Notes under the pieces: model-generated
What the model was told of the DNA's origin: nothing
The model's database searches: none
The model's input: only the letters and a program-made list of their open reading frames with translations
Part shown: positions 1 to 64,000 of the stretch, piece by piece
Numbering within the stretch: the first letter of the stretch is position 1
Layout: each line of letters begins with the position of its first letter
Origin: an uncultured Candidatus Rokubacteria bacterium
GTDB lineage: Bacteria > Methylomirabilota > Methylomirabilia > Rokubacteriales > CSP1-6
Length of the DNA stretch: 64,000 nt
Reading direction: 5' to 3'
Assembly: GCA_963771355.1 (NCBI GenBank)
Contig: CAVYTA010000007.1
Location: forward strand, 736,001 to 800,000
Program-made: the position numbers and the translations under genes

Positions 1-6
1 TGCACG

Positions 7-1278
7 GTGGCCGCCGAGGAGGCGAGCGACCTCGCCACCGCGGCGGAGGTCGGCGTGCTCACCGGTGAGGAACTCGGGCCCCTGCACGGCGTGCCCGTCT
101 CCATCAAGGACCTCCTCTTCACCCGGCGCATGCGCACCACCGCGGGCTCGCGGCTGCTCGCGGACCACGTGCCGGAGGAAGACGCGGTCGCGGTGGAGCG
201 CCTGCGCGGCGCCGGCGCCATCATCGTGGGCAAGACCAACACGCCCGAGTTCGGACACAAGGGCGTCACCGACAATCCCTTGTTCGGCCCCACCCGCAAT
301 CCGTGGAATCCCGCGCTCACCGCCGGTGGCTCCAGCGGCGGCGCCGGCGCGGCGGTGGCGGCCGGCCTCGCGCCCCTGGCGGTGGGGACCGACGGCGGCG
401 GGTCCATCCGCATCCCCGCCTCCTTCTGTGGAATCTATGGCCTCAAGCCGTCGTTCGGGCGCGTGCCCTCGGGGCCGGGCCTGCCGGGCTGGGAGACGCT
501 CGCCCATACCGGGCCGATGACCCGCACCGTGCGCGACGCCGCGCTCATGCTGGATGCGCTCGCCGGTCCCGACGACCGCGATCGCCACTCGCTGCCCGCC
601 GGCGACGGGGCGTCCTATCTCGAGGCCTGCGACGCGGGCATCGCCGGCCTGTCGGTGGCATGGTCCGCGGACCTCGGCCACGGCCGGGTGGATCCCGAGG
701 TGGCGGAGATCTGCGGCGAGGCGGCGGTGCGCTTCGAATCGCTCGGCTGCCACGTGGAAGTGGTCATGCCCACGTGGGACGACCCCGAGGAGATCTTCCG
801 CATCCTGGCGAGCGCGGAGGCCTTTGCCGCCTACCGCGACCGCCTCGCGGAGAGCGAGCGGCTCCTCGACCCGTCCTTCATCGAGCTCTTGCGCATGGGC
901 GAGCGCGTCACCGCGGAGGAGTACCTCCGCGCGGTCCTGCGCCGGCGCGAGCTCTGGACCGAGGTGCACCGGTTCCTCGCGCGCTTCGACCTCCTCATCA
1001 CGCCGACCCTGGCGGTGGCGGCCTTTCCCCTCGACGCCCCGCCGATCCGCGAGATCGCAGGCCAGCCCGTCTCGCCGCTGGGCTGGACGCCCTTCACGTT
1101 CCCGTTCAATCTCACCGGGCAGCCGGCGGCGAGCGTGCCCGCGGGCTTCACCGCGGCGGGCTTGCCGGTGGGGCTGCAGATCGTGGGCCGGCGCCACGCC
1201 GATCGGACGGTGCTCGCCGCGTCGGCCGCCTTCGAGGCGGAGGTTCCATGGCGAGAGCGCCGGCCGCCCGGCCTCTGA
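7..1278 (+). CDS. Amidase (GatA-like amidase signature family), 5' part probably outside window
   Basis: [36 protein letters not shown] motifs. Confidence 0.9.
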
Positions 1279-1288
1279 GCCCGTCCGC

Positions 1289-1669
1289 GTGCGCCTGCTC
1301 CTCATCTGCCTCGGTGGGGCCTGCGGCACGGCGGCCCGCTACGGGGTGGACATCGCGGCGGCCCGCTGGCTCGGCGTCGACTTTCCCTATGGGACATTGA
1401 TCGTGAACGTGGTGGGCTCCTTCCTCATCGGGGTGATCCAGGAGGTGGCGCTCTCGACGTCCCTCGTGCCCGAGACGCTACGGCTGGTCCTCGGGGTGGG
1501 GGTGATGGGCGGATTCACCACCTACTCGGCCTTCTCCTACGGAACGATTCGCCTCGCCGAGCGGGGCGCCACCGCCGCCGTCACGAACGTGCTGCTGACG
1601 ACGGGCCTCTGCCTGGGGGGGTGCGTGCTGGGCGTCCTGCTAGCCCGCGCGCTGGTGACGCCGCGGTGA
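1289..1669 (+). CDS. crcB: Fluoride efflux channel CrcB/FluC
   Basis: GTG start; GGACGTAARY, FPYGTLIVNVVGS, GGFTTYSAF motifs. Confidence 0.9.
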   Translation: MRLLLICLGGACGTAARYGVDIAAARWLGVDFPYGTLIVNVVGSFLIGVIQEVALSTSLVPETLRLVLGVGVMGGFTTYSAFSYGTIRLAERGATAAVTNVLLTTGLCLGGCVLGVLLARALVTPR

Positions 1670-1675
1670 CCGGCC

Positions 1676-1885
1676 CTAGCGGCTTTCCTTCTCGGACTGC
1701 ATGATCCGCTGCTGGTGGGCCTTGAGCGCCGCGTCCCAGCGCTTGAGCATGTCCCCGCGCTGCGCGTCGAAGCGCATCCTCTCCGTCGCCACGCCGGCGG
1801 CGAAGGCGACGAGCACGAGGAGGAGGATCGCCACCGCGCCCAGCACGCGCCTCGCGCGCGTCCGCTCGTCCATGGCTCCCATCAT
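1676..1885 (-). CDS. Small single-TM hypothetical protein
   Basis: ORF with one hydrophobic helix followed by a charged tail. Confidence 0.55.
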   Translation of the reverse strand: MMGAMDERTRARRVLGAVAILLLVLVAFAAGVATERMRFDAQRGDMLKRWDAALKAHQQRIMQSEKESR

Positions 1886-1930
1886 ACCCTTGGCCGCCCC
1901 GCCCCCTCAAGGCGGCGCCGGGAGGTCCCC

Positions 1931-2536
1931 ATGCTGAATCGGCTCGCGTCTTCGCTGTTGGTGATTGCCCTCCTCACCGCCGCCGCCGCCGCCCAGCCCG
2001 CGACGGCCCCGAGCTTCGCGGTGGGCGACAGCTGGGTCTATACCGACGGCCGGCAGATCAAGGTGGTGAAGCTCGACGACGGCGGCCCCGTCATGACGGG
2101 CGCGCTCCCCTCCTGTCCCCCCTGCGCCGTCCACTACGACAGGAACCTCGCCATCCGGAAGGTCACCGACACGGGCGGCAAGCCGGTGGAGGCGGCCAAG
2201 CTCGGCTTCCTGATGCTGGGCCCGGACTGGAAGTTCTACGCCTTCCCGCTCGAAGTGAAGAAGGCCTGGAAATTCTCCGCCGAGGGCCTGTTGGCGGGGA
2301 AGCCCGACCGCTACGACGTGGCGGTGCTGGTGAGCGCGCTGGAGGACGTGACGACCAAGGCGGGGACCTTCAAGGCGTACAAGATGGAGCGGACGTGGAG
2401 CGGCACATCGGGGGGGACGCCCTTCGGCTTCAAGGACGTCGTATGGTTCGCCCCCCGCGCGAAGTTCCCGGTGAAGTTCGAGTCCAACCGGCAGGGGGCC
2501 AAGAGCGGTGAGCTGGCCTCCTACGCGGTCAAGTAG
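1931..2536 (+). CDS. Secreted hypothetical protein (beta-rich, VTTKAGTFKAYK motif)
   Basis: GGAGG RBS, signal peptide, GC3-biased codons. Confidence 0.7.
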   Translation: MLNRLASSLLVIALLTAAAAAQPATAPSFAVGDSWVYTDGRQIKVVKLDDGGPVMTGALPSCPPCAVHYDRNLAIRKVTDTGGKPVEAAKLGFLMLGPDWKFYAFPLEVKKAWKFSAEGLLAGKPDRYDVAVLVSALEDVTTKAGTFKAYKMERTWSGTSGGTPFGFKDVVWFAPRAKFPVKFESNRQGAKSGELASYAVK

Positions 2537-2539
2537 CCC

Positions 2540-2932
2540 TCAGGGCCTGGGCGGGCCGCCGGGCCACGTGCGGGGGGGCGCGGGGGGCGCGGATCTGGGC
2601 GGCGTGTGCGGGGACTCCGGTTCTCCGCGCAGCTTGTTCAGCACCTCGCCCATGAACTGGGATAGGGCGGCGGCGATGTCCTCGCGCTCCTTCAGGCAGC
2701 GGGCATTGTCGCTGCGCAGCCGGGCCACGACTTCGCGCAGCTCCTGCGTCTCGGCCTCGGCGGCCTCCATCTGGGCGCGCAGGCGCTGGGTGACCTTATC
2801 GGCGGTGAAGGCGATGTCCTGGAGCCGCCCGAACTCGGTGAGAAAGGCGCCCAGCGCCTGCAGGTTGGCGCCGCTCTCGGCCAGCCATCGGTTGGCCCGA
2901 TCCCGGATCTCCGCGCCGGTCATGGTTCGCAT
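2540..2932 (-). CDS. Coiled-coil hypothetical protein with Pro-rich tail
   Basis: AGGAGGAG RBS before MRTMTG; heptad-like sequence. Confidence 0.6.
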   Translation of the reverse strand: MRTMTGAEIRDRANRWLAESGANLQALGAFLTEFGRLQDIAFTADKVTQRLRAQMEAAEAETQELREVVARLRSDNARCLKEREDIAAALSQFMGEVLNKLRGEPESPHTPPRSAPPAPPRTWPGGPPRP

Positions 2933-3085
2933 CCGCGACTCCTCCTGGCGTCTCCGTCTTCGCCCGGCCAGCCTAGCTTCGACGGAGAGGCGGGTCAATG
3001 GGGCCCGCGAAACCCCTCGTTTGACATTTCTTTTTGCATGTCCCAGTATCCGTGTGCGCCCTCGGCTCGGGAGGGCCATGCACTG

Positions 3086-4144
3086 ATGCCCGTGAAGGAA
3101 TTGGACGCCATCGTGGTCGGGGCCAGCTTCGCGGGGCTCGGCGTGGCCCGCCAGCTCCGGGGCGATGTGCTCCTGCTGGATCGCAACGAGGTCGGCACCG
3201 TGCAGACTTCCGCCTGCGGCACTCCGCTCTGGGTGCCCGAGTCCCTCGGCGTGGCGAACAGCGTGCTGCAGGTTCACGACCGGCTCACCGTCCGCACCCC
3301 GCGGGGCAGCGTCACCTACGATCTCTCCGAGGTGCCCTTCTGCACCTTCGACTACGGGCTCTTCTGCCGGGGCCTGCTCGCGCAGTGCCGCGCGCGCTTC
3401 CTGCGCGCGTCGGTGACGGGAATCGAGGAAGGCGCGGTGGTGACCAGCGAGGGCCGCTTCCACGCGCCCATCGTGATCGACGCTTCCGGCTGGCGCGGCG
3501 CGCTCGTGCACGACCGCTCGGGGCCGCCCGCCGGGCGCGGCTACTCCTTCGGGCTCGAGACGCGCGCGCGGCTCGCCGATGAGGGCCTCTCCTTCTGGCT
3601 CGACAAGCGCCTCATCCGGCGGGGCCTCGGCTGGATCTTCCCCGTGGGCGGCGAGAGCCTGATCGGGCTCGGCTCCTATGCCGGCGCCTCCAAGCTCAAG
3701 CCCGCCCTCGAGCGCTTCCTCGCCGAGATCGGCGCCACCCCCACCACCTACCACGGCACCTACTTCCCGCACCGGCTGCTGCGGCCCACGGTGGGGCGCC
3801 TCTTCGCGGTGGGCGACGCGGGCGGGCAGTGCATGCCGTTCACCGCCGAGGGCATCCGGCCCGCGCTCTACTTCGGCGGTGAGTGCGGCAAGCTGGCCCA
3901 GCAGGTCATCGACGGCGCCCTCGACCTGCCCGGGGCGCTGGCCGCATATCGTCGGCACGTCGAGGGTTATCGCCGCGCCTACCGCGTGCTGTGGCTCGCG
4001 CAGATCTTCGCCGCGCACGCGCCCACCCGCTGGTTCGCGGCGTTCACGCGCCTGGCGGCACGGCCACCGGTGCTGCCCCGCTGGTGGCCGCGCTATGGCT
4101 GGTTTGGACGGATGGATCCCGCTCCGGTCCCCACCGCACCGTGA
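3086..4144 (+). CDS. FAD-dependent oxidoreductase (geranylgeranyl reductase-like)
   Basis: DAIVVGASFAG dinucleotide fold, IDASG, GWIFP, VGDAGG..PFTAEGI motifs. Confidence 0.8.
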   Translation: MPVKELDAIVVGASFAGLGVARQLRGDVLLLDRNEVGTVQTSACGTPLWVPESLGVANSVLQVHDRLTVRTPRGSVTYDLSEVPFCTFDYGLFCRGLLAQCRARFLRASVTGIEEGAVVTSEGRFHAPIVIDASGWRGALVHDRSGPPAGRGYSFGLETRARLADEGLSFWLDKRLIRRGLGWIFPVGGESLIGLGSYAGASKLKPALERFLAEIGATPTTYHGTYFPHRLLRPTVGRLFAVGDAGGQCMPFTAEGIRPALYFGGECGKLAQQVIDGALDLPGALAAYRRHVEGYRRAYRVLWLAQIFAAHAPTRWFAAFTRLAARPPVLPRWWPRYGWFGRMDPAPVPTAP

Positions 4145-4181
4145 GGTCGCTGCGCGCCACTCCGGGGTCCGCCACGAGGCG

Positions 4182-4916
4182 ATGCGCGAGCTGATCGCGC
4201 GGTATCGGTGGGGCATCGTCGTCGGAGCGGGGGCCCTTTCCGTGGGGTTCCTGGCCTGGTTCGTCCTGTCCGACTCCTCGGGCTTCCAGTACCTCGTCCG
4301 TCTCTACCAGGACAAGCGGCTCCTCAAGCAGACGCTCAACGAGTGGGGCTTCCTCGCGCCCGTATTCTTCATCGTGCTCCAGGCGGTGCAGGTCGTGGTG
4401 TCGCCGATCCCCGGCGAGGCCACCGGCTTTCTGGGCGGCTATCTCTTCGGGGCCTGGGGGGGCTTCATCTACTCCACCATCGGGCTGACGCTGGGCTCGG
4501 TGTTCGCCTTCGCCATCGGCCGCTGGCTCGGCGCCCACTTCGTCCGCAACCTGGTGAGCAAGGAAAACTGGGAGCGGATGGGCTTCATCGTGGAGGCGGA
4601 GGGCGCCATCCTCTGCTTCATCATCTATCTCATCCCCGGGCTGCCCAAGGACATCGTCTGCTTTCTCTTCGGCATCAGTCCCATGCCCCTCTGGGTATTC
4701 GCGCTGGTGTCGGGGCTGGGGCGCATGCCCGGCACCTGGATACTCTCCGCGCAGGGCGCCCATACCGCCCACGGCCAGTACATCCACGCGGTGCTCATCG
4801 GCGTCATCGCCCTCGCGGTGGCTCTGCCGCTCTACTACTACCGGCACCGCATCGTGACGTGGGTCCGCCAGCGGACGGGCGGTGACGCCGGGGGCGGCTC
4901 CAGCAGCGGGGCTTGA
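4182..4916 (+). CDS. TVP38/TMEM64 (DedA/SNARE-associated) membrane protein
   Basis: PIPGEATGFLGGYLFG, LIPGLPKD, GRMPG motifs. Confidence 0.85.
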   Translation: MRELIARYRWGIVVGAGALSVGFLAWFVLSDSSGFQYLVRLYQDKRLLKQTLNEWGFLAPVFFIVLQAVQVVVSPIPGEATGFLGGYLFGAWGGFIYSTIGLTLGSVFAFAIGRWLGAHFVRNLVSKENWERMGFIVEAEGAILCFIIYLIPGLPKDIVCFLFGISPMPLWVFALVSGLGRMPGTWILSAQGAHTAHGQYIHAVLIGVIALAVALPLYYYRHRIVTWVRQRTGGDAGGGSSSGA

Positions 4917-4942
4917 CAGGCCTCCCCGCCGCGCCGTATGAT
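4913..4942 (+). promoter_or_regulatory. sigma70-type promoter of the aroF leader
   Basis: TTGACA-18-TATGAT. Confidence 0.7.
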
Positions 4943-4999
4943 CCACCGCACTTTCGTACACGTCTTCCAGTGCATGTGGTCCAGGAGGAATCGCCGGTG

Positions 5000-5083
5000 A
5001 TGCGGACGGGGAATGGTGGAGCGCAGGGCTGGCGCCACTATTTTTACTTTCCCCGGTCCGCCTACTGGCTCCCCCTGAGCTGA
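5000..5083 (+). CDS. Aromatic-amino-acid attenuator leader peptide MRTGNGGAQGWRHYFYFPRSAYWLPLS
   Basis: AGGAGG RBS at 4983; 27 aa with 2 Trp, 3 Tyr, 2 Phe; upstream of DAHP synthase. Confidence 0.8.
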   Translation: MRTGNGGAQGWRHYFYFPRSAYWLPLS

Positions 5084-5138
5084 CATCCGGGAGCCACGGG
5101 CGGACGGAACGCCGACCCGTGGCGATCGAACCGAGCCC

Positions 5139-5178
5139 AACGCCGCGGCCGGCACCGCCCGCGGCGTTTTTGTTTTTT
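5139..5178 (+). terminator. Intrinsic terminator (attenuator) before aroF
   Basis: AACGCCGCGG/CCGCGGCGTT stem followed by a T-tract. Confidence 0.85.
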
Positions 5179-5212
5179 CCAAACGGGCCGGAACAAGCGA
5201 GTGGAGGCGGCG

Positions 5213-6229
5213 ATGATCATCGTGCTCAAGTCGGGGATCTCGGAAGCGGACATCGAGGCGGTGTGCCGGCGTATCGAGGAGATGGGCTATCGCCCGCACC
5301 AGATCCGCGGGGAGTTCAAGACCGTGATCGGGGCGGTGGGGGAGGAGCGCGGACAGCAAGACCTGCGCATCCTCGAGGCGATGGAGACGGTCGAGTCGGT
5401 GATGCCCATCCAGCAGCCCTTCAAGCTGGCGAGCCGCGAGATCCGCATGGAGCCCAGCCTGGTACGGGTGAACGACGTGATCATCGGCGCCAAGCCCGTC
5501 GTGGTGATGGCGGGGCCGTGCTCGGTGGAGTCCGAGGGGCAGGTGCTGGAGGTGGCCGACGCGGTGAAGACCGCGGGCGCGCGCATCCTGCGGGGCGGCG
5601 CCTACAAGCCGCGCACCTCGCCCTATGCGTTCCAGGGGCTCAAGGAGCAGGGCCTCAGGTACCTCGCGGAGGCGCGCAAGCGCACCGGGCTCCCCGTCGT
5701 CACCGAGGTGCTCGAGACGGAGAGCGCCGAGCTCGTCGCCGAGTACTCTGACATCCTGCAGATCGGCGCGCGCAACATCCAGAACTTCACCCTGCTGCGC
5801 CGAGTGGGCGAGCTGGGCAAGCCCGTGCTCCTCAAGCGCGGCATGGCCACCAGCATCCAGGAGTTCCTCCTCTCCGCGGAGTACATCCTGGCCGCGGGCA
5901 ATCCGAACGTGATCCTCTGCGAGCGCGGCATCCGCACCTTCGAGACCTCCACCCGCTTCACGCTCGACCTCAACGCGGTGCCGGTGCTCAAGAAGCTCTC
6001 GCACCTGCCCGTGGTCGTGGACCCGTCGCACGGGACCGGGCACTGGGACCTGGTGGCCCCCATGGCCAAGGCGGCGGTCGCCTGCGGCGCCGACGGCCTG
6101 ATCATCGAGGTGCACCCGCGGCCGGAAGAGGCGCTGTCCGACGGGCCGCAGTCGCTCAAGCCCTCGAAGTTCGCCCAGCTCATGCGGGAGCTCCGGCCCG
6201 TGGCCGAGGCGGTGGGGCGCGCCCTCTAG
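5213..6229 (+). CDS. aroF: 3-deoxy-7-phosphoheptulonate (DAHP) synthase, type I-beta
   Basis: [36 protein letters not shown] motifs; N-terminal regulatory domain. Confidence 0.95.
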
Positions 6230-6270
6230 GTCCGGCGCCCGGGGGAAACGCATGGCATAATCGAAATGCC

Positions 6271-7224
6271 ATGCGTATTTGGCGGGCAAGACGGCGGTCG
6301 TCGCGGGCGTTCCTGATCGCCGGGGCCTGCTCGGCGCTCTTTCACCTGCTGCTGGTCCTTGCCGTGCTTTTCGGCGGGCTCTGGGGCACTCAGCGGGAGG
6401 TGAAGAAGGGCGAGCCGATCTTCGTCGACATGGCCCCCGACAAGCCCGAGGAAAAGGCCCCGCGGGGTAACCCGTCTCGGCCGGTCGGCCCCGAGGCCCC
6501 GCCGCCCCCCGTCCCCAAGGGGGCGCGGTTGGCGGAGGCGCCTCGTCGTGCGCCGCCGGTGCCCGCGAGGCCCGAGCCCCCGGCGCCCGTACCGGCCCCA
6601 CCCCAGCAGGTGGCCAAGGCTCCTGAGCCGCCCCCCCCAGCGCCACGAGAGCTGGAGCCCGCGCCCCCGGCCGCCCCCGCGCCGACGCAGCCCGCCGCTC
6701 CCGAGGCCCCCCGCGAGCCCGCAGAGCCCGCCCGGCCCGCGAGCCCGCCGTCGCCGCCCGCCTCGCCCGGCCCGCTCACCGCGAAGAGCAGCTCGGGCAT
6801 CGACCTGCCCGCGGCCATGCTGCGCCGGCCCGGCGGGGGCGGGGGACTGCAGGGCGGGCGCGGCGGGATCGAAGGTGAGCCCATCCCGCTCGACTCCCCC
6901 GATCCGAAGTATCAGGACTACTTCAAGATCCTGCGCGAGCGCATCCAGGCGAAGTGGACCTACCCGCGTGAGGCGGGAGATCGGGGCCTCGGCGGCTCGC
7001 TTCTCATCGAGTTCCACATCGCCAAGGACGGCCGCCTCGCCTATCTCGAGGTCCGCCGCTCGTCCGGCCTGGAGATCCTCGACGAGTACGCGGTGAACGC
7101 GATCAAGCTCGCCCAGCCCTTTCCGCCCGTCCCGGACAATCTCGCCAAGCAGGTCCTGCCCATCAACGGCAACTTCGTCTACCAGATCATCGACAACTCG
7201 CTCGTCAAGCAGTTCACCCGCTAG
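6271..7224 (+). CDS. TonB-family energy transducer
   Basis: N-terminal TM, Pro-rich linker, C-terminal YPREA..RSSG..LDEYA..AQPFPP domain. Confidence 0.85.
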   Translation: MRIWRARRRSSRAFLIAGACSALFHLLLVLAVLFGGLWGTQREVKKGEPIFVDMAPDKPEEKAPRGNPSRPVGPEAPPPPVPKGARLAEAPRRAPPVPARPEPPAPVPAPPQQVAKAPEPPPPAPRELEPAPPAAPAPTQPAAPEAPREPAEPARPASPPSPPASPGPLTAKSSSGIDLPAAMLRRPGGGGGLQGGRGGIEGEPIPLDSPDPKYQDYFKILRERIQAKWTYPREAGDRGLGGSLLIEFHIAKDGRLAYLEVRRSSGLEILDEYAVNAIKLAQPFPPVPDNLAKQVLPINGNFVYQIIDNSLVKQFTR

Positions 7225-7229
7225 GCCGC

Positions 7230-8687
7230 GTGCTCCGCCGACCCGCGCTCCTGGCGCTGGCGCTTCTCCTCGGCGCCGGCTGCGCCGGCACGCCGCGCTG
7301 TGACCAGGCCCCCACGCGGGTGCAGCTCCTTCTCGTCAATGATGTGTATCTCCTCGATCCCCGCGCCGACGGGACGGGCGGCCTGGCCCGGGTGGCCACG
7401 CTGGTACGCGGCCTCCGGCGCGAGCAGCCGAACACGCTCTTCGTGCTGGCCGGCGATACGCTGTCGCCGTCGCTCCTCTCCACGCTCTTCCGTGGCCGCC
7501 AGATGATCGAAGCCTGGAACCTCCTCGACCTGGACGTGGCGACCTTTGGCAATCACGAATTCGACTGGGGGCCCGCCGTCTTGCACGAGCGGATGCGCGA
7601 CTCGCGCTTTCTCTGGCTCTCCGCGAATGTGCTGGATCGGCACACGCGTCAGCCCTTCGGCGGCGCGCGCCCATGGCTGACGCGGACGTTCGGCTCGGTG
7701 CGGGTGGGAATGGTCGGGCTCACCTTGCCCGAGACCCAGCACACCTCCAATCCCGGCCCCGACGTCTCCTTCGAGGCGCCGAGGCCGGCGGCGCGTGCGG
7801 CCTTCGAGGCGATGGGTCCGGTGGATCTGCGCGTCGCGGTGACACACCTCGAGCTGGCCGGAGACCGCGCGCTCGCCGACGCGGTCCCCCTCCACGTGAT
7901 CCTCGGCGGCCACGACCACGATCCGACAATGGTCGAGCAGGGCGGCACCCTCATCCTCAAGGCGGGCTCGGACGCGACAAACGTGGGGCAGGTGGAGTAC
8001 GAGCTGGCGTGTGGCGCCGTGCTCGCGCGCCGGCACCGGCTCATCCCGGTGACGGCGAGTATCACCGAGGCGCCCGACGTCCGGCGATTCATCGAGCGCT
8101 ACGCGGCCCTGACCGAGCAAGAGCTGGACCGCCCCGCCTTCGTCGCCGCGGTGCCGCTCGAAGCGCGCGACGGCGTGGTGCGGCGGATGGAGGTGCCGCT
8201 GGGCCGCTTCATCGCCGAGCTGATGCGGGAGCGCCTGGGGGCCGAGGCGGCGCTGCTCAATAGCGGGAGCCTGCGGGCGAACCGGATCTTCCCCGCCGGC
8301 CCCATCACGCGCCGGGACATCCGGACCCTTCTCCCCTTCGGGAACACGGTGGTGCTGCTCGAGGTGCCGGGGACCGCCCTCCGGGCCGCGCTCGAGCACT
8401 CGGTGAGCGCGCTGCCGCCGGCGGCCGGCCGCTTCCTGCAAACGGCCGGACTCCGGTACGCGGTCGACCCGGAGCGGCCGCCGGGGGCGCGGGTCGGGGC
8501 GGTGGAGGTTCAGGGGCAGCCGCTGGATCCGGGGCGGGCCTATCGGGTCGCGGTGCCCGACTTCCTGGCTCGGGGCGGAGACGGGTATGCGATGCTGGCG
8601 GCGGGCCGGGTCGTGGTGAGCGCAGAAGAAGGCCCCGGGCTCATCGAAACGGTCCTGGAGGCGGTGGAGCGGGGCCGCCTCCCTTGA
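7230..8687 (+). CDS. 5'-nucleotidase / bifunctional metallophosphatase lipoprotein
   Basis: NDVY, AGDTL, GNHEFD, GGHDH, NSGSLR, LPFGN, GGDGY motifs. Confidence 0.9.
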   Translation: MLRRPALLALALLLGAGCAGTPRCDQAPTRVQLLLVNDVYLLDPRADGTGGLARVATLVRGLRREQPNTLFVLAGDTLSPSLLSTLFRGRQMIEAWNLLDLDVATFGNHEFDWGPAVLHERMRDSRFLWLSANVLDRHTRQPFGGARPWLTRTFGSVRVGMVGLTLPETQHTSNPGPDVSFEAPRPAARAAFEAMGPVDLRVAVTHLELAGDRALADAVPLHVILGGHDHDPTMVEQGGTLILKAGSDATNVGQVEYELACGAVLARRHRLIPVTASITEAPDVRRFIERYAALTEQELDRPAFVAAVPLEARDGVVRRMEVPLGRFIAELMRERLGAEAALLNSGSLRANRIFPAGPITRRDIRTLLPFGNTVVLLEVPGTALRAALEHSVSALPPAAGRFLQTAGLRYAVDPERPPGARVGAVEVQGQPLDPGRAYRVAVPDFLARGGDGYAMLAAGRVVVSAEEGPGLIETVLEAVERGRLP

Positions 8688-8737
8688 CAGCCTTGTCGCG
8701 TATCCTGTAGCATGGCAATGCTTTTTGGGGGAGAGGC

Positions 8738-8812
8738 AGGCTCGTAGCTCAGTGGGAGAGCGCTACCTTGACACGGTAGAGGTCGGCGGTTCGATACCGC
8801 CCGAGCCTACCA
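8738..8812 (+). tRNA. tRNA-Val(GAC)
   Basis: Cloverleaf with AGGCTCG/CGAGCCT acceptor stem, anticodon loop TTGACAC, GGTTCGA T-loop, CCA end; TTGACA at 8684 upstream. Confidence 0.95.
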
Positions 8813-8934
8813 CTCGATCTTGTTGAGCCAGGGGTGCCCATCGCGAGGCAGCGCCATAGACGCGAGCAGAGCGGGAGGGAGCATCACCGGGCGGCGTCCC
8901 TGTGATGCTTTTTTGTTCTCAACTTGAGGAATCG

Positions 8935-10731
8935 ATGGCCGAGTCCGAAGAAGATCGACATTTGAAGCTGGCCGGGGAGTTCGACTGCCTCCCCGAGCCC
9001 CTGCCCACGCTTCGCCACTCGACCTCGCACGTGATGGCGCAGGCGGTGAAGCAGCTCTTCCCCGACGTGCGCGTGGCCATCGGCCCCGCCATCGAGGACG
9101 GCTTCTACTACGACTTCGCCAAGGCCACGCCGTTCACGCCGGAAGAGCTCGAGAAGATCGAGGCGCGGATGCGCGAGATCGTGAAGAAGGACTTGCCCTT
9201 CGCGCGTGAGGAGTGGTCGCGGGAGCAGGCGATCCGCTGGTTCGAGGAGCACGGAGAGCCCTTCAAGGTGGAGATCCTCCGCGGGCTGGACGTGCCCACG
9301 GTGTCCGTGTACAAGCAGGGGGACTTCCTCGACCTCTGTCGCGGCCCGCACGTGGCGTCTACGGGATCGCTCCGGGCCTTCAAGCTCCTCTCCTCCTCGG
9401 GCGCCTACTGGCGCGGGGACGAGAAGAATCCCATGCTCCAGCGCATCTACGGGACGGCCTGGCTGACCCAGGAGGAGCTGGACAAGCACCTGTGGCGGCT
9501 CGACGAGGCGAAGAAGCGCGACCACCGCAAGCTCGGGCGCGAGCTGGACCTCTTCGACTTCTACGACATCGCGCCCGGCGCGCCGTTCTGGCTGCCCGGC
9601 GGAATGATCCTCGTGCGCGAGCTCGAGCGCTTCGCGCGCGAGTCGCTGGACGCGCGCGGCTATCAGGAGATCGCGACGCCGCTGCTCGTCAACAAGAAGC
9701 TCTGGGTGCAGTCGGGGCACTGGGACCACTACCAGGACAACATGTTCAAGCTGGACGTCGAGGGCGAGGTCTTCAGCCTCAAGCCCATGAACTGCCCGGA
9801 GTCCTCCTACGTCTACAAGCGCGCCCTCCGCTCCTATCGTGACCTGCCGATCCGCTACTCGGAGATGGGCCGCTGCCACCGCAACGAGCGGTCGGGCACG
9901 CTCTCGGGCCTGGTGCGGGTGCGCCAGTTCACCCAGGACGACGCCCACATCTACTGCCGGCCCGAGCAGCTCCAGGCGGAGATCGCGGATCTCCTCGCGC
10001 TCGTCCGGGAGTGGTACGGCGTCTTCGGGCTCCCGCCCTCGTACCGGCTGGCCACGCGGCCGCCCGACAAGCTCGGCACCGACCAGCAGTGGGACGCCGC
10101 CGAGGACGCGCTCCACCAGGCGATGCGGTCCAACGGCCTCGCCTACGATCTCGACAAGGGCGGGGGCGCGTTCTACGGCCCCAAGATCGACATCGACGTG
10201 GAGGACGCGCTGGGCCGCCAGTGGCAGCTGGCCACCATCCAGGTGGATCTCACCATGCTGCCCGAGCGCATGCAGTGCGAGTTCATCGACACGGACGGCC
10301 AGCCCAAACGGCCGGTGGTGATCCATCGGGTGATCTTCGGCTCCTACGAGCGCTTCGTGGCCATCCTGACCGAGCACTTCGCGGGGGCGTTCCCGACCTG
10401 GCTGGCCCCCGTGCAGGCGCGCGTCCTGCCCATCAGCGAGAAGCACGCCGAGTACGGCCGGGCGGTGCACGCCAAGCTCCGGGCGGCGCGCATCCGCGCC
10501 GAGCTCGACGACCGCAACGAGAAGCTCGGCTATCGCATCCGGGACGCCCAGGTGCGCAAGGTCCCGTACACACTGGTCGTGGGCGAGCGCGAGGCCCAGA
10601 ACGGCACCGCCAGCGTCCGGGCCCGCGGCGGCGAGGACCTCGGCGCGCTCCCGCTGGAGCGTGTCCTGGAAGATCTGCGCGCCGAAATCGGTAGTCGGTC
10701 CGCCACCCTCAACGTGGGGCAAGCCACCTGA
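8935..10731 (+). CDS. thrS: Threonine--tRNA ligase (short N-terminus, no TGS domain)
   Basis: RHSTSH, DLCRGPH, RDHRKLG, KPMNCP, FYGPKID motifs. Confidence 0.97.
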   Translation: MAESEEDRHLKLAGEFDCLPEPLPTLRHSTSHVMAQAVKQLFPDVRVAIGPAIEDGFYYDFAKATPFTPEELEKIEARMREIVKKDLPFAREEWSREQAIRWFEEHGEPFKVEILRGLDVPTVSVYKQGDFLDLCRGPHVASTGSLRAFKLLSSSGAYWRGDEKNPMLQRIYGTAWLTQEELDKHLWRLDEAKKRDHRKLGRELDLFDFYDIAPGAPFWLPGGMILVRELERFARESLDARGYQEIATPLLVNKKLWVQSGHWDHYQDNMFKLDVEGEVFSLKPMNCPESSYVYKRALRSYRDLPIRYSEMGRCHRNERSGTLSGLVRVRQFTQDDAHIYCRPEQLQAEIADLLALVREWYGVFGLPPSYRLATRPPDKLGTDQQWDAAEDALHQAMRSNGLAYDLDKGGGAFYGPKIDIDVEDALGRQWQLATIQVDLTMLPERMQCEFIDTDGQPKRPVVIHRVIFGSYERFVAILTEHFAGAFPTWLAPVQARVLPISEKHAEYGRAVHAKLRAARIRAELDDRNEKLGYRIRDAQVRKVPYTLVVGEREAQNGTASVRARGGEDLGALPLERVLEDLRAEIGSRSATLNVGQAT

Positions 10732-10755
10732 GCCCCGCCACCAAGGAGCCGCGCG

Positions 10756-11271
10756 ATACAGCCTAAAGACATTCGCGTCAACGAGGGGATTCGGGTCCGC
10801 GAAGTCCGCGTGGTGAGCGATACCGGGGAGCAGCTGGGGATCCTGCCGATCGCGCAGGCCCTCGATCTGGCGCGGCAGAAGGAGATGGATCTGGTGGAGG
10901 TGGCGGCGGAGGCGGTGCCGCCGGTGTGCCGGATCATGGACTTCGGGAAGTACAAGTACACGCAGGCGCGACGCCAGAAGGAAGCGCGGAAGAAGCAGAC
11001 GGTGATCCTCGTGAAGGAAGTCAAGCTGGGGCCGAAGACGGACACGCACGACTTCGACTTCAAGGCCAAGCACGTGCGGCGGTTCATCGAGGAAGGCAAC
11101 AAGGCCAAGGTCACGGTGCGCTTCAAGGGGCGCGAGATGGCGCACACCGAGCTCGGCTGGAAGATGCTCAACCGGATGCAGGAGCTGATGTCGGACCTGG
11201 CGGTGGTGGAGAGCCACCCTCGGATGGAAGGCCGCATGCTCAGCATGATCCTTTCGCCGAAGGCACACTGA
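10756..11271 (+). CDS. infC: Translation initiation factor IF-3, non-canonical ATA start
   Basis: AAGGAG RBS at 10743, then ATA CAG CCT AAA GAC ATT CGC GTC AAC GAG in frame with PPVCRIMDFGKYKY. Confidence 0.93.
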   Translation: MQPKDIRVNEGIRVREVRVVSDTGEQLGILPIAQALDLARQKEMDLVEVAAEAVPPVCRIMDFGKYKYTQARRQKEARKKQTVILVKEVKLGPKTDTHDFDFKAKHVRRFIEEGNKAKVTVRFKGREMAHTELGWKMLNRMQELMSDLAVVESHPRMEGRMLSMILSPKAH

Positions 11272-11280
11272 GGAGTCGAG

Positions 11281-11478
11281 ATGCCGAAGATCAAGACGAA
11301 GCGGTCGGCGCGCAAGCGCCTGAAGGTGACGGGCACCGGCAAGCTCATGCGGCGGCAGGGGTGGAAGCGCCACATGCTGGAGGCCAAGTCCCCCAAGCGC
11401 CGGCGGAAGCTCCGCGCGCCCGCGCTCGTCAGCAAAGCGGACGCGCCGCGCCTCCGGGCGCTGGTTCCTTACCTGTAG
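11281..11478 (+). CDS. rpmI: 50S ribosomal protein L35
   Basis: MPKIKT..KR.K.TGTGK; synteny. Confidence 0.97.
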   Translation: MPKIKTKRSARKRLKVTGTGKLMRRQGWKRHMLEAKSPKRRRKLRAPALVSKADAPRLRALVPYL

Positions 11479-11493
11479 GAGAGGAGTCACACC

Positions 11494-11853
11494 ATGCCAC
11501 GGGCAAAGGGCGGGTCCAAGACCCGCCAGCGCAGGAAGAAGGTTCTCAAGCAGGCGAAGGGCTACTGGGGCGGCCGGCGGCGGCTCTATCGCCCGGCCGC
11601 GGAGACGGTCCTGCGCGCGGGTGTCTTCGCCTACAAGGGACGCAAGCAGAAGAAGCGGCGCGCGCGGGCGCTCTGGATCATTCGGGTCAATGCCGCCTGC
11701 CGCACGCTCGGACTGTCCTACTCGGTGTTCATGAACGGCCTCAAGAAGGCGGGGGTGGCGCTGGATCGGAAAATCCTCGCCGAGCTGGCCGTCCACGACC
11801 CCACCGCCTTCGCGAAGCTGGCGGAGACGGCGCGAGCGGCAGGCCGCGCCTGA
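11494..11853 (+). CDS. rplT: 50S ribosomal protein L20
   Basis: [25 protein letters not shown]. Confidence 0.97.
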
Positions 11854-11855
11854 GC

Positions 11856-12896
11856 GTGGCGCCGGACCCTCGGGTCCAGCAGATTCGTGATCGGGCCCTG
11901 GCGGATATCGCTGGGGCCCGCACCACGTCCGACCTCGAATCGTTCCGGGTTCGTGTCCTGGGGCGATCGGGGGAGCTGACCGCGCTCCTCCGCTCGCTGG
12001 GCTCGCTGCCGGCGGCGCAGCGGCCGCTGGTGGGGGCCCAGGCCAACGAGGTCAAGGCCGAGCTCGAAGCTGCGCTCGAGGCAAGGGTGGTGGCGCTCAA
12101 GGACGACGAGCGCCGCCGCGCGCTCGCCTCCGAGCGCGTGGACCTGACGCTGCCGGGACGCTTTCCCGCTCCCGGCTCCCTCCATCCCCTCACGCAGGTG
12201 CAGGACGAGATCATCGAGATCTTCGAGGGGCTGGGCTTCTCGGTGGCGGAGGGTCCGGAGGTCGAGAGCGACTACTACAATTTCGGGGCCCTCAATTTCC
12301 CCGACGACCATCCCGCCCGCGACATGCAGGACACGCTCCACGTGTCGGGGGGCGCGCTGCTGCGGACCCATACCTCGCCGGTGCAGATCCGCACCATGCT
12401 GGCCCGGCGCCCGCCCGCGCGCACGATCTCTCCGGGCAAGGTCTATCGCCGCGACCTCACCGACGCCACCCACTCGCCGATGTTCCACCAGGTCGAGGGG
12501 CTGGCGGTGGACCGGCACATCACCATGGCCGATCTCAAGGCCACCCTCGAGCTCTTCGCCAAGCAGATGTTCGGCTCGCGCTCGCGCTTGCGCTTCCGGC
12601 CGTCCTTCTTCCCGTTCACCGAGCCGTCCGCGGAGGCGGATGTGCTGTGCTTCAAGTGCGGCGGTGACGGCTGCCGCTTCTGCAAGCAGGGCGGCTGGCT
12701 CGAGATCCTCGGCTCGGGGATGGTGCATCCCAACGTGCTGCGCAACGTAGGCTACGATCCGGAAGAGGTCACCGGCTGGGCTTTCGGCATGGGCGTGGAG
12801 CGCATCGCCATGCTCAAGCACGAGGTGGACGACATCCGCCTCTTCTTCGAGAACGACCTGCGCTTCCTCAATCTGTTCGCCCCGGGGGCGCGGTGA
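11856..12896 (+). CDS. pheS: Phenylalanine--tRNA ligase alpha subunit
   Basis: HPARDMQDT, LRTHTSPVQIR, FPFTEPS, GMGVER. Confidence 0.97.
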   Translation: MAPDPRVQQIRDRALADIAGARTTSDLESFRVRVLGRSGELTALLRSLGSLPAAQRPLVGAQANEVKAELEAALEARVVALKDDERRRALASERVDLTLPGRFPAPGSLHPLTQVQDEIIEIFEGLGFSVAEGPEVESDYYNFGALNFPDDHPARDMQDTLHVSGGALLRTHTSPVQIRTMLARRPPARTISPGKVYRRDLTDATHSPMFHQVEGLAVDRHITMADLKATLELFAKQMFGSRSRLRFRPSFFPFTEPSAEADVLCFKCGGDGCRFCKQGGWLEILGSGMVHPNVLRNVGYDPEEVTGWAFGMGVERIAMLKHEVDDIRLFFENDLRFLNLFAPGAR

Positions 12897-15325
12897 AAAT
12901 CTCCTATCGCTGGCTGCGCGAGTACGTCGACACGGATCTTCCGCCCGCGCAGCTCGCCGACCGCCTGACCAATGCCGGGGTGCCGGTGGAAGGCCTCACC
13001 CCCGTGGTGGAGGGCCTGTCCGGCGTGGTGGTCGGCGAGATCGAGGCCATCGAGCGGGAGCTGGGCGAGTCGCGGCCCGGTCACCACAATCGCCTCTGCC
13101 GCGTGGCCCTGCCGGACCGCAAGCTCTCGGTGATCTGCGGCGCGCCCAATGCCGTGCCGGGGCTCCGCACCGCGGTGGCCCCGCCGGGCGCGACTCTGCC
13201 CGGCGGCCGCGCCATCACCGCCGCCACCATTCGCGGCACGCGGTCCGAGGGCATGCTCTGCTCCGAGAAGGAGCTGGGCATCGGCGAGGACGGCGCCGGC
13301 ATCCTCGCGCTGCCCGCCGACGCGCCGCTGGGCGCGGATCTCATCACCTACCTCGGCCTCGACGACACCATCTTCGAGATCGAGATCACCCCGAACCGCC
13401 CCGACGTGCTCTCCATCGTGGGAGTGGCGCGCGAGGTCGCCGCGCTGACCGGCGCGCCCTTCCGCTATCCGCAGGTGACGGTGAAGGAGGGCGAGCCGGA
13501 TGTGGCCGCCCTCGCCGCGGTGGAGATCGCCGATCCGGACCTCTGCCCGCGGTACGCCGCGCGCGTGATCACCGGTCTCACCGTGAAGCCGTCGCCGCCC
13601 TGGCTGGCCCAGCGCCTGCGCGCGGTGGGACTCCGTCCCATCAACAACGTGGTCGACGTGACCAACTACGTGCTCTGGGAGCTGGGCCAGCCGCTGCACG
13701 CCTTCGATCGCGACCGCCTCAAGGACGGCCGCGTGGTCGTGCGCCGCGCCCGGCCCGCCGAGCGCCTCACCACGCTGGACGGGCGGGAGCGCGCCCTGAC
13801 CCCGGATATGCTGATGATCTGCGACGCCGAGCGGCCGGTGGCGGTGGGCGGGGTCATGGGTGGGGCCGACTCGGAAGTGCGGCTGGAGACCAGCACGGTA
13901 TTGCTGGAGAGCGCCCACTTCAATCCGGGGTCCATTCGCCGGACGTCCAGGGCGCTCGGGCTGTCCAGTGACGCCTCCTATCGCTTCGAGCGCGGCACGG
14001 ACATCGACGGCGTCATCCCGGCGCTGGATCGCGCGGCGTATCTCATGGCCGATCTGGGCGGGGGCACGGTGGCCCGCGGCGTGATCGACGTGTATCCCGC
14101 CCCGCGCCCGCATCCCCGCATCGCGCTCCGCCTCGAGCGGGTGGAACGCGTGATCGGCGCGGCGCCGCCGCGCGCCGAGGTGGTGCGCATCCTCCAGGCG
14201 CTGGGCTTCGCGGTGGACGACACCGCCCCCGCGCTGCAGGTCGTGGTGCCGAGCTTCCGCCGGGACATCGTCCAGGAGGACGATCTCGTCGAGGAGATCG
14301 TCAGGATCTGGGGCTATGACCGCATCCCGCTCATCCTGGCCGGGGGCGGGGAGCTGGCGCCGGTGACCCGACCGGCGGGGCTGCGCGTGACGCGCGTGGC
14401 GTCGCGCGCCCTGGTCGACGCCGGGCTCGCGGAGTGCATCACGTATGCCTTCGTGGACCCCGCGCGGCTCAAGATCCTGGGGTGGGATGATCCCGCCCGG
14501 CTGGTGACGCTCCAGAACCCGCTGTCCGCGGAGCGCTCGGTCATGCGTCCGTCCCTCCTGCCGGGACTTCTCGAAGTCCTCGCCACCAATGTCCACCGCC
14601 AGAGTCCCGACGTGCGGGCCTTCGAGGTGGGGACGATCTTTTCGCCGCATCGGGAATCGGACGGCGATCGTCCCGCGCACGAGGAGCTCTGGCTCGGGCT
14701 GGCGCTCACCGGGCTTCGCGCGCCGCGCGCCTGGCATGCGGGGCGCGAGCGGGTCGACGTGTACGACGCCAAGGGCATGGCCGAGCTGGGGCTGGCCGCC
14801 GCGGGCGCGCCCGGTGCGGCGACGGAGCCCTGGGCGCCGGGTCAGGAGCCGGCCTATCTCGAGCCGGGCCGGTCGGCACGGCTCGTGCGGGACGGGGTGG
14901 ACCTCGGCTGGTTCGGCGAGGTGAGCGCGCGCGTGCGCGAGGCCTATGATCTGGACGCGCCGGTCTTCGCCGCCGGCATCGCGCTGGGCGTGCTCGCGGC
15001 GCGGCCTGCCGCCGTTCCGCGCTATGCCCCGCTCCCGCGCTTCCCCGCCGTGCAGCGGGACCTCGCGCTGGTGGTGGCGGACGACGTGACGGTGGCCCAG
15101 ATCGAGGCCGCCATCCGCGGCATGGACATCCCGTGGCTCGCGCGCGTGCAGCTCTTCGACGTCTATAGTGGGAGCCAGGTGGGGGCGGGCCGGCGGAGCC
15201 TGGCCTTCGGCCTCACCTTCCAGGCGCCCGACCGGACGCTCACGGATGCCGAGGTGAACGAGCAGCACGCCCGCGTCGTCCGCGAGCTTGGACGCCGCTT
15301 CGGCGCCGAAGTGCGAGGGGGTTGA
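12893..15325 (+). CDS. pheT: Phenylalanine--tRNA ligase beta subunit
   Basis: ICGAPN, ITPNRPD, PINNVVDVTNY, RFERG, FDVYSG. Confidence 0.97.
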   Translation: MKISYRWLREYVDTDLPPAQLADRLTNAGVPVEGLTPVVEGLSGVVVGEIEAIERELGESRPGHHNRLCRVALPDRKLSVICGAPNAVPGLRTAVAPPGATLPGGRAITAATIRGTRSEGMLCSEKELGIGEDGAGILALPADAPLGADLITYLGLDDTIFEIEITPNRPDVLSIVGVAREVAALTGAPFRYPQVTVKEGEPDVAALAAVEIADPDLCPRYAARVITGLTVKPSPPWLAQRLRAVGLRPINNVVDVTNYVLWELGQPLHAFDRDRLKDGRVVVRRARPAERLTTLDGRERALTPDMLMICDAERPVAVGGVMGGADSEVRLETSTVLLESAHFNPGSIRRTSRALGLSSDASYRFERGTDIDGVIPALDRAAYLMADLGGGTVARGVIDVYPAPRPHPRIALRLERVERVIGAAPPRAEVVRILQALGFAVDDTAPALQVVVPSFRRDIVQEDDLVEEIVRIWGYDRIPLILAGGGELAPVTRPAGLRVTRVASRALVDAGLAECITYAFVDPARLKILGWDDPARLVTLQNPLSAERSVMRPSLLPGLLEVLATNVHRQSPDVRAFEVGTIFSPHRESDGDRPAHEELWLGLALTGLRAPRAWHAGRERVDVYDAKGMAELGLAAAGAPGAATEPWAPGQEPAYLEPGRSARLVRDGVDLGWFGEVSARVREAYDLDAPVFAAGIALGVLAARPAAVPRYAPLPRFPAVQRDLALVVADDVTVAQIEAAIRGMDIPWLARVQLFDVYSGSQVGAGRRSLAFGLTFQAPDRTLTDAEVNEQHARVVRELGRRFGAEVRGG

Positions 15326-15336
15326 CGGGGGGGCCC

Positions 15337-15558
15337 ATGGCGGACAGTCTGGTCCAGCGGCTGGAGCAGCTCGAGCAGTCCATCAAGCGCGCGGCGGAGG
15401 TGATCGCGCGCCTTCGCCTCGAGCGCGACGCGCTCAAGGCCAGGATCGACGGGTTCGAGACGGAGCGGGCCGAGCTGCGCACGCTGAAGCAGGAGCGCAA
15501 GGACGTGTTGACGCAGGTCGATGCGATCCTCCGGGAGCTGGACAAGATCGAGCTGTAG
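15337..15558 (+). CDS. ZapB-like coiled-coil cell division protein
   Basis: Short coiled coil directly upstream of zapA. Confidence 0.65.
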   Translation: MADSLVQRLEQLEQSIKRAAEVIARLRLERDALKARIDGFETERAELRTLKQERKDVLTQVDAILRELDKIEL

Positions 15559-15567
15559 GAGGGTCTG

Positions 15568-15864
15568 ATGGCCGAGCCCAGGCGGGTGGACGTCGAGGTT
15601 CTCGGGCAGCGCTATGCCATCCGGAGTGACGCGCCGCCGGACTATGTGAAGCAGCTGGTGTCGTACGTCGAGAAGCGGGTGAAGGAGATCCGGGGTGACA
15701 CCCCCGGGCAGGATCCGACCAAGCTGCTGGTCCTGACCGCGCTCGACATCACCGACGAGCTCTTCCGTCTCCGCGAGGAGCATGGCCAGGGTGATGTGGA
15801 CGTCACCGCGCGGCTGGGGCAGCTCATCAAGCTGCTCGACTCCGTGGCCCCGCCCACGCGCTGA
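15568..15864 (+). CDS. zapA: Cell division protein ZapA
   Basis: VEVLGQRYAI..LVLTALDITDELF. Confidence 0.9.
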   Translation: MAEPRRVDVEVLGQRYAIRSDAPPDYVKQLVSYVEKRVKEIRGDTPGQDPTKLLVLTALDITDELFRLREEHGQGDVDVTARLGQLIKLLDSVAPPTR

Positions 15865-16002
15865 GCGGCACGCGAGGGGCCCGGGGGGGGACCGCGGGGG
15901 ACGGGTGGCGCGTCGCGTCCAAGGCCGCGATCTCGGCTAGCGACTTAGGGGGGCTAGCGACTTAGGGCTTGACGGTAGGCGGGGCGGGAGGGTACACAGA
16001 GA

Positions 16003-16178
16003 CAGCCCTGCGCTGTGCGTGATGTCGGGGGGAAGTTTCAACCTCGTTTACACGCAGGACGCCGTGCAAGAGGGTGGTGCGCATGCCCCTCGTTGAGGGG
16101 AAGCCTGAAGCCCTCCTTTTGGCGCCCACCTGGTACATACCAGGTTCGAAACACCGTCGGCACACGGCAGAGGTGGGG
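16003..16178 (+). ncRNA. ssrS: 6S RNA (SsrS), boundaries approximate
   Basis: Long imperfect hairpin (CCCTGC..TGTG / CACACGGCAG) with central bubble, between zapA and rny (a common 6S location); TTGACG at 15969. Confidence 0.75.
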
Positions 16179-16253
16179 CACGCTACGCTCTCCGATCGGC
16201 CCATTCGGGCCGATCGTGCCGTCCTTCAGGAGACCGGCCGCGGCGCCGTTACA

Positions 16254-16283
16254 TTGACTTTGCGCCTCGGCAGGCAGTATACT
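16254..16283 (+). promoter_or_regulatory. sigma70-type promoter of the rny operon
   Basis: TTGACT-18-TATACT. Confidence 0.65.
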
Positions 16284-16363
16284 TCTCCAAATTTCGCGGC
16301 TATTTGCCGCGCGTGTCACTGAGAATACACAATCCGTCCGGGGTTCCCCGGAAGGAGAGACCG

Positions 16364-17962
16364 ATGGATTTGATGCTGCTCCTCCTCCCTCTCGTTGCCA
16401 TCCTCGCGTTCCTCGTCGGGTACCTCGGGCAGAAGATCACCACCGTCCGCACCATCGGCGATGCCGAGTCGCGCGCCCGTCGCATCGTGGAGGACGCCAA
16501 GCGCCACGTGGACCAGGCCGCCCGCGACGCGGAGGCCAAGGCGCGAGAAGCCGAGGCCCGGATTCGCGCGTCCGAGCTCGAGGTCAAGGAGTCCGCCCTG
16601 CGTGGCCGGGCCGAGCTGGAGCAGGAAACCCGGTCCCGGCAGAAGGAGATCCAGGAGATCGAGCGCCGGGTGGCCCAGCAGGAAGAGCAGCTGGGCCGCC
16701 GGATGGACCTCCTCGACCGGCGGGATCATGATTTCCAGAATCGGGAGAAGAGCCTGGGGGACCGGGAGCGGCGCCTCACCGAGACGGAAGCCCGGCTGGC
16801 CAACGCGCTCGACGAGCACCGGCGCAAGCTCGAGTCCATCGCCGGCCTGACCGCGGAGGAGGCCCGGCGCCAGCTCATGGCCCAGGTGGAGGTCGAGATC
16901 CGACGCGAGGCCCAGCTCCTGGGCATGCGGCTCGAGGAGGAGGCGCGCGAGACCGCCCACGTCAAGGCCAAGGAGGTGCTCGCCACCACCATCCAGCGCC
17001 TCGCCCCCGAGTACACGGTGGAGACCGCGGTGTCCATCGTGGACCTCCCCTCCGACGACATGAAGGGGCGCATCATCGGACGCGAGGGCCGCAACATCCG
17101 GGCGCTGGAGCTCCACACCGGCGTGGACCTCATCGTGGACGATACCCCGGAAGCAGTCCTCATCTCCGCCTATGATCCCTACCGCCGCGAGATCGCGCGG
17201 CTGGCCCTCCAGAAGCTCGTCGCCGACGGCCGCATCCACCCGGCGCGCATCGAGGAAGTGGTGGAGAAGGTCAAGAAGGACATGGAGGAGCACCTCAAGG
17301 AGGAGGGCGAGAAGGCCTGCTTCGAGGTGGGCGTGCATGGTCTCCACCCCGAGCTGGTGAAGCTCGTCGGCCGGATGAAGTTCCGCACCTCCTACGGCCA
17401 GAATTGCCTCCAGCACTCCAAGGAAGTGGCGTGGCTGGCCGGGATGATGGCGGCCGAGATCGGCGCCGACGTCAAGCTCGCCAAGCGCATGGGGCTGCTC
17501 CACGACATCGGCAAGGCGCTGACCCACGAGCAGGAGGGGAGCCATCCCGAGCTGTCGCTCATGGTGCTGACCAAGTACAACGAGTCGCCCCAGGTCATCA
17601 ACGCGGCCCTGTGCGGCCACGAGAACGTGGAGCCGGAGACCATCGAAGCGACCTTGACCGAGGCCGCCGACGGCATCTCCGCGGCGCGCCCGGGCGCCCG
17701 CCGTGACGTGCTGGAGAGCTACATCAAGCGCCTGGCCAAGCTGGAAGAGATCGCCATGTCCTACAAGGGCGTGGAGATGTGCTACGCGATCCAGGCGGGG
17801 CGCGAGCTGCGCATCATGACCAAGTCCGAGCAGATCTCCGACCTCGACGCGCATCAGCTCGCCAAGGACATCTCCAAGCGCATCGAGGCCGAGATGCAGT
17901 ACCCCGGCCACATCAAGGTGGTGGTCATCCGCGAGACGCGCGCGGTGGAAGTGGCGAAGTAA
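16364..17962 (+). CDS. rny: Ribonuclease Y
   Basis: N-terminal TM and coiled coil, KH ([13 protein letters not shown]), HD (LLHDIGK), AIQAGRE. Confidence 0.97.
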
Positions 17963-17965
17963 GCG

Positions 17966-18763
17966 GTGACGAAGCCTCTGACCGTTCTCTGCGTGGGGGA
18001 TGTCTTCGGCGATCCCGGTCGCCGCGCGGTGCACACCCTCCTGCCCAAGCTCCGCAAGCAGTACGAGGTGGATCTGGCGGTGGTGAACGTCGAGAACGCC
18101 GCCGCCGGCTACGGGGTGACGCCCGAGATCGCGCGCGCCTTCCTCTCCGACGGCGTGGACGTGATGACCTCCGGGAACCATACCTGGGACCGGAAGGAGA
18201 TCATCGAGTACATCGTGAAGGAGAACCTCCTCCTCCGTCCCGCCAACTATCCGCTGGGGACACCCGGCGCGGGCTCGGTGGTGGTGAAGGCGGGGCCGCA
18301 CAAGGTCGGAGTCCTGAACGTGATGGGCCGGGTATTCTTCCCCCAGCATCTGGACTGCCCCTTCCGCAAGGCCGACGAGGAAGTGGCGCGCCTGCGCCAG
18401 GACACGCCGATCATCGTGGTGGACGCCCACTGCGAGGCGACGTCGGAGTCGCAGGCGCTCGGGTGGTATCTCGACGGGCGGGTGAGCGCGGTGGTGGGCA
18501 CCCATCGCCACGTGCAGACCGCGGACGAGCGCGTGCTCACGCAGGGGACGGCCTACATCACGGATCTCGGCATGACCGGGCCGGTGGATTCGGTGATCGG
18601 CGTGGACCCGGAGCTGGCCATCGGCCGGTTCCTCACCCAGATGCCCAATCGCTTCGTGCCCGCCAAGGGGCCCGTCGCGCTGCACGGCGTGGTCATCCGC
18701 ATCGATCCGGAAACCGGCAAGGCCCTCGGGATCGAACGCCTCCGGGTCCCCGCTCCCGCCTAG
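17966..18763 (+). CDS. ymdB: YmdB/TIGR00282 metallophosphoesterase
   Basis: GDVFG, NVENAAAG, TSGNH, GTHRHVQTAD; follows rny. Confidence 0.92.
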   Translation: MTKPLTVLCVGDVFGDPGRRAVHTLLPKLRKQYEVDLAVVNVENAAAGYGVTPEIARAFLSDGVDVMTSGNHTWDRKEIIEYIVKENLLLRPANYPLGTPGAGSVVVKAGPHKVGVLNVMGRVFFPQHLDCPFRKADEEVARLRQDTPIIVVDAHCEATSESQALGWYLDGRVSAVVGTHRHVQTADERVLTQGTAYITDLGMTGPVDSVIGVDPELAIGRFLTQMPNRFVPAKGPVALHGVVIRIDPETGKALGIERLRVPAPA

Positions 18764-18775
18764 CCCCCGCCGCCC

Positions 18776-19627
18776 TTGATTCTCGACGGCAAGGCGGTCG
18801 CGGCGAAGGTCCTGGCCGAGGTCAAGGCCGGCGCCGCGGCCTACCGGGATCGAACTGGTGCGCCCCCCACCCTCGCGGTCGTCCTCGTGGGCGAGGATCC
18901 CGCCTCCGCGCTCTACGTCCGCAGCAAGAAGAAGGACGCGGAAGAGGTGGGCATCGCCTCGCGCGACTTCCTCTACCCCGGCGGGTGCTCCCAGTCGGAG
19001 CTGCTCGCGACGATCAAGTCGATCAACGCGGATCGCGGCATCCACGGCGTCCTCGTCCAGCTCCCCCTGCCCAAGGGGCTCAACGAGGACGAGATCATCG
19101 CCGCCATCGCCCCCGAGAAGGATGCCGACGGCCTCCACCCGATGAGCCTCGGCCATCTGCTCGCGGGCAAGCCGACCATGGTCCCGTGCACGCCCGCCGG
19201 CTGTCTCGAGATCCTCGACCACTACGGCATCCCGCTCGAGGGCGCGGAAGCGGTGGTGGTGGGCCGCTCGCGACTGGTGGGCAAGCCGCTCGTCCAGCTC
19301 CTCGTGGCCCGCCACGCCACCGTGACCACCTGCCACACGCGCACGCGGGATCTCGCCGCGCACTGCCGGCGCGCCGACATCCTCTGCGTGGCCGCCGGCC
19401 GAGCCCGCATGATCACCGGCGACATGGTGAAGGACGGGGTGGTGGTCATCGACGTGGGGACTAATCGGTTGGAGACGGGGAAGTTGGCGGGCGACGTGGA
19501 CTTTGCCTCCGTGAGCCCCAAGGCGCGCGCCATCACGCCCGTGCCGGGCGGGGTCGGCCCCATGACGCGTGCCATGCTCATGCGCAACACCCTCCGCGCC
19601 GCCCAGCGGCAGGCCGGCCTCGTATGA
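18776..19627 (+). CDS. folD: Methylenetetrahydrofolate dehydrogenase/cyclohydrolase
   Basis: ILDGK, VQLPLP, PCTPAG, GRSRLVGKP, TPVPGGVGPMT. Confidence 0.96.
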   Translation: MILDGKAVAAKVLAEVKAGAAAYRDRTGAPPTLAVVLVGEDPASALYVRSKKKDAEEVGIASRDFLYPGGCSQSELLATIKSINADRGIHGVLVQLPLPKGLNEDEIIAAIAPEKDADGLHPMSLGHLLAGKPTMVPCTPAGCLEILDHYGIPLEGAEAVVVGRSRLVGKPLVQLLVARHATVTTCHTRTRDLAAHCRRADILCVAAGRARMITGDMVKDGVVVIDVGTNRLETGKLAGDVDFASVSPKARAITPVPGGVGPMTRAMLMRNTLRAAQRQAGLV

Positions 19628-20982
19628 GCGAGCGGCCGGTGTGGTCGGTCTCCGAGCTGACGGCACGGATCAAGTCGCAGCTCGAGGTGGGATTTCCCAC
19701 CGTCTGGGTGGAGGGGGAGATCAGCAATCTCCGCACGCCCGGCTCGGGGCATGCCTATTTCACCCTGAAGGACGAGATGGCTCAGCTCCGCGCGGTGCTG
19801 TTCCGGGGCCGGGGCCGGCGGGTGCGCTTCGATCTGGAGGACGGCATGCAGGTGCTCGCCTTCGGCGGCCTCGACGTCTACGCCGCGCGAGGGGAGTACC
19901 AGTTGGTGGTGGAGCTGCTCGAGCCCAAGGGGCTGGGGGCGCTACAGGCCGCGTTCGAGCAGCTCAAGCGCCGGCTCGAGGCGGACGGCCTCTTCGATGG
20001 GGCCCGCAAGCGCCCGCTGCCCGCCTACCCGCGCACCATCGCCATCGTGACCTCTCCCACCGGCGCCGCCATCCGCGACATGCTCAACATCATCGGCCGG
20101 CGCTTCGGCGATCTGCGGGTGCTCATCCTCCCCGTGCGGGTGCAGGGAGACGAGGCGCCGCTGGAGATCGTGGCGGCGCTCACCGCCATCGGCGGGATGC
20201 CCGAGGTGGACGTCGTCATCGTGGGCCGCGGCGGCGGCTCCATCGAGGATCTGTGGGCCTTCAATGACGAGCGGGTGGCGCGCGCCATCTTCGCCTGCCC
20301 GTACCCGGTGATCTCCGCGGTGGGGCACGAGACGGACTTCACCATCGCCGACTTCGTGGCCGACCTCCGCGCGCCCACGCCGTCCGGCGCCGCCGAGCTG
20401 GTGGTGCGCGAGAAGCTCGAGGTGATCCGGGCGGTGACCGAGCTCTACGGGCGCCTGTGCCTCGGCATGGCCCGGCAGATGGACCAGCGGCGCGAGCGCG
20501 TCGGCGGGCTGGCGCGCCGCCGCGTGCTCACCGAGCCCGGCCGCGTGCTCCGAGAGTGGACGCGGCGGCTGGACGACGGGGCCGCGCGCCTGCATGCCGC
20601 CGTCCACCACCATCACCGGGCGCTGGGCCATCGCGCGGAGCTCGCCACAAACGCCTTGAGTTCCCAGCACCCGTTGGCTAGGATTTCCAACGGCACCGCG
20701 GTGCTCGCCCAGCTCCGCGGCCGGCTTGCCGCGTCTGCTTCCCATCGCGCCAAGGTCTCGCGGCATCGGTTCAGCGCCGCGGTGGGGCGTCTCCAGACGC
20801 TCTCACCGCTCGCGGTGCTGGGGCGCGGGTACAGCCTGACGCGTCTCCTGCCGTCGGGCACGGTGGTGCGGAGCGCGGCGCAGGTGCGCGTGGGCGACGC
20901 GATCGAGGTCCTGCTGGCGGAAGGCGCGCTGGGCGCGCGCGTGACGGACGTGAAGGAGCGAGATGACCGACATCAAGTTTGA
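19624..20982 (+). CDS. xseA: Exodeoxyribonuclease VII large subunit
   Basis: VWVEGEISN, GHAYFTLKD, RGGGSIEDLWAFN, GHETD. Confidence 0.96.
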   Translation: MSERPVWSVSELTARIKSQLEVGFPTVWVEGEISNLRTPGSGHAYFTLKDEMAQLRAVLFRGRGRRVRFDLEDGMQVLAFGGLDVYAARGEYQLVVELLEPKGLGALQAAFEQLKRRLEADGLFDGARKRPLPAYPRTIAIVTSPTGAAIRDMLNIIGRRFGDLRVLILPVRVQGDEAPLEIVAALTAIGGMPEVDVVIVGRGGGSIEDLWAFNDERVARAIFACPYPVISAVGHETDFTIADFVADLRAPTPSGAAELVVREKLEVIRAVTELYGRLCLGMARQMDQRRERVGGLARRRVLTEPGRVLREWTRRLDDGAARLHAAVHHHHRALGHRAELATNALSSQHPLARISNGTAVLAQLRGRLAASASHRAKVSRHRFSAAVGRLQTLSPLAVLGRGYSLTRLLPSGTVVRSAAQVRVGDAIEVLLAEGALGARVTDVKERDDRHQV

Positions 20983-21202
20983 GGACGCGCTGGCGCGGCT
21001 CGAGCAGATCGTGGACACGCTCGAAGCCGGCAACCTGCCCCTCGAGGAGTCGCTGAAGGCCTTCGAGGAAGGGGTGGGGCTCGCCCGCCGCTGCTCGAAG
21101 TACCTCGAGGAAGCGGAGAAGCGCATCGAGCTCCTCACCAAGGACGAGGGCGGGCTGCTCCGCGCGGAGCCCTTCACGTGGGACGAGGACAAACAGGGGT
21201 GA
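20963..21202 (+). CDS. xseB: Exodeoxyribonuclease VII small subunit
   Basis: FEDALARLEQIV..LE.G.LPLEES. Confidence 0.95.
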   Translation: MTDIKFEDALARLEQIVDTLEAGNLPLEESLKAFEEGVGLARRCSKYLEEAEKRIELLTKDEGGLLRAEPFTWDEDKQG

Positions 21203-22092
21203 GCTTCGATTTCGAGGCCTACATGAAGGACCGGGCGCGCGCGGTGGACGCGGCGCTCGAGCGCGTCCTGCCCCCCGAGAGCCGCGCGCCCGCCACCCTT
21301 CACCGCGCCATGCGCTACAGCATCTTCGCGGGGGGGAAGCGGCTGCGCCCGGTGCTGGTGATCGCGGGGGCGGAGGCGGTGGGCGGCCGGATGGAGCCGG
21401 TGCTGCCGGCGGCCTGCGCGCTGGAGATGATCCACACCTATTCGCTCATCCACGACGACCTGCCCGCGATGGACAACGACGACTATCGCCGCGGCCGCCC
21501 CACCAGCCACAAGGTGTTCGGCGAGGCCATGGCCATCCTGGCCGGTGACGGCCTGCTCACGCACGCCTTCCGCCTGCTCGCCGACTGCTGGCAGCCGGGC
21601 ATGGACGGCGCCGTCCTCCGCGACGTGGTGGTGGATCTGGCCGACGCCGCGGGCACCGATGGCATGGTGGCGGGGCAGGTGGCCGATCTGGAGGCGGAGG
21701 GGCAACGGGTCGGCGCCGACATGCTGGACTACATCCACCTGCACAAGACGGCGGCGCTGATCCGCGCGTCCATCACGGTGGGGGCCCGGCTGTCCGGCGC
21801 CGGCGGCGAGGCCCTCCGCGCGCTGGCGGTGGCGGGTCAGGCGCTGGGGCTCGCCTTTCAGATCGTGGACGACATGCTCGACGTCACCGCCACCAGCGCC
21901 CAGCTCGGCAAGACCGCCGGCAAGGATCAGGCGCAGCAGAAGGCCACCTATCCGGCCGTCCACGGGCTACCCGCCTCACGAGCCCGCGCCGAGGCGCTCA
22001 CCGGCGAGGCGCTCGACGCGCTGGCGCCGCTGGGCCTGCCCGCCGAACCCCTCCGTGCGCTCGCGCGCTTCATCCTCGAGAGAAAGGCCTAG
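21199..22092 (+). CDS. ispA: Polyprenyl (farnesyl/geranylgeranyl) diphosphate synthase
   Basis: GGKRLRP, HDDLPAMDNDDYRRG, FQIVDD, GKTAGKD. Confidence 0.93.
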   Translation: MSFDFEAYMKDRARAVDAALERVLPPESRAPATLHRAMRYSIFAGGKRLRPVLVIAGAEAVGGRMEPVLPAACALEMIHTYSLIHDDLPAMDNDDYRRGRPTSHKVFGEAMAILAGDGLLTHAFRLLADCWQPGMDGAVLRDVVVDLADAAGTDGMVAGQVADLEAEGQRVGADMLDYIHLHKTAALIRASITVGARLSGAGGEALRALAVAGQALGLAFQIVDDMLDVTATSAQLGKTAGKDQAQQKATYPAVHGLPASRARAEALTGEALDALAPLGLPAEPLRALARFILERKA

Positions 22093-23660
<1,568 letters not shown>

Positions 23661-23669
23661 CCCCGCGCC

Positions 23670-25190
23670 ATGGAGTATCTCGTCCCTGCCTTCTTCCTGA
23701 TCGCGCTGGCCATCAATGCCCGCGCCGTCTTCAAGCTGTCCCTGGACTGGAAGGGCATGCGGACCACCGTCCGCTTCGTCCGCGAGGCGTATGCCCGCCT
23801 CGCTTCCCTCCCCACCGAGGAGGTCCTGGAGCGGAACCCCGCCACGCCGGTCTTCCTGCACCTGGTGCCCGCCTACCAGGAGCCGGACATCGCGGGCACC
23901 GTCACCGCGCTCGTCTCCTCGCGCTACCCGCACGGGCATCTCCACGTGGTGGTGGTCACCAAGGAGGAGGAGGAGCGCGCCCCGCATCCCCTCATGGGGA
24001 GCAGCACGGGGGAGCTGGTGCGCCGGCTGCGCGAGACCCTGCCGCCCTATCAGCAGAAGCGGCTCACGCACGTGACCATGCCGGTGCCCGGGCGCAAGGC
24101 GCAACAGCTCAACTGGGCGCTACGCCCGGAATTCCTGCGCGAAGTCCTCGGCGACACCTATGACCCCGCCGGCGTGTTCGTGGGGGTGAGCGACGCCGAC
24201 TCGGTGCCGGATCCCGACACCTACCGCTGGATCGCCGGGCGGGAGCTCGCGGGGCAGGGGGCGCTCGCCTACCAGGGCATCCCGCTCTCCCTCGCCAACC
24301 ATGCCCGGCTCGACATCCGCGGCCGGATCTGCGCCATCCAGCAGTCCTCCATCTTCATCCGTGTCTCCATCGCCCGGCTCATCAACGAGGTGAAGCGCGT
24401 GCGGCTCTTCGCCGTCTTCGCCGCGCGGTGGCCCCGGCTCGGGGCGGCGCTGCGGCCCGCCTTCGAGCTCTTCTTCCGGCGCGCGCAGATCTGCCTCGGC
24501 CACAATCAGTTCGTCCGCCTGGACACACTCCAGGCGCTGGGGGGCTTTCCCACCTCGGGCGCCACCGAGGATTCCACCCTCGGCTATGCGCTGGGCGCGC
24601 GCGGCATCCTCATCGAGGCCATGCCCATGGTGGAGCTGACCGATCTGCCGGAGACCTCCGAGAAGGTGATCCGCCAGAACGCGCGCTGGTATCTGGGGGT
24701 GCTGGACGATATCGCCTTCCTGCGCGAGCGCTGGCGCGAGCGGAAGAGCGCCTTCAACTTCGCCCAGCTCACGCGTCACCTCGGCAACAAGGTCATCGAG
24801 TGGCCCCTCGCGGCGCTGGTGTATCCCTTCACCGGCTGGCTGGGCTGGTACCTCGCCTATCAGTACCGCGCCGAGCATCCCGTGTTCTTCTACTTCGGTA
24901 TCGGCGCGCCCACCGTATCCCTGGCCCTCACGGTGTGGGTGGGCGGCATCGTCACGCAGAATTCCATCGAGGCGCTGCGCCCGTATCTGCCGCACGCGGT
25001 GGATCTTCAGCGCAAGAGCTGGAAGGAGAAGTTCCTCGGCACCTTCCGCTGCCAGACCTACTGGCTGCTCGCCACGCGCGCGGCCTGGCGCGTGCTCTGG
25101 AGCCTATGGCGCACGGGAGTCTACGAGGCGGCGAAGACCGATCGGGTGATCGCGCGCCGGACGACCGGCCACCTAAAGCGCTCCGTGTAG
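23670..25190 (+). CDS. Membrane-bound glycosyltransferase family 2
   Basis: VPAYQEP, KAQQLN, DADS, TED, RQNARW (QxxRW). Confidence 0.85.
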   Translation: MEYLVPAFFLIALAINARAVFKLSLDWKGMRTTVRFVREAYARLASLPTEEVLERNPATPVFLHLVPAYQEPDIAGTVTALVSSRYPHGHLHVVVVTKEEEERAPHPLMGSSTGELVRRLRETLPPYQQKRLTHVTMPVPGRKAQQLNWALRPEFLREVLGDTYDPAGVFVGVSDADSVPDPDTYRWIAGRELAGQGALAYQGIPLSLANHARLDIRGRICAIQQSSIFIRVSIARLINEVKRVRLFAVFAARWPRLGAALRPAFELFFRRAQICLGHNQFVRLDTLQALGGFPTSGATEDSTLGYALGARGILIEAMPMVELTDLPETSEKVIRQNARWYLGVLDDIAFLRERWRERKSAFNFAQLTRHLGNKVIEWPLAALVYPFTGWLGWYLAYQYRAEHPVFFYFGIGAPTVSLALTVWVGGIVTQNSIEALRPYLPHAVDLQRKSWKEKFLGTFRCQTYWLLATRAAWRVLWSLWRTGVYEAAKTDRVIARRTTGHLKRSV

Positions 25191-25331
25191 TTTTTACCGG
25201 CCCCGCGGGGGCCGGTAGGCATTAAGGGTCCTCGCGCCCCCTAGATTCTCCTCCTGTAAGTAGCCGTTCCGAGGCGGTTCTCCGGTTCGACCTTGGGCAT
25301 GGCCCATGCACCTCTCCGGGAGAGAGGAGGG

Positions 25332-25817
25332 ATGACCATGCGCATCCGAGTGCTACTCAGTCTCGTCGGGATCGGGAGCGCGCTCGTCATGACCCCGGGC
25401 GTCATGGCCCAGCCGCTGGAGACCACGACGCCGCCCGCGAAGCGCGAGCCGCCGCCGCCCGCCATCCCGGACCGCGATCTCCGTCCCACGCCGCCACCCG
25501 TGCCCCATACCCCGGGCTTCCTGAATCCGCTCACCCGGAATACCAGGAACGGCCGCGTCGGCATCGCAGGCTGGACAGCGCCCAATCCGCCGGTGGGGGC
25601 TCGCGGCGCCGCCGATCCCGAGAGCTCGGGCGTGTTCGGCTTCGGGCTCGCCGCGGAGTGGGGGCGCTCCATCCCGCCGCGCGACGTGACCCCGCCCGAC
25701 GCCGGCTCGCGAGCCGGGAGCCCGCAGGCGAGCCGCCCACCGGATCGCGTCGCGCACGAGCGCGACGGCGGGGGCATGGACGGCGGAGGGGTTGACGACA
25801 GGACCAGCGTCCGGTAG
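25332..25817 (+). CDS. Secreted Pro-rich hypothetical protein
   Basis: GAGGAGG RBS, signal peptide. Confidence 0.5.
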   Translation: MTMRIRVLLSLVGIGSALVMTPGVMAQPLETTTPPAKREPPPPAIPDRDLRPTPPPVPHTPGFLNPLTRNTRNGRVGIAGWTAPNPPVGARGAADPESSGVFGFGLAAEWGRSIPPRDVTPPDAGSRAGSPQASRPPDRVAHERDGGGMDGGGVDDRTSVR

Positions 25818-25832
25818 AGTGTGATTCGTCAC

Positions 25833-25909
<77 letters not shown>

Positions 25910-25913
25910 ACAA

Positions 25914-25953
25914 ACACAAGGGGTTCGGCGCTCTCGCCGAGCCCCTTTTGTGT
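25914..25953 (+). terminator. Hairpin terminator after tRNA-fMet, repeated within the island
   Basis: ACACAAGGGGTTCGGCG..CGCCGAGCCCCTTTTGTGT. Confidence 0.75.
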
Positions 25954-25989
25954 CTCAGTTGGCCGACTTGTCCCGAAACTTGTCCCTTC

Positions 25990-26125
25990 GCGGGGCGACC
26001 ATGGCGCTGAGCGCCGGGTTCACGGCGCCGATCGTTGATGGCGGCCCTTGGCATGGAAGACGGAACGGACGATGCGGAGGTATGCGGCAGTGACGGATCA
26101 GACTCTCCGGGCGGCGGCGGAGCGT
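25990..26125 (+). pseudogene. Tyrosine recombinase C-terminal remnant
   Basis: Frameshifted GATMALSAGFTAPIV-MAALG-WKTERTMRRYAAVTDQTLRAAAE (box II W..RY); second copy at 40683-40773. Confidence 0.65.
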
Positions 26126-26457
26126 CAGGCACGCGCGCCCGAGCCGCCGACCCTCGGCCAAAGTCGAGACGCGAAACTCGCGGAGGACGTGCGCCCGGTC
26201 GGCGTTGGCGGCGGCGAAGAGTGTGTGGGGATCGGCCTCGGAGAGGGCCTCGCCCGAGTCGAAGCCGTGCATGAGGGCGAACGCGCCAAGCCGGAGGGTG
26301 AACCCATCGTCCAGGGCCCGCACCCGTCCGGCCCAGTCGTCGAAGCAGCGAGTTACTTCAGGCTGGTGAAGCATCCAATCGACGACGTCTCCATGCAGCC
26401 CCGAGCGGTCAGTGTCGAAGAAGAGGTCGGCGGGCTGGGGTGTCGCCTCGTCCTCCA

Positions 26458-26772
26458 TCACCGTTTCCCCCCGCGCGTCGCGCCCGGCGCGATCTGCCCC
26501 GAACCCGTCCGATTCCCCTTGGTGTCGTAGAGGTCGATCCGCCCGCCCTTGTCGATGGTCCCGTAGCCCGTCCGGTTGCTGGACTTGTCGTAGAAATCCA
26601 CGCGCTCGCCCTTTTTGTCGATGATGGCGGAGCCCGTCCTGTTGCTGGATTTGTCGAAGAGGTCAACGCGGGTCTCGGCGGGGCGCTCGTCGGCGAGGGC
26701 GGGGGCGGCGAGCGCAACGAGACCGAGCATCAGGCTCCCGGCGAGCGCGAGTCCCTGCCGTCCGTCAGTCAT
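26458..26772 (-). CDS. Small secreted protein with three D(L/F)(F/Y)DxxxNRTG repeats
   Basis: GGAGG RBS, signal peptide, internal repeats. Confidence 0.7.
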   Translation of the reverse strand: MTDGRQGLALAGSLMLGLVALAAPALADERPAETRVDLFDKSSNRTGSAIIDKKGERVDFYDKSSNRTGYGTIDKGGRIDLYDTKGNRTGSGQIAPGATRGGKR

Positions 26773-27026
26773 CTTGTGCCCTCCTGAGAGCATTATAGTC
26801 CCCGGCCAGCGTGGCCCGGCAGACGCGCCGGGCGTGATCAGATGGTCTCAAGGATCCTGCGCCCGAGCTTGCGATCTCTACCGGACGATGGAACCCTTGA
26901 CACAGGGTATATGTTCGTCGTGCTGAGGCGACCTTTGGAGGCCCGCGGTTTGGCTCACAGCTTTGGCTCACAGCTTAGATGGTATTGGGGGGCCCGACTC
27001 ATTCGGGGCGGTAGCGGAGCGGCAGC

Positions 27027-27767
27027 ATGCGCATGATGGCTATCTTGCTCTCCACGCTCTTCTTGCTCGCTGTCACGCATGCCGGCCCCCCCGCCGCACA
27101 GGACCGGCATTCGGCGCAGCGCGCGCGCATGGTGGCAGAAATCGCCGCAATGGCGCGCGAGACCGGCAGCGCTACCGGACGGCCGAGTTTCAGCCAGGCG
27201 GTGATGACAGTAATGGGAAGAGTCCCGCGCCATCGGTTCGTGCCTCCGCTCCAGCAGACTTTCGCTTACGAGAACCGAGCGCTCCCCATCGCTGAAGGGC
27301 AGACGATCTCGCAACCTTTCCTTGTCGCGCTGATGACGGACCTGCTTGATCCGAAGCCAAGCGACACCGTGCTGGAAGTCGGCACCGGCTCGGGCTATCA
27401 GGCCGCGGTCCTCGCGGAACTTGTGGCGAAGGTCTACACCATCGAGATCGTCGAGCCGCTCGGCAGGCGAGCGATGCAGCTCCTCGATGAGCTCGGCTAT
27501 CGTAATGTCGAGGTGCGCATCGGCGACGGCTACAATGGCTGGCCCGAAGCGGCGCCTTTCGATTCAATCGTTGTCACAGCGGCTCCGGCGGAGATCCCGA
27601 CCCCACTGATCGACCAGCTCAAGCGCGGCGGGCGAATGGTGATCCCGGGCGGAGCCTCTGACATGCAGTATCTTCTGCTCGTGGAAAAACGGCCGGATGG
27701 CACTACCACAACGAGGCGTACGCTCCCGGTGAGGTTCGTGCCCTTCACGAGAGATCGTGCGAAATAG
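27027..27767 (+). CDS. pcm: Protein-L-isoaspartate O-methyltransferase (with N-terminal signal-like segment)
   Basis: VPRHRF, GQTISQP, LEVGTGSGYQAA, APFDSIVVTAA, VRFVP. Confidence 0.92.
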   Translation: MRMMAILLSTLFLLAVTHAGPPAAQDRHSAQRARMVAEIAAMARETGSATGRPSFSQAVMTVMGRVPRHRFVPPLQQTFAYENRALPIAEGQTISQPFLVALMTDLLDPKPSDTVLEVGTGSGYQAAVLAELVAKVYTIEIVEPLGRRAMQLLDELGYRNVEVRIGDGYNGWPEAAPFDSIVVTAAPAEIPTPLIDQLKRGGRMVIPGGASDMQYLLLVEKRPDGTTTTRRTLPVRFVPFTRDRAK

Positions 27768-28092
27768 GGCCTTAAAGCCGATGACCTGCCCCCGGAGTTC
27801 GGTCACTCCCGTTGAGAGTCCGGCTGGCCCGACCCAGTCTAGAGTGCACCGCCAGATGTACCCACGGTGGTGAAGTGTAGCGGCTAGCTTCGAACCGTAC
27901 GGGGATAGCCAGCTGAGTTGCATCTGGCAGGGGTTGGGCATCTCCCGTCCTCTGCCTGCGGGACGCGGATCCCATCGGTGGGCGGTTCGACCCGGCGCCG
28001 ACCACTGCTTCCAAGGGCGTGGGCATCTCGCCGGTGGTCCTGCTACTAACGAGAATGCCCACCACGCCTTGCTCGTTCCTCGCCATGCGAGT

Positions 28093-29584
28093 CTAATTGT
28101 GGAAGGAACTGCCGAGCGGCGTCAAGCGCCATGTGAGCCAGCCGAGATGGGTGACGGGGTCCCCTGGCGGGTACGGATCGAGGGCGCGGTTGAAGTGGCC
28201 CATCAGCTCCTGTGTGTTCGGTGTGAACCACACCAGCGCCAGCAGAATCACGAGCATGGTCCCGAGGACCGCGAGGGGCTCGGGGTTCCAGCCAAGATCG
28301 ATGGCAATGGGGGCCAGGGCCGCACGCTGCGCGATATCCACATAGTAGGGCGGCGGATCGAGACCGACTCCGTTGAGGCCGCTCATCCCTCTCAGCATGC
28401 TGAGGGCCGCGGCGAAGCTCGTCGCGCGGAAGAAGACCCAGCCCACGACGACGGCGAGGAAGGTGACCAGCCAGGCCACGGCGCCCGAGGAGGGTCGAGC
28501 GCCCCAGGTCGTGGCCGAGGGCGCGCCGCAGCTCGCGCCAGCCATGGTTCACCACAGGTAGACGCCGTGCAGCGCCCCCCAGACAACGAAGGTCCAGCCG
28601 GCGCCGTGCCAGAGGCCGCCGAGCAGCATGGTGGCCATCAGGTTGACGTACCGGCGCGCCCGCCCTTGCGATTGCCGCCCAGCGGCATGTACAGATAGTC
28701 GCGCAGGAAGCGCGACAGCGTCATGTGCCAGCGGCGCCAGAACTCGATGATGTTGTGCGCCTTGTAGGGCGAGTCGAAGTTCAGCGGCAGGCGATGCCGA
28801 ACATGCGGGACGAGGCCGAGCGCCATGTCCGAGTAGCCGGAGAAATCGAAGTAGATCTGGAGCGTGTAGGCCAGCGCGCCGACCCAGGCCTACGAGCAGC
28901 ATCGGCGCGCCGCTGTGCGGCGGCCTCGAACAGCGGTCGTGCGAACGTGGCCAAGCGTGTCGGCGATCACCGCCTTCTTGAACAGGCCGAAGACGAAGAT
29001 CGTGAGGCCGGCCGCGAATTGTCCGCGTTCGAGCCGGTACGTCGCCGGGTCGCTCGAACTGCGGCATCATCTCGCGGTGATGCAGGATCGGGCCCGCGAT
29101 CAGGTGCGGGAAGAAGGTGACGAAGAGCCCGTAGTGGACGAAGCTGTACTCGCGCGCCTCGCCGCGATAGCTCGACCAGGAAGGCGATCTGCGTGAAGGT
29201 GAAGAACGAGATGCCCGAGGGGCAGGAGAGATCGACGCGGGCGCCCATTCCTTGCCCAGCAGGAGCCCCAGGTTCTCGAGCAGGAAGTTCCAGTACTTGT
29301 AGTAGCCGAGCAGGAGCAGGTTGCCGGCGATGGCGAGGATCAGCAGGAACGTCGCGGCTGTGCCCGCGCCGGGCCGGCCGCGTGCGCGATAACCGGCCGC
29401 CGTAGTTGAACAGATGGAAAGAGCAGCAGGGGCACGTAGACCGGATTCCACCAGCCGTAGAAGAAGAGCGAGGCCATCGTCAGCCAGGGGGCGGCGAGAC
29501 GAGGTGGAATCGGCCGAGCGAGAAGAAGCCGGGGAACGCGATCGGCAGGAACAGGAAGACGAACACGAACGAATTGAAGAGCAT
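28093..29584 (-). pseudogene. MBOAT O-acyltransferase (AlgI/DltB-like), multiply frameshifted
   Basis: MLFNS start, [43 protein letters not shown] spread over several frames. Confidence 0.85.
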
Positions 29585-29861
29585 ATTCAGCCTTGTATGA
29601 CGGGATCCTACTCAGGTGTTGCGTATGAGCGATCAGCCGACGTCGCGCTCGGAGAGCAGGTTGGTTTCATCGAGCAGTAAGGCGAGCTTGCGCCCCGCCG
29701 GGTCGGTGGCGTTGCCGGAGAAGCGGAGGGACAGTGTCCTCTCGCCTTCTTCCCGCCCGGAAGACGATCCGCTCGCGGTGATGCGCAGTCAGGGGGACTC
29801 GCCATGGTTGTCGCGCCGGCGGTGACACGCGGGACTTTGTTGACCGGAGCCGTGCCGACAG

Positions 29862-30340
29862 GAGGATAGGTAGCATGAACGCCTCCGGCGGCGGTGGCCC
29901 CGTCTGTGGGCGCCGTCCCCGTGACATAAGGTGCCAGACCCGAACGCTGGCCGCCCCAGGAGCCGACGGCACAGCGCACATTAGCGGCCTGCTCGCGGGT
30001 CGAACGAGCCGACCCGAGTGAGCGGCATGCTATGCCAGACACACCGCCGCCGTCAACCGGCCACGGACCGGCCGGAGCCGCGGTGATGGCGCCTCGTGGG
30101 GCGTCCGCCGCGCCCCCGAGCAGATCGGATCAGGACTTAGTGGCATGCGGTTTTCGAGGTGGCGGTGCGCGTAAAGCTGCTGAGACATTTGGTGAAAACG
30201 TGGCCGTGACGAAACACGGGATTCAAATTCGAATCTCGAACTTGAACTCGAGGGACCTGTCGCCTGCAAGTGGTTGCTGGCCCCCGAAACTAAAAGAACA
30301 CAAGGGGTTAGCGATTACGTCGCTAGCCCCTTCGTGTTTT
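29862..30340 (-). mobile_element. Miniature non-autonomous ISCR/IS91-like element (both ends, transposase deleted)
   Basis: 29862-30136 resembles 38460-38742; 30180-30340 resembles 63140-63300. Confidence 0.7.
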
Positions 30341-30539
30341 CTGCTTCCATCTTGCTGTCCGGGAGGGGTTCATAACCCAAAGGTCGGTCCACCTGAGCCT
30401 AGGAAAATACAAGGTCTCGTTGCCACCGAGGACGGTGTCCGGGGTCACGATCAACCAGAGCCTGTCTCCAGAAGAAGCGTAGCGGCCCGGGCCGTCGCGG
30501 CCGGATCACAGTTCGTGCTGCTGGCGGTGCGGCGGGGGC

Positions 30540-30680
30540 GGCGGGCGCGGTGGTCGGTGGTGGTCGGGTGGACGGCCAGCTGGTTGCGCAAGGCGAGATC
30601 CTCGAGAGCGAGCTGGCGATGGCCGCCGCCCAAGAAGGGGAGTAGCCGAACGAGGGATTGCAGATAGTCGCGAAAGGCGT
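30540..30680 (-). pseudogene. N-terminal fragment of an IS integrase-core transposase
   Basis: GHRQLALEDLALRNQLAV motif. Confidence 0.5.
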
Positions 30681-30699
30681 CAGGATGCCGGCAGGTCTT

Positions 30700-33600
30700 G
30701 AAAGCCTTGTAGTGCTCTTTCCGCCTCATTCGTCCAGAACGGCATTTCCAGGGTTCGGTCAGCCTCGCCGCCTTGACGAGATGCTCCGGGCCTGCTCGCT
30801 TATTCTCATACGGCCGTATCCCTCGCCGATGCCGAGATGGCAGTGGGCTCCCAGGGGAGCCATCCCGAGTTCTGATGCGAGCTCCATGCCTTTGGGTAAT
30901 GTCCTTCGGCCGTCTCGGGATCCTGGCGTGCGAATGGATCTCCCCGAAAAGCCAGTGGGTCCATGCGACAGAGCCCGACTGGTTGTAATCCATGGCGGTC
31001 TGCAGTGCGAGATGAGCGACGCTGGTCGCCCGTTCGAGCTGGCCGGCGTGCAAATAAGCGTCGCTCAAGTGCACGACCCGCATGGTTTGATCGACCATTA
31101 GGTCCATGCCGCCGGCGGCGTCGACGGCCTCTTCAGGATCGCGATCGCGTCGGCTGCGCGCTTACTTAGCGTCTAGGCTCGACCGAGATAACCCGCGACT
31201 GTGACTCGCGCCATGTGAAGAACTCCCCTCTCGGACAACTGAAAGCGCGTTGCAGAGTCGAGATCGCCATGGCGAGATCGCCTTTGCGAAGATGCACGAT
31301 TCCGAGTGCCATGTAGGCATAGATCCGGCTGACGAGGTCGTCGACTCGCTTCCGCGATGCAGACCCCTTCGTTCCCACGCATAGTGGCGGGTCCGAACTC
31401 GCCAAGCTCTGCAAGTGACCACGAAAGCCATGTGCGAGCCGATACGGATGGCAAATTGGCCATTCCCAGGAAATTCGTGCGATCGGCATCGGTCGCGTCG
31501 ACGACCCAGTTCAGCAGCTCGATCGCCTGCGGTAATCGCCCCTCGCATGTCGCGCGCGGCCTGCGAACGAGTTTGCCAGTACCTCGGCCGGCGTCTCGCC
31601 AACCGGCTGCGCCGTAACCGAAGCCTGTTCGGCGGCGCCGATGGCGCGATCCTGTTGGCCGATCGACCAGAAGTAGAGGGCCTTGAATGTAAAGACGCGC
31701 GCCAGGCGAGCCTGGTCGTTCAGTGTGGTGGCGATCGCTTCCGCTTCGTGCAGCAACTCGAAACTGCGCTGAAACTCGCCAAGCGGGACAGCGAAGTCCG
31801 CAAACTGAAACGCAGATCGATCGCCTGCTGCATGACCGCGCCGCTTTGTGGCAGACGGTCGATCGCCGCCAGCGCCTCCGTAAACCTCGCGACGGCTTCG
31901 CGATGGGCGGACTTCGCCGCCGCCTTCGCGCCGGCCTGATAACAATATGAAACGGCTTTGTCCCACATCTCGCCGCGCAGGGCGTGATGCGACAGGCGTT
32001 CGATATGCTCCGAGGCGGTCCCAGTAGAGTTCTCGGTGGCCTCCAGGATTCGCGCATGCAAGGCCCGCCGGCGTTCGTGCAGCAGGCTTCCATACGCGAC
32101 CTCGTGGGTCAACGCATGCTTGAACGTGTACTCCGGCTCGGGGAAAAGCGCCGTCTGGTACAGGAACTCGGCGGATTGAAGATGAGTCAGTCCCTGCCGC
32201 AGTGCCTCGTCAGTCAGGCCGGCGATCGCGTGCAGCAGCTGAAACGGAACGCTCGTGCCAATGACCGTTGCGGCCTGAAGCAACTGCTTGTGCGCGGGCG
32301 AAAGGCGATCGATACGCGCGGCGATGACCGGCTGTACGGTCGAGGGCACCTGAATGGAGGTGAGCGGCCCGGTGAGGCGATAGGCGCCGGGCACGCCGAC
32401 GAGCGCTCCCAATTCCGCGAACGCACTGACGCTCTCTTCGAGAAGAACGGGTTACCCCCGGTCCGCTCCGCCAGCAGTTGCTTCAGCGGCTGAAGCGCCG
32501 CGTCATCTCCCAGAAGGGCATCGAGAAGGTGTCGGCGCTGTCGGGCTCGAGTGGATCGATCCGTAGCCGGGTATAGTACGGCCTGGAGTCCCAGCTCATG
32601 CATACTCGGGGCGATAGGTCACGAGCAGCAGCATGCGGGCCGGCGGGAGGTCTCGACGAAGCCCTTGAGGACCGCTTGAGTTTCGAATCGATACGTGAAG
32701 GTCCTCGAACACGACCAGTAGCGGCTGAACCTCGCTTTCCCGCAGGAGCAGCCGTTTCACGGCGTCAAGAGTTCTCTCCCGGCGTTATTGCGGGTCGAGC
32801 TTCTCCCACTCCGTATCGCTGAACGGCGTGTCAAGCAACGCAAGGAGCGCCGCGACGGAAGAATTCAGCGATTCGTCCAGGGCGAAGAGCTTGTCGTGAC
32901 CTTCTCCCGAATGGCGCGATGATCGTCGCGTTCCTGGATCTCGAAGTAGGTCTTGAGCAGGTCGATCACGGGAAGGTACGCGGTCGCTTTCCCGTAGGAA
33001 TGGATCCGCTTTCGAGATGAGCCAGGATTCGCGCGACAGGGAACGCGCAAATTCGTAAAACACGCGCGATTTTCCGACGCCGGGCTCGCCGACTAGGGCG
33101 ACGATCTGGCCATGGCCTGCCGCGGCCTGCTGCCACGCCATGCGCAGCTGGTCGAGCTCGGCATTGCGTCCCACGAATCGGGTCAGGCCCCGGCTCGCCG
33201 CAGCTTGCAGCCGCGTGCGCGCCGCCTGTGCGCCGATGAGCTCGTAGGCTTCGACGGCCTCGCTCAGGCCCTTTACGTGGATTTGCCGAGCGCTTGACCT
33301 GGACATACCCCTCGACCAGGCGCAGCGTAGAGCTGCTGATGAGAGTCGATCCCGGCATCGCCGTCTGTTCCATCCGCGCCGCGAGATGGGTGCTCTGCCC
33401 CACAACCGTATAGTCCATCCGCAGGTCGTTGCCGATCGTGCAGACCACGACTTCGCCAGAATCCAATCCCACCCTGATCTGGATCGGCACGCCGTGTGTG
33501 CGTGAATCTCTGCGCGTAGCGCTTCACCGCCTCCTGCATCCTCAGCGCGGCGTAGCACGCGCGAATGCCGTGGTCCTCGTGGGCGAGGGGAGCTCCGAAA

Positions 33601-34023
33601 AGCGCCATGATGCCGTCGCCCAACACCTGGTTGACCGTGCCCTCATAGCGATGGACGGATTCCATCATCCGCTCCAGGACAGGGTTGAGAATATTACGCG
33701 CTTCCTCCGGGTCCCGGTCGGCGATGAAGTTCCATCGACCCCTTGATATCGGCGAACAGCACGGTAATCTGCTTGCGCTCGCCCTCCAGGGCGGCTTTGG
33801 ACGTGAAAATCGTCTCGGTGAGCCGCTGCCGGGTGTAGCGTTCCGATACGGGCCGCGTGCCGGGCAATTCCTGCGTCAACGGCCCACCGCAGACGTGGCA
33901 GGTGTCGTTGGCGGCAACATTGACCGTTCTGCAGGCCGGACAGCGGATCTCGAGGCGCGTGCCACATTCCCCGCAGAGTTTTCCGCCAGGTGGGTTTTCG
34001 TGCCGACAGTGCTGCGACCGCAT
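30700..34023 (-). pseudogene. Double-zinc-ribbon + class III adenylate/guanylate cyclase + AAA ATPase + TPR protein, frameshifted
   Basis: LEGERKQITVLFADIKGS, GDGIMALFGAP, GEPGVGKSR, FKHALTHEVAY. Confidence 0.85.
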
Positions 34024-34344
34024 GCTGCTCACTCTCTGATGAACTCCGTCGTCGTCGGGCGAGTCTCCCTCGTGTGCAGCGTGGCGTTGACGGCGTCCAA
34101 CCAGCCGCGGAGCTCCTTCACCGACTTGCGGGAGGAAGGCACGTGAGTGATCAGGTCACTCTAACTCTCCCATGTGCTCAACTAGGATCGCCTGAACGAG
34201 ACGTTTGCCCCGATCGGGCAACTCCCGTCCCGAGGAGCTCCCGCCCCAAGGGCCTGCTGTATGGGACGGCAGCTAGACTACTTGCCTTGAACGAACACGT
34301 CAATCCGATTGTCATGTCAGCGGTAGGCGCGGCGGTGACCGATG

Positions 34345-35980
34345 TCAGCCCGCCGCGGTCCGGGCGAGCTCCCTTCGCAGCATCGCTCTCACCGAGTCGG
34401 ACTGCGCGCGCAGACTGCGGACCGCCCGGCGCAAGGACGGCGACGCCGCGGTGATCAACTCGCTCCAGGTGTCCTCCAGTACGGCCGAGAGCTTCTCGAG
34501 GTCCACGCGGGTGGTGCGGACGAGACAGGACATCACCTCTCCGAGGTGACCGTAGAGCATGGCGTGCGTCAAGCGCAGGCCGCCGCTCTCGTATGACGGC
34601 ATGTGCCGCCAGGTCTCCGGCGCCAGGCGTAGGTCGTGCGCCCTGGCAACGGGTCGAATCCGGGCGGGATCGAGGATCGTGGCGTCGAGGTCCCGCAGAA
34701 CGATCCGCGAGGGCATCCCGTCCCGCAGGACGATGTAGACGTTCTGGAAGATGCGGCTCGAGCGCCATGCCCCAGCGGGTATAGAAGTCGACTGGCCCGC
34801 GCATGAGAACGCGACAATAGGCGCGGAAGAACTCGCACGCGAGGCCGGGGCGGCCAAGGTCCGGCAGCCCGCGCGCCCTGCGCGGCCCGACCCACAGATT
34901 CAACGCCGGGATCACGACGTCCCCGGCGCGCTGCGGGACGGGGTGAGCGGACGATCGCCGCGCAGACCGTGTGCCCATGCGAGGCGCACCGTGGGCCATC
35001 GAGGCCACGTCGTACTGGAAATCGAGGGAGTCCTCTCCGCTGGCCGCAAGCAACAGCCGGGCAAGGGCGGACACGGTTGGCGCGTTGGGCGGTCGAAGAG
35101 GATAGAGGAGTCGGACCTCGCTGGTCAGGGTCGCGTCGATCGGAAGCTTCACGTCGAACCCCGTCGCAACGATCCGACACGTGCGCTGCGACGCCAGGGG
35201 AACGGCCTCCTCAAGCTCGCGTCGAGGAGCACGATCTCTCGCTGCCGGAGCAACTGGGTCACGATGGGTGAGAGCTCGAGCTGCCACGGATGCACCGGGA
35301 TCACGACGCTCGCGCCACGCGGCCAGGCCAGGTCGGCCCAGTTTCGGAAGCACGCGCGTTGATCATCGAAATCGATGGAGTCGAAGCGACCGTGCCGGAC
35401 CGCGATCAAAGGTATATCGATCGTCTCCCGCGACAGGTTCGAGCATCGAACTACCTGCTTGAGGGAGGGCCCGATGCGCAGCCCGGGGAACGGATGGTAG
35501 TGGTGGCCGAGGTAGACAGGCTCGATCGCCTTCGCCCCCTTGGCGAGGCGTCGACCGAGCAAGCGGTTCAGCACGAGGTTGGCGAAGCTATTGTCGAAGT
35601 TGGCGACCAGCCGATCGAAGTGTCTGGCGAGCTCTGACCTTCGCAGTGACCGACGAAGCGCGCGCAGAAACGCCCGCGGCGTGCGAATGATGCAGCGCCT
35701 CCCGCTGTGGAGAGTCCACGGTGGGCCCATTAGCTCGAGCCGCCGAAAGGGAAGTGGCCCGCTCACGGGCGCCCGGAGCATCGGCGCCCGACCGACATCG
35801 AGTGACCATCGCCCGGCGACGTCTTTCCTGAGCGTCGACGACGGGATGTAGCCTTCCCGATGGATCGATTGGAGCAGCCGGGAGACCGCGAGCAGCAAGG
35901 CGTCGTGGTGGACTTGGGCGAAGGCGGCGCGGCTGATCCGCTGGGCACGGGCCCATCGCCTGACCTCGGCGAGGGTCAAG
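34345..35980 (-). CDS. IucA/IucC-family (NIS synthetase-like) ligase, frameshifted in this assembly
   Basis: GHHYHP, VIPVHPWQ, PLASQRT, VKLP..LTSEVR, GMALEPH, QNV..VLRDLD motifs. Confidence 0.8.
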
Positions 35981-35998
35981 CCCGGAGCGGGGCGTGGC

Positions 35999-36747
35999 TT
36001 AGGTCGATTCGAAGACGTTGCGGCCAAGATCCTCGAGCGTGATCGCGTTGAAGTCGCTTAGTCGCTCCTGCATGAGCCGCGTCATCTCCGGGGCCTCGCT
36101 CGGTCCGCGCGAAATCCTCGATCAGGTTTGCCGTGTAGGCGATGTGACGAGTCTCGTCGGCTGCCAGGACATCGAGGATGCGAGTCAGCCGCTCCCGCCG
36201 CTCGGGGGCGCAGTGAGCCAGGAGCACGGGGCGCTGGAGCCGTTGGTGCATCAGTGTCCGAATCTCGGCGACGTTCATCTGAATGAGGTCGTCCACTGTG
36301 ATCGGATGGGCGAACGGCGAGTCGGGGTGAGGATCGCGCCGGCTCTGACGATTGTAACCAGGCGAAAGCGTGGTGAGCTGGGCGTGGAACTCCTCGTTGA
36401 CGGCGCCGGGAAACGCGAGGTCGAGCAGCGCAGTAGGCCCGTGAATGGCGAGACTCGTCGATCGCGTGCTGTCGGACCTGCGCCGCGACGCTCTCGTCTG
36501 GCGTCGACACTCCAAGGTCCCAGAGCTGTCCCGCGCCCTCGCCCTCTCGCTGAGCGTTCATCATAAGCGACGTGGCCATCCAGTACGGGTTGACGGCAAC
36601 GGCCCGGTAGATGTCGCTGTAGCGCCTGGTCCCGAACACGGGCGCCGACTTCCGGCATGCGGTGGTCAAAGCCTGGCGGTAATGCGGCCGAGCCTCACCG
36701 TTGAGGCGACCCAGGGCTTCCACGGTGAGCCCGGCAACGATGTTCAT
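35999..36747 (-). CDS. Ferritin-like diiron-carboxylate protein, frameshifted in this assembly
   Basis: E..DESRH and E..DETRH paired ExxH motifs. Confidence 0.75.
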
Positions 36748-36799
36748 GGGTCTGGCTCCCCCGCTGCCGGCGGCCCCGTACGCCGGGGTCGCGTCCGAT

Positions 36800-37050
36800 C
36801 TAAGGCGCGCTGACCAAAGCTTTCGTCTTGAACGGCGCGTTCAGCGAGATGAACTTGATCTCGATGTCGTCGCAGTCGGTCTTGAGCTCAAGCTTTCCGT
36901 TCTTCGCGCTACCCACGATCTTGGCTACTTGGAAGGTCTTTTGCAGCTCGGCGACGGCATTTTTGACCTTCAGTTCCGAGTCTTACCGCCCACCTTCCTC
37001 CTCCGTGTGCCGGCCTTGCGTTTCCGGGTGGCCTTCCGCGCCTTTGCCAT
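36800..37050 (-). CDS. Small (~83 aa) Lys/Arg-rich peptide, candidate precursor; one-base frameshift near 36982
   Basis: GGAG RBS; MAKARKATRKRKAGTRRRKVGGK / DSELKVKNAVAELQKTFQVAKIVGSAKNGKLELKTDCDDIEIKFISLNAPFKTKALVSAP*. Confidence 0.6.
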
Positions 37051-37179
37051 TGTCGTCTCCATGTCCCAGAAATCACTGCCCCGGTGCGACTACGGCAGCG
37101 TAAGGCACACTCAACATGCCGAAGTCAAGAAGTCAAGTGTTTGTTTGCCGACCTCGCCCCGAAGCTGCAGGACCGCGGA

Positions 37180-38275
37180 CTATGGGCGCCAGACCGATCG
37201 TTGAGCCACCGACTTTGTCCTGGATGCGCTCGCTTCCGAGTGGACCCATTCGAGCTTCGGAATCGGATCCCATCTGCTGGCGAACCCCAGCAGGTATCGT
37301 TCGCTTTTACCCTTCGCCAAGTTCAAGTCTGTAACTTGGAGCAGCGCGCCTCGTCTGGCGGACTCCTCCGCCCATGTCATATAGAACAGCCGCCGGTGCA
37401 GCGCACCTTGGGCCAGCTGCGATGCGGAAACCGCTTCCGGACCGGACTTGGCATCTGATAGGCGACCCCCGTATTAAAAACCAATGGCACCTGATTCCTT
37501 GGAACCAGGGAAAGCCCCTGCTTCAGAGTTCTACTGGCATCACCTTTGATAATCCGAATTGGCGTGCGTCGCCGGATTGACAGCGCTTCGTCAAACAAGT
37601 CTTCGGTTCGCGGGTAGTGAAATGCACGCATCCACGCCACACTGTCTTCCTCAAGCGAGACGGGGTGAAGCTCTAAACCAATTCGTTGCCCGATGACCGG
37701 CGCTGGATTTATCTGTGGGAACGCGCGTCGCGACCCCGGACGCCCTCGCGATGCAAGATCGTCCACCTCGGCAAACAGACGACATCGGGATTCGACGTCG
37801 CCCCCTTTTCCCCCAGACCGGAGTACTCGTAGCAATAGAGGTCCAGGCAGAGGTTGAGACCAAGACTCGGTCCGACTTCCACAAGAGCGATCGGTTTCGA
37901 GACGCGCTGTGCCGCAAACAGGAGTCCGGGATACAGCCCCACGCATCGACGGAAGTCATTGACCTGAGCCGGACGCTGGAGCAGCGCCGTAAGCTCATCT
38001 TCGTGTTCGAGCAGCGAACGACGCAGACTGATAAACGAGCGCCACTCCGAATCCGACGGAATCTGGAAGCGGTGCCTGCGGCTGAGGTAAGCCATAGCAG
38101 CGAAGAGAATGCGGCTTGTCTGCTCCTGAGCGATAGTGGCGGCGGAAGTGCGGGCTACGATAGGCATCAGAACGGCGTCGTCTGCGATGCGTTGCCGAAG
38201 CGTCTCCCAAGGTTCTCCCAATGGCCAAAACTTCAACAATGACTCGCGGGCCAGGCGTATTGAATTCACCTGCAC
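37180..38275 (-). CDS. DUF2332-family (SAM-dependent methyltransferase-like) protein, frameshifted
   Basis: QVNDFRRC, LVEVGPSLGLNL..D.Y.Y, RIGLELHPV, IIKGDA motifs. Confidence 0.65.
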
Positions 38276-38459
38276 GCCCGGACGAATGTTAATCCTAGCA
38301 GCACCGTTCGCTCGGAAAGGCTGTCCGTATCGCTTTCATACAGTGAGCCACCGGTAGCGGGAAGGTGAAGTCGGGCGGGCCAGCGGGGCACGGAACATGG
38401 TAGCCACTTTCGGATTCGCGTTAGCTTTCTGGCAACCCAGCCTTGCGTGCTCCCTCGAC

Positions 38460-40575
38460 GAGGATAGGCAACATCAACGCCCTCCGGCGGCGGGCGCCCC
38501 GCGCGTGGCCCCCGTCACCGTGACATAACCGCCCAGACTCGGACGCCGGCCGCCCCAGGAGCCGATGGCACAGCGCACATTAGCGGCCTCCTCGCCGATC
38601 GGCGAGCCGACCCGGGTGAGCGGCATGCTAGGCCAGACACACCGCCGCCGTCAATCGGCCGGGACCGGCCGGATCAGCACGGATGTCACCTCGCGGCGCC
38701 GGCACGCGGCGTCCGCCGCGCCCCCGAGCCGATCCGATCAGGACGCGGCGGCGCCGGACTCGGGTGGGGCGGGGCCGGGACTCTGCCCTGAGGGGCCGAT
38801 CCCCAGGTGCGCGAGGATCTTCCGGATGACGGCGGGATCGTGCAGCGTGGCGATCAGGCGCAGCCGGCCCCCACAATGGGGACACGCCAGAACATCAATG
38901 GCGAACGCCCGGTGCATCAGCGCCGCCCAGCTCCAGGCGCGCGGACTGCGGTCTTCACCCCCGTGTCCTCCGGACCTGCGGCCCGCGGCGCCGTCAAGGC
39001 CGTGGGCTCGGGCACCACGCGTCCGTACGCGACCACGCGCGCGCGCCAGCGGGCACGCGCGGCCAACAGGCCATGGCAGATCAGCAGGTTCGTTTCCGGC
39101 CGCGGCGTCATCGCCGCCAGACCGCTCCAGCAACTCCAGCGGCTCGAACACCAGCTCGCGCGTGCCGTCGTGCCACGCCGTCTTCAGCTCCAGCGCGATG
39201 CGGCCGTCGCTCCGCAGCCGCAGGCGCTCCTGCGCGAAGGGCGGACGCAAGATATATCTGCACAGCCGCTCCAGCCCCGCCCGATCGTTCGCCGACACCC
39301 ACACGTTGGCGTGCAGATCGAAGCCCTCCAGGTGCGCCTGCCGCGGCCCGCGCGACGTCACGGTCGCCGTGTCGCGCGCGTCGCCGAGCCGCCGCACCCG
39401 CGCCCCCGCGCGGGGGCCCAGCGCCACCCGCCCCTGCACCGAGGCGCCCGACGATCCCCGCCAGCACGGGGGACTCGTCCGCGAGCCGATCCGCCGGCCC
39501 CGTCGCGTCGTCGGCCGGGCTCCAGGCCGCGGCGCACCAGCAGCCGTTGCACCCGGTGGCGGATCGTCGCCAGCGCCGCCGCGACCTCGGCGTCGCTCGG
39601 CCCCGGCGCCGGATGAAACACCAGCGCGCCCCCGGGCGCTTCGGTGAACACCCCGTCCAGCACGAGGGTGTGAAAATGCACGTTCGCGTTCAACGCCGCC
39701 GCCCGCGCGCTGCATCGCCGTGACCATGCCGGTCTGCCCACCGGCGATGCCGCGCGCGCGCGCGCCGCGCCGGTACACGTCGAGCAGCACGCGCGTGTAC
39801 ACCCGCAGCACCGCGCGGCTCAGCCCGTGATTCCACGCCATCTGGTAGCGCAGCCGATACGGCACCGTCAGCACCCACTGCCGCACCGGCACCCACGGCA
39901 GCACCGCGTCCACCAGATGCGCCGCGCGCTCCGTCATCCGCCGGCCCCCGCAGCTCGGACACCACCCCCGCCCTTTGCACGAAAACGGCACCAGGTGCTC
40001 GCGCGCGCAGCCCTCGCACCGAAACCGCGCCACGCCGGCCTCGAACACGCCGCACGGCAGGAACTCCCGGAACTCGCGCTCGACGAACTGCGGCAGGCCC
40101 GCGCCGTCGCCGGCCTCCGCCACCGCGCCCAGGAAGGCCTCCAGATGCTCGGCGATGACCTGATGGAGCACGGTGTGCTCGGCGTCTCGCGGGGCCGGTA
40201 GACCGCTCGCGGGAAGGCCATGGCCCCCAGGTGCGGTCAGGGCGCCGACCGGGACAATGCTGAGAGATTGATACACCGAATAGGGGGGGGATGGCGGCGG
40301 CCGAACCGCTGCCGGCGGTGCGTTTACGGTCCGGAACGGTGGGGAGGGCAACCTCGCGCGCGGCGACACGTGGTGTGACCCGGGGAGGGCGGTGGTCTGG
40401 GTGTCCATGGTCTGGCTGGAGCTGGATGGTCCTCCTCGCCTCCAGAGCACATCGAGACTTCTGGGGGAGCCGAGGGAGTGCGCAGGGAACGTCACGGACG
40501 GATTTAGATCGGGATCTCGAGAGCAGAAGCTCAGCGACCTGTTCGCCGGCAAGTGGTTGCGGGCCCCCGCAACCA
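38460..40575 (-). mobile_element. ISCR/IS91-family rolling-circle element, copy 1
   Basis: oriIS-like end ...GCGTTGATGTTGCCTATCCTC downstream of the transposase; upstream end runs into the att-like palindrome. Confidence 0.85.
38738..40221 (-). pseudogene. ISCR/IS91 HUH transposase, frameshifted
   Basis: Zn domain [36 protein letters not shown]. Confidence 0.88.
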
Positions 40576-40652
40576 ACAAACACAAGGGGTTCGGCGCTCT
40601 CGCCGAGCCCCTTTCGTGTCTCAGTTAGCCGACTTGTCCCGAAACTTGTCCC
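40554..40652 (+). repeat. att-like junction: TGGTTGCGGGCCCCCGCAACCA palindrome + tRNA terminator + ACTTGTCCC x2
   Basis: Right part near-identical to 25899-25986. Confidence 0.85.
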
Positions 40653-41158
40653 TCGCCGAAGCCTCTCTCGGCCCTACAACACCCACGGGGGCGACCATAG
40701 CGTCGGGTTCACGGCGCCGATCGTGATGGCGGATGGAAGACGGAACGGATGATGCGGAGGTTTGCGGCAGTGATTGGCAACGGCTGCGACTTCGGAGACT
40801 CCGACTGTTACAGGTTTTGACCAGCAACGGGCGAGGATTGTAGGGCGGCTTGCGTGATGGACAATACCTTCGCCTTCGCCTAGAGTTGCCTCAATGCGAA
40901 AGCTGGCGTTAGCCGGGGCCTTCGCTTGCCTTATCCATACGGCCTCCTCGGCGTTAGAGATTCAACCCTTTCCGCCAGCCCTCGCTGATCCCCACTTCCT
41001 GACGAGTCACAGCAGCAAGGTTTCACCGACAAAACAGTGCTGAAGGAAGCAAGACTCGACATTCTCGGCAGCACCTTCGAGGCCGAGTACCGCGTGTACA
41101 AGAACGATCCTTTTGTGGAGATTGTTCTTTCGAGCACTGGTAAAGACTACAAGAGCGA

Positions 41159-42145
41159 GTGATGGATCGCCGCGCGTTCCTGGCTGGTGCTGCCGCGCTG
41201 CTTGTTGCGCCGCTCGTCGGCGAGGCGCAGCAGGCGGGGAAGATGTGGCGGATCGGCTATCTAGACCAGGGATCGGCGGCCGGTGGCAGCCTTTATGTGG
41301 ACGGACTCAGGCAAGGCTTGCGAGAGCTCGGTTGGGTTGAGGGCCAGAACATCGCCGTTGAAGTTCGGTTCGCCGAGGGGAGAACCGACCAGCTCCCCGC
41401 GCTCGCGGCCGAGCTCGTCCGCCTCAAGGTGGACCTCATCGTCACCTCGACCACGCCAGCGGCCCTAGCTGCCAAGCAAGCCACTACGACGATACCCATC
41501 GTCATTGGGTTTGCTGCCGATCCGGTTGGGAGTGGAATCGTCGCCAGCCTTGCGCGCCCCGGAGGAAACATCACTGGGTGGACGCACTCGGGTCTTGAGT
41601 TGAGGGCCAAATATTTGGAGTTGCTCAAGGAAGCCGTTCCCGAGGCCACTCGCTTCGGTGTCCTTTGGAACCCTGCTAACCAGGTACATCAACCGTCGTT
41701 GAAGGTCATCGAAGACGCCGCTCAGCGACTCAAGGTGGAGTTGCACCTAGCTGGCGTACAAGAACCCAAAGAGATCGAGCGCGCCGTCTCGGCGCTGGTG
41801 AAGAGGGGCGTACAGGCCCTCGTAGTGTTCCCAGATGGGATGTTTCAAGCTCAGACACCGCTCATCATCGCCGTTGCCGCCCGGAACCGGCTCCCTACGA
41901 TGTACGGCCTCAGGGAGTATGCGGAGGTCGGAGGTCTGATGGTCTACGGGGCCAATGTGGCCGAGATGCACCGGCAGCTCGGCGCGTCCTTAGTGGACAA
42001 GATTCTTCGCGGTGCCAAGCCCGCAAACCTTCCCGTCGCGCAACCGATGAAGTTTGACCTGGTGATCAACCTCAAGACCGCGAAGGCCCTCGGCCTCAAG
42101 ATCCCTCAGTCGCTCTTACTGCGGGCAGATCAGGTGATCGAGTGA
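41159..42145 (+). CDS. ABC transporter substrate-binding protein (ABC_sub_bind type), orphan
   Basis: Tat-like MDRRAFL, SLARPGGNITG, INLKTAKALGL..RADQVIE. Confidence 0.9.
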   Translation: MMDRRAFLAGAAALLVAPLVGEAQQAGKMWRIGYLDQGSAAGGSLYVDGLRQGLRELGWVEGQNIAVEVRFAEGRTDQLPALAAELVRLKVDLIVTSTTPAALAAKQATTTIPIVIGFAADPVGSGIVASLARPGGNITGWTHSGLELRAKYLELLKEAVPEATRFGVLWNPANQVHQPSLKVIEDAAQRLKVELHLAGVQEPKEIERAVSALVKRGVQALVVFPDGMFQAQTPLIIAVAARNRLPTMYGLREYAEVGGLMVYGANVAEMHRQLGASLVDKILRGAKPANLPVAQPMKFDLVINLKTAKALGLKIPQSLLLRADQVIE

Positions 42146-43140
42146 TGATGGAGCGGCGGGCGTTCGTTGCTGGTGCAGTCGCCCTCCTCGCCGCGCCGCT
42201 CGCCGCCGAGGCCCAGTCGGCGGAGAAGGTGTACCGGATCGGCTATCTCTCCATCGGCTCGGGCACGGGCGCCGTCTACACTCGTCCCCTGGAGGGGTTC
42301 CGGCAACGGCTGCGTGAGCTCGGGTGGGTCGAGGGCCGGAACATCGCCATCGAATTTCGCTATGCCGAGGGCCGTGCCGACCGGCTGCCGGGCCTCGCCG
42401 ACGAGCTGGTCCGCCTCAAGGTCGACATCATCACGGCCGTGCCGACGCCCGCTGCCTTGGCCGCCAGGAATGCCACGAACACGATCCCCATCGTCGGAAT
42501 GAGTCTTACCGAACCGGTCGCGGTCGGGCTCGTGGCGAGCCTCGCGCGCCCAGGCGGCAACGTCACGGGGGTCTCCTACACCTTCGGCACGGAGCTTTTC
42601 GGCAAGCAGCTCGAGCTGCTCCGGGACGTCGCTCCCAAGGTGCGCCGTGTGGCCGTCCTCGCGAGCCCGACCGGGATCCCCGCCTATCCGCAAATGTTGG
42701 ACGCCTCCAGGGCCGCGGCCAGGTCGCTAGGACTGGAGCTTCAGCTCCTCGAGGTCCGCGAGCCCTCCGACTTCGACAGCGCCTTCGCGGCGATGGCCAA
42801 GGAGCGCGTGGGATCACTCCTCGTCATGGGGCACCCGCTGTTTTTCATCCACCGGACGCGGCTCGCCGATCTCGCGGCAAGGAACCGGCTCCCGTCGATG
42901 TCCACGCAGGAGCAATGGGTGGAGGCGGGGGGCCTCATGTCGTACGGGCCGAACTTCGTCGATCTGTACCGGCGCGGCGCGACCTACGTGGACCGGATTC
43001 TCAAGGGCGCCAAGCCCGGCGACCTGCCCATCGAGCAGCCAACCAATTTGTCGCTGGTGCTCAACCTCAAGACCGCCAAGGCGCTCGGCCTGACGATTCC
43101 GCCGTCGCTCCTAGCCCGGGCGGATCAGGTGATCGAGTAG
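42142..43140 (+). CDS. ABC transporter substrate-binding protein (ABC_sub_bind type), tandem paralog
   Basis: Same motifs; overlaps the upstream stop codon. Confidence 0.9.
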   Translation: MMMERRAFVAGAVALLAAPLAAEAQSAEKVYRIGYLSIGSGTGAVYTRPLEGFRQRLRELGWVEGRNIAIEFRYAEGRADRLPGLADELVRLKVDIITAVPTPAALAARNATNTIPIVGMSLTEPVAVGLVASLARPGGNVTGVSYTFGTELFGKQLELLRDVAPKVRRVAVLASPTGIPAYPQMLDASRAAARSLGLELQLLEVREPSDFDSAFAAMAKERVGSLLVMGHPLFFIHRTRLADLAARNRLPSMSTQEQWVEAGGLMSYGPNFVDLYRRGATYVDRILKGAKPGDLPIEQPTNLSLVLNLKTAKALGLTIPPSLLARADQVIE

Positions 43141-43157
43141 AAACGAAGGAGGCGACC

Positions 43158-43352
43158 ATGGACAATCCAATGTTCGCAAGGGTCGTGATCGGCATAGGCA
43201 CGGTCCTCGTCCTTATCGCACTGTTCGCTGACCCCTTGGGCTTGGGGGGTCGGTCTGGTTTCGGGTGGAAGCAGGGGCTTGGGTTGGTCATCGGCGCCGT
43301 GGTCATTCTGGCGGGACTCTATCTGCGGCGCCGGGGGAAGGCGCCTATGTAG
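43158..43352 (+). CDS. Small two-TM membrane protein
   Basis: AAGGAGG RBS; ..FADPLGLGG..GFGWKQ.. Confidence 0.65.
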   Translation: MDNPMFARVVIGIGTVLVLIALFADPLGLGGRSGFGWKQGLGLVIGAVVILAGLYLRRRGKAPM

Positions 43353-43580
43353 GAACTAGCCACCCGCGGAGTACGCTGAGGGCACCAGGTGCGAGCCGAG
43401 GCACCTGGCACTTGCCCGAAGGCGATGAGCCGTCCATGGCCGAGGCTCTTGTGGCGTTCGTCGGCTAGTTTGCGCCCTCGACCGCGTATGCGCGGAAGTT
43501 GGCGCCCTTGTCGCGCGGAGGCACTAACTCCTTGGCCCCTACTGCCTGCCCCTTGACAGTCTGTAGCCGATAGAGTACAA

Positions 43581-43784
43581 ATGACCCCGATAGAGACTAT
43601 GGCGATGCGACTAAAGACGCTTCGAAAAGCGCGCGGCATGAGTCAGGAGGCGCTGGCGGAGCGCGCGGGCATCAGCCGCACGTATCTGGCTCGGCTGGAG
43701 ACGGCCCGACAAGATCCGACGCTCTCAACGCTCGAGAAGCTGGCGAAGGCACTGAAGGTGCCCATCGAGAAGCTGCTGAAGTGA
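43581..43784 (+). CDS. XRE-family helix-turn-helix regulator
   Basis: LKTLRKARGMSQEALAERAGISRTYLARLE..DPTL. Confidence 0.88.
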   Translation: MTPIETMAMRLKTLRKARGMSQEALAERAGISRTYLARLETARQDPTLSTLEKLAKALKVPIEKLLK

Positions 43785-44110
43785 TCCCCGACGCCCGCGA
43801 GCTTCACCGTATCATCACTGCCAGCGTGCGCGAGTTGCCGCCCGGCTCGAGGCGCAGGCCGGCGTGGTGGACGACGCCCAGCTCGAGCGGCTCATCTTCC
43901 GCGCCGCCGCGCCCATCGTCCATAGCGGCGAATATGATTCGACGCAACGTACGCGCAGTATTCCATGCCGTCAGACCAATGCAGTACTGCGGTACAATCC
44001 TGCCGTGGTCGCTCGCCGCCCAATTCAAATGACGCCTGTGGTCCTCCGGAATTCGGGTTTCCCAGGGTTTGGGATCTAGACTGCTGTCTTTTGGAACGAA
44101 AGGACTTGCG

Positions 44111-44962
44111 ATGATAGAGGCCTTGCGCGGCATCGTCATGGTTCCCGGCGGATGGCCAGGCAGTCGCGCCTCCGCGTCTGTCCTTGCTCTCTTGTTTCTT
44201 CTTGCCGCGTCTCCCGCGAATGCCGGGTTGAAAATTCGACCGGTGTTCTTGGGGGGTGCTCCGCCCGCTGACTCGAAGATGGTTGGTGGTGGCAATCTCG
44301 AGGAGATCTTCAAGGTTGCCGCCGAGTCCTGGGAAAACGTCTTCAAGACTGGCGGCGGAAACTGGGATGTCACGATTGAGTACGAGTGGAGCCCCAAATA
44401 CCCAACGTGGGGAAAGGAGGAGCTCATTGCCCAAGGCGGGAATCCAGTACGCATGACGCGGTCTCGTATCACCTTCAACAACAATCCGCCCGCGCCAGGC
44501 TTTTACGCCGATCCGACCCCACGCGACAGTACGGAGTACAAAAAGTTCACGTCGTACTTGATAGAGGATGTCCTGCTGAATCGTGCTCGCATTTTCAGCG
44601 AGGCGACCGGAGACGCCGAAGGCAGGATAGACCTCTTGACGATCGCCACCCACGAGATCGGCCACGCACTAGGGCTTGACTTCGATTACGTTGGCTATGA
44701 TTGTCGGCCTATCCCAGATGTTCCTGGTTGTTTTGTCACCGTCACGCCTCCCAGACCGTACGCCGGGTTTCTGATTGGAATCGACACTTCGGGTCACCTC
44801 GAGCTTGGCTACTACGCTCAGAATGATGCGGGCCCTCTGATGGTTAGGGACCCGCACCCTGGAGAGCGGCAGCTTATCAGCGCTCTCGATGCGCTCCTGA
44901 TTGCGCAGCTCAGCTCGTTCGACAAGCCGAACCTTAACCCGGCGTTGCCACCTCCGTGGTGA
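44111..44962 (+). CDS. Secreted zinc metalloprotease (metzincin/matrixin-like)
   Basis: Signal peptide, HEIGHALGLD, downstream PLM Met-turn. Confidence 0.75.
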   Translation: MIEALRGIVMVPGGWPGSRASASVLALLFLLAASPANAGLKIRPVFLGGAPPADSKMVGGGNLEEIFKVAAESWENVFKTGGGNWDVTIEYEWSPKYPTWGKEELIAQGGNPVRMTRSRITFNNNPPAPGFYADPTPRDSTEYKKFTSYLIEDVLLNRARIFSEATGDAEGRIDLLTIATHEIGHALGLDFDYVGYDCRPIPDVPGCFVTVTPPRPYAGFLIGIDTSGHLELGYYAQNDAGPLMVRDPHPGERQLISALDALLIAQLSSFDKPNLNPALPPPW

Positions 44963-45131
44963 TGGGTTTTGTGAACACGCTCGTGTCCGGGTATCAGCTA
45001 CCTGTGTGTTCAAGGGACTACGGGTCGCCAGGATCTAGGCGGCTAGTGCCAGGCAGACCCAGCTTCGAGACTAGGTAGCTACCGAAGCAGGTCAATCCAG
45101 AAAATGTCCGGTTGCGTGTAGCATTCAGCAT

Positions 45132-45149
45132 ATCCAGCCCCCGCAACCA
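45132..45149 (+). repeat. Exact 18-bp copy of the tRNA-fMet 3' end (attR-like)
   Basis: ATCCAGCCCCCGCAACCA = 25892-25909. Confidence 0.85.
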
Positions 45150-45308
45150 GAGCAAACAGGGCCTTGGAGGATCGTCAGCCTCCAAGATCCTTCGTGCCGT
45201 TCGGTTAGTGTCCTCTCCTTCTTCTGCTATGATCCCGAGGCGGGCACCACCGCCGGCAACTGTCCACGAGCGGAGTTCATCGCGGAAGACCAGTTCGCAG
45301 GGGGAGAC

Positions 45309-45986
45309 ATGACGATACCGATGGCAGGCTCTCGACCGCCACTGCAACCGGGGGAGACAGCGCCGGACTTTTCGCTGCCACTCGTGTCGGAAGCAGGAAC
45401 GGTGTCGCTCCAGGACTACCTCGGGCGAACGCCAGTCCTCCTCGTGCTCTTGCGGTACATTTGGTGACCGTTCTGCCGCCGGCACATCGCCCAGTTGGGC
45501 GGTACGCGCGCGAAGCTCGAAGCCCTCGGGATCGAAGCGCTTGGAATTACCGAAGACAGCGCTGAGCCGGTACGACGCTATTACCGGATCAGGCCGTCGA
45601 AGCTGCGATTGGCGACTGATGCGGAGCGGGTGGTTCATCGTAACTATGGCCTGCCGATGCCGCTGTACGCGGGTGCCTATACGGAGCTCCGGGAGACCAC
45701 GCTGATCAATCCCACCGGTGAGCTGCCAGCGCCGATGCCGATCCCGGCCGCGATGAAACGCCTGGACGAGAAGGACGGTCTCGTCGCGTTGCCCGAGGCC
45801 AAGGCCGTGATGGATGCTTTCGCGAAACGAGAATACGCGATGCATGTGGGCCACTTTCTCGTGGATCGATCGGGCGTGGTGCGCTGGACCTGGGTGGAGA
45901 GCCCATCGACCGAGGATATCTCCCAGTACGGTCGCTTCCCCACCGATGACGAGATCCTGGCGGCAGTCCGCTCCGCGGGGTGCTGA
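45309..45986 (+). CDS. AhpC/TSA redoxin-family selenoprotein (UxxC; UGA at 45465)
   Basis: GGAG RBS; PLQPGETAPDFSL..VLLVLLRYIW-TGA-PFCRRH continues in frame to FLVDRSGVVRW. Confidence 0.8.
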
Positions 45987-46015
45987 ACTGCCAAGGACCT
46001 CCCGTTGCTGGTCGA

Positions 46016-46105
46016 GCCCCCGCAACCAACAAACACAAGGGGTTCGGCGCTCTCGCCGAGCCCCTTTCGTGTTTCAGCTAGCCGACTTGTCCCAAAACTT
46101 GTCCC
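46016..46105 (+). repeat. tRNA-fMet 3' end + terminator + ACTTGTCCC x2 repeat (att-like junction)
   Basis: Near-identical to 25897-25986. Confidence 0.85.
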
Positions 46106-46339
46106 ACGCCGAAGCCGTTCCTGGCCCTACAACCGCCTGACATTCGACTGTTCCCTGGCCACCAGATTTCGGTTGTGTGCCCCCGGGGGAGTACCCCTCG
46201 TTCAACATCATGTTGGAATTTGCGAACTTCGGCGCGAGGCTCGGGGTGCTTCAGTTCGTTGAGAGAGTGAGGATGCCCGACAAGGTGAGCCCGCTGTTCG
46301 AGTGGTTTTCCCCAGGCCCTCCGAAGTATCGCCACGGTG

Positions 46340-46700
46340 TTACGGCGCCCCTCCTGCTGCTCCTGCCGGCGGTTTGAATTCCCTCTCCAGCCGGCGACGC
46401 TCGTATTCGGAATACTCCTTGCTGCCGCCGACATAGACACAGTGGCAATTGTCGGGATCTGCATATATGTACACGACGTTGCCGTCCTTGGTTCGGCTCA
46501 CGAGCCGATGCGGCGGTATCGACCGAAGATCCTCCTGCAGCTCAGTGGTATCCGTGGGACGCATGTGAAACCCCGCCGCTACGAGCATTTGCTCCGTATC
46601 TCGCTGGATCGCCGCGCATGCCGCACCGAGAAGCATCGGCACGGCAAGGAGCAGGGCTTCGGGCAAGGGCGTGAGGTGCTGTTGCAACTTGCCCTTGACC
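46340..46700 (-). CDS. Putative lipoprotein (YIYADP..CxC.YVG motif), start uncertain
   Basis: LLGAAC lipobox-like segment, EQMLVAAGF. Confidence 0.5.
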
Positions 46701-46829
46701 GGACTTGCTGTTCCCGGACGGTTCGAGGTCGTCAAGCAGTTACCTCCTCCACGGCCGCTTCCCATCTGACGCCAGCTAGGTCCGTTGGCTCTTGTCACAC
46801 TAATCGGTGTGGAGCCGATGAAGGCTGAG

Positions 46830-46903
46830 CCATTGGTCTGGAATGCACGATGATCGCAGCAGCCGTCCAACGTGACGTTGATGGAATACCGAAGGGGTCG
46901 CAT
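46830..46903 (-). pseudogene. N-terminal fragment of a DHFR/RibD-C family gene
   Basis: MRPLRYSINVTLDGCCDH. Confidence 0.55.
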
Positions 46904-47233
46904 GGCGTCAGCGTAGCGCCGATCGGCCAAAGACGATGGGCACGGGCGCGAGCAAGAGGTCGGCGAAGAGCATCTGGCTGTCCGTGACCCAGGCGGAGTC
47001 ATAGCCAAGCGACTCGACGTACGGGTAGAAGTCGATCTCGTCGATGTCGGCCATCACGCAGACACTCAGGCGCATAGCGGGTACGATACCTCAATCACGA
47101 ATCCGGTTTCTTCCCCACGCGAGCTTATCAGACCTCTGCCGGGGAAGGATCTGCCGCATACGCCTAAAGTCCGATTGACCGCCGAAACAGACGCTTTCTA
47201 CGATGTCGTCACACCCTTGAACAAGGAGGCCAT

Positions 47234-47530
47234 ATGAAGTGGAATGTCCGTCTTCAGGTCGGCATCTTGACGTTCGCGCTCACTGCGCCGGGCATTTTAG
47301 TCATGCCCATCGCTGGATACGCGCAAACCCAGTCGAAGGAGCGGCGGGACGACCGGCAGGATGATCGGAAGGGGTCGCGGGACACCAAGCAGGAGGGCCG
47401 CCAGGACGCACGTACCGAAAAGGCGGCATGTAAGAAGGGGGATGAGAAGAGTCGGGCGGAGTGCCGGCAGGACAAGCGGGGCACCAAGCAAGACGCGCGT
47501 GAGGGAGCCAGGGAGATCAAGAAAGACTAG
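47234..47530 (+). CDS. Small secreted, highly charged protein
   Basis: AAGGAGG RBS, signal peptide, R/D/K-rich repeats, two Cys. Confidence 0.7.
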   Translation: MKWNVRLQVGILTFALTAPGILVMPIAGYAQTQSKERRDDRQDDRKGSRDTKQEGRQDARTEKAACKKGDEKSRAECRQDKRGTKQDAREGAREIKKD

Positions 47531-47536
47531 CCGTCG

Positions 47537-47683
47537 ACCGCGGACCGTCTCCGGCGACGATCTCGCGAAGGCGATCGCTGACCTTGGCGATCGGGTGACC
47601 CGCCAAACCGGCAGCCATGTTCGGCTGACCACTCTCGAACGCGGCGAGCGCCACAGCACGATACCGCGTCACGCGGCCCTCAG
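47537..47683 (+). pseudogene. HicA-family toxin remnant
   Basis: VSGDDLAKA..LG..VTRQTGSHVRL..TIPRH; no start codon, no hicB. Confidence 0.65.
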
Positions 47684-47704
47684 GTGCGCGGTTGGGCGAG
47701 GCGG

Positions 47705-48066
47705 TCACGCACCGCGGCGGCCATCTGCGCCACCGTGGCCGCTTCTAGGATCACGGCCAGTGAGAGTTCCAGGCTCCACGTGGCCAGCACCTGCGATGCG
47801 ATGCGCATGGCGGCGAGGGAGTCCCCCCAGGTCGAGGAACTGATCGTCGATGCCCACTGAGTCCAGATCGAGCACCGACGCCCAGAGGTCGGCGAGCCAC
47901 CGCTCCAGCTCGTCGCGCGGCGGCGCGTACTGCGTGTCGAGGGGATAGGCAACCAGGTCGAGGAACTGATCGTCGATGTCCACTGAGTCCAGATCGAGCA
48001 CCGACGCCCAGAGGTCGCCGAGCCACCGCTCCAGCTCGTCGCGCGGCGGCGCGTACTGCGTGTCGA
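47705..48066 (-). pseudogene. NRPS-type carrier (PCP) domain fragment, partially duplicated
   Basis: YAPPRDELERWLADLWASVL..VGIDDQFLDLG-GDSLAAMRI. Confidence 0.75.
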
Positions 48067-48079
48067 GAGGATAGGCAAC
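47828..48079. repeat. 126-bp tandem duplication ending in the oriIS terminus GGATAGGCAAC
   Basis: 47828-47953 is near-identical to 47954-48079. Confidence 0.9.
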
Positions 48080-48235
48080 ATGAACGCCCTCCGGCGGCGG
48101 GCGCCCCTGGCTTGGGTTCCCGTCACCGTGCTTGGGTCCCGTCCCCGTGACACAACCTGCCGGACTCGGACGCCAGCCGCCCCAGGAGCCGCCGGCACAG
48201 CTGGGCAGTCGCGCTGGCGGCGACAGATGCTAGGC
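48067..48235 (-). mobile_element. Partial oriIS-like end
   Basis: GAGGATAGGCAACATGAACGCCCTCCGGCGGCGGG..CCCCAGGAGCCG. Confidence 0.8.
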
Positions 48236-48296
48236 TGGCTGCTCAGAGGTCAGCGCGCGCGCGGCAGCGTCGCGAGCGCGGGGAGGACGTGCCGGC

Positions 48297-49474
48297 ATGA
48301 GCAACCTGCCCCCGGGATTGAAGCCGAGACCGCGACCGTCGATCTCCGCCCGCGCCCTCGACGAGAAGCTCCCGCCGCCGCTGCGCGCCTATCTCGAGCG
48401 CGCCGAGGCCGCGGTGGCCGAGCCCTTTCGCGGGATCACCGCCGGCGGCGCCGTGGTCCCCGGCCTGTTCCCGCTGCAGCGCACGGGCGTGTCGACGGCA
48501 CCGATCCGCGAGGCCGCGGCGGCGTGGCTCGCCGCGCTGAGCCCGTCCCAGCGCGCGCGCGCCGCCTTCCCGGTGGACTCCGACGCCTGGCGGCGCTGGA
48601 GCAACATCCACCCCTTCATCATGCGCCACGGCGTCTCGCTCGACGAGCATGACCGAGCCGCAGCGCGAGCGGCGCTGGCCCTGCTGCAGCGCCACCTGAG
48701 CGCGGCCGGCTTCGAGACGCCCGCGACGTCATGCGGCTCAACGAGACGATCCGCGAGATCACCGGCCGCGACGACGAGTACGGCGAGTGGCTCTACTGGC
48801 TCAGCCTGTTCGGCAGCCGTCCGCAGACCGAGCCGTGGGGCTGGCAGCTCGACGGCCACCACCTCATCGTCAACTGCTTCGTCCTCGGCGACCAGGTCGT
48901 GATCACGCCGGTGTTCATGGGCTCGGAGCCGGTGGTCGCCGACGAGTGGCCTGTACGCGGGCACGCGCGTCATGCAGCGAGGAGCGCGACGGCCTGGCGC
49001 TGATGCGCGCCTCGACGCCGAGCAGCAGGCGGCGCGCGATCGCTCGGCGCACGGAGCTGCCCGGCGAGGTCGTTCACCGCCGCCTTCCGCGACAACTTCG
49101 AGCTGCGCTACGAGGGCATCCGCTACGAGCGAGCTCGCCGCCGGCCAGCAGCGACCAGCTGCTCGCGCTCATCGAGATCTACGTCGGCCGCATCGCGCCC
49201 GGGCACGCCGAGGTCAGGCTGGACGAGGTGCGCGGCACCTCGCCGAGACCTACTTCGCCTGGATGGGCGGCACGGCGACGACAGCGTCTTCTACTACCGC
49301 GTGCACAGCCCGGTCATCCTCATCGAGTTCGACCACCAGGGCGGCATCGCGTTCGACAACAACACGCCGTCGCGCAACCACATCCACACCATCGTGCGCA
49401 CGCCGAACGGCAACGACTACGGGAAGGACCTGCTGCGGCAGCACTACGCGCTGCACCACCGGCGTTCGGCCTAG
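48297..49474 (+). pseudogene. DUF3500-family protein, frameshifted
   Basis: [43 protein letters not shown]. Confidence 0.8.
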
Positions 49475-49489
49475 CGAGCGACGCTGCGG

Positions 49490-52400
49490 TCAGCTCGATC
49501 GCGGCCGCGTCGCCTCGGAGTCCAGCGTCGCGAGCTCCGCCTCGGCCTGCGACAGCCAGTGGCGCATGTCCATCTCGCGCAGCATCGCGTGCGCGGTGCT
49601 CAGGTGTTGCTGGGCCGCCTCGGTGCGCCCCTGCCGCCGGGCCAGGACGCCCCGCGCCAGTTCGGCACGGGCGAGGAGGGGGCGGAGTCCGAGCTCCTGC
49701 GCGATCGACGAGGCGGCTACGAGGTGGGCGTCGACGCTCTCCAGCTCACCGAGCAGGAGCAGGGCCCGTGTCTCATTGCCTCGCTCGCCGCGCTGGCGAG
49801 CCAGCTCGAGGCCGCGGGCGATGTGGTGCTGGGCCGTGGTCGCCGCGCCGTGGACCATGTAGCCTTCGGCGATAAAGACGTGCATGCGTGTCTCGTCGGA
49901 TCGCCGCCCTCCCGCGTCGATCCTGTCGAGCGCGTGCCGAGCAAGGGGATGCCCTCGTCGGCCCTCCCCAACGCGCAGTGGCAGTGCGCGAGCACCGCCC
50001 CCGCGGCGAGCGACATGGCAGCCAGGCCAGCCGCCGCTCTCATGCCCTCCAGCGCGGCTTCGACGGTGGCGATCGCGGAGGGGTAGTGGCCTCGCCGCGC
50101 GAGGATGAGGCCTTGCCCGAGTCGAGCGGCGAGCACGGTCGGAGGATGGTCGATGGACTCGGCGAGCCGGATGGCCTCGTGAACCGTCTCGAATGCACCG
50201 TCGAAGTCGCCTAGCTCCGCTCGACACGCGGCGAGTTCGTTCCGCGCGAACGATGCGGGGTAGAGCGTACGTCCGAGCCGCTGCCGCTCCAGGTCGCCCT
50301 GGAGCAGGGAGATCACGCCCGCGAAGAGATCGATGGCTTTCCGGGCGTCGCCCGCGCTCTGCAGCACTATGCCCAGGTTCACGCCAGCATGGATCCGGTG
50401 CTCCCGCAACCCCTTTGACTGCGCCAGCGCCAGGGCCCGCTCGCCGGTCTCCCGCGCGCGGGGCAGCTCACCGGAGAACCAGAGCGCGTTCGTCTGGTTT
50501 GCCAGCACCCGCACCAGGCGCTCCTCGTTGCCGAGCCGCTCGGCGAGGCTGCGCGCGATCTCCATGTGCTGCGCGAACGCGTCGCGCTCGTTCAGGGAGA
50601 AGAGGGCCGCGCCGATCAGGCACCGCACCTCGATGGTATGGGCGACGGTGTCCGGGGTCTGTGGCAGCCGTCCGAACGCGTCGATGGCGGTCTCGAAGTA
50701 CGCCTTCTGGACCTGGGGCGGCGCCGACCGGTCACCGGCCCGGATGCCAGCGCGGGTACCGTAGAGGGCGGCCTTGTCCCAGTGCTCCCCGCGCACGGCA
50801 TGGTGGCGAGCCGCTCGACGTGCTCGGCCAGCCGGTCGGCATGCAGTCGCTCGATGGCCGCCACGATCCGGGCGTGGAGCTCCCGCGGCGCTCACGGAGC
50901 ACGCTCCCGTAGGCGACCTCGTGCGTCAGGGCGTGCTTGAACGTGTACTCCGCCTCCGGGAACAAGCGCGTCTCGTAGAGGAACTCGGCGGCCTGCAGCC
51001 GCGCGAGCCCTCGGCGGAGAGCGTCGTCCGACACGTCCGCGATGGCGGCCAGCAGCGTCGAGCGGGACGTCCTTGCCGATCACGGCGGCCGACTGGAGCA
51101 GGCGCTTGTCCTCGGGCGACAGCCGGTCGATGCGCGCGGCGAGGATCGCCTGGACGGTGGCCGGGACCTGGATCGCCCGGCAACGGTCGCGCCAGGCGAT
51201 AGGCGCCGCGCTCGCCCGACCAGCGCCCTCGTCTCGACCAGCGTCCGCACGCTCTCCTCCAGGAAGAACGGATTGCCCTCCGTCCGCTCGATCAAGCAGC
51301 GCGCTTCAGCGGGCCGAGGCTCGCATCCTCGCCGAGCAGCGCGTCGAGCAGCTCCTCCGCGCTCTCGGGCGGCAGCGGGTCGAGCCGGAGCTGCGGGTAG
51401 TACGGTCTTGCTGCCCCAGCGGTGCTCGTACTCCGGCCGGTAGTTCACCAGCAGCAGGAGCCGCGCCGCCGGGAGGCTCTCGACCAGGCGTCGAGGCAGC
51501 GCCTGCGTCTCGGAGTCGATCCAGTGCAGGTCCTCGAAGACCAGCAGCAGCGGCTGCACCTGGCTCTCCCGCAGCAGGAGCCGCTTGAGCGCGTCGAGCG
51601 TCCGCTGGCGGCGCTGGGCGGGGTCGAGCGCCGCGCCACCGGGATCGTCGACCGGCACGTCCAGGAGCGCGAGGAGCGCGGGCAGCGCCGGCTCCAGGGC
51701 CGGTCGAGCGTCAGGAGCTTGCCCGTCACCTTCTCGCGGATCTCGCGCGCGTCGTCGCGGTCGCTCGATCCGGAAGTAGCCCTTGAGCAGCTCGATCACC
51801 GGCAGGTAGCACGTGGCCTTGCCGTACGAGACCGCGCCCGCCTCGAGCACGAGCCAGCCGTGCGATGCGGTGGGAGTGGATGAGCTCCCAGACCAGGCGC
51901 GACTTGCCCGACCCCCGGCTCGCCGACGACCGCGACGACCTGGCCGTGCCCGTCGCCGCGCCTGGTCGAGCGCGCGGTCGCAGCTGCGTCGAGCTCGCGC
52001 GTCGCGCCCGACGAACCGGGTCAGGCCGCGGGCCGCCGCGGCCTGCAGGCGCGTGCGCGCCGCGCCCGCCCCGGTCAGCTCGTAGACCTCGACGGGCTCG
52101 GCCAGCCCCTTGACCGGCACCGGCCCGAGCGGCTCTCACCTCGACGTAGCCCTCGGCCAGCGCCAGGGTCGTCGGCGGTCAGAGCGATCGCGCCGGGCAT
52201 CGGCAGCTGCTCCATGCGGGCGGCCAGGTGGGTGGTCTGGCCGACGGCGGTGTAGTCCATGTGCAGGTCGCTGCCGATCGCGCGCACGACCACCTCGCCG
52301 GTGTTCAGCCCGACCCGGATCTGCGACCGTCGACGCCGTGCTCGCGGCGCGACCGCCTCGGCGTAGCGCGCGACCGCCTCCTGCATGCCAGGGCGGCGTA

Positions 52401-52868
52401 GCAGGCGCGCACGGCGTGGTCCTCGTGGGCGAGCGGCGCGCCGAAGAGCGCCATGATGCCGTCGCCCATCACCTGGTTCACGGTGCCCTCGTAGCGGTGG
52501 ACGGCGTCCATCATGAGCTCGAGGACGGGATCGAGGAGCGTGCGGCGTCCTCGGGGTCGCGGTCGGCGAGCAGCTCCATCGAGCCCTCGAGGTCGGCGAA
52601 CAGGACGGTGACCTGCTTGCGCTCGCCCTCGAGCGCGGCCTTCGAGGTGAGGATCCGCTCGGCGAGGTGCCGGGCGTGTAGGTCGCGGGGCGCGGCGCGC
52701 GGCGGCAGCCGCGGCCACCGGGTGCGCACACGCCGAGCAGAACTTCGCCGCGGGGGCGAGCGGCGCGCCGCAGCTCGCGCACCGGGCCTCCAGGGGCGCG
52801 GCGCACTCGTGGCAGAACCTGGCTCCGGGCGGCGTGGCCGTCCGACATCGCGGGCACTGGATGGTCAT
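49490..52868 (-). pseudogene. Second zinc-ribbon/adenylate cyclase/AAA/TPR protein, frameshifted
   Basis: CPRC..FCHEC..CASC..FCSAC, GERKQVTVLFAD, FEDLHWID, FKHALTHEVAY. Confidence 0.85.
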
Positions 52869-52996
52869 GTGAGCGGCTCGATGTTTGGGTTAGCCGATAA
52901 TGCGGCCGCCGTCAATTCGCCGAGCCCGCCGGCGCCGCGGGGGTCGGCGACGGCGGCCAGGTCTCCTGCCGGGTAGCACCCGGTGGCCCTCGCGCG

Positions 52997-53354
52997 CTAG
53001 CCGCGTTGCGGGGTTGGCGCCGCCGGCCTGGGGCGGGCGCTGCGGGTCACCGTCACCTCGGAGCCCTTCACCTGGCTGCCGCAGTCCGGGCACTCGTAGC
53101 GCAGTCGCACCTCGTGGCCGCAGGGCGCGTGGACGAGGCGTGCGCGCTTGTCGACGTGGCGGGTGCCCCACTGGGCCAGCGCGCCAACCACCGTTCCCAG
53201 CTCGCGGCCGCGCTCGGTCAGTGTGTACTCCGCACGCGGCGGCCGGTCCGAGTAGAGCCGGCGCGACACCAGCCCCTGCTCCTCCATCCACTTGAGGCGG
53301 TCGGAGAGGATGTTGGGCGCGATCCCGGTGAGCGAGTCGAGCAGGTCCTGGCAG
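52997..53354 (-). pseudogene. HxlR-family regulator, 5' end replaced by oriIS
   Basis: QDLLDSLTGIAPNILSDRLK..PPRAEYTLTERG. Confidence 0.8.
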
Positions 53355-53477
53355 GAGGATAGGCAACATCAACGCCCTCCGGCGGCGGGCACCCGGGGGT
53401 CCGCACGGCGTGGGTCCCGTCCCCGTGACATAACCTGCCAGACCCGGACGCTGGCCGCCCCAGGAGCCGACGGCACC
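53355..53477 (-). mobile_element. Partial oriIS-like end
   Basis: GAGGATAGGCAACATCAACGCCCTCCGG..CCCCAGGAGCCG. Confidence 0.8.
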
Positions 53478-53490
53478 AGCGGGGCCCTCG

Positions 53491-53757
53491 TTAGTCCTTC
53501 TTGTGCTTCAGGACCATGCCATCCTCCGCGACGTGCACCTCGTACTTTTTGTTGTCGCGGACGTACTCAACCTCGTACACCTTCTTTCCCTTTTGGGTCT
53601 CGCGCTCGATTTCCTTGATACTGGCCCCCTTCGTTTCCTTCTCAATCGTCGCCCGGACTGGGGCCGGCACCTGATCAATCGTCACCTTGTCGCCCGCGAA
53701 CACTACCGAGGGCAGTACCACCGACGCCGCCAGAATCAGCACCCCGAACTTGCGCAT
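53491..53757 (-). CDS. PepSY-like small secreted protein
   Basis: Signal peptide, VPAPVRATIEK..IERE..VYEVEY..EDG. Confidence 0.75.
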   Translation of the reverse strand: MRKFGVLILAASVVLPSVVFAGDKVTIDQVPAPVRATIEKETKGASIKEIERETQKGKKVYEVEYVRDNKKYEVHVAEDGMVLKHKKD

Positions 53758-54209
53758 ATGTTCTGTTCCTCCTGCGGCCGATGATCGCCCAGATTCGATA
53801 GCCGCACAAGGGCGAGATCCAGCCGGCTGCCAGTTTGGTTCCAAGCAAGAGTGCATCCCCGCCTCGTTTTCCAGCAATCCTGGGACTTCACCTGCCAGTC
53901 TGCTACCTGCTACCAAACTGCTACCCAAAGGCCCCCGTCAGCCCTCCCGCAGGGTTACGCCCCGGCCGCGGATTCCAGACCCTCCTCTCGCGGGAATGCT
54001 TCGTCGCGGCGGCTCGTCGAAGGATAGTCCCGAACGCGCCGGCCGGTTGACGGCGGCGATGTGTCCGGCATAGCATGTCCCTCACTCGGCGGCTCGCTCG
54101 ACGTGTGAAAAGGCCGTTGGAGTCCAAGATGATCCGCCTCGACACGCGCGCACGGGCGTCCGCGCTCGTACTACTCCTGTGTTCATGCGTCACACCGAAG
54201 GAGACTTCT

Positions 54210-54884
54210 ATGGCAGCACAGACCGCCAATCTCTATCTCGAGGATCTCGACGACGCAAGCAAAACGAGGCAGCTCCCGAATAGCGATCTCGCTGCGCTTC
54301 GCACCGTCGCAGACTGGATCAAGAGTTTCGTGACCAAGCCTCACAAGGATCTCGGCCGCGATGGGCCCGTGTGCCCCTTCGTGCCTGAAGCCATGCAGCG
54401 GAAGACTCTTTGGCTCGCTTCCGAACACATCGCTGGCCGCAGTGTGGCAGATGTGGTCCAGCTCGTAAACGGATACAAGACGCAGCTCCTGCAACAACCC
54501 TTTCATGGGGAGGGCGTTAATTACAACTCAATCGTCGTTGTTTTCACCGATCTGTCGGCGGATCGTACAAAAGGTCTCTTCGACGACGTCCTGAAGCAAC
54601 TTGCAGTTCCATCATATGTGGAGGATGGGCTGGTGATGGGAGGGTTCTACGAGAGCAACGAGGCAACTGCGATATACAATCGAAGCTTTCGACCATTCAC
54701 GCCGCCCGTGCCGTTTCTGCTCATGAGGCATGCGGTCATCAGCGACTGGAAGTTCTTCTTGGACAACGACGACTGGCTCAACCGTTGGGCGCATCGCTAT
54801 AGAGAGTCCGGAGTCCGGGCTCTCGCTGAGGAACTACGCCGCTTGCCATGGCGCGCGGGGGGCGACGAATCCCACAACAAATGA
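54210..54884 (+). CDS. DUF6875-like protein (LGRxGPVCPF motif)
   Basis: PHKDLGRDGPVCPFVP, GLVMGGFY, FRPF..PVP.LLMRH..SD. Confidence 0.7.
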   Translation: MAAQTANLYLEDLDDASKTRQLPNSDLAALRTVADWIKSFVTKPHKDLGRDGPVCPFVPEAMQRKTLWLASEHIAGRSVADVVQLVNGYKTQLLQQPFHGEGVNYNSIVVVFTDLSADRTKGLFDDVLKQLAVPSYVEDGLVMGGFYESNEATAIYNRSFRPFTPPVPFLLMRHAVISDWKFFLDNDDWLNRWAHRYRESGVRALAEELRRLPWRAGGDESHNK

Positions 54885-55153
54885 GCTCGGTACAACGAGT
54901 GTTCGGCGTGGTGGTCGGGCGCATTCGAGGCCACGTCGTCGAGAGTTTGTGGGCACGCTGGCCGCCGACGAGGTTCGGAAGCGGTACCTCGATCGGTACG
55001 TTGGCCACGTTTTTCCTGCTGGTGCACGGAACCCGATCAGGTACCTGAACCTTCGCAAGAAGCCCGCTAAGCGCACGCTGCGCGCTAGAGCGGATCGCTA
55101 GCTCGCATGCATCCGCCCCAGCCGCCCGAGGTCGCGCTGGGGGCCCTCTTCAA

Positions 55154-55213
55154 GAGGATAGGCAACATCAACGCCCCCCGGCGGCGGGCACCCCACGCGT
55201 GGTCCCCGTCCCA
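55154..55213 (-). mobile_element. Short oriIS-like end
   Basis: GAGGATAGGCAACATCAACGCCCCCCGGCGGCGGGCACCCCACGCGTGG. Confidence 0.75.
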
Positions 55214-57704
55214 CCGGCGCCACGAAGCGCCTGGCGCGCTGTCGCCAGGAACTCCGGTTCGGTGGTGCTCGATTGCAGGAGGCGGCGGTAGATCGCTTCC
55301 GCAGCGAGGCGGTCGCCGCGCGCGACCAGGCACTGCACCGCGCCCACCAGTGCGCGGGGCTCGGCCGGTGAGCCCGGGGTCAGGTACGCCGAGGTCAAAT
55401 ACATGTCGAGCGCGTCTTCATGTTGACCCGCGCCGCGGAGTATCTCTGCGACGCGGTACGCCGCCTCGCCGCTCGTCTCCCGGTCTTGGGTTCGCGCGAG
55501 ACCGTTCGCAGGTAGGAGCTTTCGGTAAACGGCCACGGCCTCGTTCAACGCGCGCAGAGCGGTCAGGGAACTGCCGGCGCCGAGCAGCGCCAGCCGCGCC
55601 CATCTCGAGCCTTCTGCGACATATGCTGCCGTCATGTACCACTCGACCGCGTCCGCGTGCAGTCCCTCGGCGTTCAAGGTTCGACCGAGGCGGTACGCAG
55701 CCTCCGCCGCAACCTCGCCATCGGTCTGGGCGACCACGCCGTAGCAGGAGGGGTGGCATCCGGTCCACTTCCCCGAAGTCCTCGAGAAGCCGAGCGTGCG
55801 AGAGCAGGCTCTGCGTTGATCGCTCGATGCGAGGATAGTCCCGGAGCACCCGGTCGTAGGCGGCGAGCGCCTCCCGGCGGCGGCCGCCCGTCTCGTCCAT
55901 CTGGGCGAGCAGGAGCAACGCGCGCGGTGCGGCGTCGCCGCCAGCAGCCGCCGCCTGCTCGAGCTGGGCACGAGCCTGAACCGTCGCGCCCGTTCGGAAC
56001 AGGGCCTCGGCGAACTCCACCTGCTCGCTCCGACCCATCGGCGTACCGGGGTAACGCGCGACCAGCTTTTCATAGGCCCGGCGTGCGATCGGCCATTGTC
56101 CGGTGGAAGCCGACGCTGCGGCCACCCGGGCCAGAAGCACGGGAGCCGCTGGATAGGAGGGAAAGTCATCGACGAGCCGGCCAGCCAGCGCGTCCACGCT
56201 CACGTCGGACCAGCCGCGGTTCGCTGCTGCGAGCAGCACGAAGCCGTGAAGCAGGTACGGGGTGCGCTCGCGTTCTTGCCCCAGCAAGCGGGTGGTGAAC
56301 GACTCGAGAGGCTCGGTACCACTCGCCCGGACGCCTCCACCAGCGCCGTGGCCCCACGACGCATTACGCGGCGGTTCGTCCAGACCCCCTTCGGCTCCCG
56401 GCACCGCGAGCGCCGCGCTCAGTCTCGCACTCGCGTCGATGACCAGAGGCTCGCTCGACTGAACCAGCACGTCGAGCTCGCGCACCGCTTCATCCTCGTG
56501 GTCTCGGCGGAGCGCGAGAACGGATCGGCTCAATCTCGCGATCCCAGCGTGCAGCGTCGATGGATACTGCGCGATGAGCCGGTGGAACAGGGCGTGAGCC
56601 GCCACCGTGTCGCCCCCCTGGCTTGCCACCTCCGCGGCGAGCACGCACGCGAGGGGAGCGCGAGCATCGGCCGGAAACTTGTCGGCGACCCCGGTCCACG
56701 ATCGTCGGGCGCGGGCGCGATCACCAAGCCGAAACTCTGCCCAACCCAGTGCCATGGCGGCGCCAGGGGTTTCCGGTGCCTTTTCGTGCCTCGACAGAAA
56801 TTCCCGGTAGCGAGCGGCGGCCTGGCCGTACGAACGCATTCCATACGCGGCGTCGGCGGCGACGAGGAGAGCCGCTGACCGCACAGCCTCCGGCACACCG
56901 CCGCGGAGCAACATCTCGGCCCCGCTTTGAGCCTGGCGGAAGTTGCCTGTCGCGAGGTCCGCCTGGGCCTGGCTCAGTAATGTCTTCCTTGCCGCCAGAG
57001 CACCGGCCGCAGGGGAGGTAACGCCGTCTCCTCCTGTCGCCGTCGCGCCGTCATTACCGCCGCCGGGCGCACCGGCACCCGCACCACCGCCTCCGGCACT
57101 CCCCGGCGCCGGGCCCGAGCTACCGGCGGCGCCGCTACTAGCGCCAGAGCCACCGCCACTGCCGGACCCGCCCGCACTACCCGAGCCCCCGCCCGCGCCG
57201 GAGCCACCGCCACTGCCGGCGCTGCTGCCCCCCGCACCACTGCCGCCACCCGAGGCACCGCCGCCGCCCGAGCCACCGCCGCCGCCCGAGCCACCGCCGC
57301 CGCCCGAGCCACCGCCGCCGCCCGAGCCGCCACCGCCGCCCGCCACCGCCACCGCCCGAACCACCGCCACCGCCCGAGCCACCGCCACCGCCCGAGCCAC
57401 CGCCACCGCCCGAGCCACCGCCACCGCCCGAGCCACCGCCACCGCCCGAGCCACCGCCACCGCCCGAGCCGCCTCCCCCGCCTCCGCCACCCCCGCCGCC
57501 GCCTCCGCCACCCCCGCCGCCGCCTCCGCCACCCCCGCCGCCTTTGGCGATAAGGACGTGTCCGTGCGTGTCGCTGGTATCGCTCGGCGCCAGTCTGACC
57601 GTCGAATCGTCCTTCGGGGCAGCGGTGACGCGGGGAGCCGCTATCGGGATGGTCAAGCCGATCGCGAAGAGCGCCGCAAGGATGGCGCGGTAGATGGAGA
57701 CCAT
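55168..57704 (-). CDS. Secreted TPR-repeat protein with a long Gly-rich linker; frameshifts near 57340 and 55740
   Basis: Signal peptide MVSIYRAILAALF, Gly run, TPR-like YP.S/TP motifs. Confidence 0.7.
57250..57545. repeat. 18-bp tandem repeats encoding (GGGGGS)n and poly-Gly
   Basis: CCGAGCCACCGCCACCGC and CCGAGCCACCGCCGCCGC arrays. Confidence 0.9.
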
Positions 57705-57979
57705 CGGGGCAACTGGCTGCACTCGTTGTGCCCGTGACCTCGGCGATCTGCGCTGCGCAAACTCGGGCGGCCGGGCCAGGGAACCCTGGCGGGCTGCGGC
57801 ATGCCCCCGGGCGAGAGTGATCACCCCGCGTTCCTTCCTCGACGCGTTCTGACTTCGACTTATACTGCTTCGCGCCGGCCGCACCGTCAAGGCCCCCCTT
57901 TGGCCTCGGGGGCAGCGACACCTGAGCCCACGGGCTGAAAAGCTAGAGGAACCCGAGCGCGCCCAGCGCCACCCTCCTT

Positions 57980-58096
57980 GAGGATAGGCAACATCAACGC
58001 CCTCCGGCGGCGGGCACCCTACGCGTGGCCCCCGTCCCCGTGACCTAACCGCCCAGACTCAGACGCCAGCCGCCCCAGGAGCCGCTGTCACAGCGA
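57980..58096 (-). mobile_element. Partial oriIS-like end
   Basis: Near-identical to 59549 and 61048 copies. Confidence 0.85.
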
Positions 58097-58101
58097 CCTT
58101 C

Positions 58102-58365
58102 TTGCCGCCCGAGAGTGGAGGCCGTCAAAAGCCGCCAGCGTTGCCGGGCTACCGGCCACATTTCGTTGTCGACGGCACGACTGACTATCTCGGCGTCATC
58201 TTCACCAAAGCGGGTGCGGCGCCAGAATTCGGGAAAGCCGTCCGCGCGACAGCTCAGTGCGTATACGACGGCGTCGACTACTCACGCCGGTTGCCCGGGA
58301 CCCGGTTCAACGTCGTCGAGGGTACCCGCGTCGTCGCGCACGGCGTTGTTCTCCGATTGTTCTCC
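58102..58365 (+). pseudogene. Stand-alone EF-Tu domain III-like protein, 5' truncated
   Basis: ESGGRQKP..GYRPHF..GTRFNVVEG.RVVAHG.V. Confidence 0.55.
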
Positions 58366-58609
58366 CACGATAGCGAGCGCGCACCCCTGCCGACGACGCC
58401 AGACCTTTTCCGCGAGGAGCTTCGACTTTACGTGACTCTTGCTCGGCAGCTTGGCCGAAATCGAAGAGGTCCACGGTCAACCGGCGAGTGTCGTTCTCGA
58501 GCGCTGGATCTCGCGCGAAGAATCGGCGCGCCGCTTCGATCGGGCTGTGCGGCGCGGCGGAATATCTGCAACCGTTCCTGTGCTGCCACTCCCTCAGGCA
58601 AGCAGCAAA

Positions 58610-58689
58610 GGAATCACGCTCAACGCCTCGTCTCGTACCTGGTCAGGACGGAATCACGCTCAACGCCTCGTCTCGTACCTGGTCAGGAC
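58610..58689. repeat. 40-bp tandem duplication over the DHFR gene stop
   Basis: GGAATCACGCTCAACGCCTCGTCTCGTACCTGGTCAGGAC x2. Confidence 0.9.
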
Positions 58690-59223
58690 CACGCCGCCGG
58701 GAAACGTCCGCGTCTCCACCAGGTTCAGGTTCACCCAGCTATCCAGCGCGGTGAAGAACGGTGTGCCGCCGCCCACCAGCACCGGATGGGTCACGATCTC
58801 GTACTCGTCGATCAGCCCGGCCCGCATGGCCGCCCCAGCGAGCGCTGCGCCACCAACCCTCATCGGCTCGCCGTCCTCGGCCTTGAGCCGGGTGATCTCC
58901 GCGACCGCGTCGCCGGTGACCAGGCGAGTGTTCCAGTCGACCTTGTCGACCGTCGAGGAGAACACCACCTTCGGCGTATCCCGCCAGTTCCGCGCAAACT
59001 CGATCTGCGCCGGGGTGGCACCCGGCTGCTGGTCGCCGGTCGGCCAGTAGGAACTCATGGTTTCCCACAGCTTGCGCCCGTACAACAACAGGCCGATCGC
59101 TAGCTCCTGGTCGAGCCACCACTGAAACAGCTCGTCGCTCGGCCCGCTCCAGCCGAGGTCGTCGCCGGGCGCGGCGACGTAGCCGTCCAGGGTCAGGTTC
59201 ATGCCGTAGATCAGTTTCCGCAT
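58660..59223 (-). CDS. Dihydrofolate reductase / RibD C-terminal family protein
   Basis: MRKLIYGMNLTLDGY, LLYGRKLWE, GLIDEY..PVLVGGG. Confidence 0.9.
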   Translation of the reverse strand: MRKLIYGMNLTLDGYVAAPGDDLGWSGPSDELFQWWLDQELAIGLLLYGRKLWETMSSYWPTGDQQPGATPAQIEFARNWRDTPKVVFSSTVDKVDWNTRLVTGDAVAEITRLKAEDGEPMRVGGAALAGAAMRAGLIDEYEIVTHPVLVGGGTPFFTALDSWVNLNLVETRTFPGGVVLTRYETRR

Positions 59224-59548
59224 GGCGCCATGCCTTTCTGTCAGTCGGTTTCGGGAGTCTAGACCGGCTCGGCGCAGACAACTGATCAATGCGCGATCTG
59301 CTTTACAACTTTCACGGGCTCGAATGCCGCTTCACCCATCCCGATGGCACCGTCGTCGATGTCGCTCTGACCACGCTTCGCCGTGGTGAACTTGTTGTCG
59401 TCGATTTCGCGGCTGCGGTGCCGATCGATGCAGGATTCCTCGCTGAGTTCTGTAGAACACGCCCCGGAGGCAAGCTGCCCCGTCTCGACTTCGCGGGCGC
59501 GTTACGACAGCTCGACGCTCTGGGAGCCCAAGGGGAGCTCGCCGTCCA

Positions 59549-59675
59549 GAGGATAGGCAACATCAACGCCCTCTGGCGGCGGGCACCCCACGCGTGGCCC
59601 CCGTCCCGTGACCTAACCGCCCAGACTCGGACGCCAGCCGCCCCAGGAGCCGCTGTCACAGCGTCCTCGCCGACC
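59549..59675 (-). mobile_element. Partial oriIS-like end
   Basis: Near-identical to 61048-61163. Confidence 0.85.
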
Positions 59676-60043
59676 GCTCGCAGTTCTTCAAGGATCTCAG
59701 CGCCCCGTTCTACGGCGCCAACCGGCCGGGGGCCAAGGTCTCACAAGGGCTGCGCGACTCCTTCTGGCTCCAGGGGATGCAGGCCGGGTTCAAGGGCGTC
59801 ATCGATTGCATCAAGGCCTTCTCGGAGACGAACTTCACCGAGGACCTCAAGAAGATCGACGTGCCGACCCTGATCCTGCACGGCGACGACGACCAGATCG
59901 TGCCAATCGGCGCCTCGGCCCTCCTTTCCGCCAAGCTGGTCAAGGCGAACATGCTGAAGGTCTACCCGGGCCTGCCCCACGGTATGTGCTCGACCCACAA
60001 GGACCAGGTCAACGCGGATCTTCTGGCCTTCCTGAAGGGGTAG
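59670..60043 (+). pseudogene. Non-heme chloroperoxidase/alpha-beta hydrolase, 3' half only
   Basis: [46 protein letters not shown]. Confidence 0.85.
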
Positions 60044-60138
60044 CTGGCACCATGATCTGGGGCATGTCGGGACCCCCGACGACGACGTCCGTCCGCTCAT
60101 CTTCCTGATGTCCGACGAGGACGTCACCCTCTCGCGGC

Positions 60139-61026
60139 TCAGAAGCGAAATGTCAGTCCCGTCGCGATGGTCTGCACGTCCTTGGCGTTGGTACCGTACT
60201 CGAGAAACAGGTCCCAGTGCCGGAACAACGTGACGGACCCGCCGATCGTGGCGTTCAGGGGATGAGTCGGCGCCTGCCGGGCCTCGAAGCTGACCTTCCC
60301 GACGTTCGGCACGGTCACGGTCGCGCTCGCCGTGCTCTCGGTACCCCAGTACATCCCGCCGAGCCAGAGGCGGACCGGGGCGTACAGGACCTTGCCGTTC
60401 CACCCGACCCGGATGGTCCCCACGAGCGCCTTGAAGCGATCGTCGAACCCGATATCGGTCTGCGTGTAGTTCACGTCGCCAAGAACGAAGAACTGGCGGT
60501 ACCCTCCCGCCAGGGTGACCCCGGCCCCTCCCACGAAGCCCTCCAGCTGACTCTTGCCCGACACATCGAAGGTCAGCGAGCCGGGCAGCGGGCCCGGCCG
60601 CGGCACCGTCACGGTGCCCCGCGTGGTGGTGTTGTTGATCACGGCGCCGACGAGGGCATAGACGTCGAGGAAGGGCAGCAGCCACGCATCGAACCGCAGC
60701 GCCGCCACGCTGGTGTGGCTGCGGGACCCGAGGCTCACGAACCGGCTCACGTCACGAAGGGGTGCGCCATTGAGGCCCAGCCGCACATCGGAGACGTCGA
60801 CATCCCGCTCGATGTAGTAGTAGACGGCGGAAAGCCCGAGCGGCAAGGGGAGCTCGTACCCGCGCTTCACGGCCTCGCCCGCGAAGAACGGGAGCGCGTG
60901 CGGCCATTGCCCTTCGTCCGTGGCTGCGATGGCGCCGGCGGCCGAGCGAGGCGGGTCCGCCGCCGCGGTGGGAGTTACGACGACCAGCACGAGAAGGAGC
61001 ACGATCGGGACGGGCGAGACGCGCAT
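60139..61026 (-). CDS. Putative outer-membrane beta-barrel protein
   Basis: Signal peptide, GYELPLPLG, DAWLLPFL.VY, C-terminal FRF. Confidence 0.7.
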   Translation of the reverse strand: MRVSPVPIVLLLVLVVVTPTAAADPPRSAAGAIAATDEGQWPHALPFFAGEAVKRGYELPLPLGLSAVYYYIERDVDVSDVRLGLNGAPLRDVSRFVSLGSRSHTSVAALRFDAWLLPFLDVYALVGAVINNTTTRGTVTVPRPGPLPGSLTFDVSGKSQLEGFVGGAGVTLAGGYRQFFVLGDVNYTQTDIGFDDRFKALVGTIRVGWNGKVLYAPVRLWLGGMYWGTESTASATVTVPNVGKVSFEARQAPTHPLNATIGGSVTLFRHWDLFLEYGTNAKDVQTIATGLTFRF

Positions 61027-61047
61027 GCCGGGGTCATCATTTCACGA

Positions 61048-63256
61048 GAGGATAGGCAACATCAACGCCCTCTGGCGGCGGGCACCCCACGCGTGGCCCC
61101 CGTCCCCGTGACCTAACCGCCCAGACTCGGACGCCAGCCGCCCCAGGAGCCGCTGTCACAGCGCACATTAGCGGCCTCCTTGCCGATCGAGCGAGCCGAC
61201 CCGGGTGAGCGACATGCTAGGCCAGACAGACGGCCGCCGTCAATCGACCGGTGGACCGGCCGAATCAGCACGAATGCCACCTCGCGGCGCCAGCACGACG
61301 GCGTCCGCCGCGCCCCCGAGCCGATCCGATCAGGACGCGGCGGCGTCGGACTCGGGAGGGGCGGGGCCGGGACTCTGCCCCGAGTGGCCGAGGGCGAGGT
61401 GCGCGAGGATCTTCCGGATGACCGCGGGATCGTGCAGCGTGGCGATCAGGCGTAGGCGGCCTACACAATGGGCACACGCCAGCACGTCGATGCCGAACGC
61501 CCGGTGCATCAGGGCCGCCCAGCTCCAGGCGCGCGGACTGGCGGTCTTCACCCCCGTGCCGTCCGGACCTGCGGCCAGCGGCGCCGTCGAGGCCGTGGGC
61601 TCGGGCACGGGCCGTCCATAGACGACCACTCGCGCGCGCCAGCGTGCGCGCGAGGCCAACACGCCATGGCAAATCAGCAAGTTGGTTTCGGGCCGCGGCG
61701 TCATCGCCGCCAACCGCTCCAGGAACTCCAGCGGCTCGAAGACCAACTCTCGTGTCCCGTCGTGCCACGCCCTCTTGAGCTCCAGCGCGACGCGGCCGTC
61801 GCCCCGCAGCCGCAGGCGCTCCTGCGCGAAGGGCGGACGCAAGACGTATCGACACAAACGCTCCACCCCCGCCCGATCGTTCGCCGGCACCCACACGTTG
61901 GCGTGCAGGTCGAAGCCCTCCAGGTGCGCCTGCCGCGGCCCGCGCGACGGCACGGCCGCCGTGTCGCGCGCCTCGCCGAGCCGCCGCACCCGCGCCCCCG
62001 CGCGCGAGCCCAGCGCCACCCGCCCCTGAACCGAGGCCCCGACGATCCCCGCCATTATGGGGGACTCGTCCGCGAGGGGATCTGCCGGCCCCGTCGCGTC
62101 GTCGCCGGGCTCCAGGCCCCGGCGCACGAGCAGCCGTTGCACCCGCTGGCGGATCGTCGCCAGCGCTGCCGCGACCTCGGCGTCGCTCGGTGCCGGCGCC
62201 GGCTGAAACGCCAGCGCGCCCCCGGGCGCTTCGGTGAACACTCCGTCCAGCACGAGGGTGTGAAAGTGCAGGTTCACGTTCAACCCGCTGCCTGCGCGCT
62301 GCATCACGGTGACGCTGCCGGTGCGTCCACCCGGCACGCCGCACTCCCGGGCGCCGCGCGCGTACACGTCGAGCAGCACGCGTGTGTACACCCGCAGCAC
62401 CGCGCGGCTCAGTCCGTGATTCCACGCCATCTGGTACCGGAGCCGATACGGCACCGTCAGGACCCACTGCCGCACCGGCACCCACGGCAACACCGCGTCC
62501 ACCAGATGCGCGGCGCGCTCCGTCATCCGCCGGCCACCGCAACTGGGGACACCACCCCCGCCCTTTACACGAAAACGGCACCAAATGCTCGCGCGCGCAG
62601 CCCTCGCACCGAAACCGCGCCACGCCGTGTTCCAACACGCCGCACGTCAGAAACTCCCGGAACTCGCGCTCGACGAACTGCGGCAGGCCCGCGCCGTCGC
62701 CGGTCTCCGCCACCGCGCGCAGGAAGACCTCCAGGTGCTCGGCGATGACCTGGTGGAGCACGGTGTGCTCGGCGTCGCGGGGCCGGTAGACCGCTCGCTG
62801 GAGGGCCATGGCCCCCAGGTGGGGTGACGCCGCCGACCGGGACAATGCTGAGAGAGTGATACACCGATCAGGGTGGGGATGGCGGCGGCCGAACCGCTGC
62901 CGGCGGTGCGTCTACGTTCCGGAACGGTCGGGAGGGCAGCCTCGCGCGCGCGGCGATCGCGTGGTGTGACCCGGGGAGGGCGGTGGTCTGTATGTCCATG
63001 GCGTCTGGCCGGAGCTGGATGGTCCTCCCCGCCTCAGAGCACATCGAACTCTGGGGTAGCCGAGGCAGTGCGCAGGGAACGTCGAGCGGCACATGTTCGG
63101 TGGCGTGCTGTTGTCGAGCTGGCGTGGACCGCACAGGTTCTGAGACATTTGGTGAACACGTGGTCGTGACTGAAACACGACGGATTTAGATCGGGATCTC
63201 GAAGCAGAAGCTCAGCGACCTGTTCGCCGGCAAGTGGTTGCGGGCCCCGCAACCGA
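61048..63256 (-). mobile_element. ISCR/IS91-family rolling-circle element, copy 2
   Basis: oriIS-like end at 61048, transposase, upstream region ending in the att-like palindrome. Confidence 0.88.
61330..62809 (-). CDS. ISCR/IS91 HUH transposase (single frameshift in a G-run near 62548)
   Basis: [49 protein letters not shown]. Confidence 0.88.
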
Positions 63257-63325
63257 CAAACACAAGGGGTCGGCGCTTCCGCCGAGCCCCATGTGTCGGC
63301 TAGCCGACTTGTCCCGAAACTTGTC
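63235..63325 (+). repeat. att-like junction (palindrome + terminator + ACTTGTC x2), diverged copy
   Basis: TGGTTGCGGGCCCCGCAACC..CACAAGGGGTCGGCG..GCCGAGCCCC. Confidence 0.8.
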
Positions 63326-63599
63326 TCCCTTCGCCACGATCTCCCACGGCTTTGACGGGCCCCCCACTCCTTAGGCGATAGTGGGAAGGGGGGCCTGGCG
63401 CTCGTCGATCGCGTGGTGTGACCCGGGGAGGGTCTGCGAGTCCGTGGCTCCCTCATGCGCCAAGACGCACCGGATCGTGAAAGTGAAAGTAGAGCCTTGC
63501 CCACCTAGCTCTTCACCCAGATTCGGTCCGAGGGCTCGGGCATGCATCTGGACGCGCTGCCCCTCAGGCGTGGCGCCTCGACATCGCGCGGGGTGATTC

Positions 63600-64000
63600 C
63601 TACTTCTTCGGGGGCGTCGTGTCCGCCGGCTGCCAGCTGCGATCGGGATTGAACAGCTTCATCGCTCCCGCCACCCGCGCCGTCGCCTCGCCGAGATCCT
63701 TCTGAAACACCTTGCCGTCATGGCTCACGATGAAGGTCATGACGCCGGAGTCCCCGTACTGGGCGGGATAGGCGACCAGGCCGAATCCGCCGATCATGTG
63801 CCCGCGCGCCACGTAGTCGTACGCCCCGCCCGGAGCGTCCGGACCCTGGCCGGTGAGAATCCGGTAGAGGTAGCCGTGGTAGGGGCGCGGGCCGTCGGTG
63901 GCCTTCCCGGCATATCCCTGCGCGCGGGCCTGGGCCACCAGCTCACCGAGGGGACTGGGCGCGTCGGCAGGCTTCGTCGGCCAGTAGAGACCGTCGCGCT
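63600..64000 (-). CDS. DUF2950-family protein, 5' part outside window
   Basis: DGLYWP, PYHGYLYRIL, AYPAQYGDSGVMTFIV..QKDLG, FNPD. Confidence 0.85.
   Translation of the reverse strand, partial: RDGLYWPTKPADAPSPLGELVAQARAQGYAGKATDGPRPYHGYLYRILTGQGPDAPGGAYDYVARGHMIGGFGLVAYPAQYGDSGVMTFIVSHDGKVFQKDLGEATARVAGAMKLFNPDRSWQPADTTPPKK

Follow-up and report, generated by a model that had tools for sequence, protein, structure and literature searches.

A 64,000-nucleotide stretch of a Candidatus Rokubacteria contig (the window) carries an array of repeats at an initiator tRNA gene. From their sequence, we consider its palindromes probable leftover hybrid att joints of elements integrated by large serine recombinases (LSRs), and the region a likely hotspot of serial integration at that tRNA. 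The hotspot would occupy 25.9-63.3 kb, run past the window and have served as the target of two or more kinds of element with site-specific recombinases. The proposal of an earlier note, that these are tRNA-targeted rolling-circle elements, finds no support.

The array at the initiator tRNA gene

The anatomy of the array can be read directly from the DNA. An intact initiator tRNA-Met(CAT) gene occupies 25833..25909 on the plus strand (ARAGORN; Rfam RF00005, 64.3 bits) and has the initiator hallmarks of a 5' CGCGGGG, a C1xA72 mismatch and an anticodon stem with three G-C pairs. Its final 12 nt, CCCCCGCAACCA (25898-25909), are the core common to all joints. Directly 3' lies a trailer block of ~100 nt (25910..26014, plus strand; repeat family D9) in which the terminator-like hairpin AAGGGGTTCGGCGCTCTCGCCGAGCCCCTT occurs together with two ACTTGTCCC repeats. 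We read this block as the right-hand side of attB, whether as a native or an island-borne trailer; in the closest relative (G002), homology to the window stops exactly at 25909.

As the earlier note had described, the tRNA 3' end and terminator block recur. Copies of CCCCCGCAACCA plus trailer at 40564-40680 and 46017-46133 share 83-93% identity across 121 nt (family D9), the copy at 63245-63325 shares 87-91%, and a degenerate trailer at 30283-30345 shares about 77%. Comparison of the window with itself by BLAST gave E-values of 1e-27 to 1e-63. ACTTGTC repeats occur at four sites and are missing at 30271, again as described. The stretch at 46000..46133 (plus strand; family D9) consists of a decayed T-arm-like sequence, CCCCCGCAACCA (46017-46028) and the trailer block; it has no palindrome, and so appears attB-like or a tRNA-side relic. 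Two tRNA-fMet remnants had been overlooked, both on the plus strand. One, ATCCAGCCCCCGCAACCA at 45132..45149, is followed by a trailer other than the block, and an almost identical joint occurs in G002 (L183), ~350 nt past the 3' end of another LSR gene. The other, the anticodon-loop part TCATAACCCAAAGGTCG at 30370..30386, opens a 45-49-nt att repeat of the tyrosine-integrase type.

Further traces of tyrosine integrases lie on the plus strand. A frame-broken C-terminal remnant, GATMALSAGFTAPIV..WKTERTMRRYAAVTDQTL, was found at 25998..26107 (tblastn, with the integrase at C6:2723-3898 as query), and a second C-terminal remnant (about 40700-40781) follows the trailer block at 40576-40680, the two together spanning 40576..40781. 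A 1.9-kb stretch at 25865..27777, which starts in the anticodon loop, is 99% identical to C5:997822-999733, where the copy is preceded by an integrase fragment, like a classical tyrosine-integrase att repeat. Repeats of tRNA-fMet of 45-49 nt are common among relatives, and a tyrosine integrase adjoins one in a second genome of the genus (G006). The region resembles tandem tyrosine-integrase islands at tRNA genes in three respects: the 3' part of the tRNA recurs as direct repeats of 45-49 nt, remnants of integrases are present and the cargo is decayed. Such islands probably recombined in the anticodon loop and left the tRNA repeats behind. These repeats begin in the anticodon loop; the palindromic joints, by contrast, have no more than the final 10-12 nt in common and point to another class of recombinase.

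Might the repeats be an artefact of assembly or binning? The assembly is of metagenome type, with 8 contigs and 2.2% contamination, and the partner of the 1.9-kb stretch lies near the end of contig C5. However, the repeat copies diverge by 7-23% and are therefore not assembly duplicates, G002 and G006 have the same architecture, and 40563-41800 is covered by contigs with 0 or 1 difference in 4 runs from 4 studies. We regard an artefact as extremely improbable.

The palindromes and large serine recombinases

The palindrome, 10+10 nt flanking CC, begins with TGGTTGCGGG before the copies at 40554 and 63235 and with the mutated TGGTTGCTGG at 30271. It is perfect at 40554..40575 (TGGTTGCGGG-CC-CCCGCAACCA; plus strand; DNA fold z = -3.1), where it would form a hybrid att core. 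The other two, also on the plus strand, are mutated: 30271..30345 (TGGTTGCTGG CC CCCGAAACTA with the degenerate trailer) is read as a dead hybrid att joint, and 63235..63325 (TGGTTGCGGG-C-CCCGCAACCG with the trailer block, found by self-BLAST), which lacks one central C at 63245, is probably another dead hybrid joint. IS91-family DNA lies to the left of all three, confirming the left-arm arrangement reported earlier. The intervening stretches at 40278..40553, whose last ~25 nt are CTGTTCGCCGGCAAG plus TGGTTGCGGG, and at 62866..63234 (both plus strand) comprise a spacer and, by arm comparison for the first, a putative attP arm of the non-LSR side. As a control for chance, the reversed palindrome pattern gave 0 matches in 61 genomes, against 10 for the true pattern.

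A scan of public genomes with the palindrome pattern yielded at least 117 stretches, of which 80 loci from many phyla were fetched and 252 of their 288 open reading frames of at least 170 aa were searched with Pfam. The palindrome is independent of IS91: a transposase of this family lies within 2.5 kb at only 1 of the 80 loci fetched (of at least 117), and the 60-120 nt adjoining the palindrome recur without IS91 in L058, L061, L067, L071 and L079. It is linked to LSRs. An LSR or LSR C-terminal remnant is present at 20 of the 80 loci fetched (of at least 117; tblastn, 7 LSR queries), and at 19 of those 20 the distance between the end of the match and the palindrome is 0-88 nt. Pfam identifies full-length LSRs whose 3' ends overlap the palindrome in L059, L069, L073, L099, L108 and L118, and a split LSR in L083; at the LSR 3' end the palindrome codes for ..VAG(A/P/T)RN(H/Q)... 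We therefore take the palindrome to be the site of LSRs whose own gene ends in it. The earlier suggestion of an attP-like palindrome gains support as regards an att-type site, as does the reading of the array as a product of site-specific recombination at the 3' end of tRNA-fMet; that a recombinase supplied only in trans is required finds no support, the site being one of such LSRs.

The same genus provides an intact example. The LSR on contig C9 of G006 has Resolvase, Recombinase and Zn_ribbon_recom domains, and its C-terminus, ..AVCLQVVAGAGFEPATFGL*, is reached by reading into a 49-nt tRNA-fMet fragment in reverse complement. In the tRNA direction, about 23.6 kb further along, an IS91 fragment is followed by the arm, the palindrome and a trailer block that shares 84% identity with that of the window. 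The left arm of the window palindromes, CTGTTCGCCGGCAAGTGGTTGCGGG, mirrors the LSR-side arm on this contig, CTGTTTGCCTACAGGTGGTTGCGGG, at 20 of 25 positions, and in G002 the LSR-side arm lies directly 3' of the tRNA. On G006 contig C22 (L182; L076 carries the same sequence and the two were counted once), the palindrome comes after an IS copy that shares 97.5% identity with the second window copy. Beyond it, an LSR C-terminal remnant (63 aa, 54%) takes the place of the block, so the right-hand partner switches exactly at the palindrome. In the studied genome (G000; 99.8% complete), PF00239, PF07508 and tblastn searches found no LSR gene or remnant, and the window retains no LSR-side joint (tRNA body plus LSR arm). 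The absence of a recombinase from the window, noted earlier, thus holds.

IS91-family elements beside the palindromes

On the minus strand, Pfam identified Zn_Tnp_IS91 and Y2_Tnp domains in 38741-40585 and 61268-62845. The first element proper spans 38460..40277 (minus strand, 1818 nt), with its oriIS end at 38460, a frame-broken tnpA and a probable terIS-side end motif at 40255-40277. The second (61048..62865, minus strand, 1818 nt) is 91% identical to it and has the Zn-finger and Y2 parts of tnpA in different frames. Since both window tnpA copies are frame-broken, no IS91 activity can be deduced from them. Two subterminal palindromes, GCCCTCCGGCGGCGGGC and CCACGCGTGG, mark the oriIS end, which finishes with a ..CCTATCC common to relatives. 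These features, with the two transposase domains and the 1.8-kb length, are those of IS91, IS801, IS1294 and ISCR elements. ISCR regions typically show solo oriIS ends and flank capture. Here, solo oriIS stubs occur at 48067..48201, 53355..53481, 55150..55212 (shorter), 57980..58099 and 59549..59667, and a deletion derivative at 29862..30270 joins an oriIS part (29862-30136) to a palindrome-adjacent arm (30137-30270), as found by BLAST to both window copies and C3 and by alignment (all listed on the plus strand). Altogether, eight oriIS ends lie in the same orientation across 31 kb.

Unlike the ends of those known elements, the palindrome here does not appear to be the element terminus. A motif directly upstream of tnpA, conserved in distant relatives, lies at 40277 and 62865, that is, 276 nt (copy 1) and 369 nt (copy 2) inside the palindrome, and it is probably this motif that ends IS91 itself. 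This displaces the view that the palindrome is the upstream end of IS91. Nor does the proposal that the IS91 clade carries the site find support: the palindrome occurs within 1.5 kb of 0 of 7 full-length IS91 relatives (47-64% aa identity), in keeping with the single IS91 transposase near the palindrome among the 80 public loci fetched (of at least 117). The distant homologues thus lack the palindrome, whereas close copies in the same genus have it.

A terIS hairpin of a local IS91 variant, with an array built by one-ended transposition and a target preference of IS91 for the tRNA-fMet 3' end, would dispense with a site-specific recombinase. PMC13181058 describes IS91-family terIS as having one subterminal palindrome adjoining the cleavage site; GTTC and CAAG stand immediately left of the palindrome, and deletion derivatives retain an ori part and a palindrome part. 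We nevertheless judge this very improbable: the palindrome stands 276-369 nt outside the probable conserved terIS-side end, the derivatives differ in their internal break points and so look like products of independent decay, the palindrome falls within LSR reading frames at 20 of the 80 loci fetched (of at least 117), and the IS91 target tetranucleotide adjoins oriIS, not terIS, according to the same paper.

The second IS copy is 97.5% identical between G000 and G006, against only 82.5% for flanking core DNA, which indicates recent horizontal transfer and not in-situ duplication. All palindrome copies in this genus have IS-linked DNA at their left, and a functional link may therefore exist.

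Formation of the array and related systems

Under the LSR reading, the integrating elements would have had a ~52-bp dyad-symmetric attP centred on TGGTTGCGGG-CC-CCCGCAACCA, with one half within the 3' end of the LSR gene and a right arm equal to the final 10 nt of tRNA-fMet. Integration would place the LSR-side half beside the tRNA body at one joint and, at the other, the second attP half beside the last 10 nt of the tRNA and the trailer. The palindromes at 30271, 40554 and 63235 would then be joints of the non-LSR attP half with the tRNA half of attB. Within the genus, the LSR lineage would have borne a 1.8-kb IS91-family element at a distance of 276-369 nt from that half of attP, which would account for the IS91 DNA left of each palindrome. 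Separate horizontal transfers probably brought in the modules, which then decayed, with loss of LSR genes and LSR-side joints, breakage of both transposase genes and splitting of many cargo genes. Since no LSR or LSR-side joint remains, three LSR insertions would be read from a single type of scar. LSRs do not normally use hybrid sites, and repeated insertion would require attB to be rebuilt each time; we infer both the order of events and such renewal, the latter probably by tyrosine-integrase islands bringing a fresh tRNA 3' half and trailer. The LSR explanation does not cover the ACTTGTCCC repeats or the truncated tyrosine-integrase remnant after the block.

So, could the array have grown from circles? 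In a fuller version of the earlier note's model, IS91-plus-cargo circles would be made by rolling-circle or one-ended transposition that starts at oriIS, passes the palindrome and runs on into block and cargo. With an attP-like arm-CC-core-block, they would be integrated at tRNA-fMet by a recombinase supplied in trans, which can now be identified as an LSR; the tRNA-side joint would stay attB-like and new units would stack beside the tRNA. Every module does open with core and block and close with oriIS, IS, arm and palindrome, an order that fits this tandem-circle model at least as neatly as the LSR explanation. The eight co-oriented oriIS ends, the want of distinct LSR-side joints and the genome's lack of an LSR agree with it. 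One-ended transposition is frequent in the IS91 family (1-14%, and up to about half of events without Orf121; PMC13181058), and PMC9376610 offers a precedent in an ISCR2 unit that an integrase moves by way of an att site preceding the transposase gene by 119 bp. We still consider it unlikely. The palindrome and arm occur without IS91 at 79 of the 80 public loci fetched (of at least 117) and IS91 relatives lack the palindrome; the same joint on G006 contig C9 is the far end of an element with its own LSR; both transposase genes are broken; and no circular joint appeared in short metagenome contigs, which cannot span the repeats.

LSR att sites are described, in part in PMC12286644, as short sites of about 50 bp that are imperfectly dyad-symmetric around a central dinucleotide. 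The proposed elements would share with those of phiC31, Bxb1 and A118 a ~50-bp att site of imperfect dyad symmetry around a central dinucleotide, half-site exchange that gives hybrid joints and, at related loci, a recombinase with Resolvase, Recombinase and zinc-ribbon domains. They would differ in targeting the 3' acceptor end of an initiator tRNA gene and in having one attP half inside the recombinase's own last ~10 codons, and the window holds scars only, without a recombinase. A limited literature search found no paper on LSRs that target tRNA-fMet.

The GIsul2/CR2-sul2 system, an ISCR unit mobilised by a genomic-island integrase, offers another parallel (PMC9376610). Its integrase is a tyrosine recombinase and its attB the 3' end of guaA, where an LSR and tRNA-fMet are proposed here, and, unlike GIsul2, the IS91 link described here is restricted to a single genus, with dead elements. 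As in that system, an att site would lie shortly upstream of an IS91/ISCR-type transposase gene, att-bounded units would stand in tandem at one chromosomal attB, and movement would be driven by site-specific recombination and not by the HUH enzyme.

tRNA-fMet 3′ ends and palindromes in the window

The window (68% G+C) contains an initiator-type tRNA-Met(CAT) at 25833-25909, called by both ARAGORN and Rfam, and this tRNA was the only Rfam match in the window. A candidate ftsZ-DE motif at 40555-40614 scored 37 bits against a 72-bit cut-off and spans two hairpins, and was therefore treated as chance. The recurring unit consists of the last 12 nt of tRNA-fMet, CCCCCGCAACCA, and a trailer of ~100 nt (hereafter the block) in which ACTTGTCCC occurs twice alongside a terminator-like hairpin. 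Copies of the tRNA 3′ end and trailer occur at 40564-40680 and 46017-46133 (83-93% identity), at 63245-63325 (87-91% identity) and, in degenerate form, at 30283-30345; two tRNA remnants, at 45132-45149 and 30370-30386, were overlooked in the earlier note. At 40554, 63235 and, mutated, at 30271, the tRNA 3′-end copy is preceded by TGGTTGCGGG, and the resulting palindrome is TGGTTGCGGG-CC-CCCGCAACCA. To the left of the palindromes is IS91-family DNA (Zn_Tnp_IS91 and Y2_Tnp, minus strand), and the core and block stand on either side of the 30.3-40.6 kb module. The recurrence first noted from the sequence, with palindrome and IS91 DNA on the left, is thus confirmed at 30271, 40554 and 63235.

The repeat copies differ from each other by 7-23% and are therefore not assembly duplicates, and it is unlikely that the repeats are an assembly artefact. 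One stretch departs from this divergence: 25865-27777 shows 99% identity to C5:997822-999733, on another contig of the same genome. This 1.9-kb copy (C5:997415-999733 region) begins in the tRNA anticodon loop, near the end of C5 and right after a tyrosine-integrase fragment. The alternatives for this duplicate are a second joint of an island and the presence of a second strain in the assembly. Logan contigs from four runs are short and broken at repeats, and the palindrome is not bridged by any of the pieces listed.

A direct pair of ACTTGTCCC closes every good copy of the block (25966-25986, 40634-40654, 46087-46107 and 63305-63325), and the block variant of the related genomes G002 and G007 has the related GACTTCACCC. 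For the ACTTGTCCC repeats, one possibility is a role as arm-type sites for the tyrosine integrase that has left a remnant after the block.

Occurrence of the palindrome with and without IS91-family elements

Among 19 transposase-relative loci from 61 related genomes, the palindrome occurs in only one, the same-genus locus L012, and none of the seven full-length IS91 relatives (L002, L004, L005, L006, L007, L009 and L013) has it within 1.5 kb. L004 and one palindrome match come from genome G016; G016 and G030 are unpublished genomes. A public scan of one genome per species with the pattern GTGGTTGCGGG-N(0-3)-CCCGCAACC matched at least 117 stretches (counts are lower bounds), from which 80 loci were fetched. 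An IS91 transposase is encoded within 2.5 kb of the palindrome in one of these 80 loci (L076), and a tRNA gene was found in none of them. Five loci (L058, L061, L067, L071 and L079) have only 60-120 nt beside the palindrome in common with the window, and ordinary genes beyond. The palindrome is not an IS91 feature. The expectation that this IS clade always carries it does not hold, and the idea of a tRNA-seeking rolling-circle transposon gives way to that of a recombinase attachment site that is independent of IS91.

A probable attachment site of large serine recombinases

The 80 loci hold 288 ORFs that are at least 170 aa long, and 252 of them were searched for Pfam domains; the other 36 were among the shorter. 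In L059, L069, L073, L099, L108 and L118, the palindrome is overlapped by the 3′ end of a gene for a large serine recombinase (LSR; Resolvase, Recombinase and Zn_ribbon_recom domains), and in L083 the LSR is split by another IS. With seven LSR queries, tblastn detected an LSR or a C-terminal LSR remnant in 20 of the 80 loci, and the gap between the end of the match and the palindrome is 0-88 nt in 19 of those. The palindrome lies within the LSR reading frame, where it encodes ..VAG(A/P/T)RN(H/Q)... Example LSR genes with a tRNA-fMet-based palindrome in the last codons are L059:846-2552 and L099:2468-4213, both alphaproteobacterial. Most other loci have a conserved arm (the DNA next to the palindrome) on one side. 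On the opposite side come the tRNA-like 10 nt, then a trailer resembling a rho-independent terminator, and housekeeping genes. A tRNA-fMet gene that had been turned into a hybrid joint would be expected to look like this.

The palindrome is perfectly symmetric over 10+10 nt around CC. At 20 of 25 positions the window arm mirrors the LSR-side arm of the same-genus genome G006, which gives a dyad-symmetric attP of ~52 bp, the size expected for LSR sites (PMC12286644). Perfect palindromes of 44 nt occur in L043, L049 and L099, and the centre dinucleotide among the palindrome loci is CC, GA, GC, CT or CA. In an alignment across palindrome joints, the same left half joins the block (in the window and on G006 contig C9) or an LSR remnant (on G006 contig C22), the same right half joins the tRNA body at 25833 and 46017, and all partners switch within the palindrome. 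On G006 C9, the LSR itself is joined to the tRNA body. This is the pattern that would be left if half-sites had been exchanged at the centre to give hybrid joints. The attP-like site of the earlier note survives as an att site, one that probably belongs to an LSR and not to the IS91 element.

The intact serine recombinase sought elsewhere in the genome is absent, as no LSR gene was found in the window or in the genome that holds it. A search for LSR coding remnants left of the window palindromes (tblastn, E up to 50) returned only ~10 palindrome-encoded residues, and stop codons occur 15-20 codons upstream of these palindromes. A reading of the left arm and its flank as the reverse complement of the native trailer (in G002, CTTGCAGGCAGACAG after the tRNA) was rejected because the G002 ‘trailer’ proved to be the LSR 3′ coding end. 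At C6:11195-11240 and C3:7379-7400, on other contigs of the same genome, the left arm and centre are followed by the reverse-complement tRNA T-loop region ATTTGAACCAGCGAC where the right arm would stand. Such chimeras match neither of the two simple kinds of hybrid joint.

G006 contig C9 encodes an intact LSR with the C-terminus ..AVCLQVVAGAGFEPATFGL*. A 49-nt tRNA-fMet 3′ fragment, read as its reverse complement, supplies the last 14 codons of this gene and its stop; the fragment is the displaced native tRNA half. It is separated from the full tRNA by an island of 8 kb that encodes a tyrosine integrase (PF00589). On the same contig, ~23.6 kb on toward the tRNA, an IS91 fragment is followed by the arm and palindrome and by a block with 84% identity to that of the window. 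From this arrangement, the block is identified as the tRNA-side (attB) right half, and the series IS-arm-palindrome-block as the joint at the far end of an LSR element. The closest relative, G002 (92%), is homologous to the window exactly up to the tRNA end, after which it has the LSR-side arm. On G006 contig C22, a copy 97.5% identical to IS copy 2 of the window has the palindrome after it, with a C-terminal LSR remnant next in place of the block. Copy 2 (61048-62865) is 97.5% identical to this copy in another species of the genus (L076/L182), versus 82.5% for neighbouring core genes between the two genomes, so the modules were horizontally acquired rather than duplicated in place; the similarity of copy 2 indicates a recent transfer.

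The stacking model of the earlier note, in which circles carrying arm, palindrome and block were integrated by a recombinase acting in trans, here an LSR, accounts for the regular module structure and for the lack of LSR-side joints, and it has a printed analogue in GIsul2/CR2-sul2 (PMC9376610). However, the palindrome is independent of IS91 and the G006 C9 element carries its own LSR, and we consider stacking the less likely explanation. Ordinary, decayed and nested site-specific integration is the more likely explanation of the repeat architecture. Two blocks have tyrosine-integrase remnants after them, and many cargo genes are split. Under nested integration, elements of both recombinase classes probably inserted serially, with decay afterwards. 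Each tyrosine-integrase island supplies a new 3′ half of the tRNA, which could restore the target for the next LSR insertion. As a source of the tyrosine-integrase C-terminus after the block, an SSV-type integrase gene interrupted by its own attP was considered, and was dropped because the intact integrase on C6 has no block-like insert.

These observations suggest a widespread LSR family whose attP derives from the 3′ acceptor end of the initiator tRNA gene, a sequence that nearly all bacteria share, and overlaps the stop region of the enzyme’s own gene. Record titles for the at least 117 stretches and the 80 fetched loci span many phyla. Among the papers listed, none dealt directly with LSRs at initiator tRNA. 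If active, the enzymes would find a landing site already present in most bacteria, a property of interest to genome engineering. With this family, integration hotspots at tRNA genes would have a second class of recombinase.

The IS91-family element and its surroundings

The only two near-complete IS91 copies in the 5.5-Mb genome are both inside the window, and they are 91% identical to each other. PF14319 and PF04986 (Zn-binding and HUH Y2) were found in 38741-40585 and in 61268-62845 / 61333-62526. In IS91 relatives the zinc and Y2 domains occupy one continuous frame, whereas both window tnpA genes are frame-broken: in copy 1 two frames share a split Y2 domain, and copy 2 has a register shift of 319 nt between its Zn and Y2 parts. 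The oriIS end, on the 3′ side of tnpA, forms a sharp common boundary, GAGGATAGG, in eight window copies. In the two full copies it begins at GAGGATAGGCAACAT (positions 38460 and 61048), with two small palindromes within the first 60 nt, and the terminus ..CCTAT(C/G)C. also occurs in the relatives L003-L012. This fits the description of oriIS in PMC13181058 as a distinct end downstream of tnpA that has palindromes near its terminus and a terminal motif that is conserved. Folding of the oriIS stub is no better than that of shuffles (z = 0.3), and there is no clear rule for a CTTG/GTTC-type target next to oriIS, with C at -4 in 9 of 13 genome copies.

Directly upstream of tnpA is the motif GGTGTATCACTCTCTCAGCATTG (GGTGTATC..), which is kept in relatives with 47-64% protein identity, where unrelated host genes begin within ~150 nt. 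In the window this motif, the probable terIS-side end, stops at 40277 and 62865, so the IS proper (38460-40277 and 61048-62865) is probably 1818 nt long. The palindrome would lie outside it, by 276 and 369 nt, and the suggestion that the palindrome is purely a terIS of the IS91 element is an unlikely one. The internal break points of the mini-elements (29862-30270, C3:7379-8022 and others) differ, and the minis look like independent deletion derivatives.

There is a small chance, in our estimation, that in this soil lineage the IS91-family element and the LSR att half-site form a working gene-capture pair, with oriIS copying making circles and the LSR stacking them. One-ended rolling-circle copying would run from any same-oriented oriIS through the palindrome into the flank. 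The circles would hold an att site and new cargo, and an LSR from a resident or incoming element would stack them at the initiator tRNA gene. Such a pairing of HUH enzyme and serine recombinase would parallel the tyrosine-integrase/ISCR2 case. As in GIsul2/CR2-sul2, where the unit lies between two att sites (PMC9376610), an att site lies shortly upstream of an IS91/ISCR transposase gene. Elsewhere the att site and IS91 are not generally linked (IS91 at 1 of 80 palindrome loci, the palindrome in 0 of 7 full-length IS91 relatives). The IS91 adjacency offers a second natural setting, after GIsul2/CR2-sul2, for asking whether ISCR-type elements spread mainly by the recombinases of others.

Eight oriIS ends (29862, 38460, 48067, 53355, 55150, 57980, 59549 and 61048) face the same direction over 31 kb and divide the DNA into ‘ori-to-ori’ units of 1.5-9.6 kb, each with one or a few genes. 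Five of the eight are solo stubs of 63-135 nt, four of them with a common inner boundary, ..GGCACAGC, at ~116 nt. The islands of G002 and G006 have stubs of a similar kind, as do other places in the genome that holds the window. A 50-nt segment ~150 nt inside the oriIS region (30014-30062 and 38612-38662) recurs in inverted orientation at 54039-54089, with 86-92% identity.

Other repeats are also present. A double-zinc-ribbon / adenylate-cyclase / AAA_16 / TPR gene is represented by two paralogues with broken frames, at 31700-33850 and 49700-52870, and the genome has more than 15 paralogues of this gene (66-86% identity). A 126-nt unit occurs twice in tandem (98% identical) at 47827-48079, immediately left of a solo oriIS stub. 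At 57083-57578, 18-nt periodic repeats in 11 register-shifted copies are found in a long minus-strand TPR reading frame (55421-57532).

Follow-up and report, generated by a model that had tools for sequence, protein, structure and literature searches.

A candidate RiPP-like cassette of a small peptide, a helical diiron protein, and an IucA/IucC-type ligase in a Rokubacteria genome

Introduction

In the genome of an uncultured Candidatus Rokubacteria bacterium (GCA_963771355.1), a small ORF precedes genes for a putative diiron protein and an IucA/IucC-type ligase, which raises the question whether the small peptide is the substrate of these two enzymes. The classes of RiPPs are defined by their class-forming enzymes; to our knowledge, helical diiron oxidases of this family have no established place among these, and the same holds for IucA/IucC-type ligases. 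Our search of open-access PMC and bioRxiv (as distinct from subscription journals) found no description of the peptide family or of the enzyme pairing. Results of our analysis of a 64,000-nt stretch of this genome (contig CAVYTA010000007.1, positions 736,001 to 800,000), referred to here as the window, and of related loci point, with a probability of roughly 0.7, to a horizontally mobile, conserved cassette in which a ribosomal peptide would be modified by a diiron enzyme and then by an IucA/IucC-type ligase, in a RiPP-like pathway of an undescribed class.

Organization of the locus

The earlier note on this DNA described four closely spaced, co-oriented genes, encoding a DUF2332 protein, a small peptide, a diiron protein, and a ligase. 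Frame translations and Pfam searches place all four on the minus strand and bear out their coordinates. The features of the region are as follows:

36800..37062, minus strand: precursor-like small ORF (frame translations and homologue alignment)
35999..36747, minus strand: helical diiron protein of the 249-aa type (tblastn with P0003 and P0002)
34345..36027, minus strand: ligase with IucA/IucC and FhuF domains (Pfam and tblastn with intact homologues)
30650..34032 (low coordinate approximate), minus strand: protein with double zinc ribbon, class III nucleotide cyclase, AAA_16, and TPR
37377..38275, minus strand: DUF2332 gene (PF10094 in two frames)
38738-40585: IS91/ISCR-type transposase, confirmed as a neighbour of the cassette

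The small ORF is separated by about 326 nt from the DUF2332 gene, and the ligase gene by about 310 nt from the cyclase gene, so the tight unit is limited to the peptide gene, a 52-nt gap, the diiron gene, and the ligase gene that overlaps it. The Pfam search of 28 ORFs from 22-51 kb of the window, many of which are frame-broken and gave no match, revealed no amine hydroxylase, decarboxylase, or TonB receptor, as the earlier note had also found, and the sole acyltransferase-type match was an MBOAT protein about 5 kb away. One promoter-like and three terminator-like sites were indicated by a consensus scan, which is not above the level of shuffles. A role in anti-phage defence was set aside: PADLOC matches were confined to the generic cyclase domain (PycC models) and a single methyltransferase model, with none for the peptide, the diiron protein, the ligase, or DUF2332.

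Linkage of the three genes in other genomes

A genome scan for the diiron gene yielded 40 loci, 38 of them with upstream DNA. The cassette, which spans only two to four genes, is carried by soil bacteria of several phyla, the 40 loci being distributed among at least seven named phyla: Methylomirabilota/Rokuibacteriota, Pseudomonadota, Actinomycetota, Acidobacteriota, Cyanobacteriota, Myxococcota, and Vulcanimicrobiota. Its cultured, non-pathogenic carriers include Pseudomonas sp. NFXW11, with a cassette of the ligase type, and Sorangium cellulosum So ce26, with one of the methyltransferase type, as well as Paraliomyxa miuraensis, Moorena bouillonii, and Bradyrhizobium sp. TZ2. The family comprises 351 diiron representatives upon clustering at 50% identity and 315 precursor clusters. 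None of seven other genomes of the same genus contains the diiron gene, and a DNA search showed ligase and diiron DNA to be common to only 2 of 40 close relatives, at 71-72% identity.

We counted as a motif ORF any open frame of 25 aa or more with the motif N-[AS]-[APS]-[FY] that lies on the same strand and at most 600 nt upstream. Such an ORF, with a C-terminal end of the F-x-A-x-N-A-P-F type, lies just upstream of the diiron gene in 36 of the 38 loci, so that homologous loci retain the small ORF on whose presence the earlier note had made its reading depend. The controls gave no hits: 0/38 for the opposite strand, 0/32 twice for DNA 2.5-3.2 kb upstream, and 0/28 for the downstream side. Since 36 of 38 loci stand against none in four control regions, the pairing of the small ORF with the diiron gene is far beyond chance, with the reservation that the loci share ancestry and the linkage counts therefore overstate independence.

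The search that started from the ligase gave 79 metagenome loci, 59 of which have at least 760 nt of upstream DNA and 55 enough further DNA. A diiron match directly precedes the ligase gene in all 59 (in L104 as an 81-nt remnant only), and the motif ORF is present in 54 of the 55, the sole miss being L104, which substantiates the proposed co-occurrence of the small ORF with IucA/IucC. At the junction of the diiron and ligase genes, the stop codon of the one abuts or overlaps the start codon of the other, and fused forms of the two exist (L009:6935-9424 and P0058). Whether the search starts from the diiron gene or from the ligase, the peptide, diiron, and ligase genes prove to be locked together.

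The small ORF and its two types of core

The ATG frame that starts at 37062/37050 in the window and reaches a stop at 36972-36970 encodes a very basic N-terminus, while a second frame (36982->36803) contains the C-terminal K-F-I-S-L-N-A-P-F-K-T-K. The pieces lie one base out of frame with each other, with a single break near 36977/36978, in agreement with the earlier description of an ORF of about 83 aa with a basic N-terminus, broken by one base. A contig of run X4 has, at its loose end at 36978, one letter more than the window, although this is weak evidence of 12 letters only. GGAG sits 6 nt 5' of the ATG at 37050. The product is composed of the basic N-terminus, a leader-like middle, the core F-I-S-L-N-A-P-F, K-T-K, and a 7-residue tail. 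No Pfam or NCBIfam model matches the peptide, and a peptide profile hits the small ORF of the window (E 1.3e-12) but no second copy elsewhere in the genome.

In the alignment of the window small ORF with 28 homologous small ORFs, the Asn and the final Phe are invariant; alignments of 29 and then of 84 peptides show an invariant Asn, an invariant final aromatic residue three positions after it, and a common leader pattern. The core is present in 1 to 9 copies behind a conserved leader and is usually followed by Lys; in many taxa it is a heptad repeated in tandem, with 2 to 9 copies. In the AF2 model of a full-length precursor homologue, the last 22 residues are coil (low confidence, pLDDT 64.5). 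The small ORF thus has the behaviour of a precursor peptide gene that is tied genetically to the diiron protein and, within the clade of the window, also to the IucA/IucC-like ligase.

The tree of diiron proteins (37 rows) places the ligase-linked rows in one clade (support 100/100), in which the IucA/IucC-like ligase is accompanied by a single core without Cys. The remaining diiron loci have no ligase; they encode a SAM methyltransferase, sometimes together with a GNAT protein, and their precursors contain Cys-Asn tandem heptad repeats. This methyltransferase-linked sister clade with tandem-repeat cores had escaped the earlier note. Cys-Asn occurs in 16 of 16 methyltransferase-linked precursors versus 0 of 16 ligase-linked precursors from genomes and 0 of 54 from metagenomes. 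The chemical character of the core follows the partner enzyme.

Such a pattern is relevant to the question whether the small ORF may instead encode a functional small protein, namely a basic nucleic-acid- or ribosome-binding protein, a regulator, or a chaperone, with the enzymes building a small molecule from free metabolites. We consider this unlikely: a tandem heptad of variable copy number behind a conserved leader is hard to fit to a folded partner, the core composition co-varies with the tailoring enzyme, and genes for the supply of small-molecule substrates are not conserved nearby. However, the N-terminus of ligase-type peptides is rich in Lys and Arg, which is odd for a leader and could point to a nucleic-acid-binding small protein instead, and the leader part is predicted by AF2, with low confidence, to contain strands and helices. 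Moreover, the substrates of the known NIS synthetases and HDOs are small molecules, and no RRE, leader protease, or dedicated exporter is conserved according to Pfam among 70 and 52 neighbouring ORFs of 14 and 12 loci, respectively.

The diiron protein

The diiron gene of the window (36747->35999) can be read in three frames against its intact, near-identical homologue of 247 aa (P0003). The use of P0003 and P0002 as tblastn queries gave three collinear pieces of 93-100% identity, with frame breaks near 36429-36431 and near 36098; the stop codon was confirmed. No Pfam family scored above its cut-off, curated families such as AurF, Rubrerythrin, FA_desaturase_2, and TENA/PqqC included (best AurF, 16.4 bits vs. 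29.6, E 0.005-0.07), DUF692 was not matched in Pfam, NCBIfam gave no match, and the best hit of a PDB profile search had an E of 0.019. The protein atlas returned only clusters named "hypothetical" and "ferritin-like", with no functional lead. The residues E68, H94, D97, E98, H101, E162, E199, and H202 are invariant among 40 diiron sequences. Three invariant His and four invariant Glu are thus kept, and E68, H94, E98, H101, E162, E199, and H202 may constitute the set of metal ligands.

The AF2 model of the homologue P0002 (pLDDT 93.9) is an all-helical bundle. Foldseek retrieved nothing for it at E <= 0.001 (best E 0.043). Its best structural neighbours (VIA) are an ADO-like protein (Z 13.7), UndA (12.8), HrmI (12.7), CADD (12.3), and SznF (12.1), and it matches ferritins, Dps, and PaaA with Z of 10-11.8; as Z values of 12-14 are common among helical bundles, these matches are not decisive for the fold. 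The protein likely belongs to the helical diiron oxidase superfamily, of either the HDO or the ferritin-like type. The term "ferritin-like" used in the earlier note is approximate only: classical ferritin bundles are no better a match to the model than heme-oxygenase-like diiron oxidases are.

Integrity of the reading frames

In this assembly, no gene between about 30.6 and 38.3 kb has an unbroken frame. Compared with the window, contigs of four runs, which come from four other studies, have indels at 36431/36432, 37809, 34963, 34970, and 35088; two extra letters are present at 36431/36432, in the diiron gene, in runs X4 and X14, and two letters are omitted near 37809, at the single break of the DUF2332 gene, in runs X1, X3, and X4. 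Indels found independently at several break positions give the breaks the look of consensus errors. In addition, the near-identical 247-aa protein reads through both breaks of the diiron gene. Among the seven genomes of the phylum that have this gene, matches are fragmented only in the genome of the window (8 contigs) and in G038 (30 contigs), while the other five give intact matches, which is a pattern of consensus error. The frame breaks are most likely assembly consensus errors, which means that the cassette is probably intact in the organism. This probable origin of the breaks had not been noticed before.

The same observations make it decidedly unlikely that the cassette in this genome, whatever its role elsewhere, is a decayed, non-functional remnant in an IS-rich, lower-GC island. 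Decay would agree with the breakage of all genes of the region, with its GC content of 59-67% vs. about 70% in the flanks, with the adjoining IS91/ISCR-type transposase, and with the lack of the gene in the other genomes of the genus, as well as with the breaks near 35200, 34749, and 36098, for which no indel is listed in the contigs of other studies. RNA-library contigs cover parts of the region and argue against decay, weakly, because a carry-over of DNA is possible.

The ligase and its relation to NIS synthetases

Comparison with intact homologues of 546 and 551 aa by tblastn shows the ligase gene (36027->34345) in three frame pieces, with at least two frame breaks. Fragments from the window match PF04183 with 35.1 bits and PF06276 with 30.1 bits (cut-offs 25 and 25.2), in accordance with the earlier assignment as an IucA/IucC-type ligase, and ten intact homologues contain both domains (39.9-67.4 bits). 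The ligase profile matches AsbB (E 2e-10), AcsD, IucA, IucC, and DesD, with E ranging from 2e-10 to 6e-4. It aligns to AsbB through GH-Y-P, HPWQ, S-RT-R, and E-H-QN, the residues of which are invariant in nine homologues and which we take to be the nucleotide-binding and catalytic motifs of NIS synthetases. By these profile comparisons, the ligase is a distant relative of NIS synthetases. It shares with AsbB, AcsD, IucA, IucC, DesD, and AlcC the order of the IucA_IucC and FhuF domains, the length of about 546 aa, and the motifs GH-Y-P, HPWQ, and E-H-QN, but differs from them in its position behind the diiron and peptide genes and in a cassette free of siderophore building-block genes.

An ordinary NRPS-independent siderophore locus with an incidental small ORF is highly improbable: the IucA_IucC and FhuF architecture, the MFS transporter and TonB-dependent receptor genes 0.8-2.5 kb downstream in locus L022, and the metal-transport genes near L017 are outweighed by the lack of siderophore-type hydroxylase, decarboxylase, and acyltransferase genes, a receptor in only 1 of 12 annotated ligase-type loci, the distance of the ligase from known NIS synthetases even at the best E, its constant association with the small ORF and the diiron gene, and a sister clade entirely devoid of ligase. 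On the gene context of the window and of the annotated related loci, a canonical siderophore cluster was rejected, as the reading in the earlier note requires.

Genes adjacent to the cassette

The cyclase-AAA-TPR protein is about 1100 aa in size, and its gene contains several frame breaks. Pfam detects DZR on 34032->33694 and AAA_16 on 33558->32785, and tblastn with the homologues from L020 and L010 covers 34023->30810 in several frames. The cyclase gene adjoins the cassette in 12 of the 18 ligase-type loci from genomes and in 51 of the 79 ligase loci from metagenomes, many of the latter being short. It is a frequent fourth gene of the ligase-type cassette, and its recurrence was not recognized in the earlier note.

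PF10094 matches two overlapping frames of the DUF2332 gene, 38275->37709 (81 bits) and 37946->37377 (48 bits). The earlier note included this gene in the system as a possible methyltransferase. Both window fragments were used as tblastn queries, and a homologue was found within +/-7 kb in none of the 40 loci; DUF2332 was rejected as a member of the cassette. Both DUF2332 and the IS91-type element are bystanders, neighbours only. The RiPP-like reading put forward in the earlier note thus stands for the peptide, diiron, and ligase genes and fails for DUF2332.

Proposed pathway and comparison with known systems

In the RiPP-like pathway that we favour, an O2-activating helical diiron enzyme would act first on the ribosomal small peptide, and an ATP-dependent IucA/IucC-type ligase would act on it next. 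The diiron enzyme may oxidise the core at or near the pair of Asn and the aromatic residue, by N-oxygenation, C-hydroxylation, or the formation of a cross-link. The ligase may adenylate a carboxylate and couple it either to the peptide once this is oxidised or to the Lys usually found after the core, and the cyclase-AAA-TPR protein could regulate the cassette or sense its product. A more specific version is tentative and rather unlikely: the cassettes would represent a new class of RiPPs, with a 3-His/4-carboxylate diiron enzyme that would N-oxygenate or otherwise oxidise the invariant Asn and aromatic pair, after which the NIS-type ligase would acylate the product, a methyltransferase or GNAT protein taking over this step in the sister clade, and the final product, a ribosomally encoded hydroxamate-like metallophore or a modified peptide signal, would be sensed by the TPR-bearing cyclase-AAA protein with a cyclic-nucleotide output.

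Among known systems, the MNIO/DUF692 enzymes are non-heme, multi-iron, and O2-dependent, and act on cores that are short, sometimes Cys-containing, and sometimes repeated. As in the methanobactin MbnA-MbnBC system, the cassette described here is minimal, with a small precursor followed by an O2-dependent non-heme iron enzyme. However, its diiron protein lacks DUF692 or any above-threshold Pfam family and is modelled as all-helical, a partner of the MbnC/DUF2063 type is absent, and the core of the ligase clade has no Cys. The products of MNIO/DUF692 enzymes are metal binders or other modified peptides (PMC9060507).

The group of best structural neighbours of the diiron protein is formed by the HDOs UndA, HrmI, SznF, CADD, and AetD and the ferritin-like N-oxygenases AurF and CmlI. 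SznF, AurF, and CmlI are described as 3H/4C N-oxygenases (PMC13108848), a count equal to that of the three invariant His and four invariant Glu found here. Known helical diiron oxidases act on free amino or fatty acids and not on a peptide encoded by a neighbouring gene, and a genome-mining citation is the only pointer to ribosomal peptides in an HDO review.

Cyanobactins, three-residue cyclophane peptides, and fungal dikaritins resemble the peptides described here in having a conserved leader and tandem short cores whose copy number varies with the taxon. These classes use proteases or macrocyclases, radical SAM enzymes, or DUF3328 oxidases, whereas the enzymes conserved here are the diiron protein and a methyltransferase or NIS-like ligase.

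If the more specific version is true, no NIS-type ligase and hardly any helical diiron oxidase would have been shown before to act on a gene-encoded peptide. Because neither enzyme is established in RiPPs, confirmation would add new peptide chemistry and a handle for genome mining. The recurring cyclase-AAA-TPR protein and Crp-type regulators hint, in turn, at a link between peptide modification and cyclic-nucleotide signalling.

Organisation of the locus

The source genome of the window (5.5 Mb in 8 contigs, GC roughly 70%), whose relatives belong to Methylomirabilota/Rokuibacteriota according to homologue names, carries the genes under study as the following features:

38275 to 37709 and 37946 to 37377, minus strand: DUF2332 gene, two overlapping PF10094 frames
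37062/37050 to a stop at 36972-36970, minus strand: small ORF, first frame, with a very basic start
36982 to 36803, minus strand: small ORF, second frame, one base offset, ending in K-F-I-S-L-N-A-P-F-K-T-K plus seven residues
36747 to 35999, minus strand: two-ExxH diiron protein, spread over three frames
36027 to 34345, minus strand: IucA_IucC + FhuF ligase, three frame pieces
34032 to about 30650, minus strand: double-zinc-ribbon / nucleotide cyclase / AAA_16 / TPR gene (cyclase-AAA-TPR gene)

All five genes lie on the minus strand. The peptide, the diiron gene (after a 52-nt gap) and the ligase, which overlaps the latter, form a tight unit, with the DUF2332 gene about 326 nt upstream and the cyclase-AAA-TPR gene about 310 nt downstream. 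Pfam frames, translations and the homologue alignment bear out the gene set and the coordinates that the earlier note had read from the sequence, as well as the one missing base that it had proposed in the small ORF, the two pieces of which are offset by one base.

Directly beyond DUF2332 lies an IS91/ISCR-type transposase of 615 aa (38738-40585, minus strand; Zn_Tnp_IS91 + Y2_Tnp), which scores 222 bits against the ISCR clade Ia model, well under the cut-off of that model. It is followed by two tandem ABC_sub_bind (PF04392) genes (41159-43140, plus strand). PF04392 genes and a DDE transposase are also found behind the cassette of locus L009, which may be a coincidence. A protein-L-isoaspartate O-methyltransferase gene (27027-27767, plus strand; PCMT, 198 bits) and an MBOAT-family fragment (28549-29451, minus strand) lie 5-7 kb from the cassette, and no link of either to it was seen.

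Conservation of the small ORF

The N-terminal portion of the diiron protein, used as query in a word-indexed search, yielded 51 proteins, nearly all of 249 aa, named "hypothetical" and devoid of Pfam domains. Scanning of genome collections with an alignment of diiron homologues gave 40 loci, distributed over seven or more named phyla and including those of Bradyrhizobium sp. TZ2, Pseudomonas sp. NFXW11, Moorena bouillonii, Calothrix sp. NIES-2100, Sorangium cellulosum So ce26 (two copies), and Paraliomyxa miuraensis. L030 and L046 lack upstream DNA; among the remaining 38 loci, 36 have, at most 600 nt ahead of the diiron gene and on the same strand, an open frame of 25 aa or more with the motif N-[AS]-[APS]-[FY]. 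The controls all came out empty, with 0/38 for the opposite strand, 0/32 and 0/32 for DNA 2.5-3.2 kb upstream, and 0/28 for the downstream side. The small ORF is thus conserved at homologous loci, which the earlier note had named as a check of its reading. The two loci without the motif ORF are L026 and L044, and the core of the latter is a different repeat.

The aligned peptides have a leader-like pattern in common, and their core Asn and the aromatic residue three positions later are invariant. Around half of the loci repeat the core in tandem, as 2 to 9 copies of a heptad with the sequence F-x-A-C-N-A-P, or Y-x-x-C-N-A-A in Myxococcota. A profile search retrieved 315 precursor-like peptides; among the 120 listed, the source names are "hypothetical" or "uncharacterised", except for two JGI labels of "nickel-dependent lactate racemase". 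That the small ORF encodes a functional small protein is an explanation to which we give lower weight than to a precursor peptide.

In L044 (6500-7000, Calothrix sp. NIES-2100), the small ORF keeps the leader-like start and has a core repeat of the I-R-I-[HYF]-P type, the diiron protein is on a very long branch, and a methyltransferase lies on the opposite strand. A methyltransferase-type precursor-like peptide, P0244, bears the source name Burkholderia pseudomallei, "Uncharacterised protein".

Partner genes and two clades

In tblastn searches with window fragments, the ligase immediately follows the diiron gene at 18 of the 40 loci, and a DUF2332 homologue is found in none of the 40, so that DUF2332, counted by the earlier note as part of the system, drops out of it. 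In the other clade, a class-I SAM methyltransferase takes the position of the ligase in 17 loci, and a GNAT is present in 10. In a maximum-likelihood tree of 37 diiron proteins, from which L023 (split by a stop), L046 (partial) and L047 (fragmented) were left out, the ligase-linked proteins group in a single clade (support 100/100); the discordance of this tree with taxonomy fits horizontal transfer. The precursors differ accordingly: Cys precedes the core Asn in 16/16 methyltransferase-linked precursors vs. 0/16 ligase-linked genome precursors.

The reciprocal search, started from the ligase, covered 79 metagenome loci. A diiron match precedes the ligase in all 59 with at least 760 nt upstream (that of L104 being an 81-nt remnant), and the motif ORF, again without Cys, in 54 of the 55 with further upstream DNA. 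Of the 18 ligase genome loci, 12 have the cyclase-AAA-TPR gene as an adjacent gene, as do 51 of the 79 metagenome loci, a set with many short members; the gene stands either before the peptide or, as in the window, after the ligase. Crp-type regulators or a cyclase occur near three further loci (L027, L037, L044). In two records, L009 (6935-9424, 829 aa) and P0058 (455 aa, apparently truncated), diiron protein and ligase share one open frame, which may be a genuine gene fusion or an artefact of a single indel.

Sorangium cellulosum So ce26 carries the methyltransferase-type cassette twice (L032 and L048, about 13.4 kb apart), with identical diiron proteins and precursors that differ in one residue. 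The complete genome of Bradyrhizobium sp. TZ2 (L016, 7750-9412) has a ligase gene and, upstream, a cyclase-AAA-TPR gene, which appear split into two frames.

The ligase and the diiron protein

A profile of the ligase matches AsbB (2e-10), AcsD, IucA, IucC, NcdF, DesD, and AlcC. Since the alignment runs through GH-Y-P, HPWQ, and E-H-QN, the ligase is a distant but probably active adenylating enzyme of the NIS type. An ordinary siderophore locus is given lower weight as an explanation. The ligase-type locus L022 (5032-14115) is flanked upstream by a radical SAM/SPASM gene and downstream by genes for an MFS transporter and a TonB-dependent receptor; no other annotated locus has uptake or export genes.

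No Pfam or NCBIfam model reaches threshold with the diiron protein, and its best profile match among PDB sequences is an R2-like ligand-binding oxidase (E 0.019). Its AF2 model is confident (pLDDT 93.9) and all-helical. Foldseek found no match to this model at E <= 0.001, its top matches being a TenA homologue, AetD, and UndA (TM about 0.5). An exhaustive structural aligner ranked an ADO-like protein (Z 13.7), UndA (12.8), HrmI (12.7), CADD (12.3), and SznF (12.1) before ferritins and Dps (about 10-11.8), values which, for helical bundles, indicate the superfamily only. The residues invariant in 40 sequences include E68, H94, E98, H101, E162, E199, and H202, i.e., three His and four Glu. A 2026 review (PMC13108848) classes SznF, AurF, and CmlI together as 3H/4C N-oxygenases; its passages on HDOs refer, for the modification of ribosomal peptides, to nothing beyond a genome-mining paper. 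At E <= 1e-3 the family of the diiron protein has 351 representatives among 1.84 billion, a number that falls to 158 at E <= 1e-30. In two distant homologues (P0180 and P0182, E about 1e-33), the N-terminus bears a domain of about 240 aa that matches no Pfam family.

Frame breaks

Contigs from four public soil or rhizosphere runs of four studies align to 33900-38400, with identities that are mostly 95-99% or higher, and contain indels relative to the window at several of the frame breaks: two extra letters at the first diiron break, 36431/36432 (X4, X14), two letters fewer at the DUF2332 break, 37809 (X1, X3, X4), and single-letter indels in the ligase at 34963, 34970, and 35088. At the peptide break, X4 is one letter longer than the window (36978), in a loose end of 12 letters only. 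P0003, a near-identical protein of 247 aa, reads through both diiron breaks. The diiron gene occurs in 7 of 251 genomes of the phylum, and matches are fragmented only in the genome of the window (8 contigs) and in G038 (30 contigs), while the other five carriers have an intact match. Together, these comparisons make consensus errors the most likely source of the breaks. Decay of the cassette copy in this strain is retained at lower weight, as some breaks have no listed indel in the independent contigs.

Between 25500 and 48000, GC is 58-67% vs. about 70%, and long open frames are, apart from the transposase, almost absent. Since homology shows several genes there to be split by frame breaks, an ORF-based reading of this region is unreliable.

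Proposed function

The best reading of the cassette is a RiPP-like system of an undescribed class. The peptide would be the substrate, the diiron enzyme would oxidise its Asn/aromatic core, and the ligase would add or close an amide or ester; the atom that undergoes oxidation and the groups that are ligated are inferred. In the sister clade, the methyltransferase, with or without GNAT, would take the role of the ligase. No description of the cassette was found in Pfam (2025), NCBIfam (June 2026), PADLOC, the protein atlas, or full-text literature outside subscription journals. The RiPP logic of the cassette is known, and its enzyme set is new.
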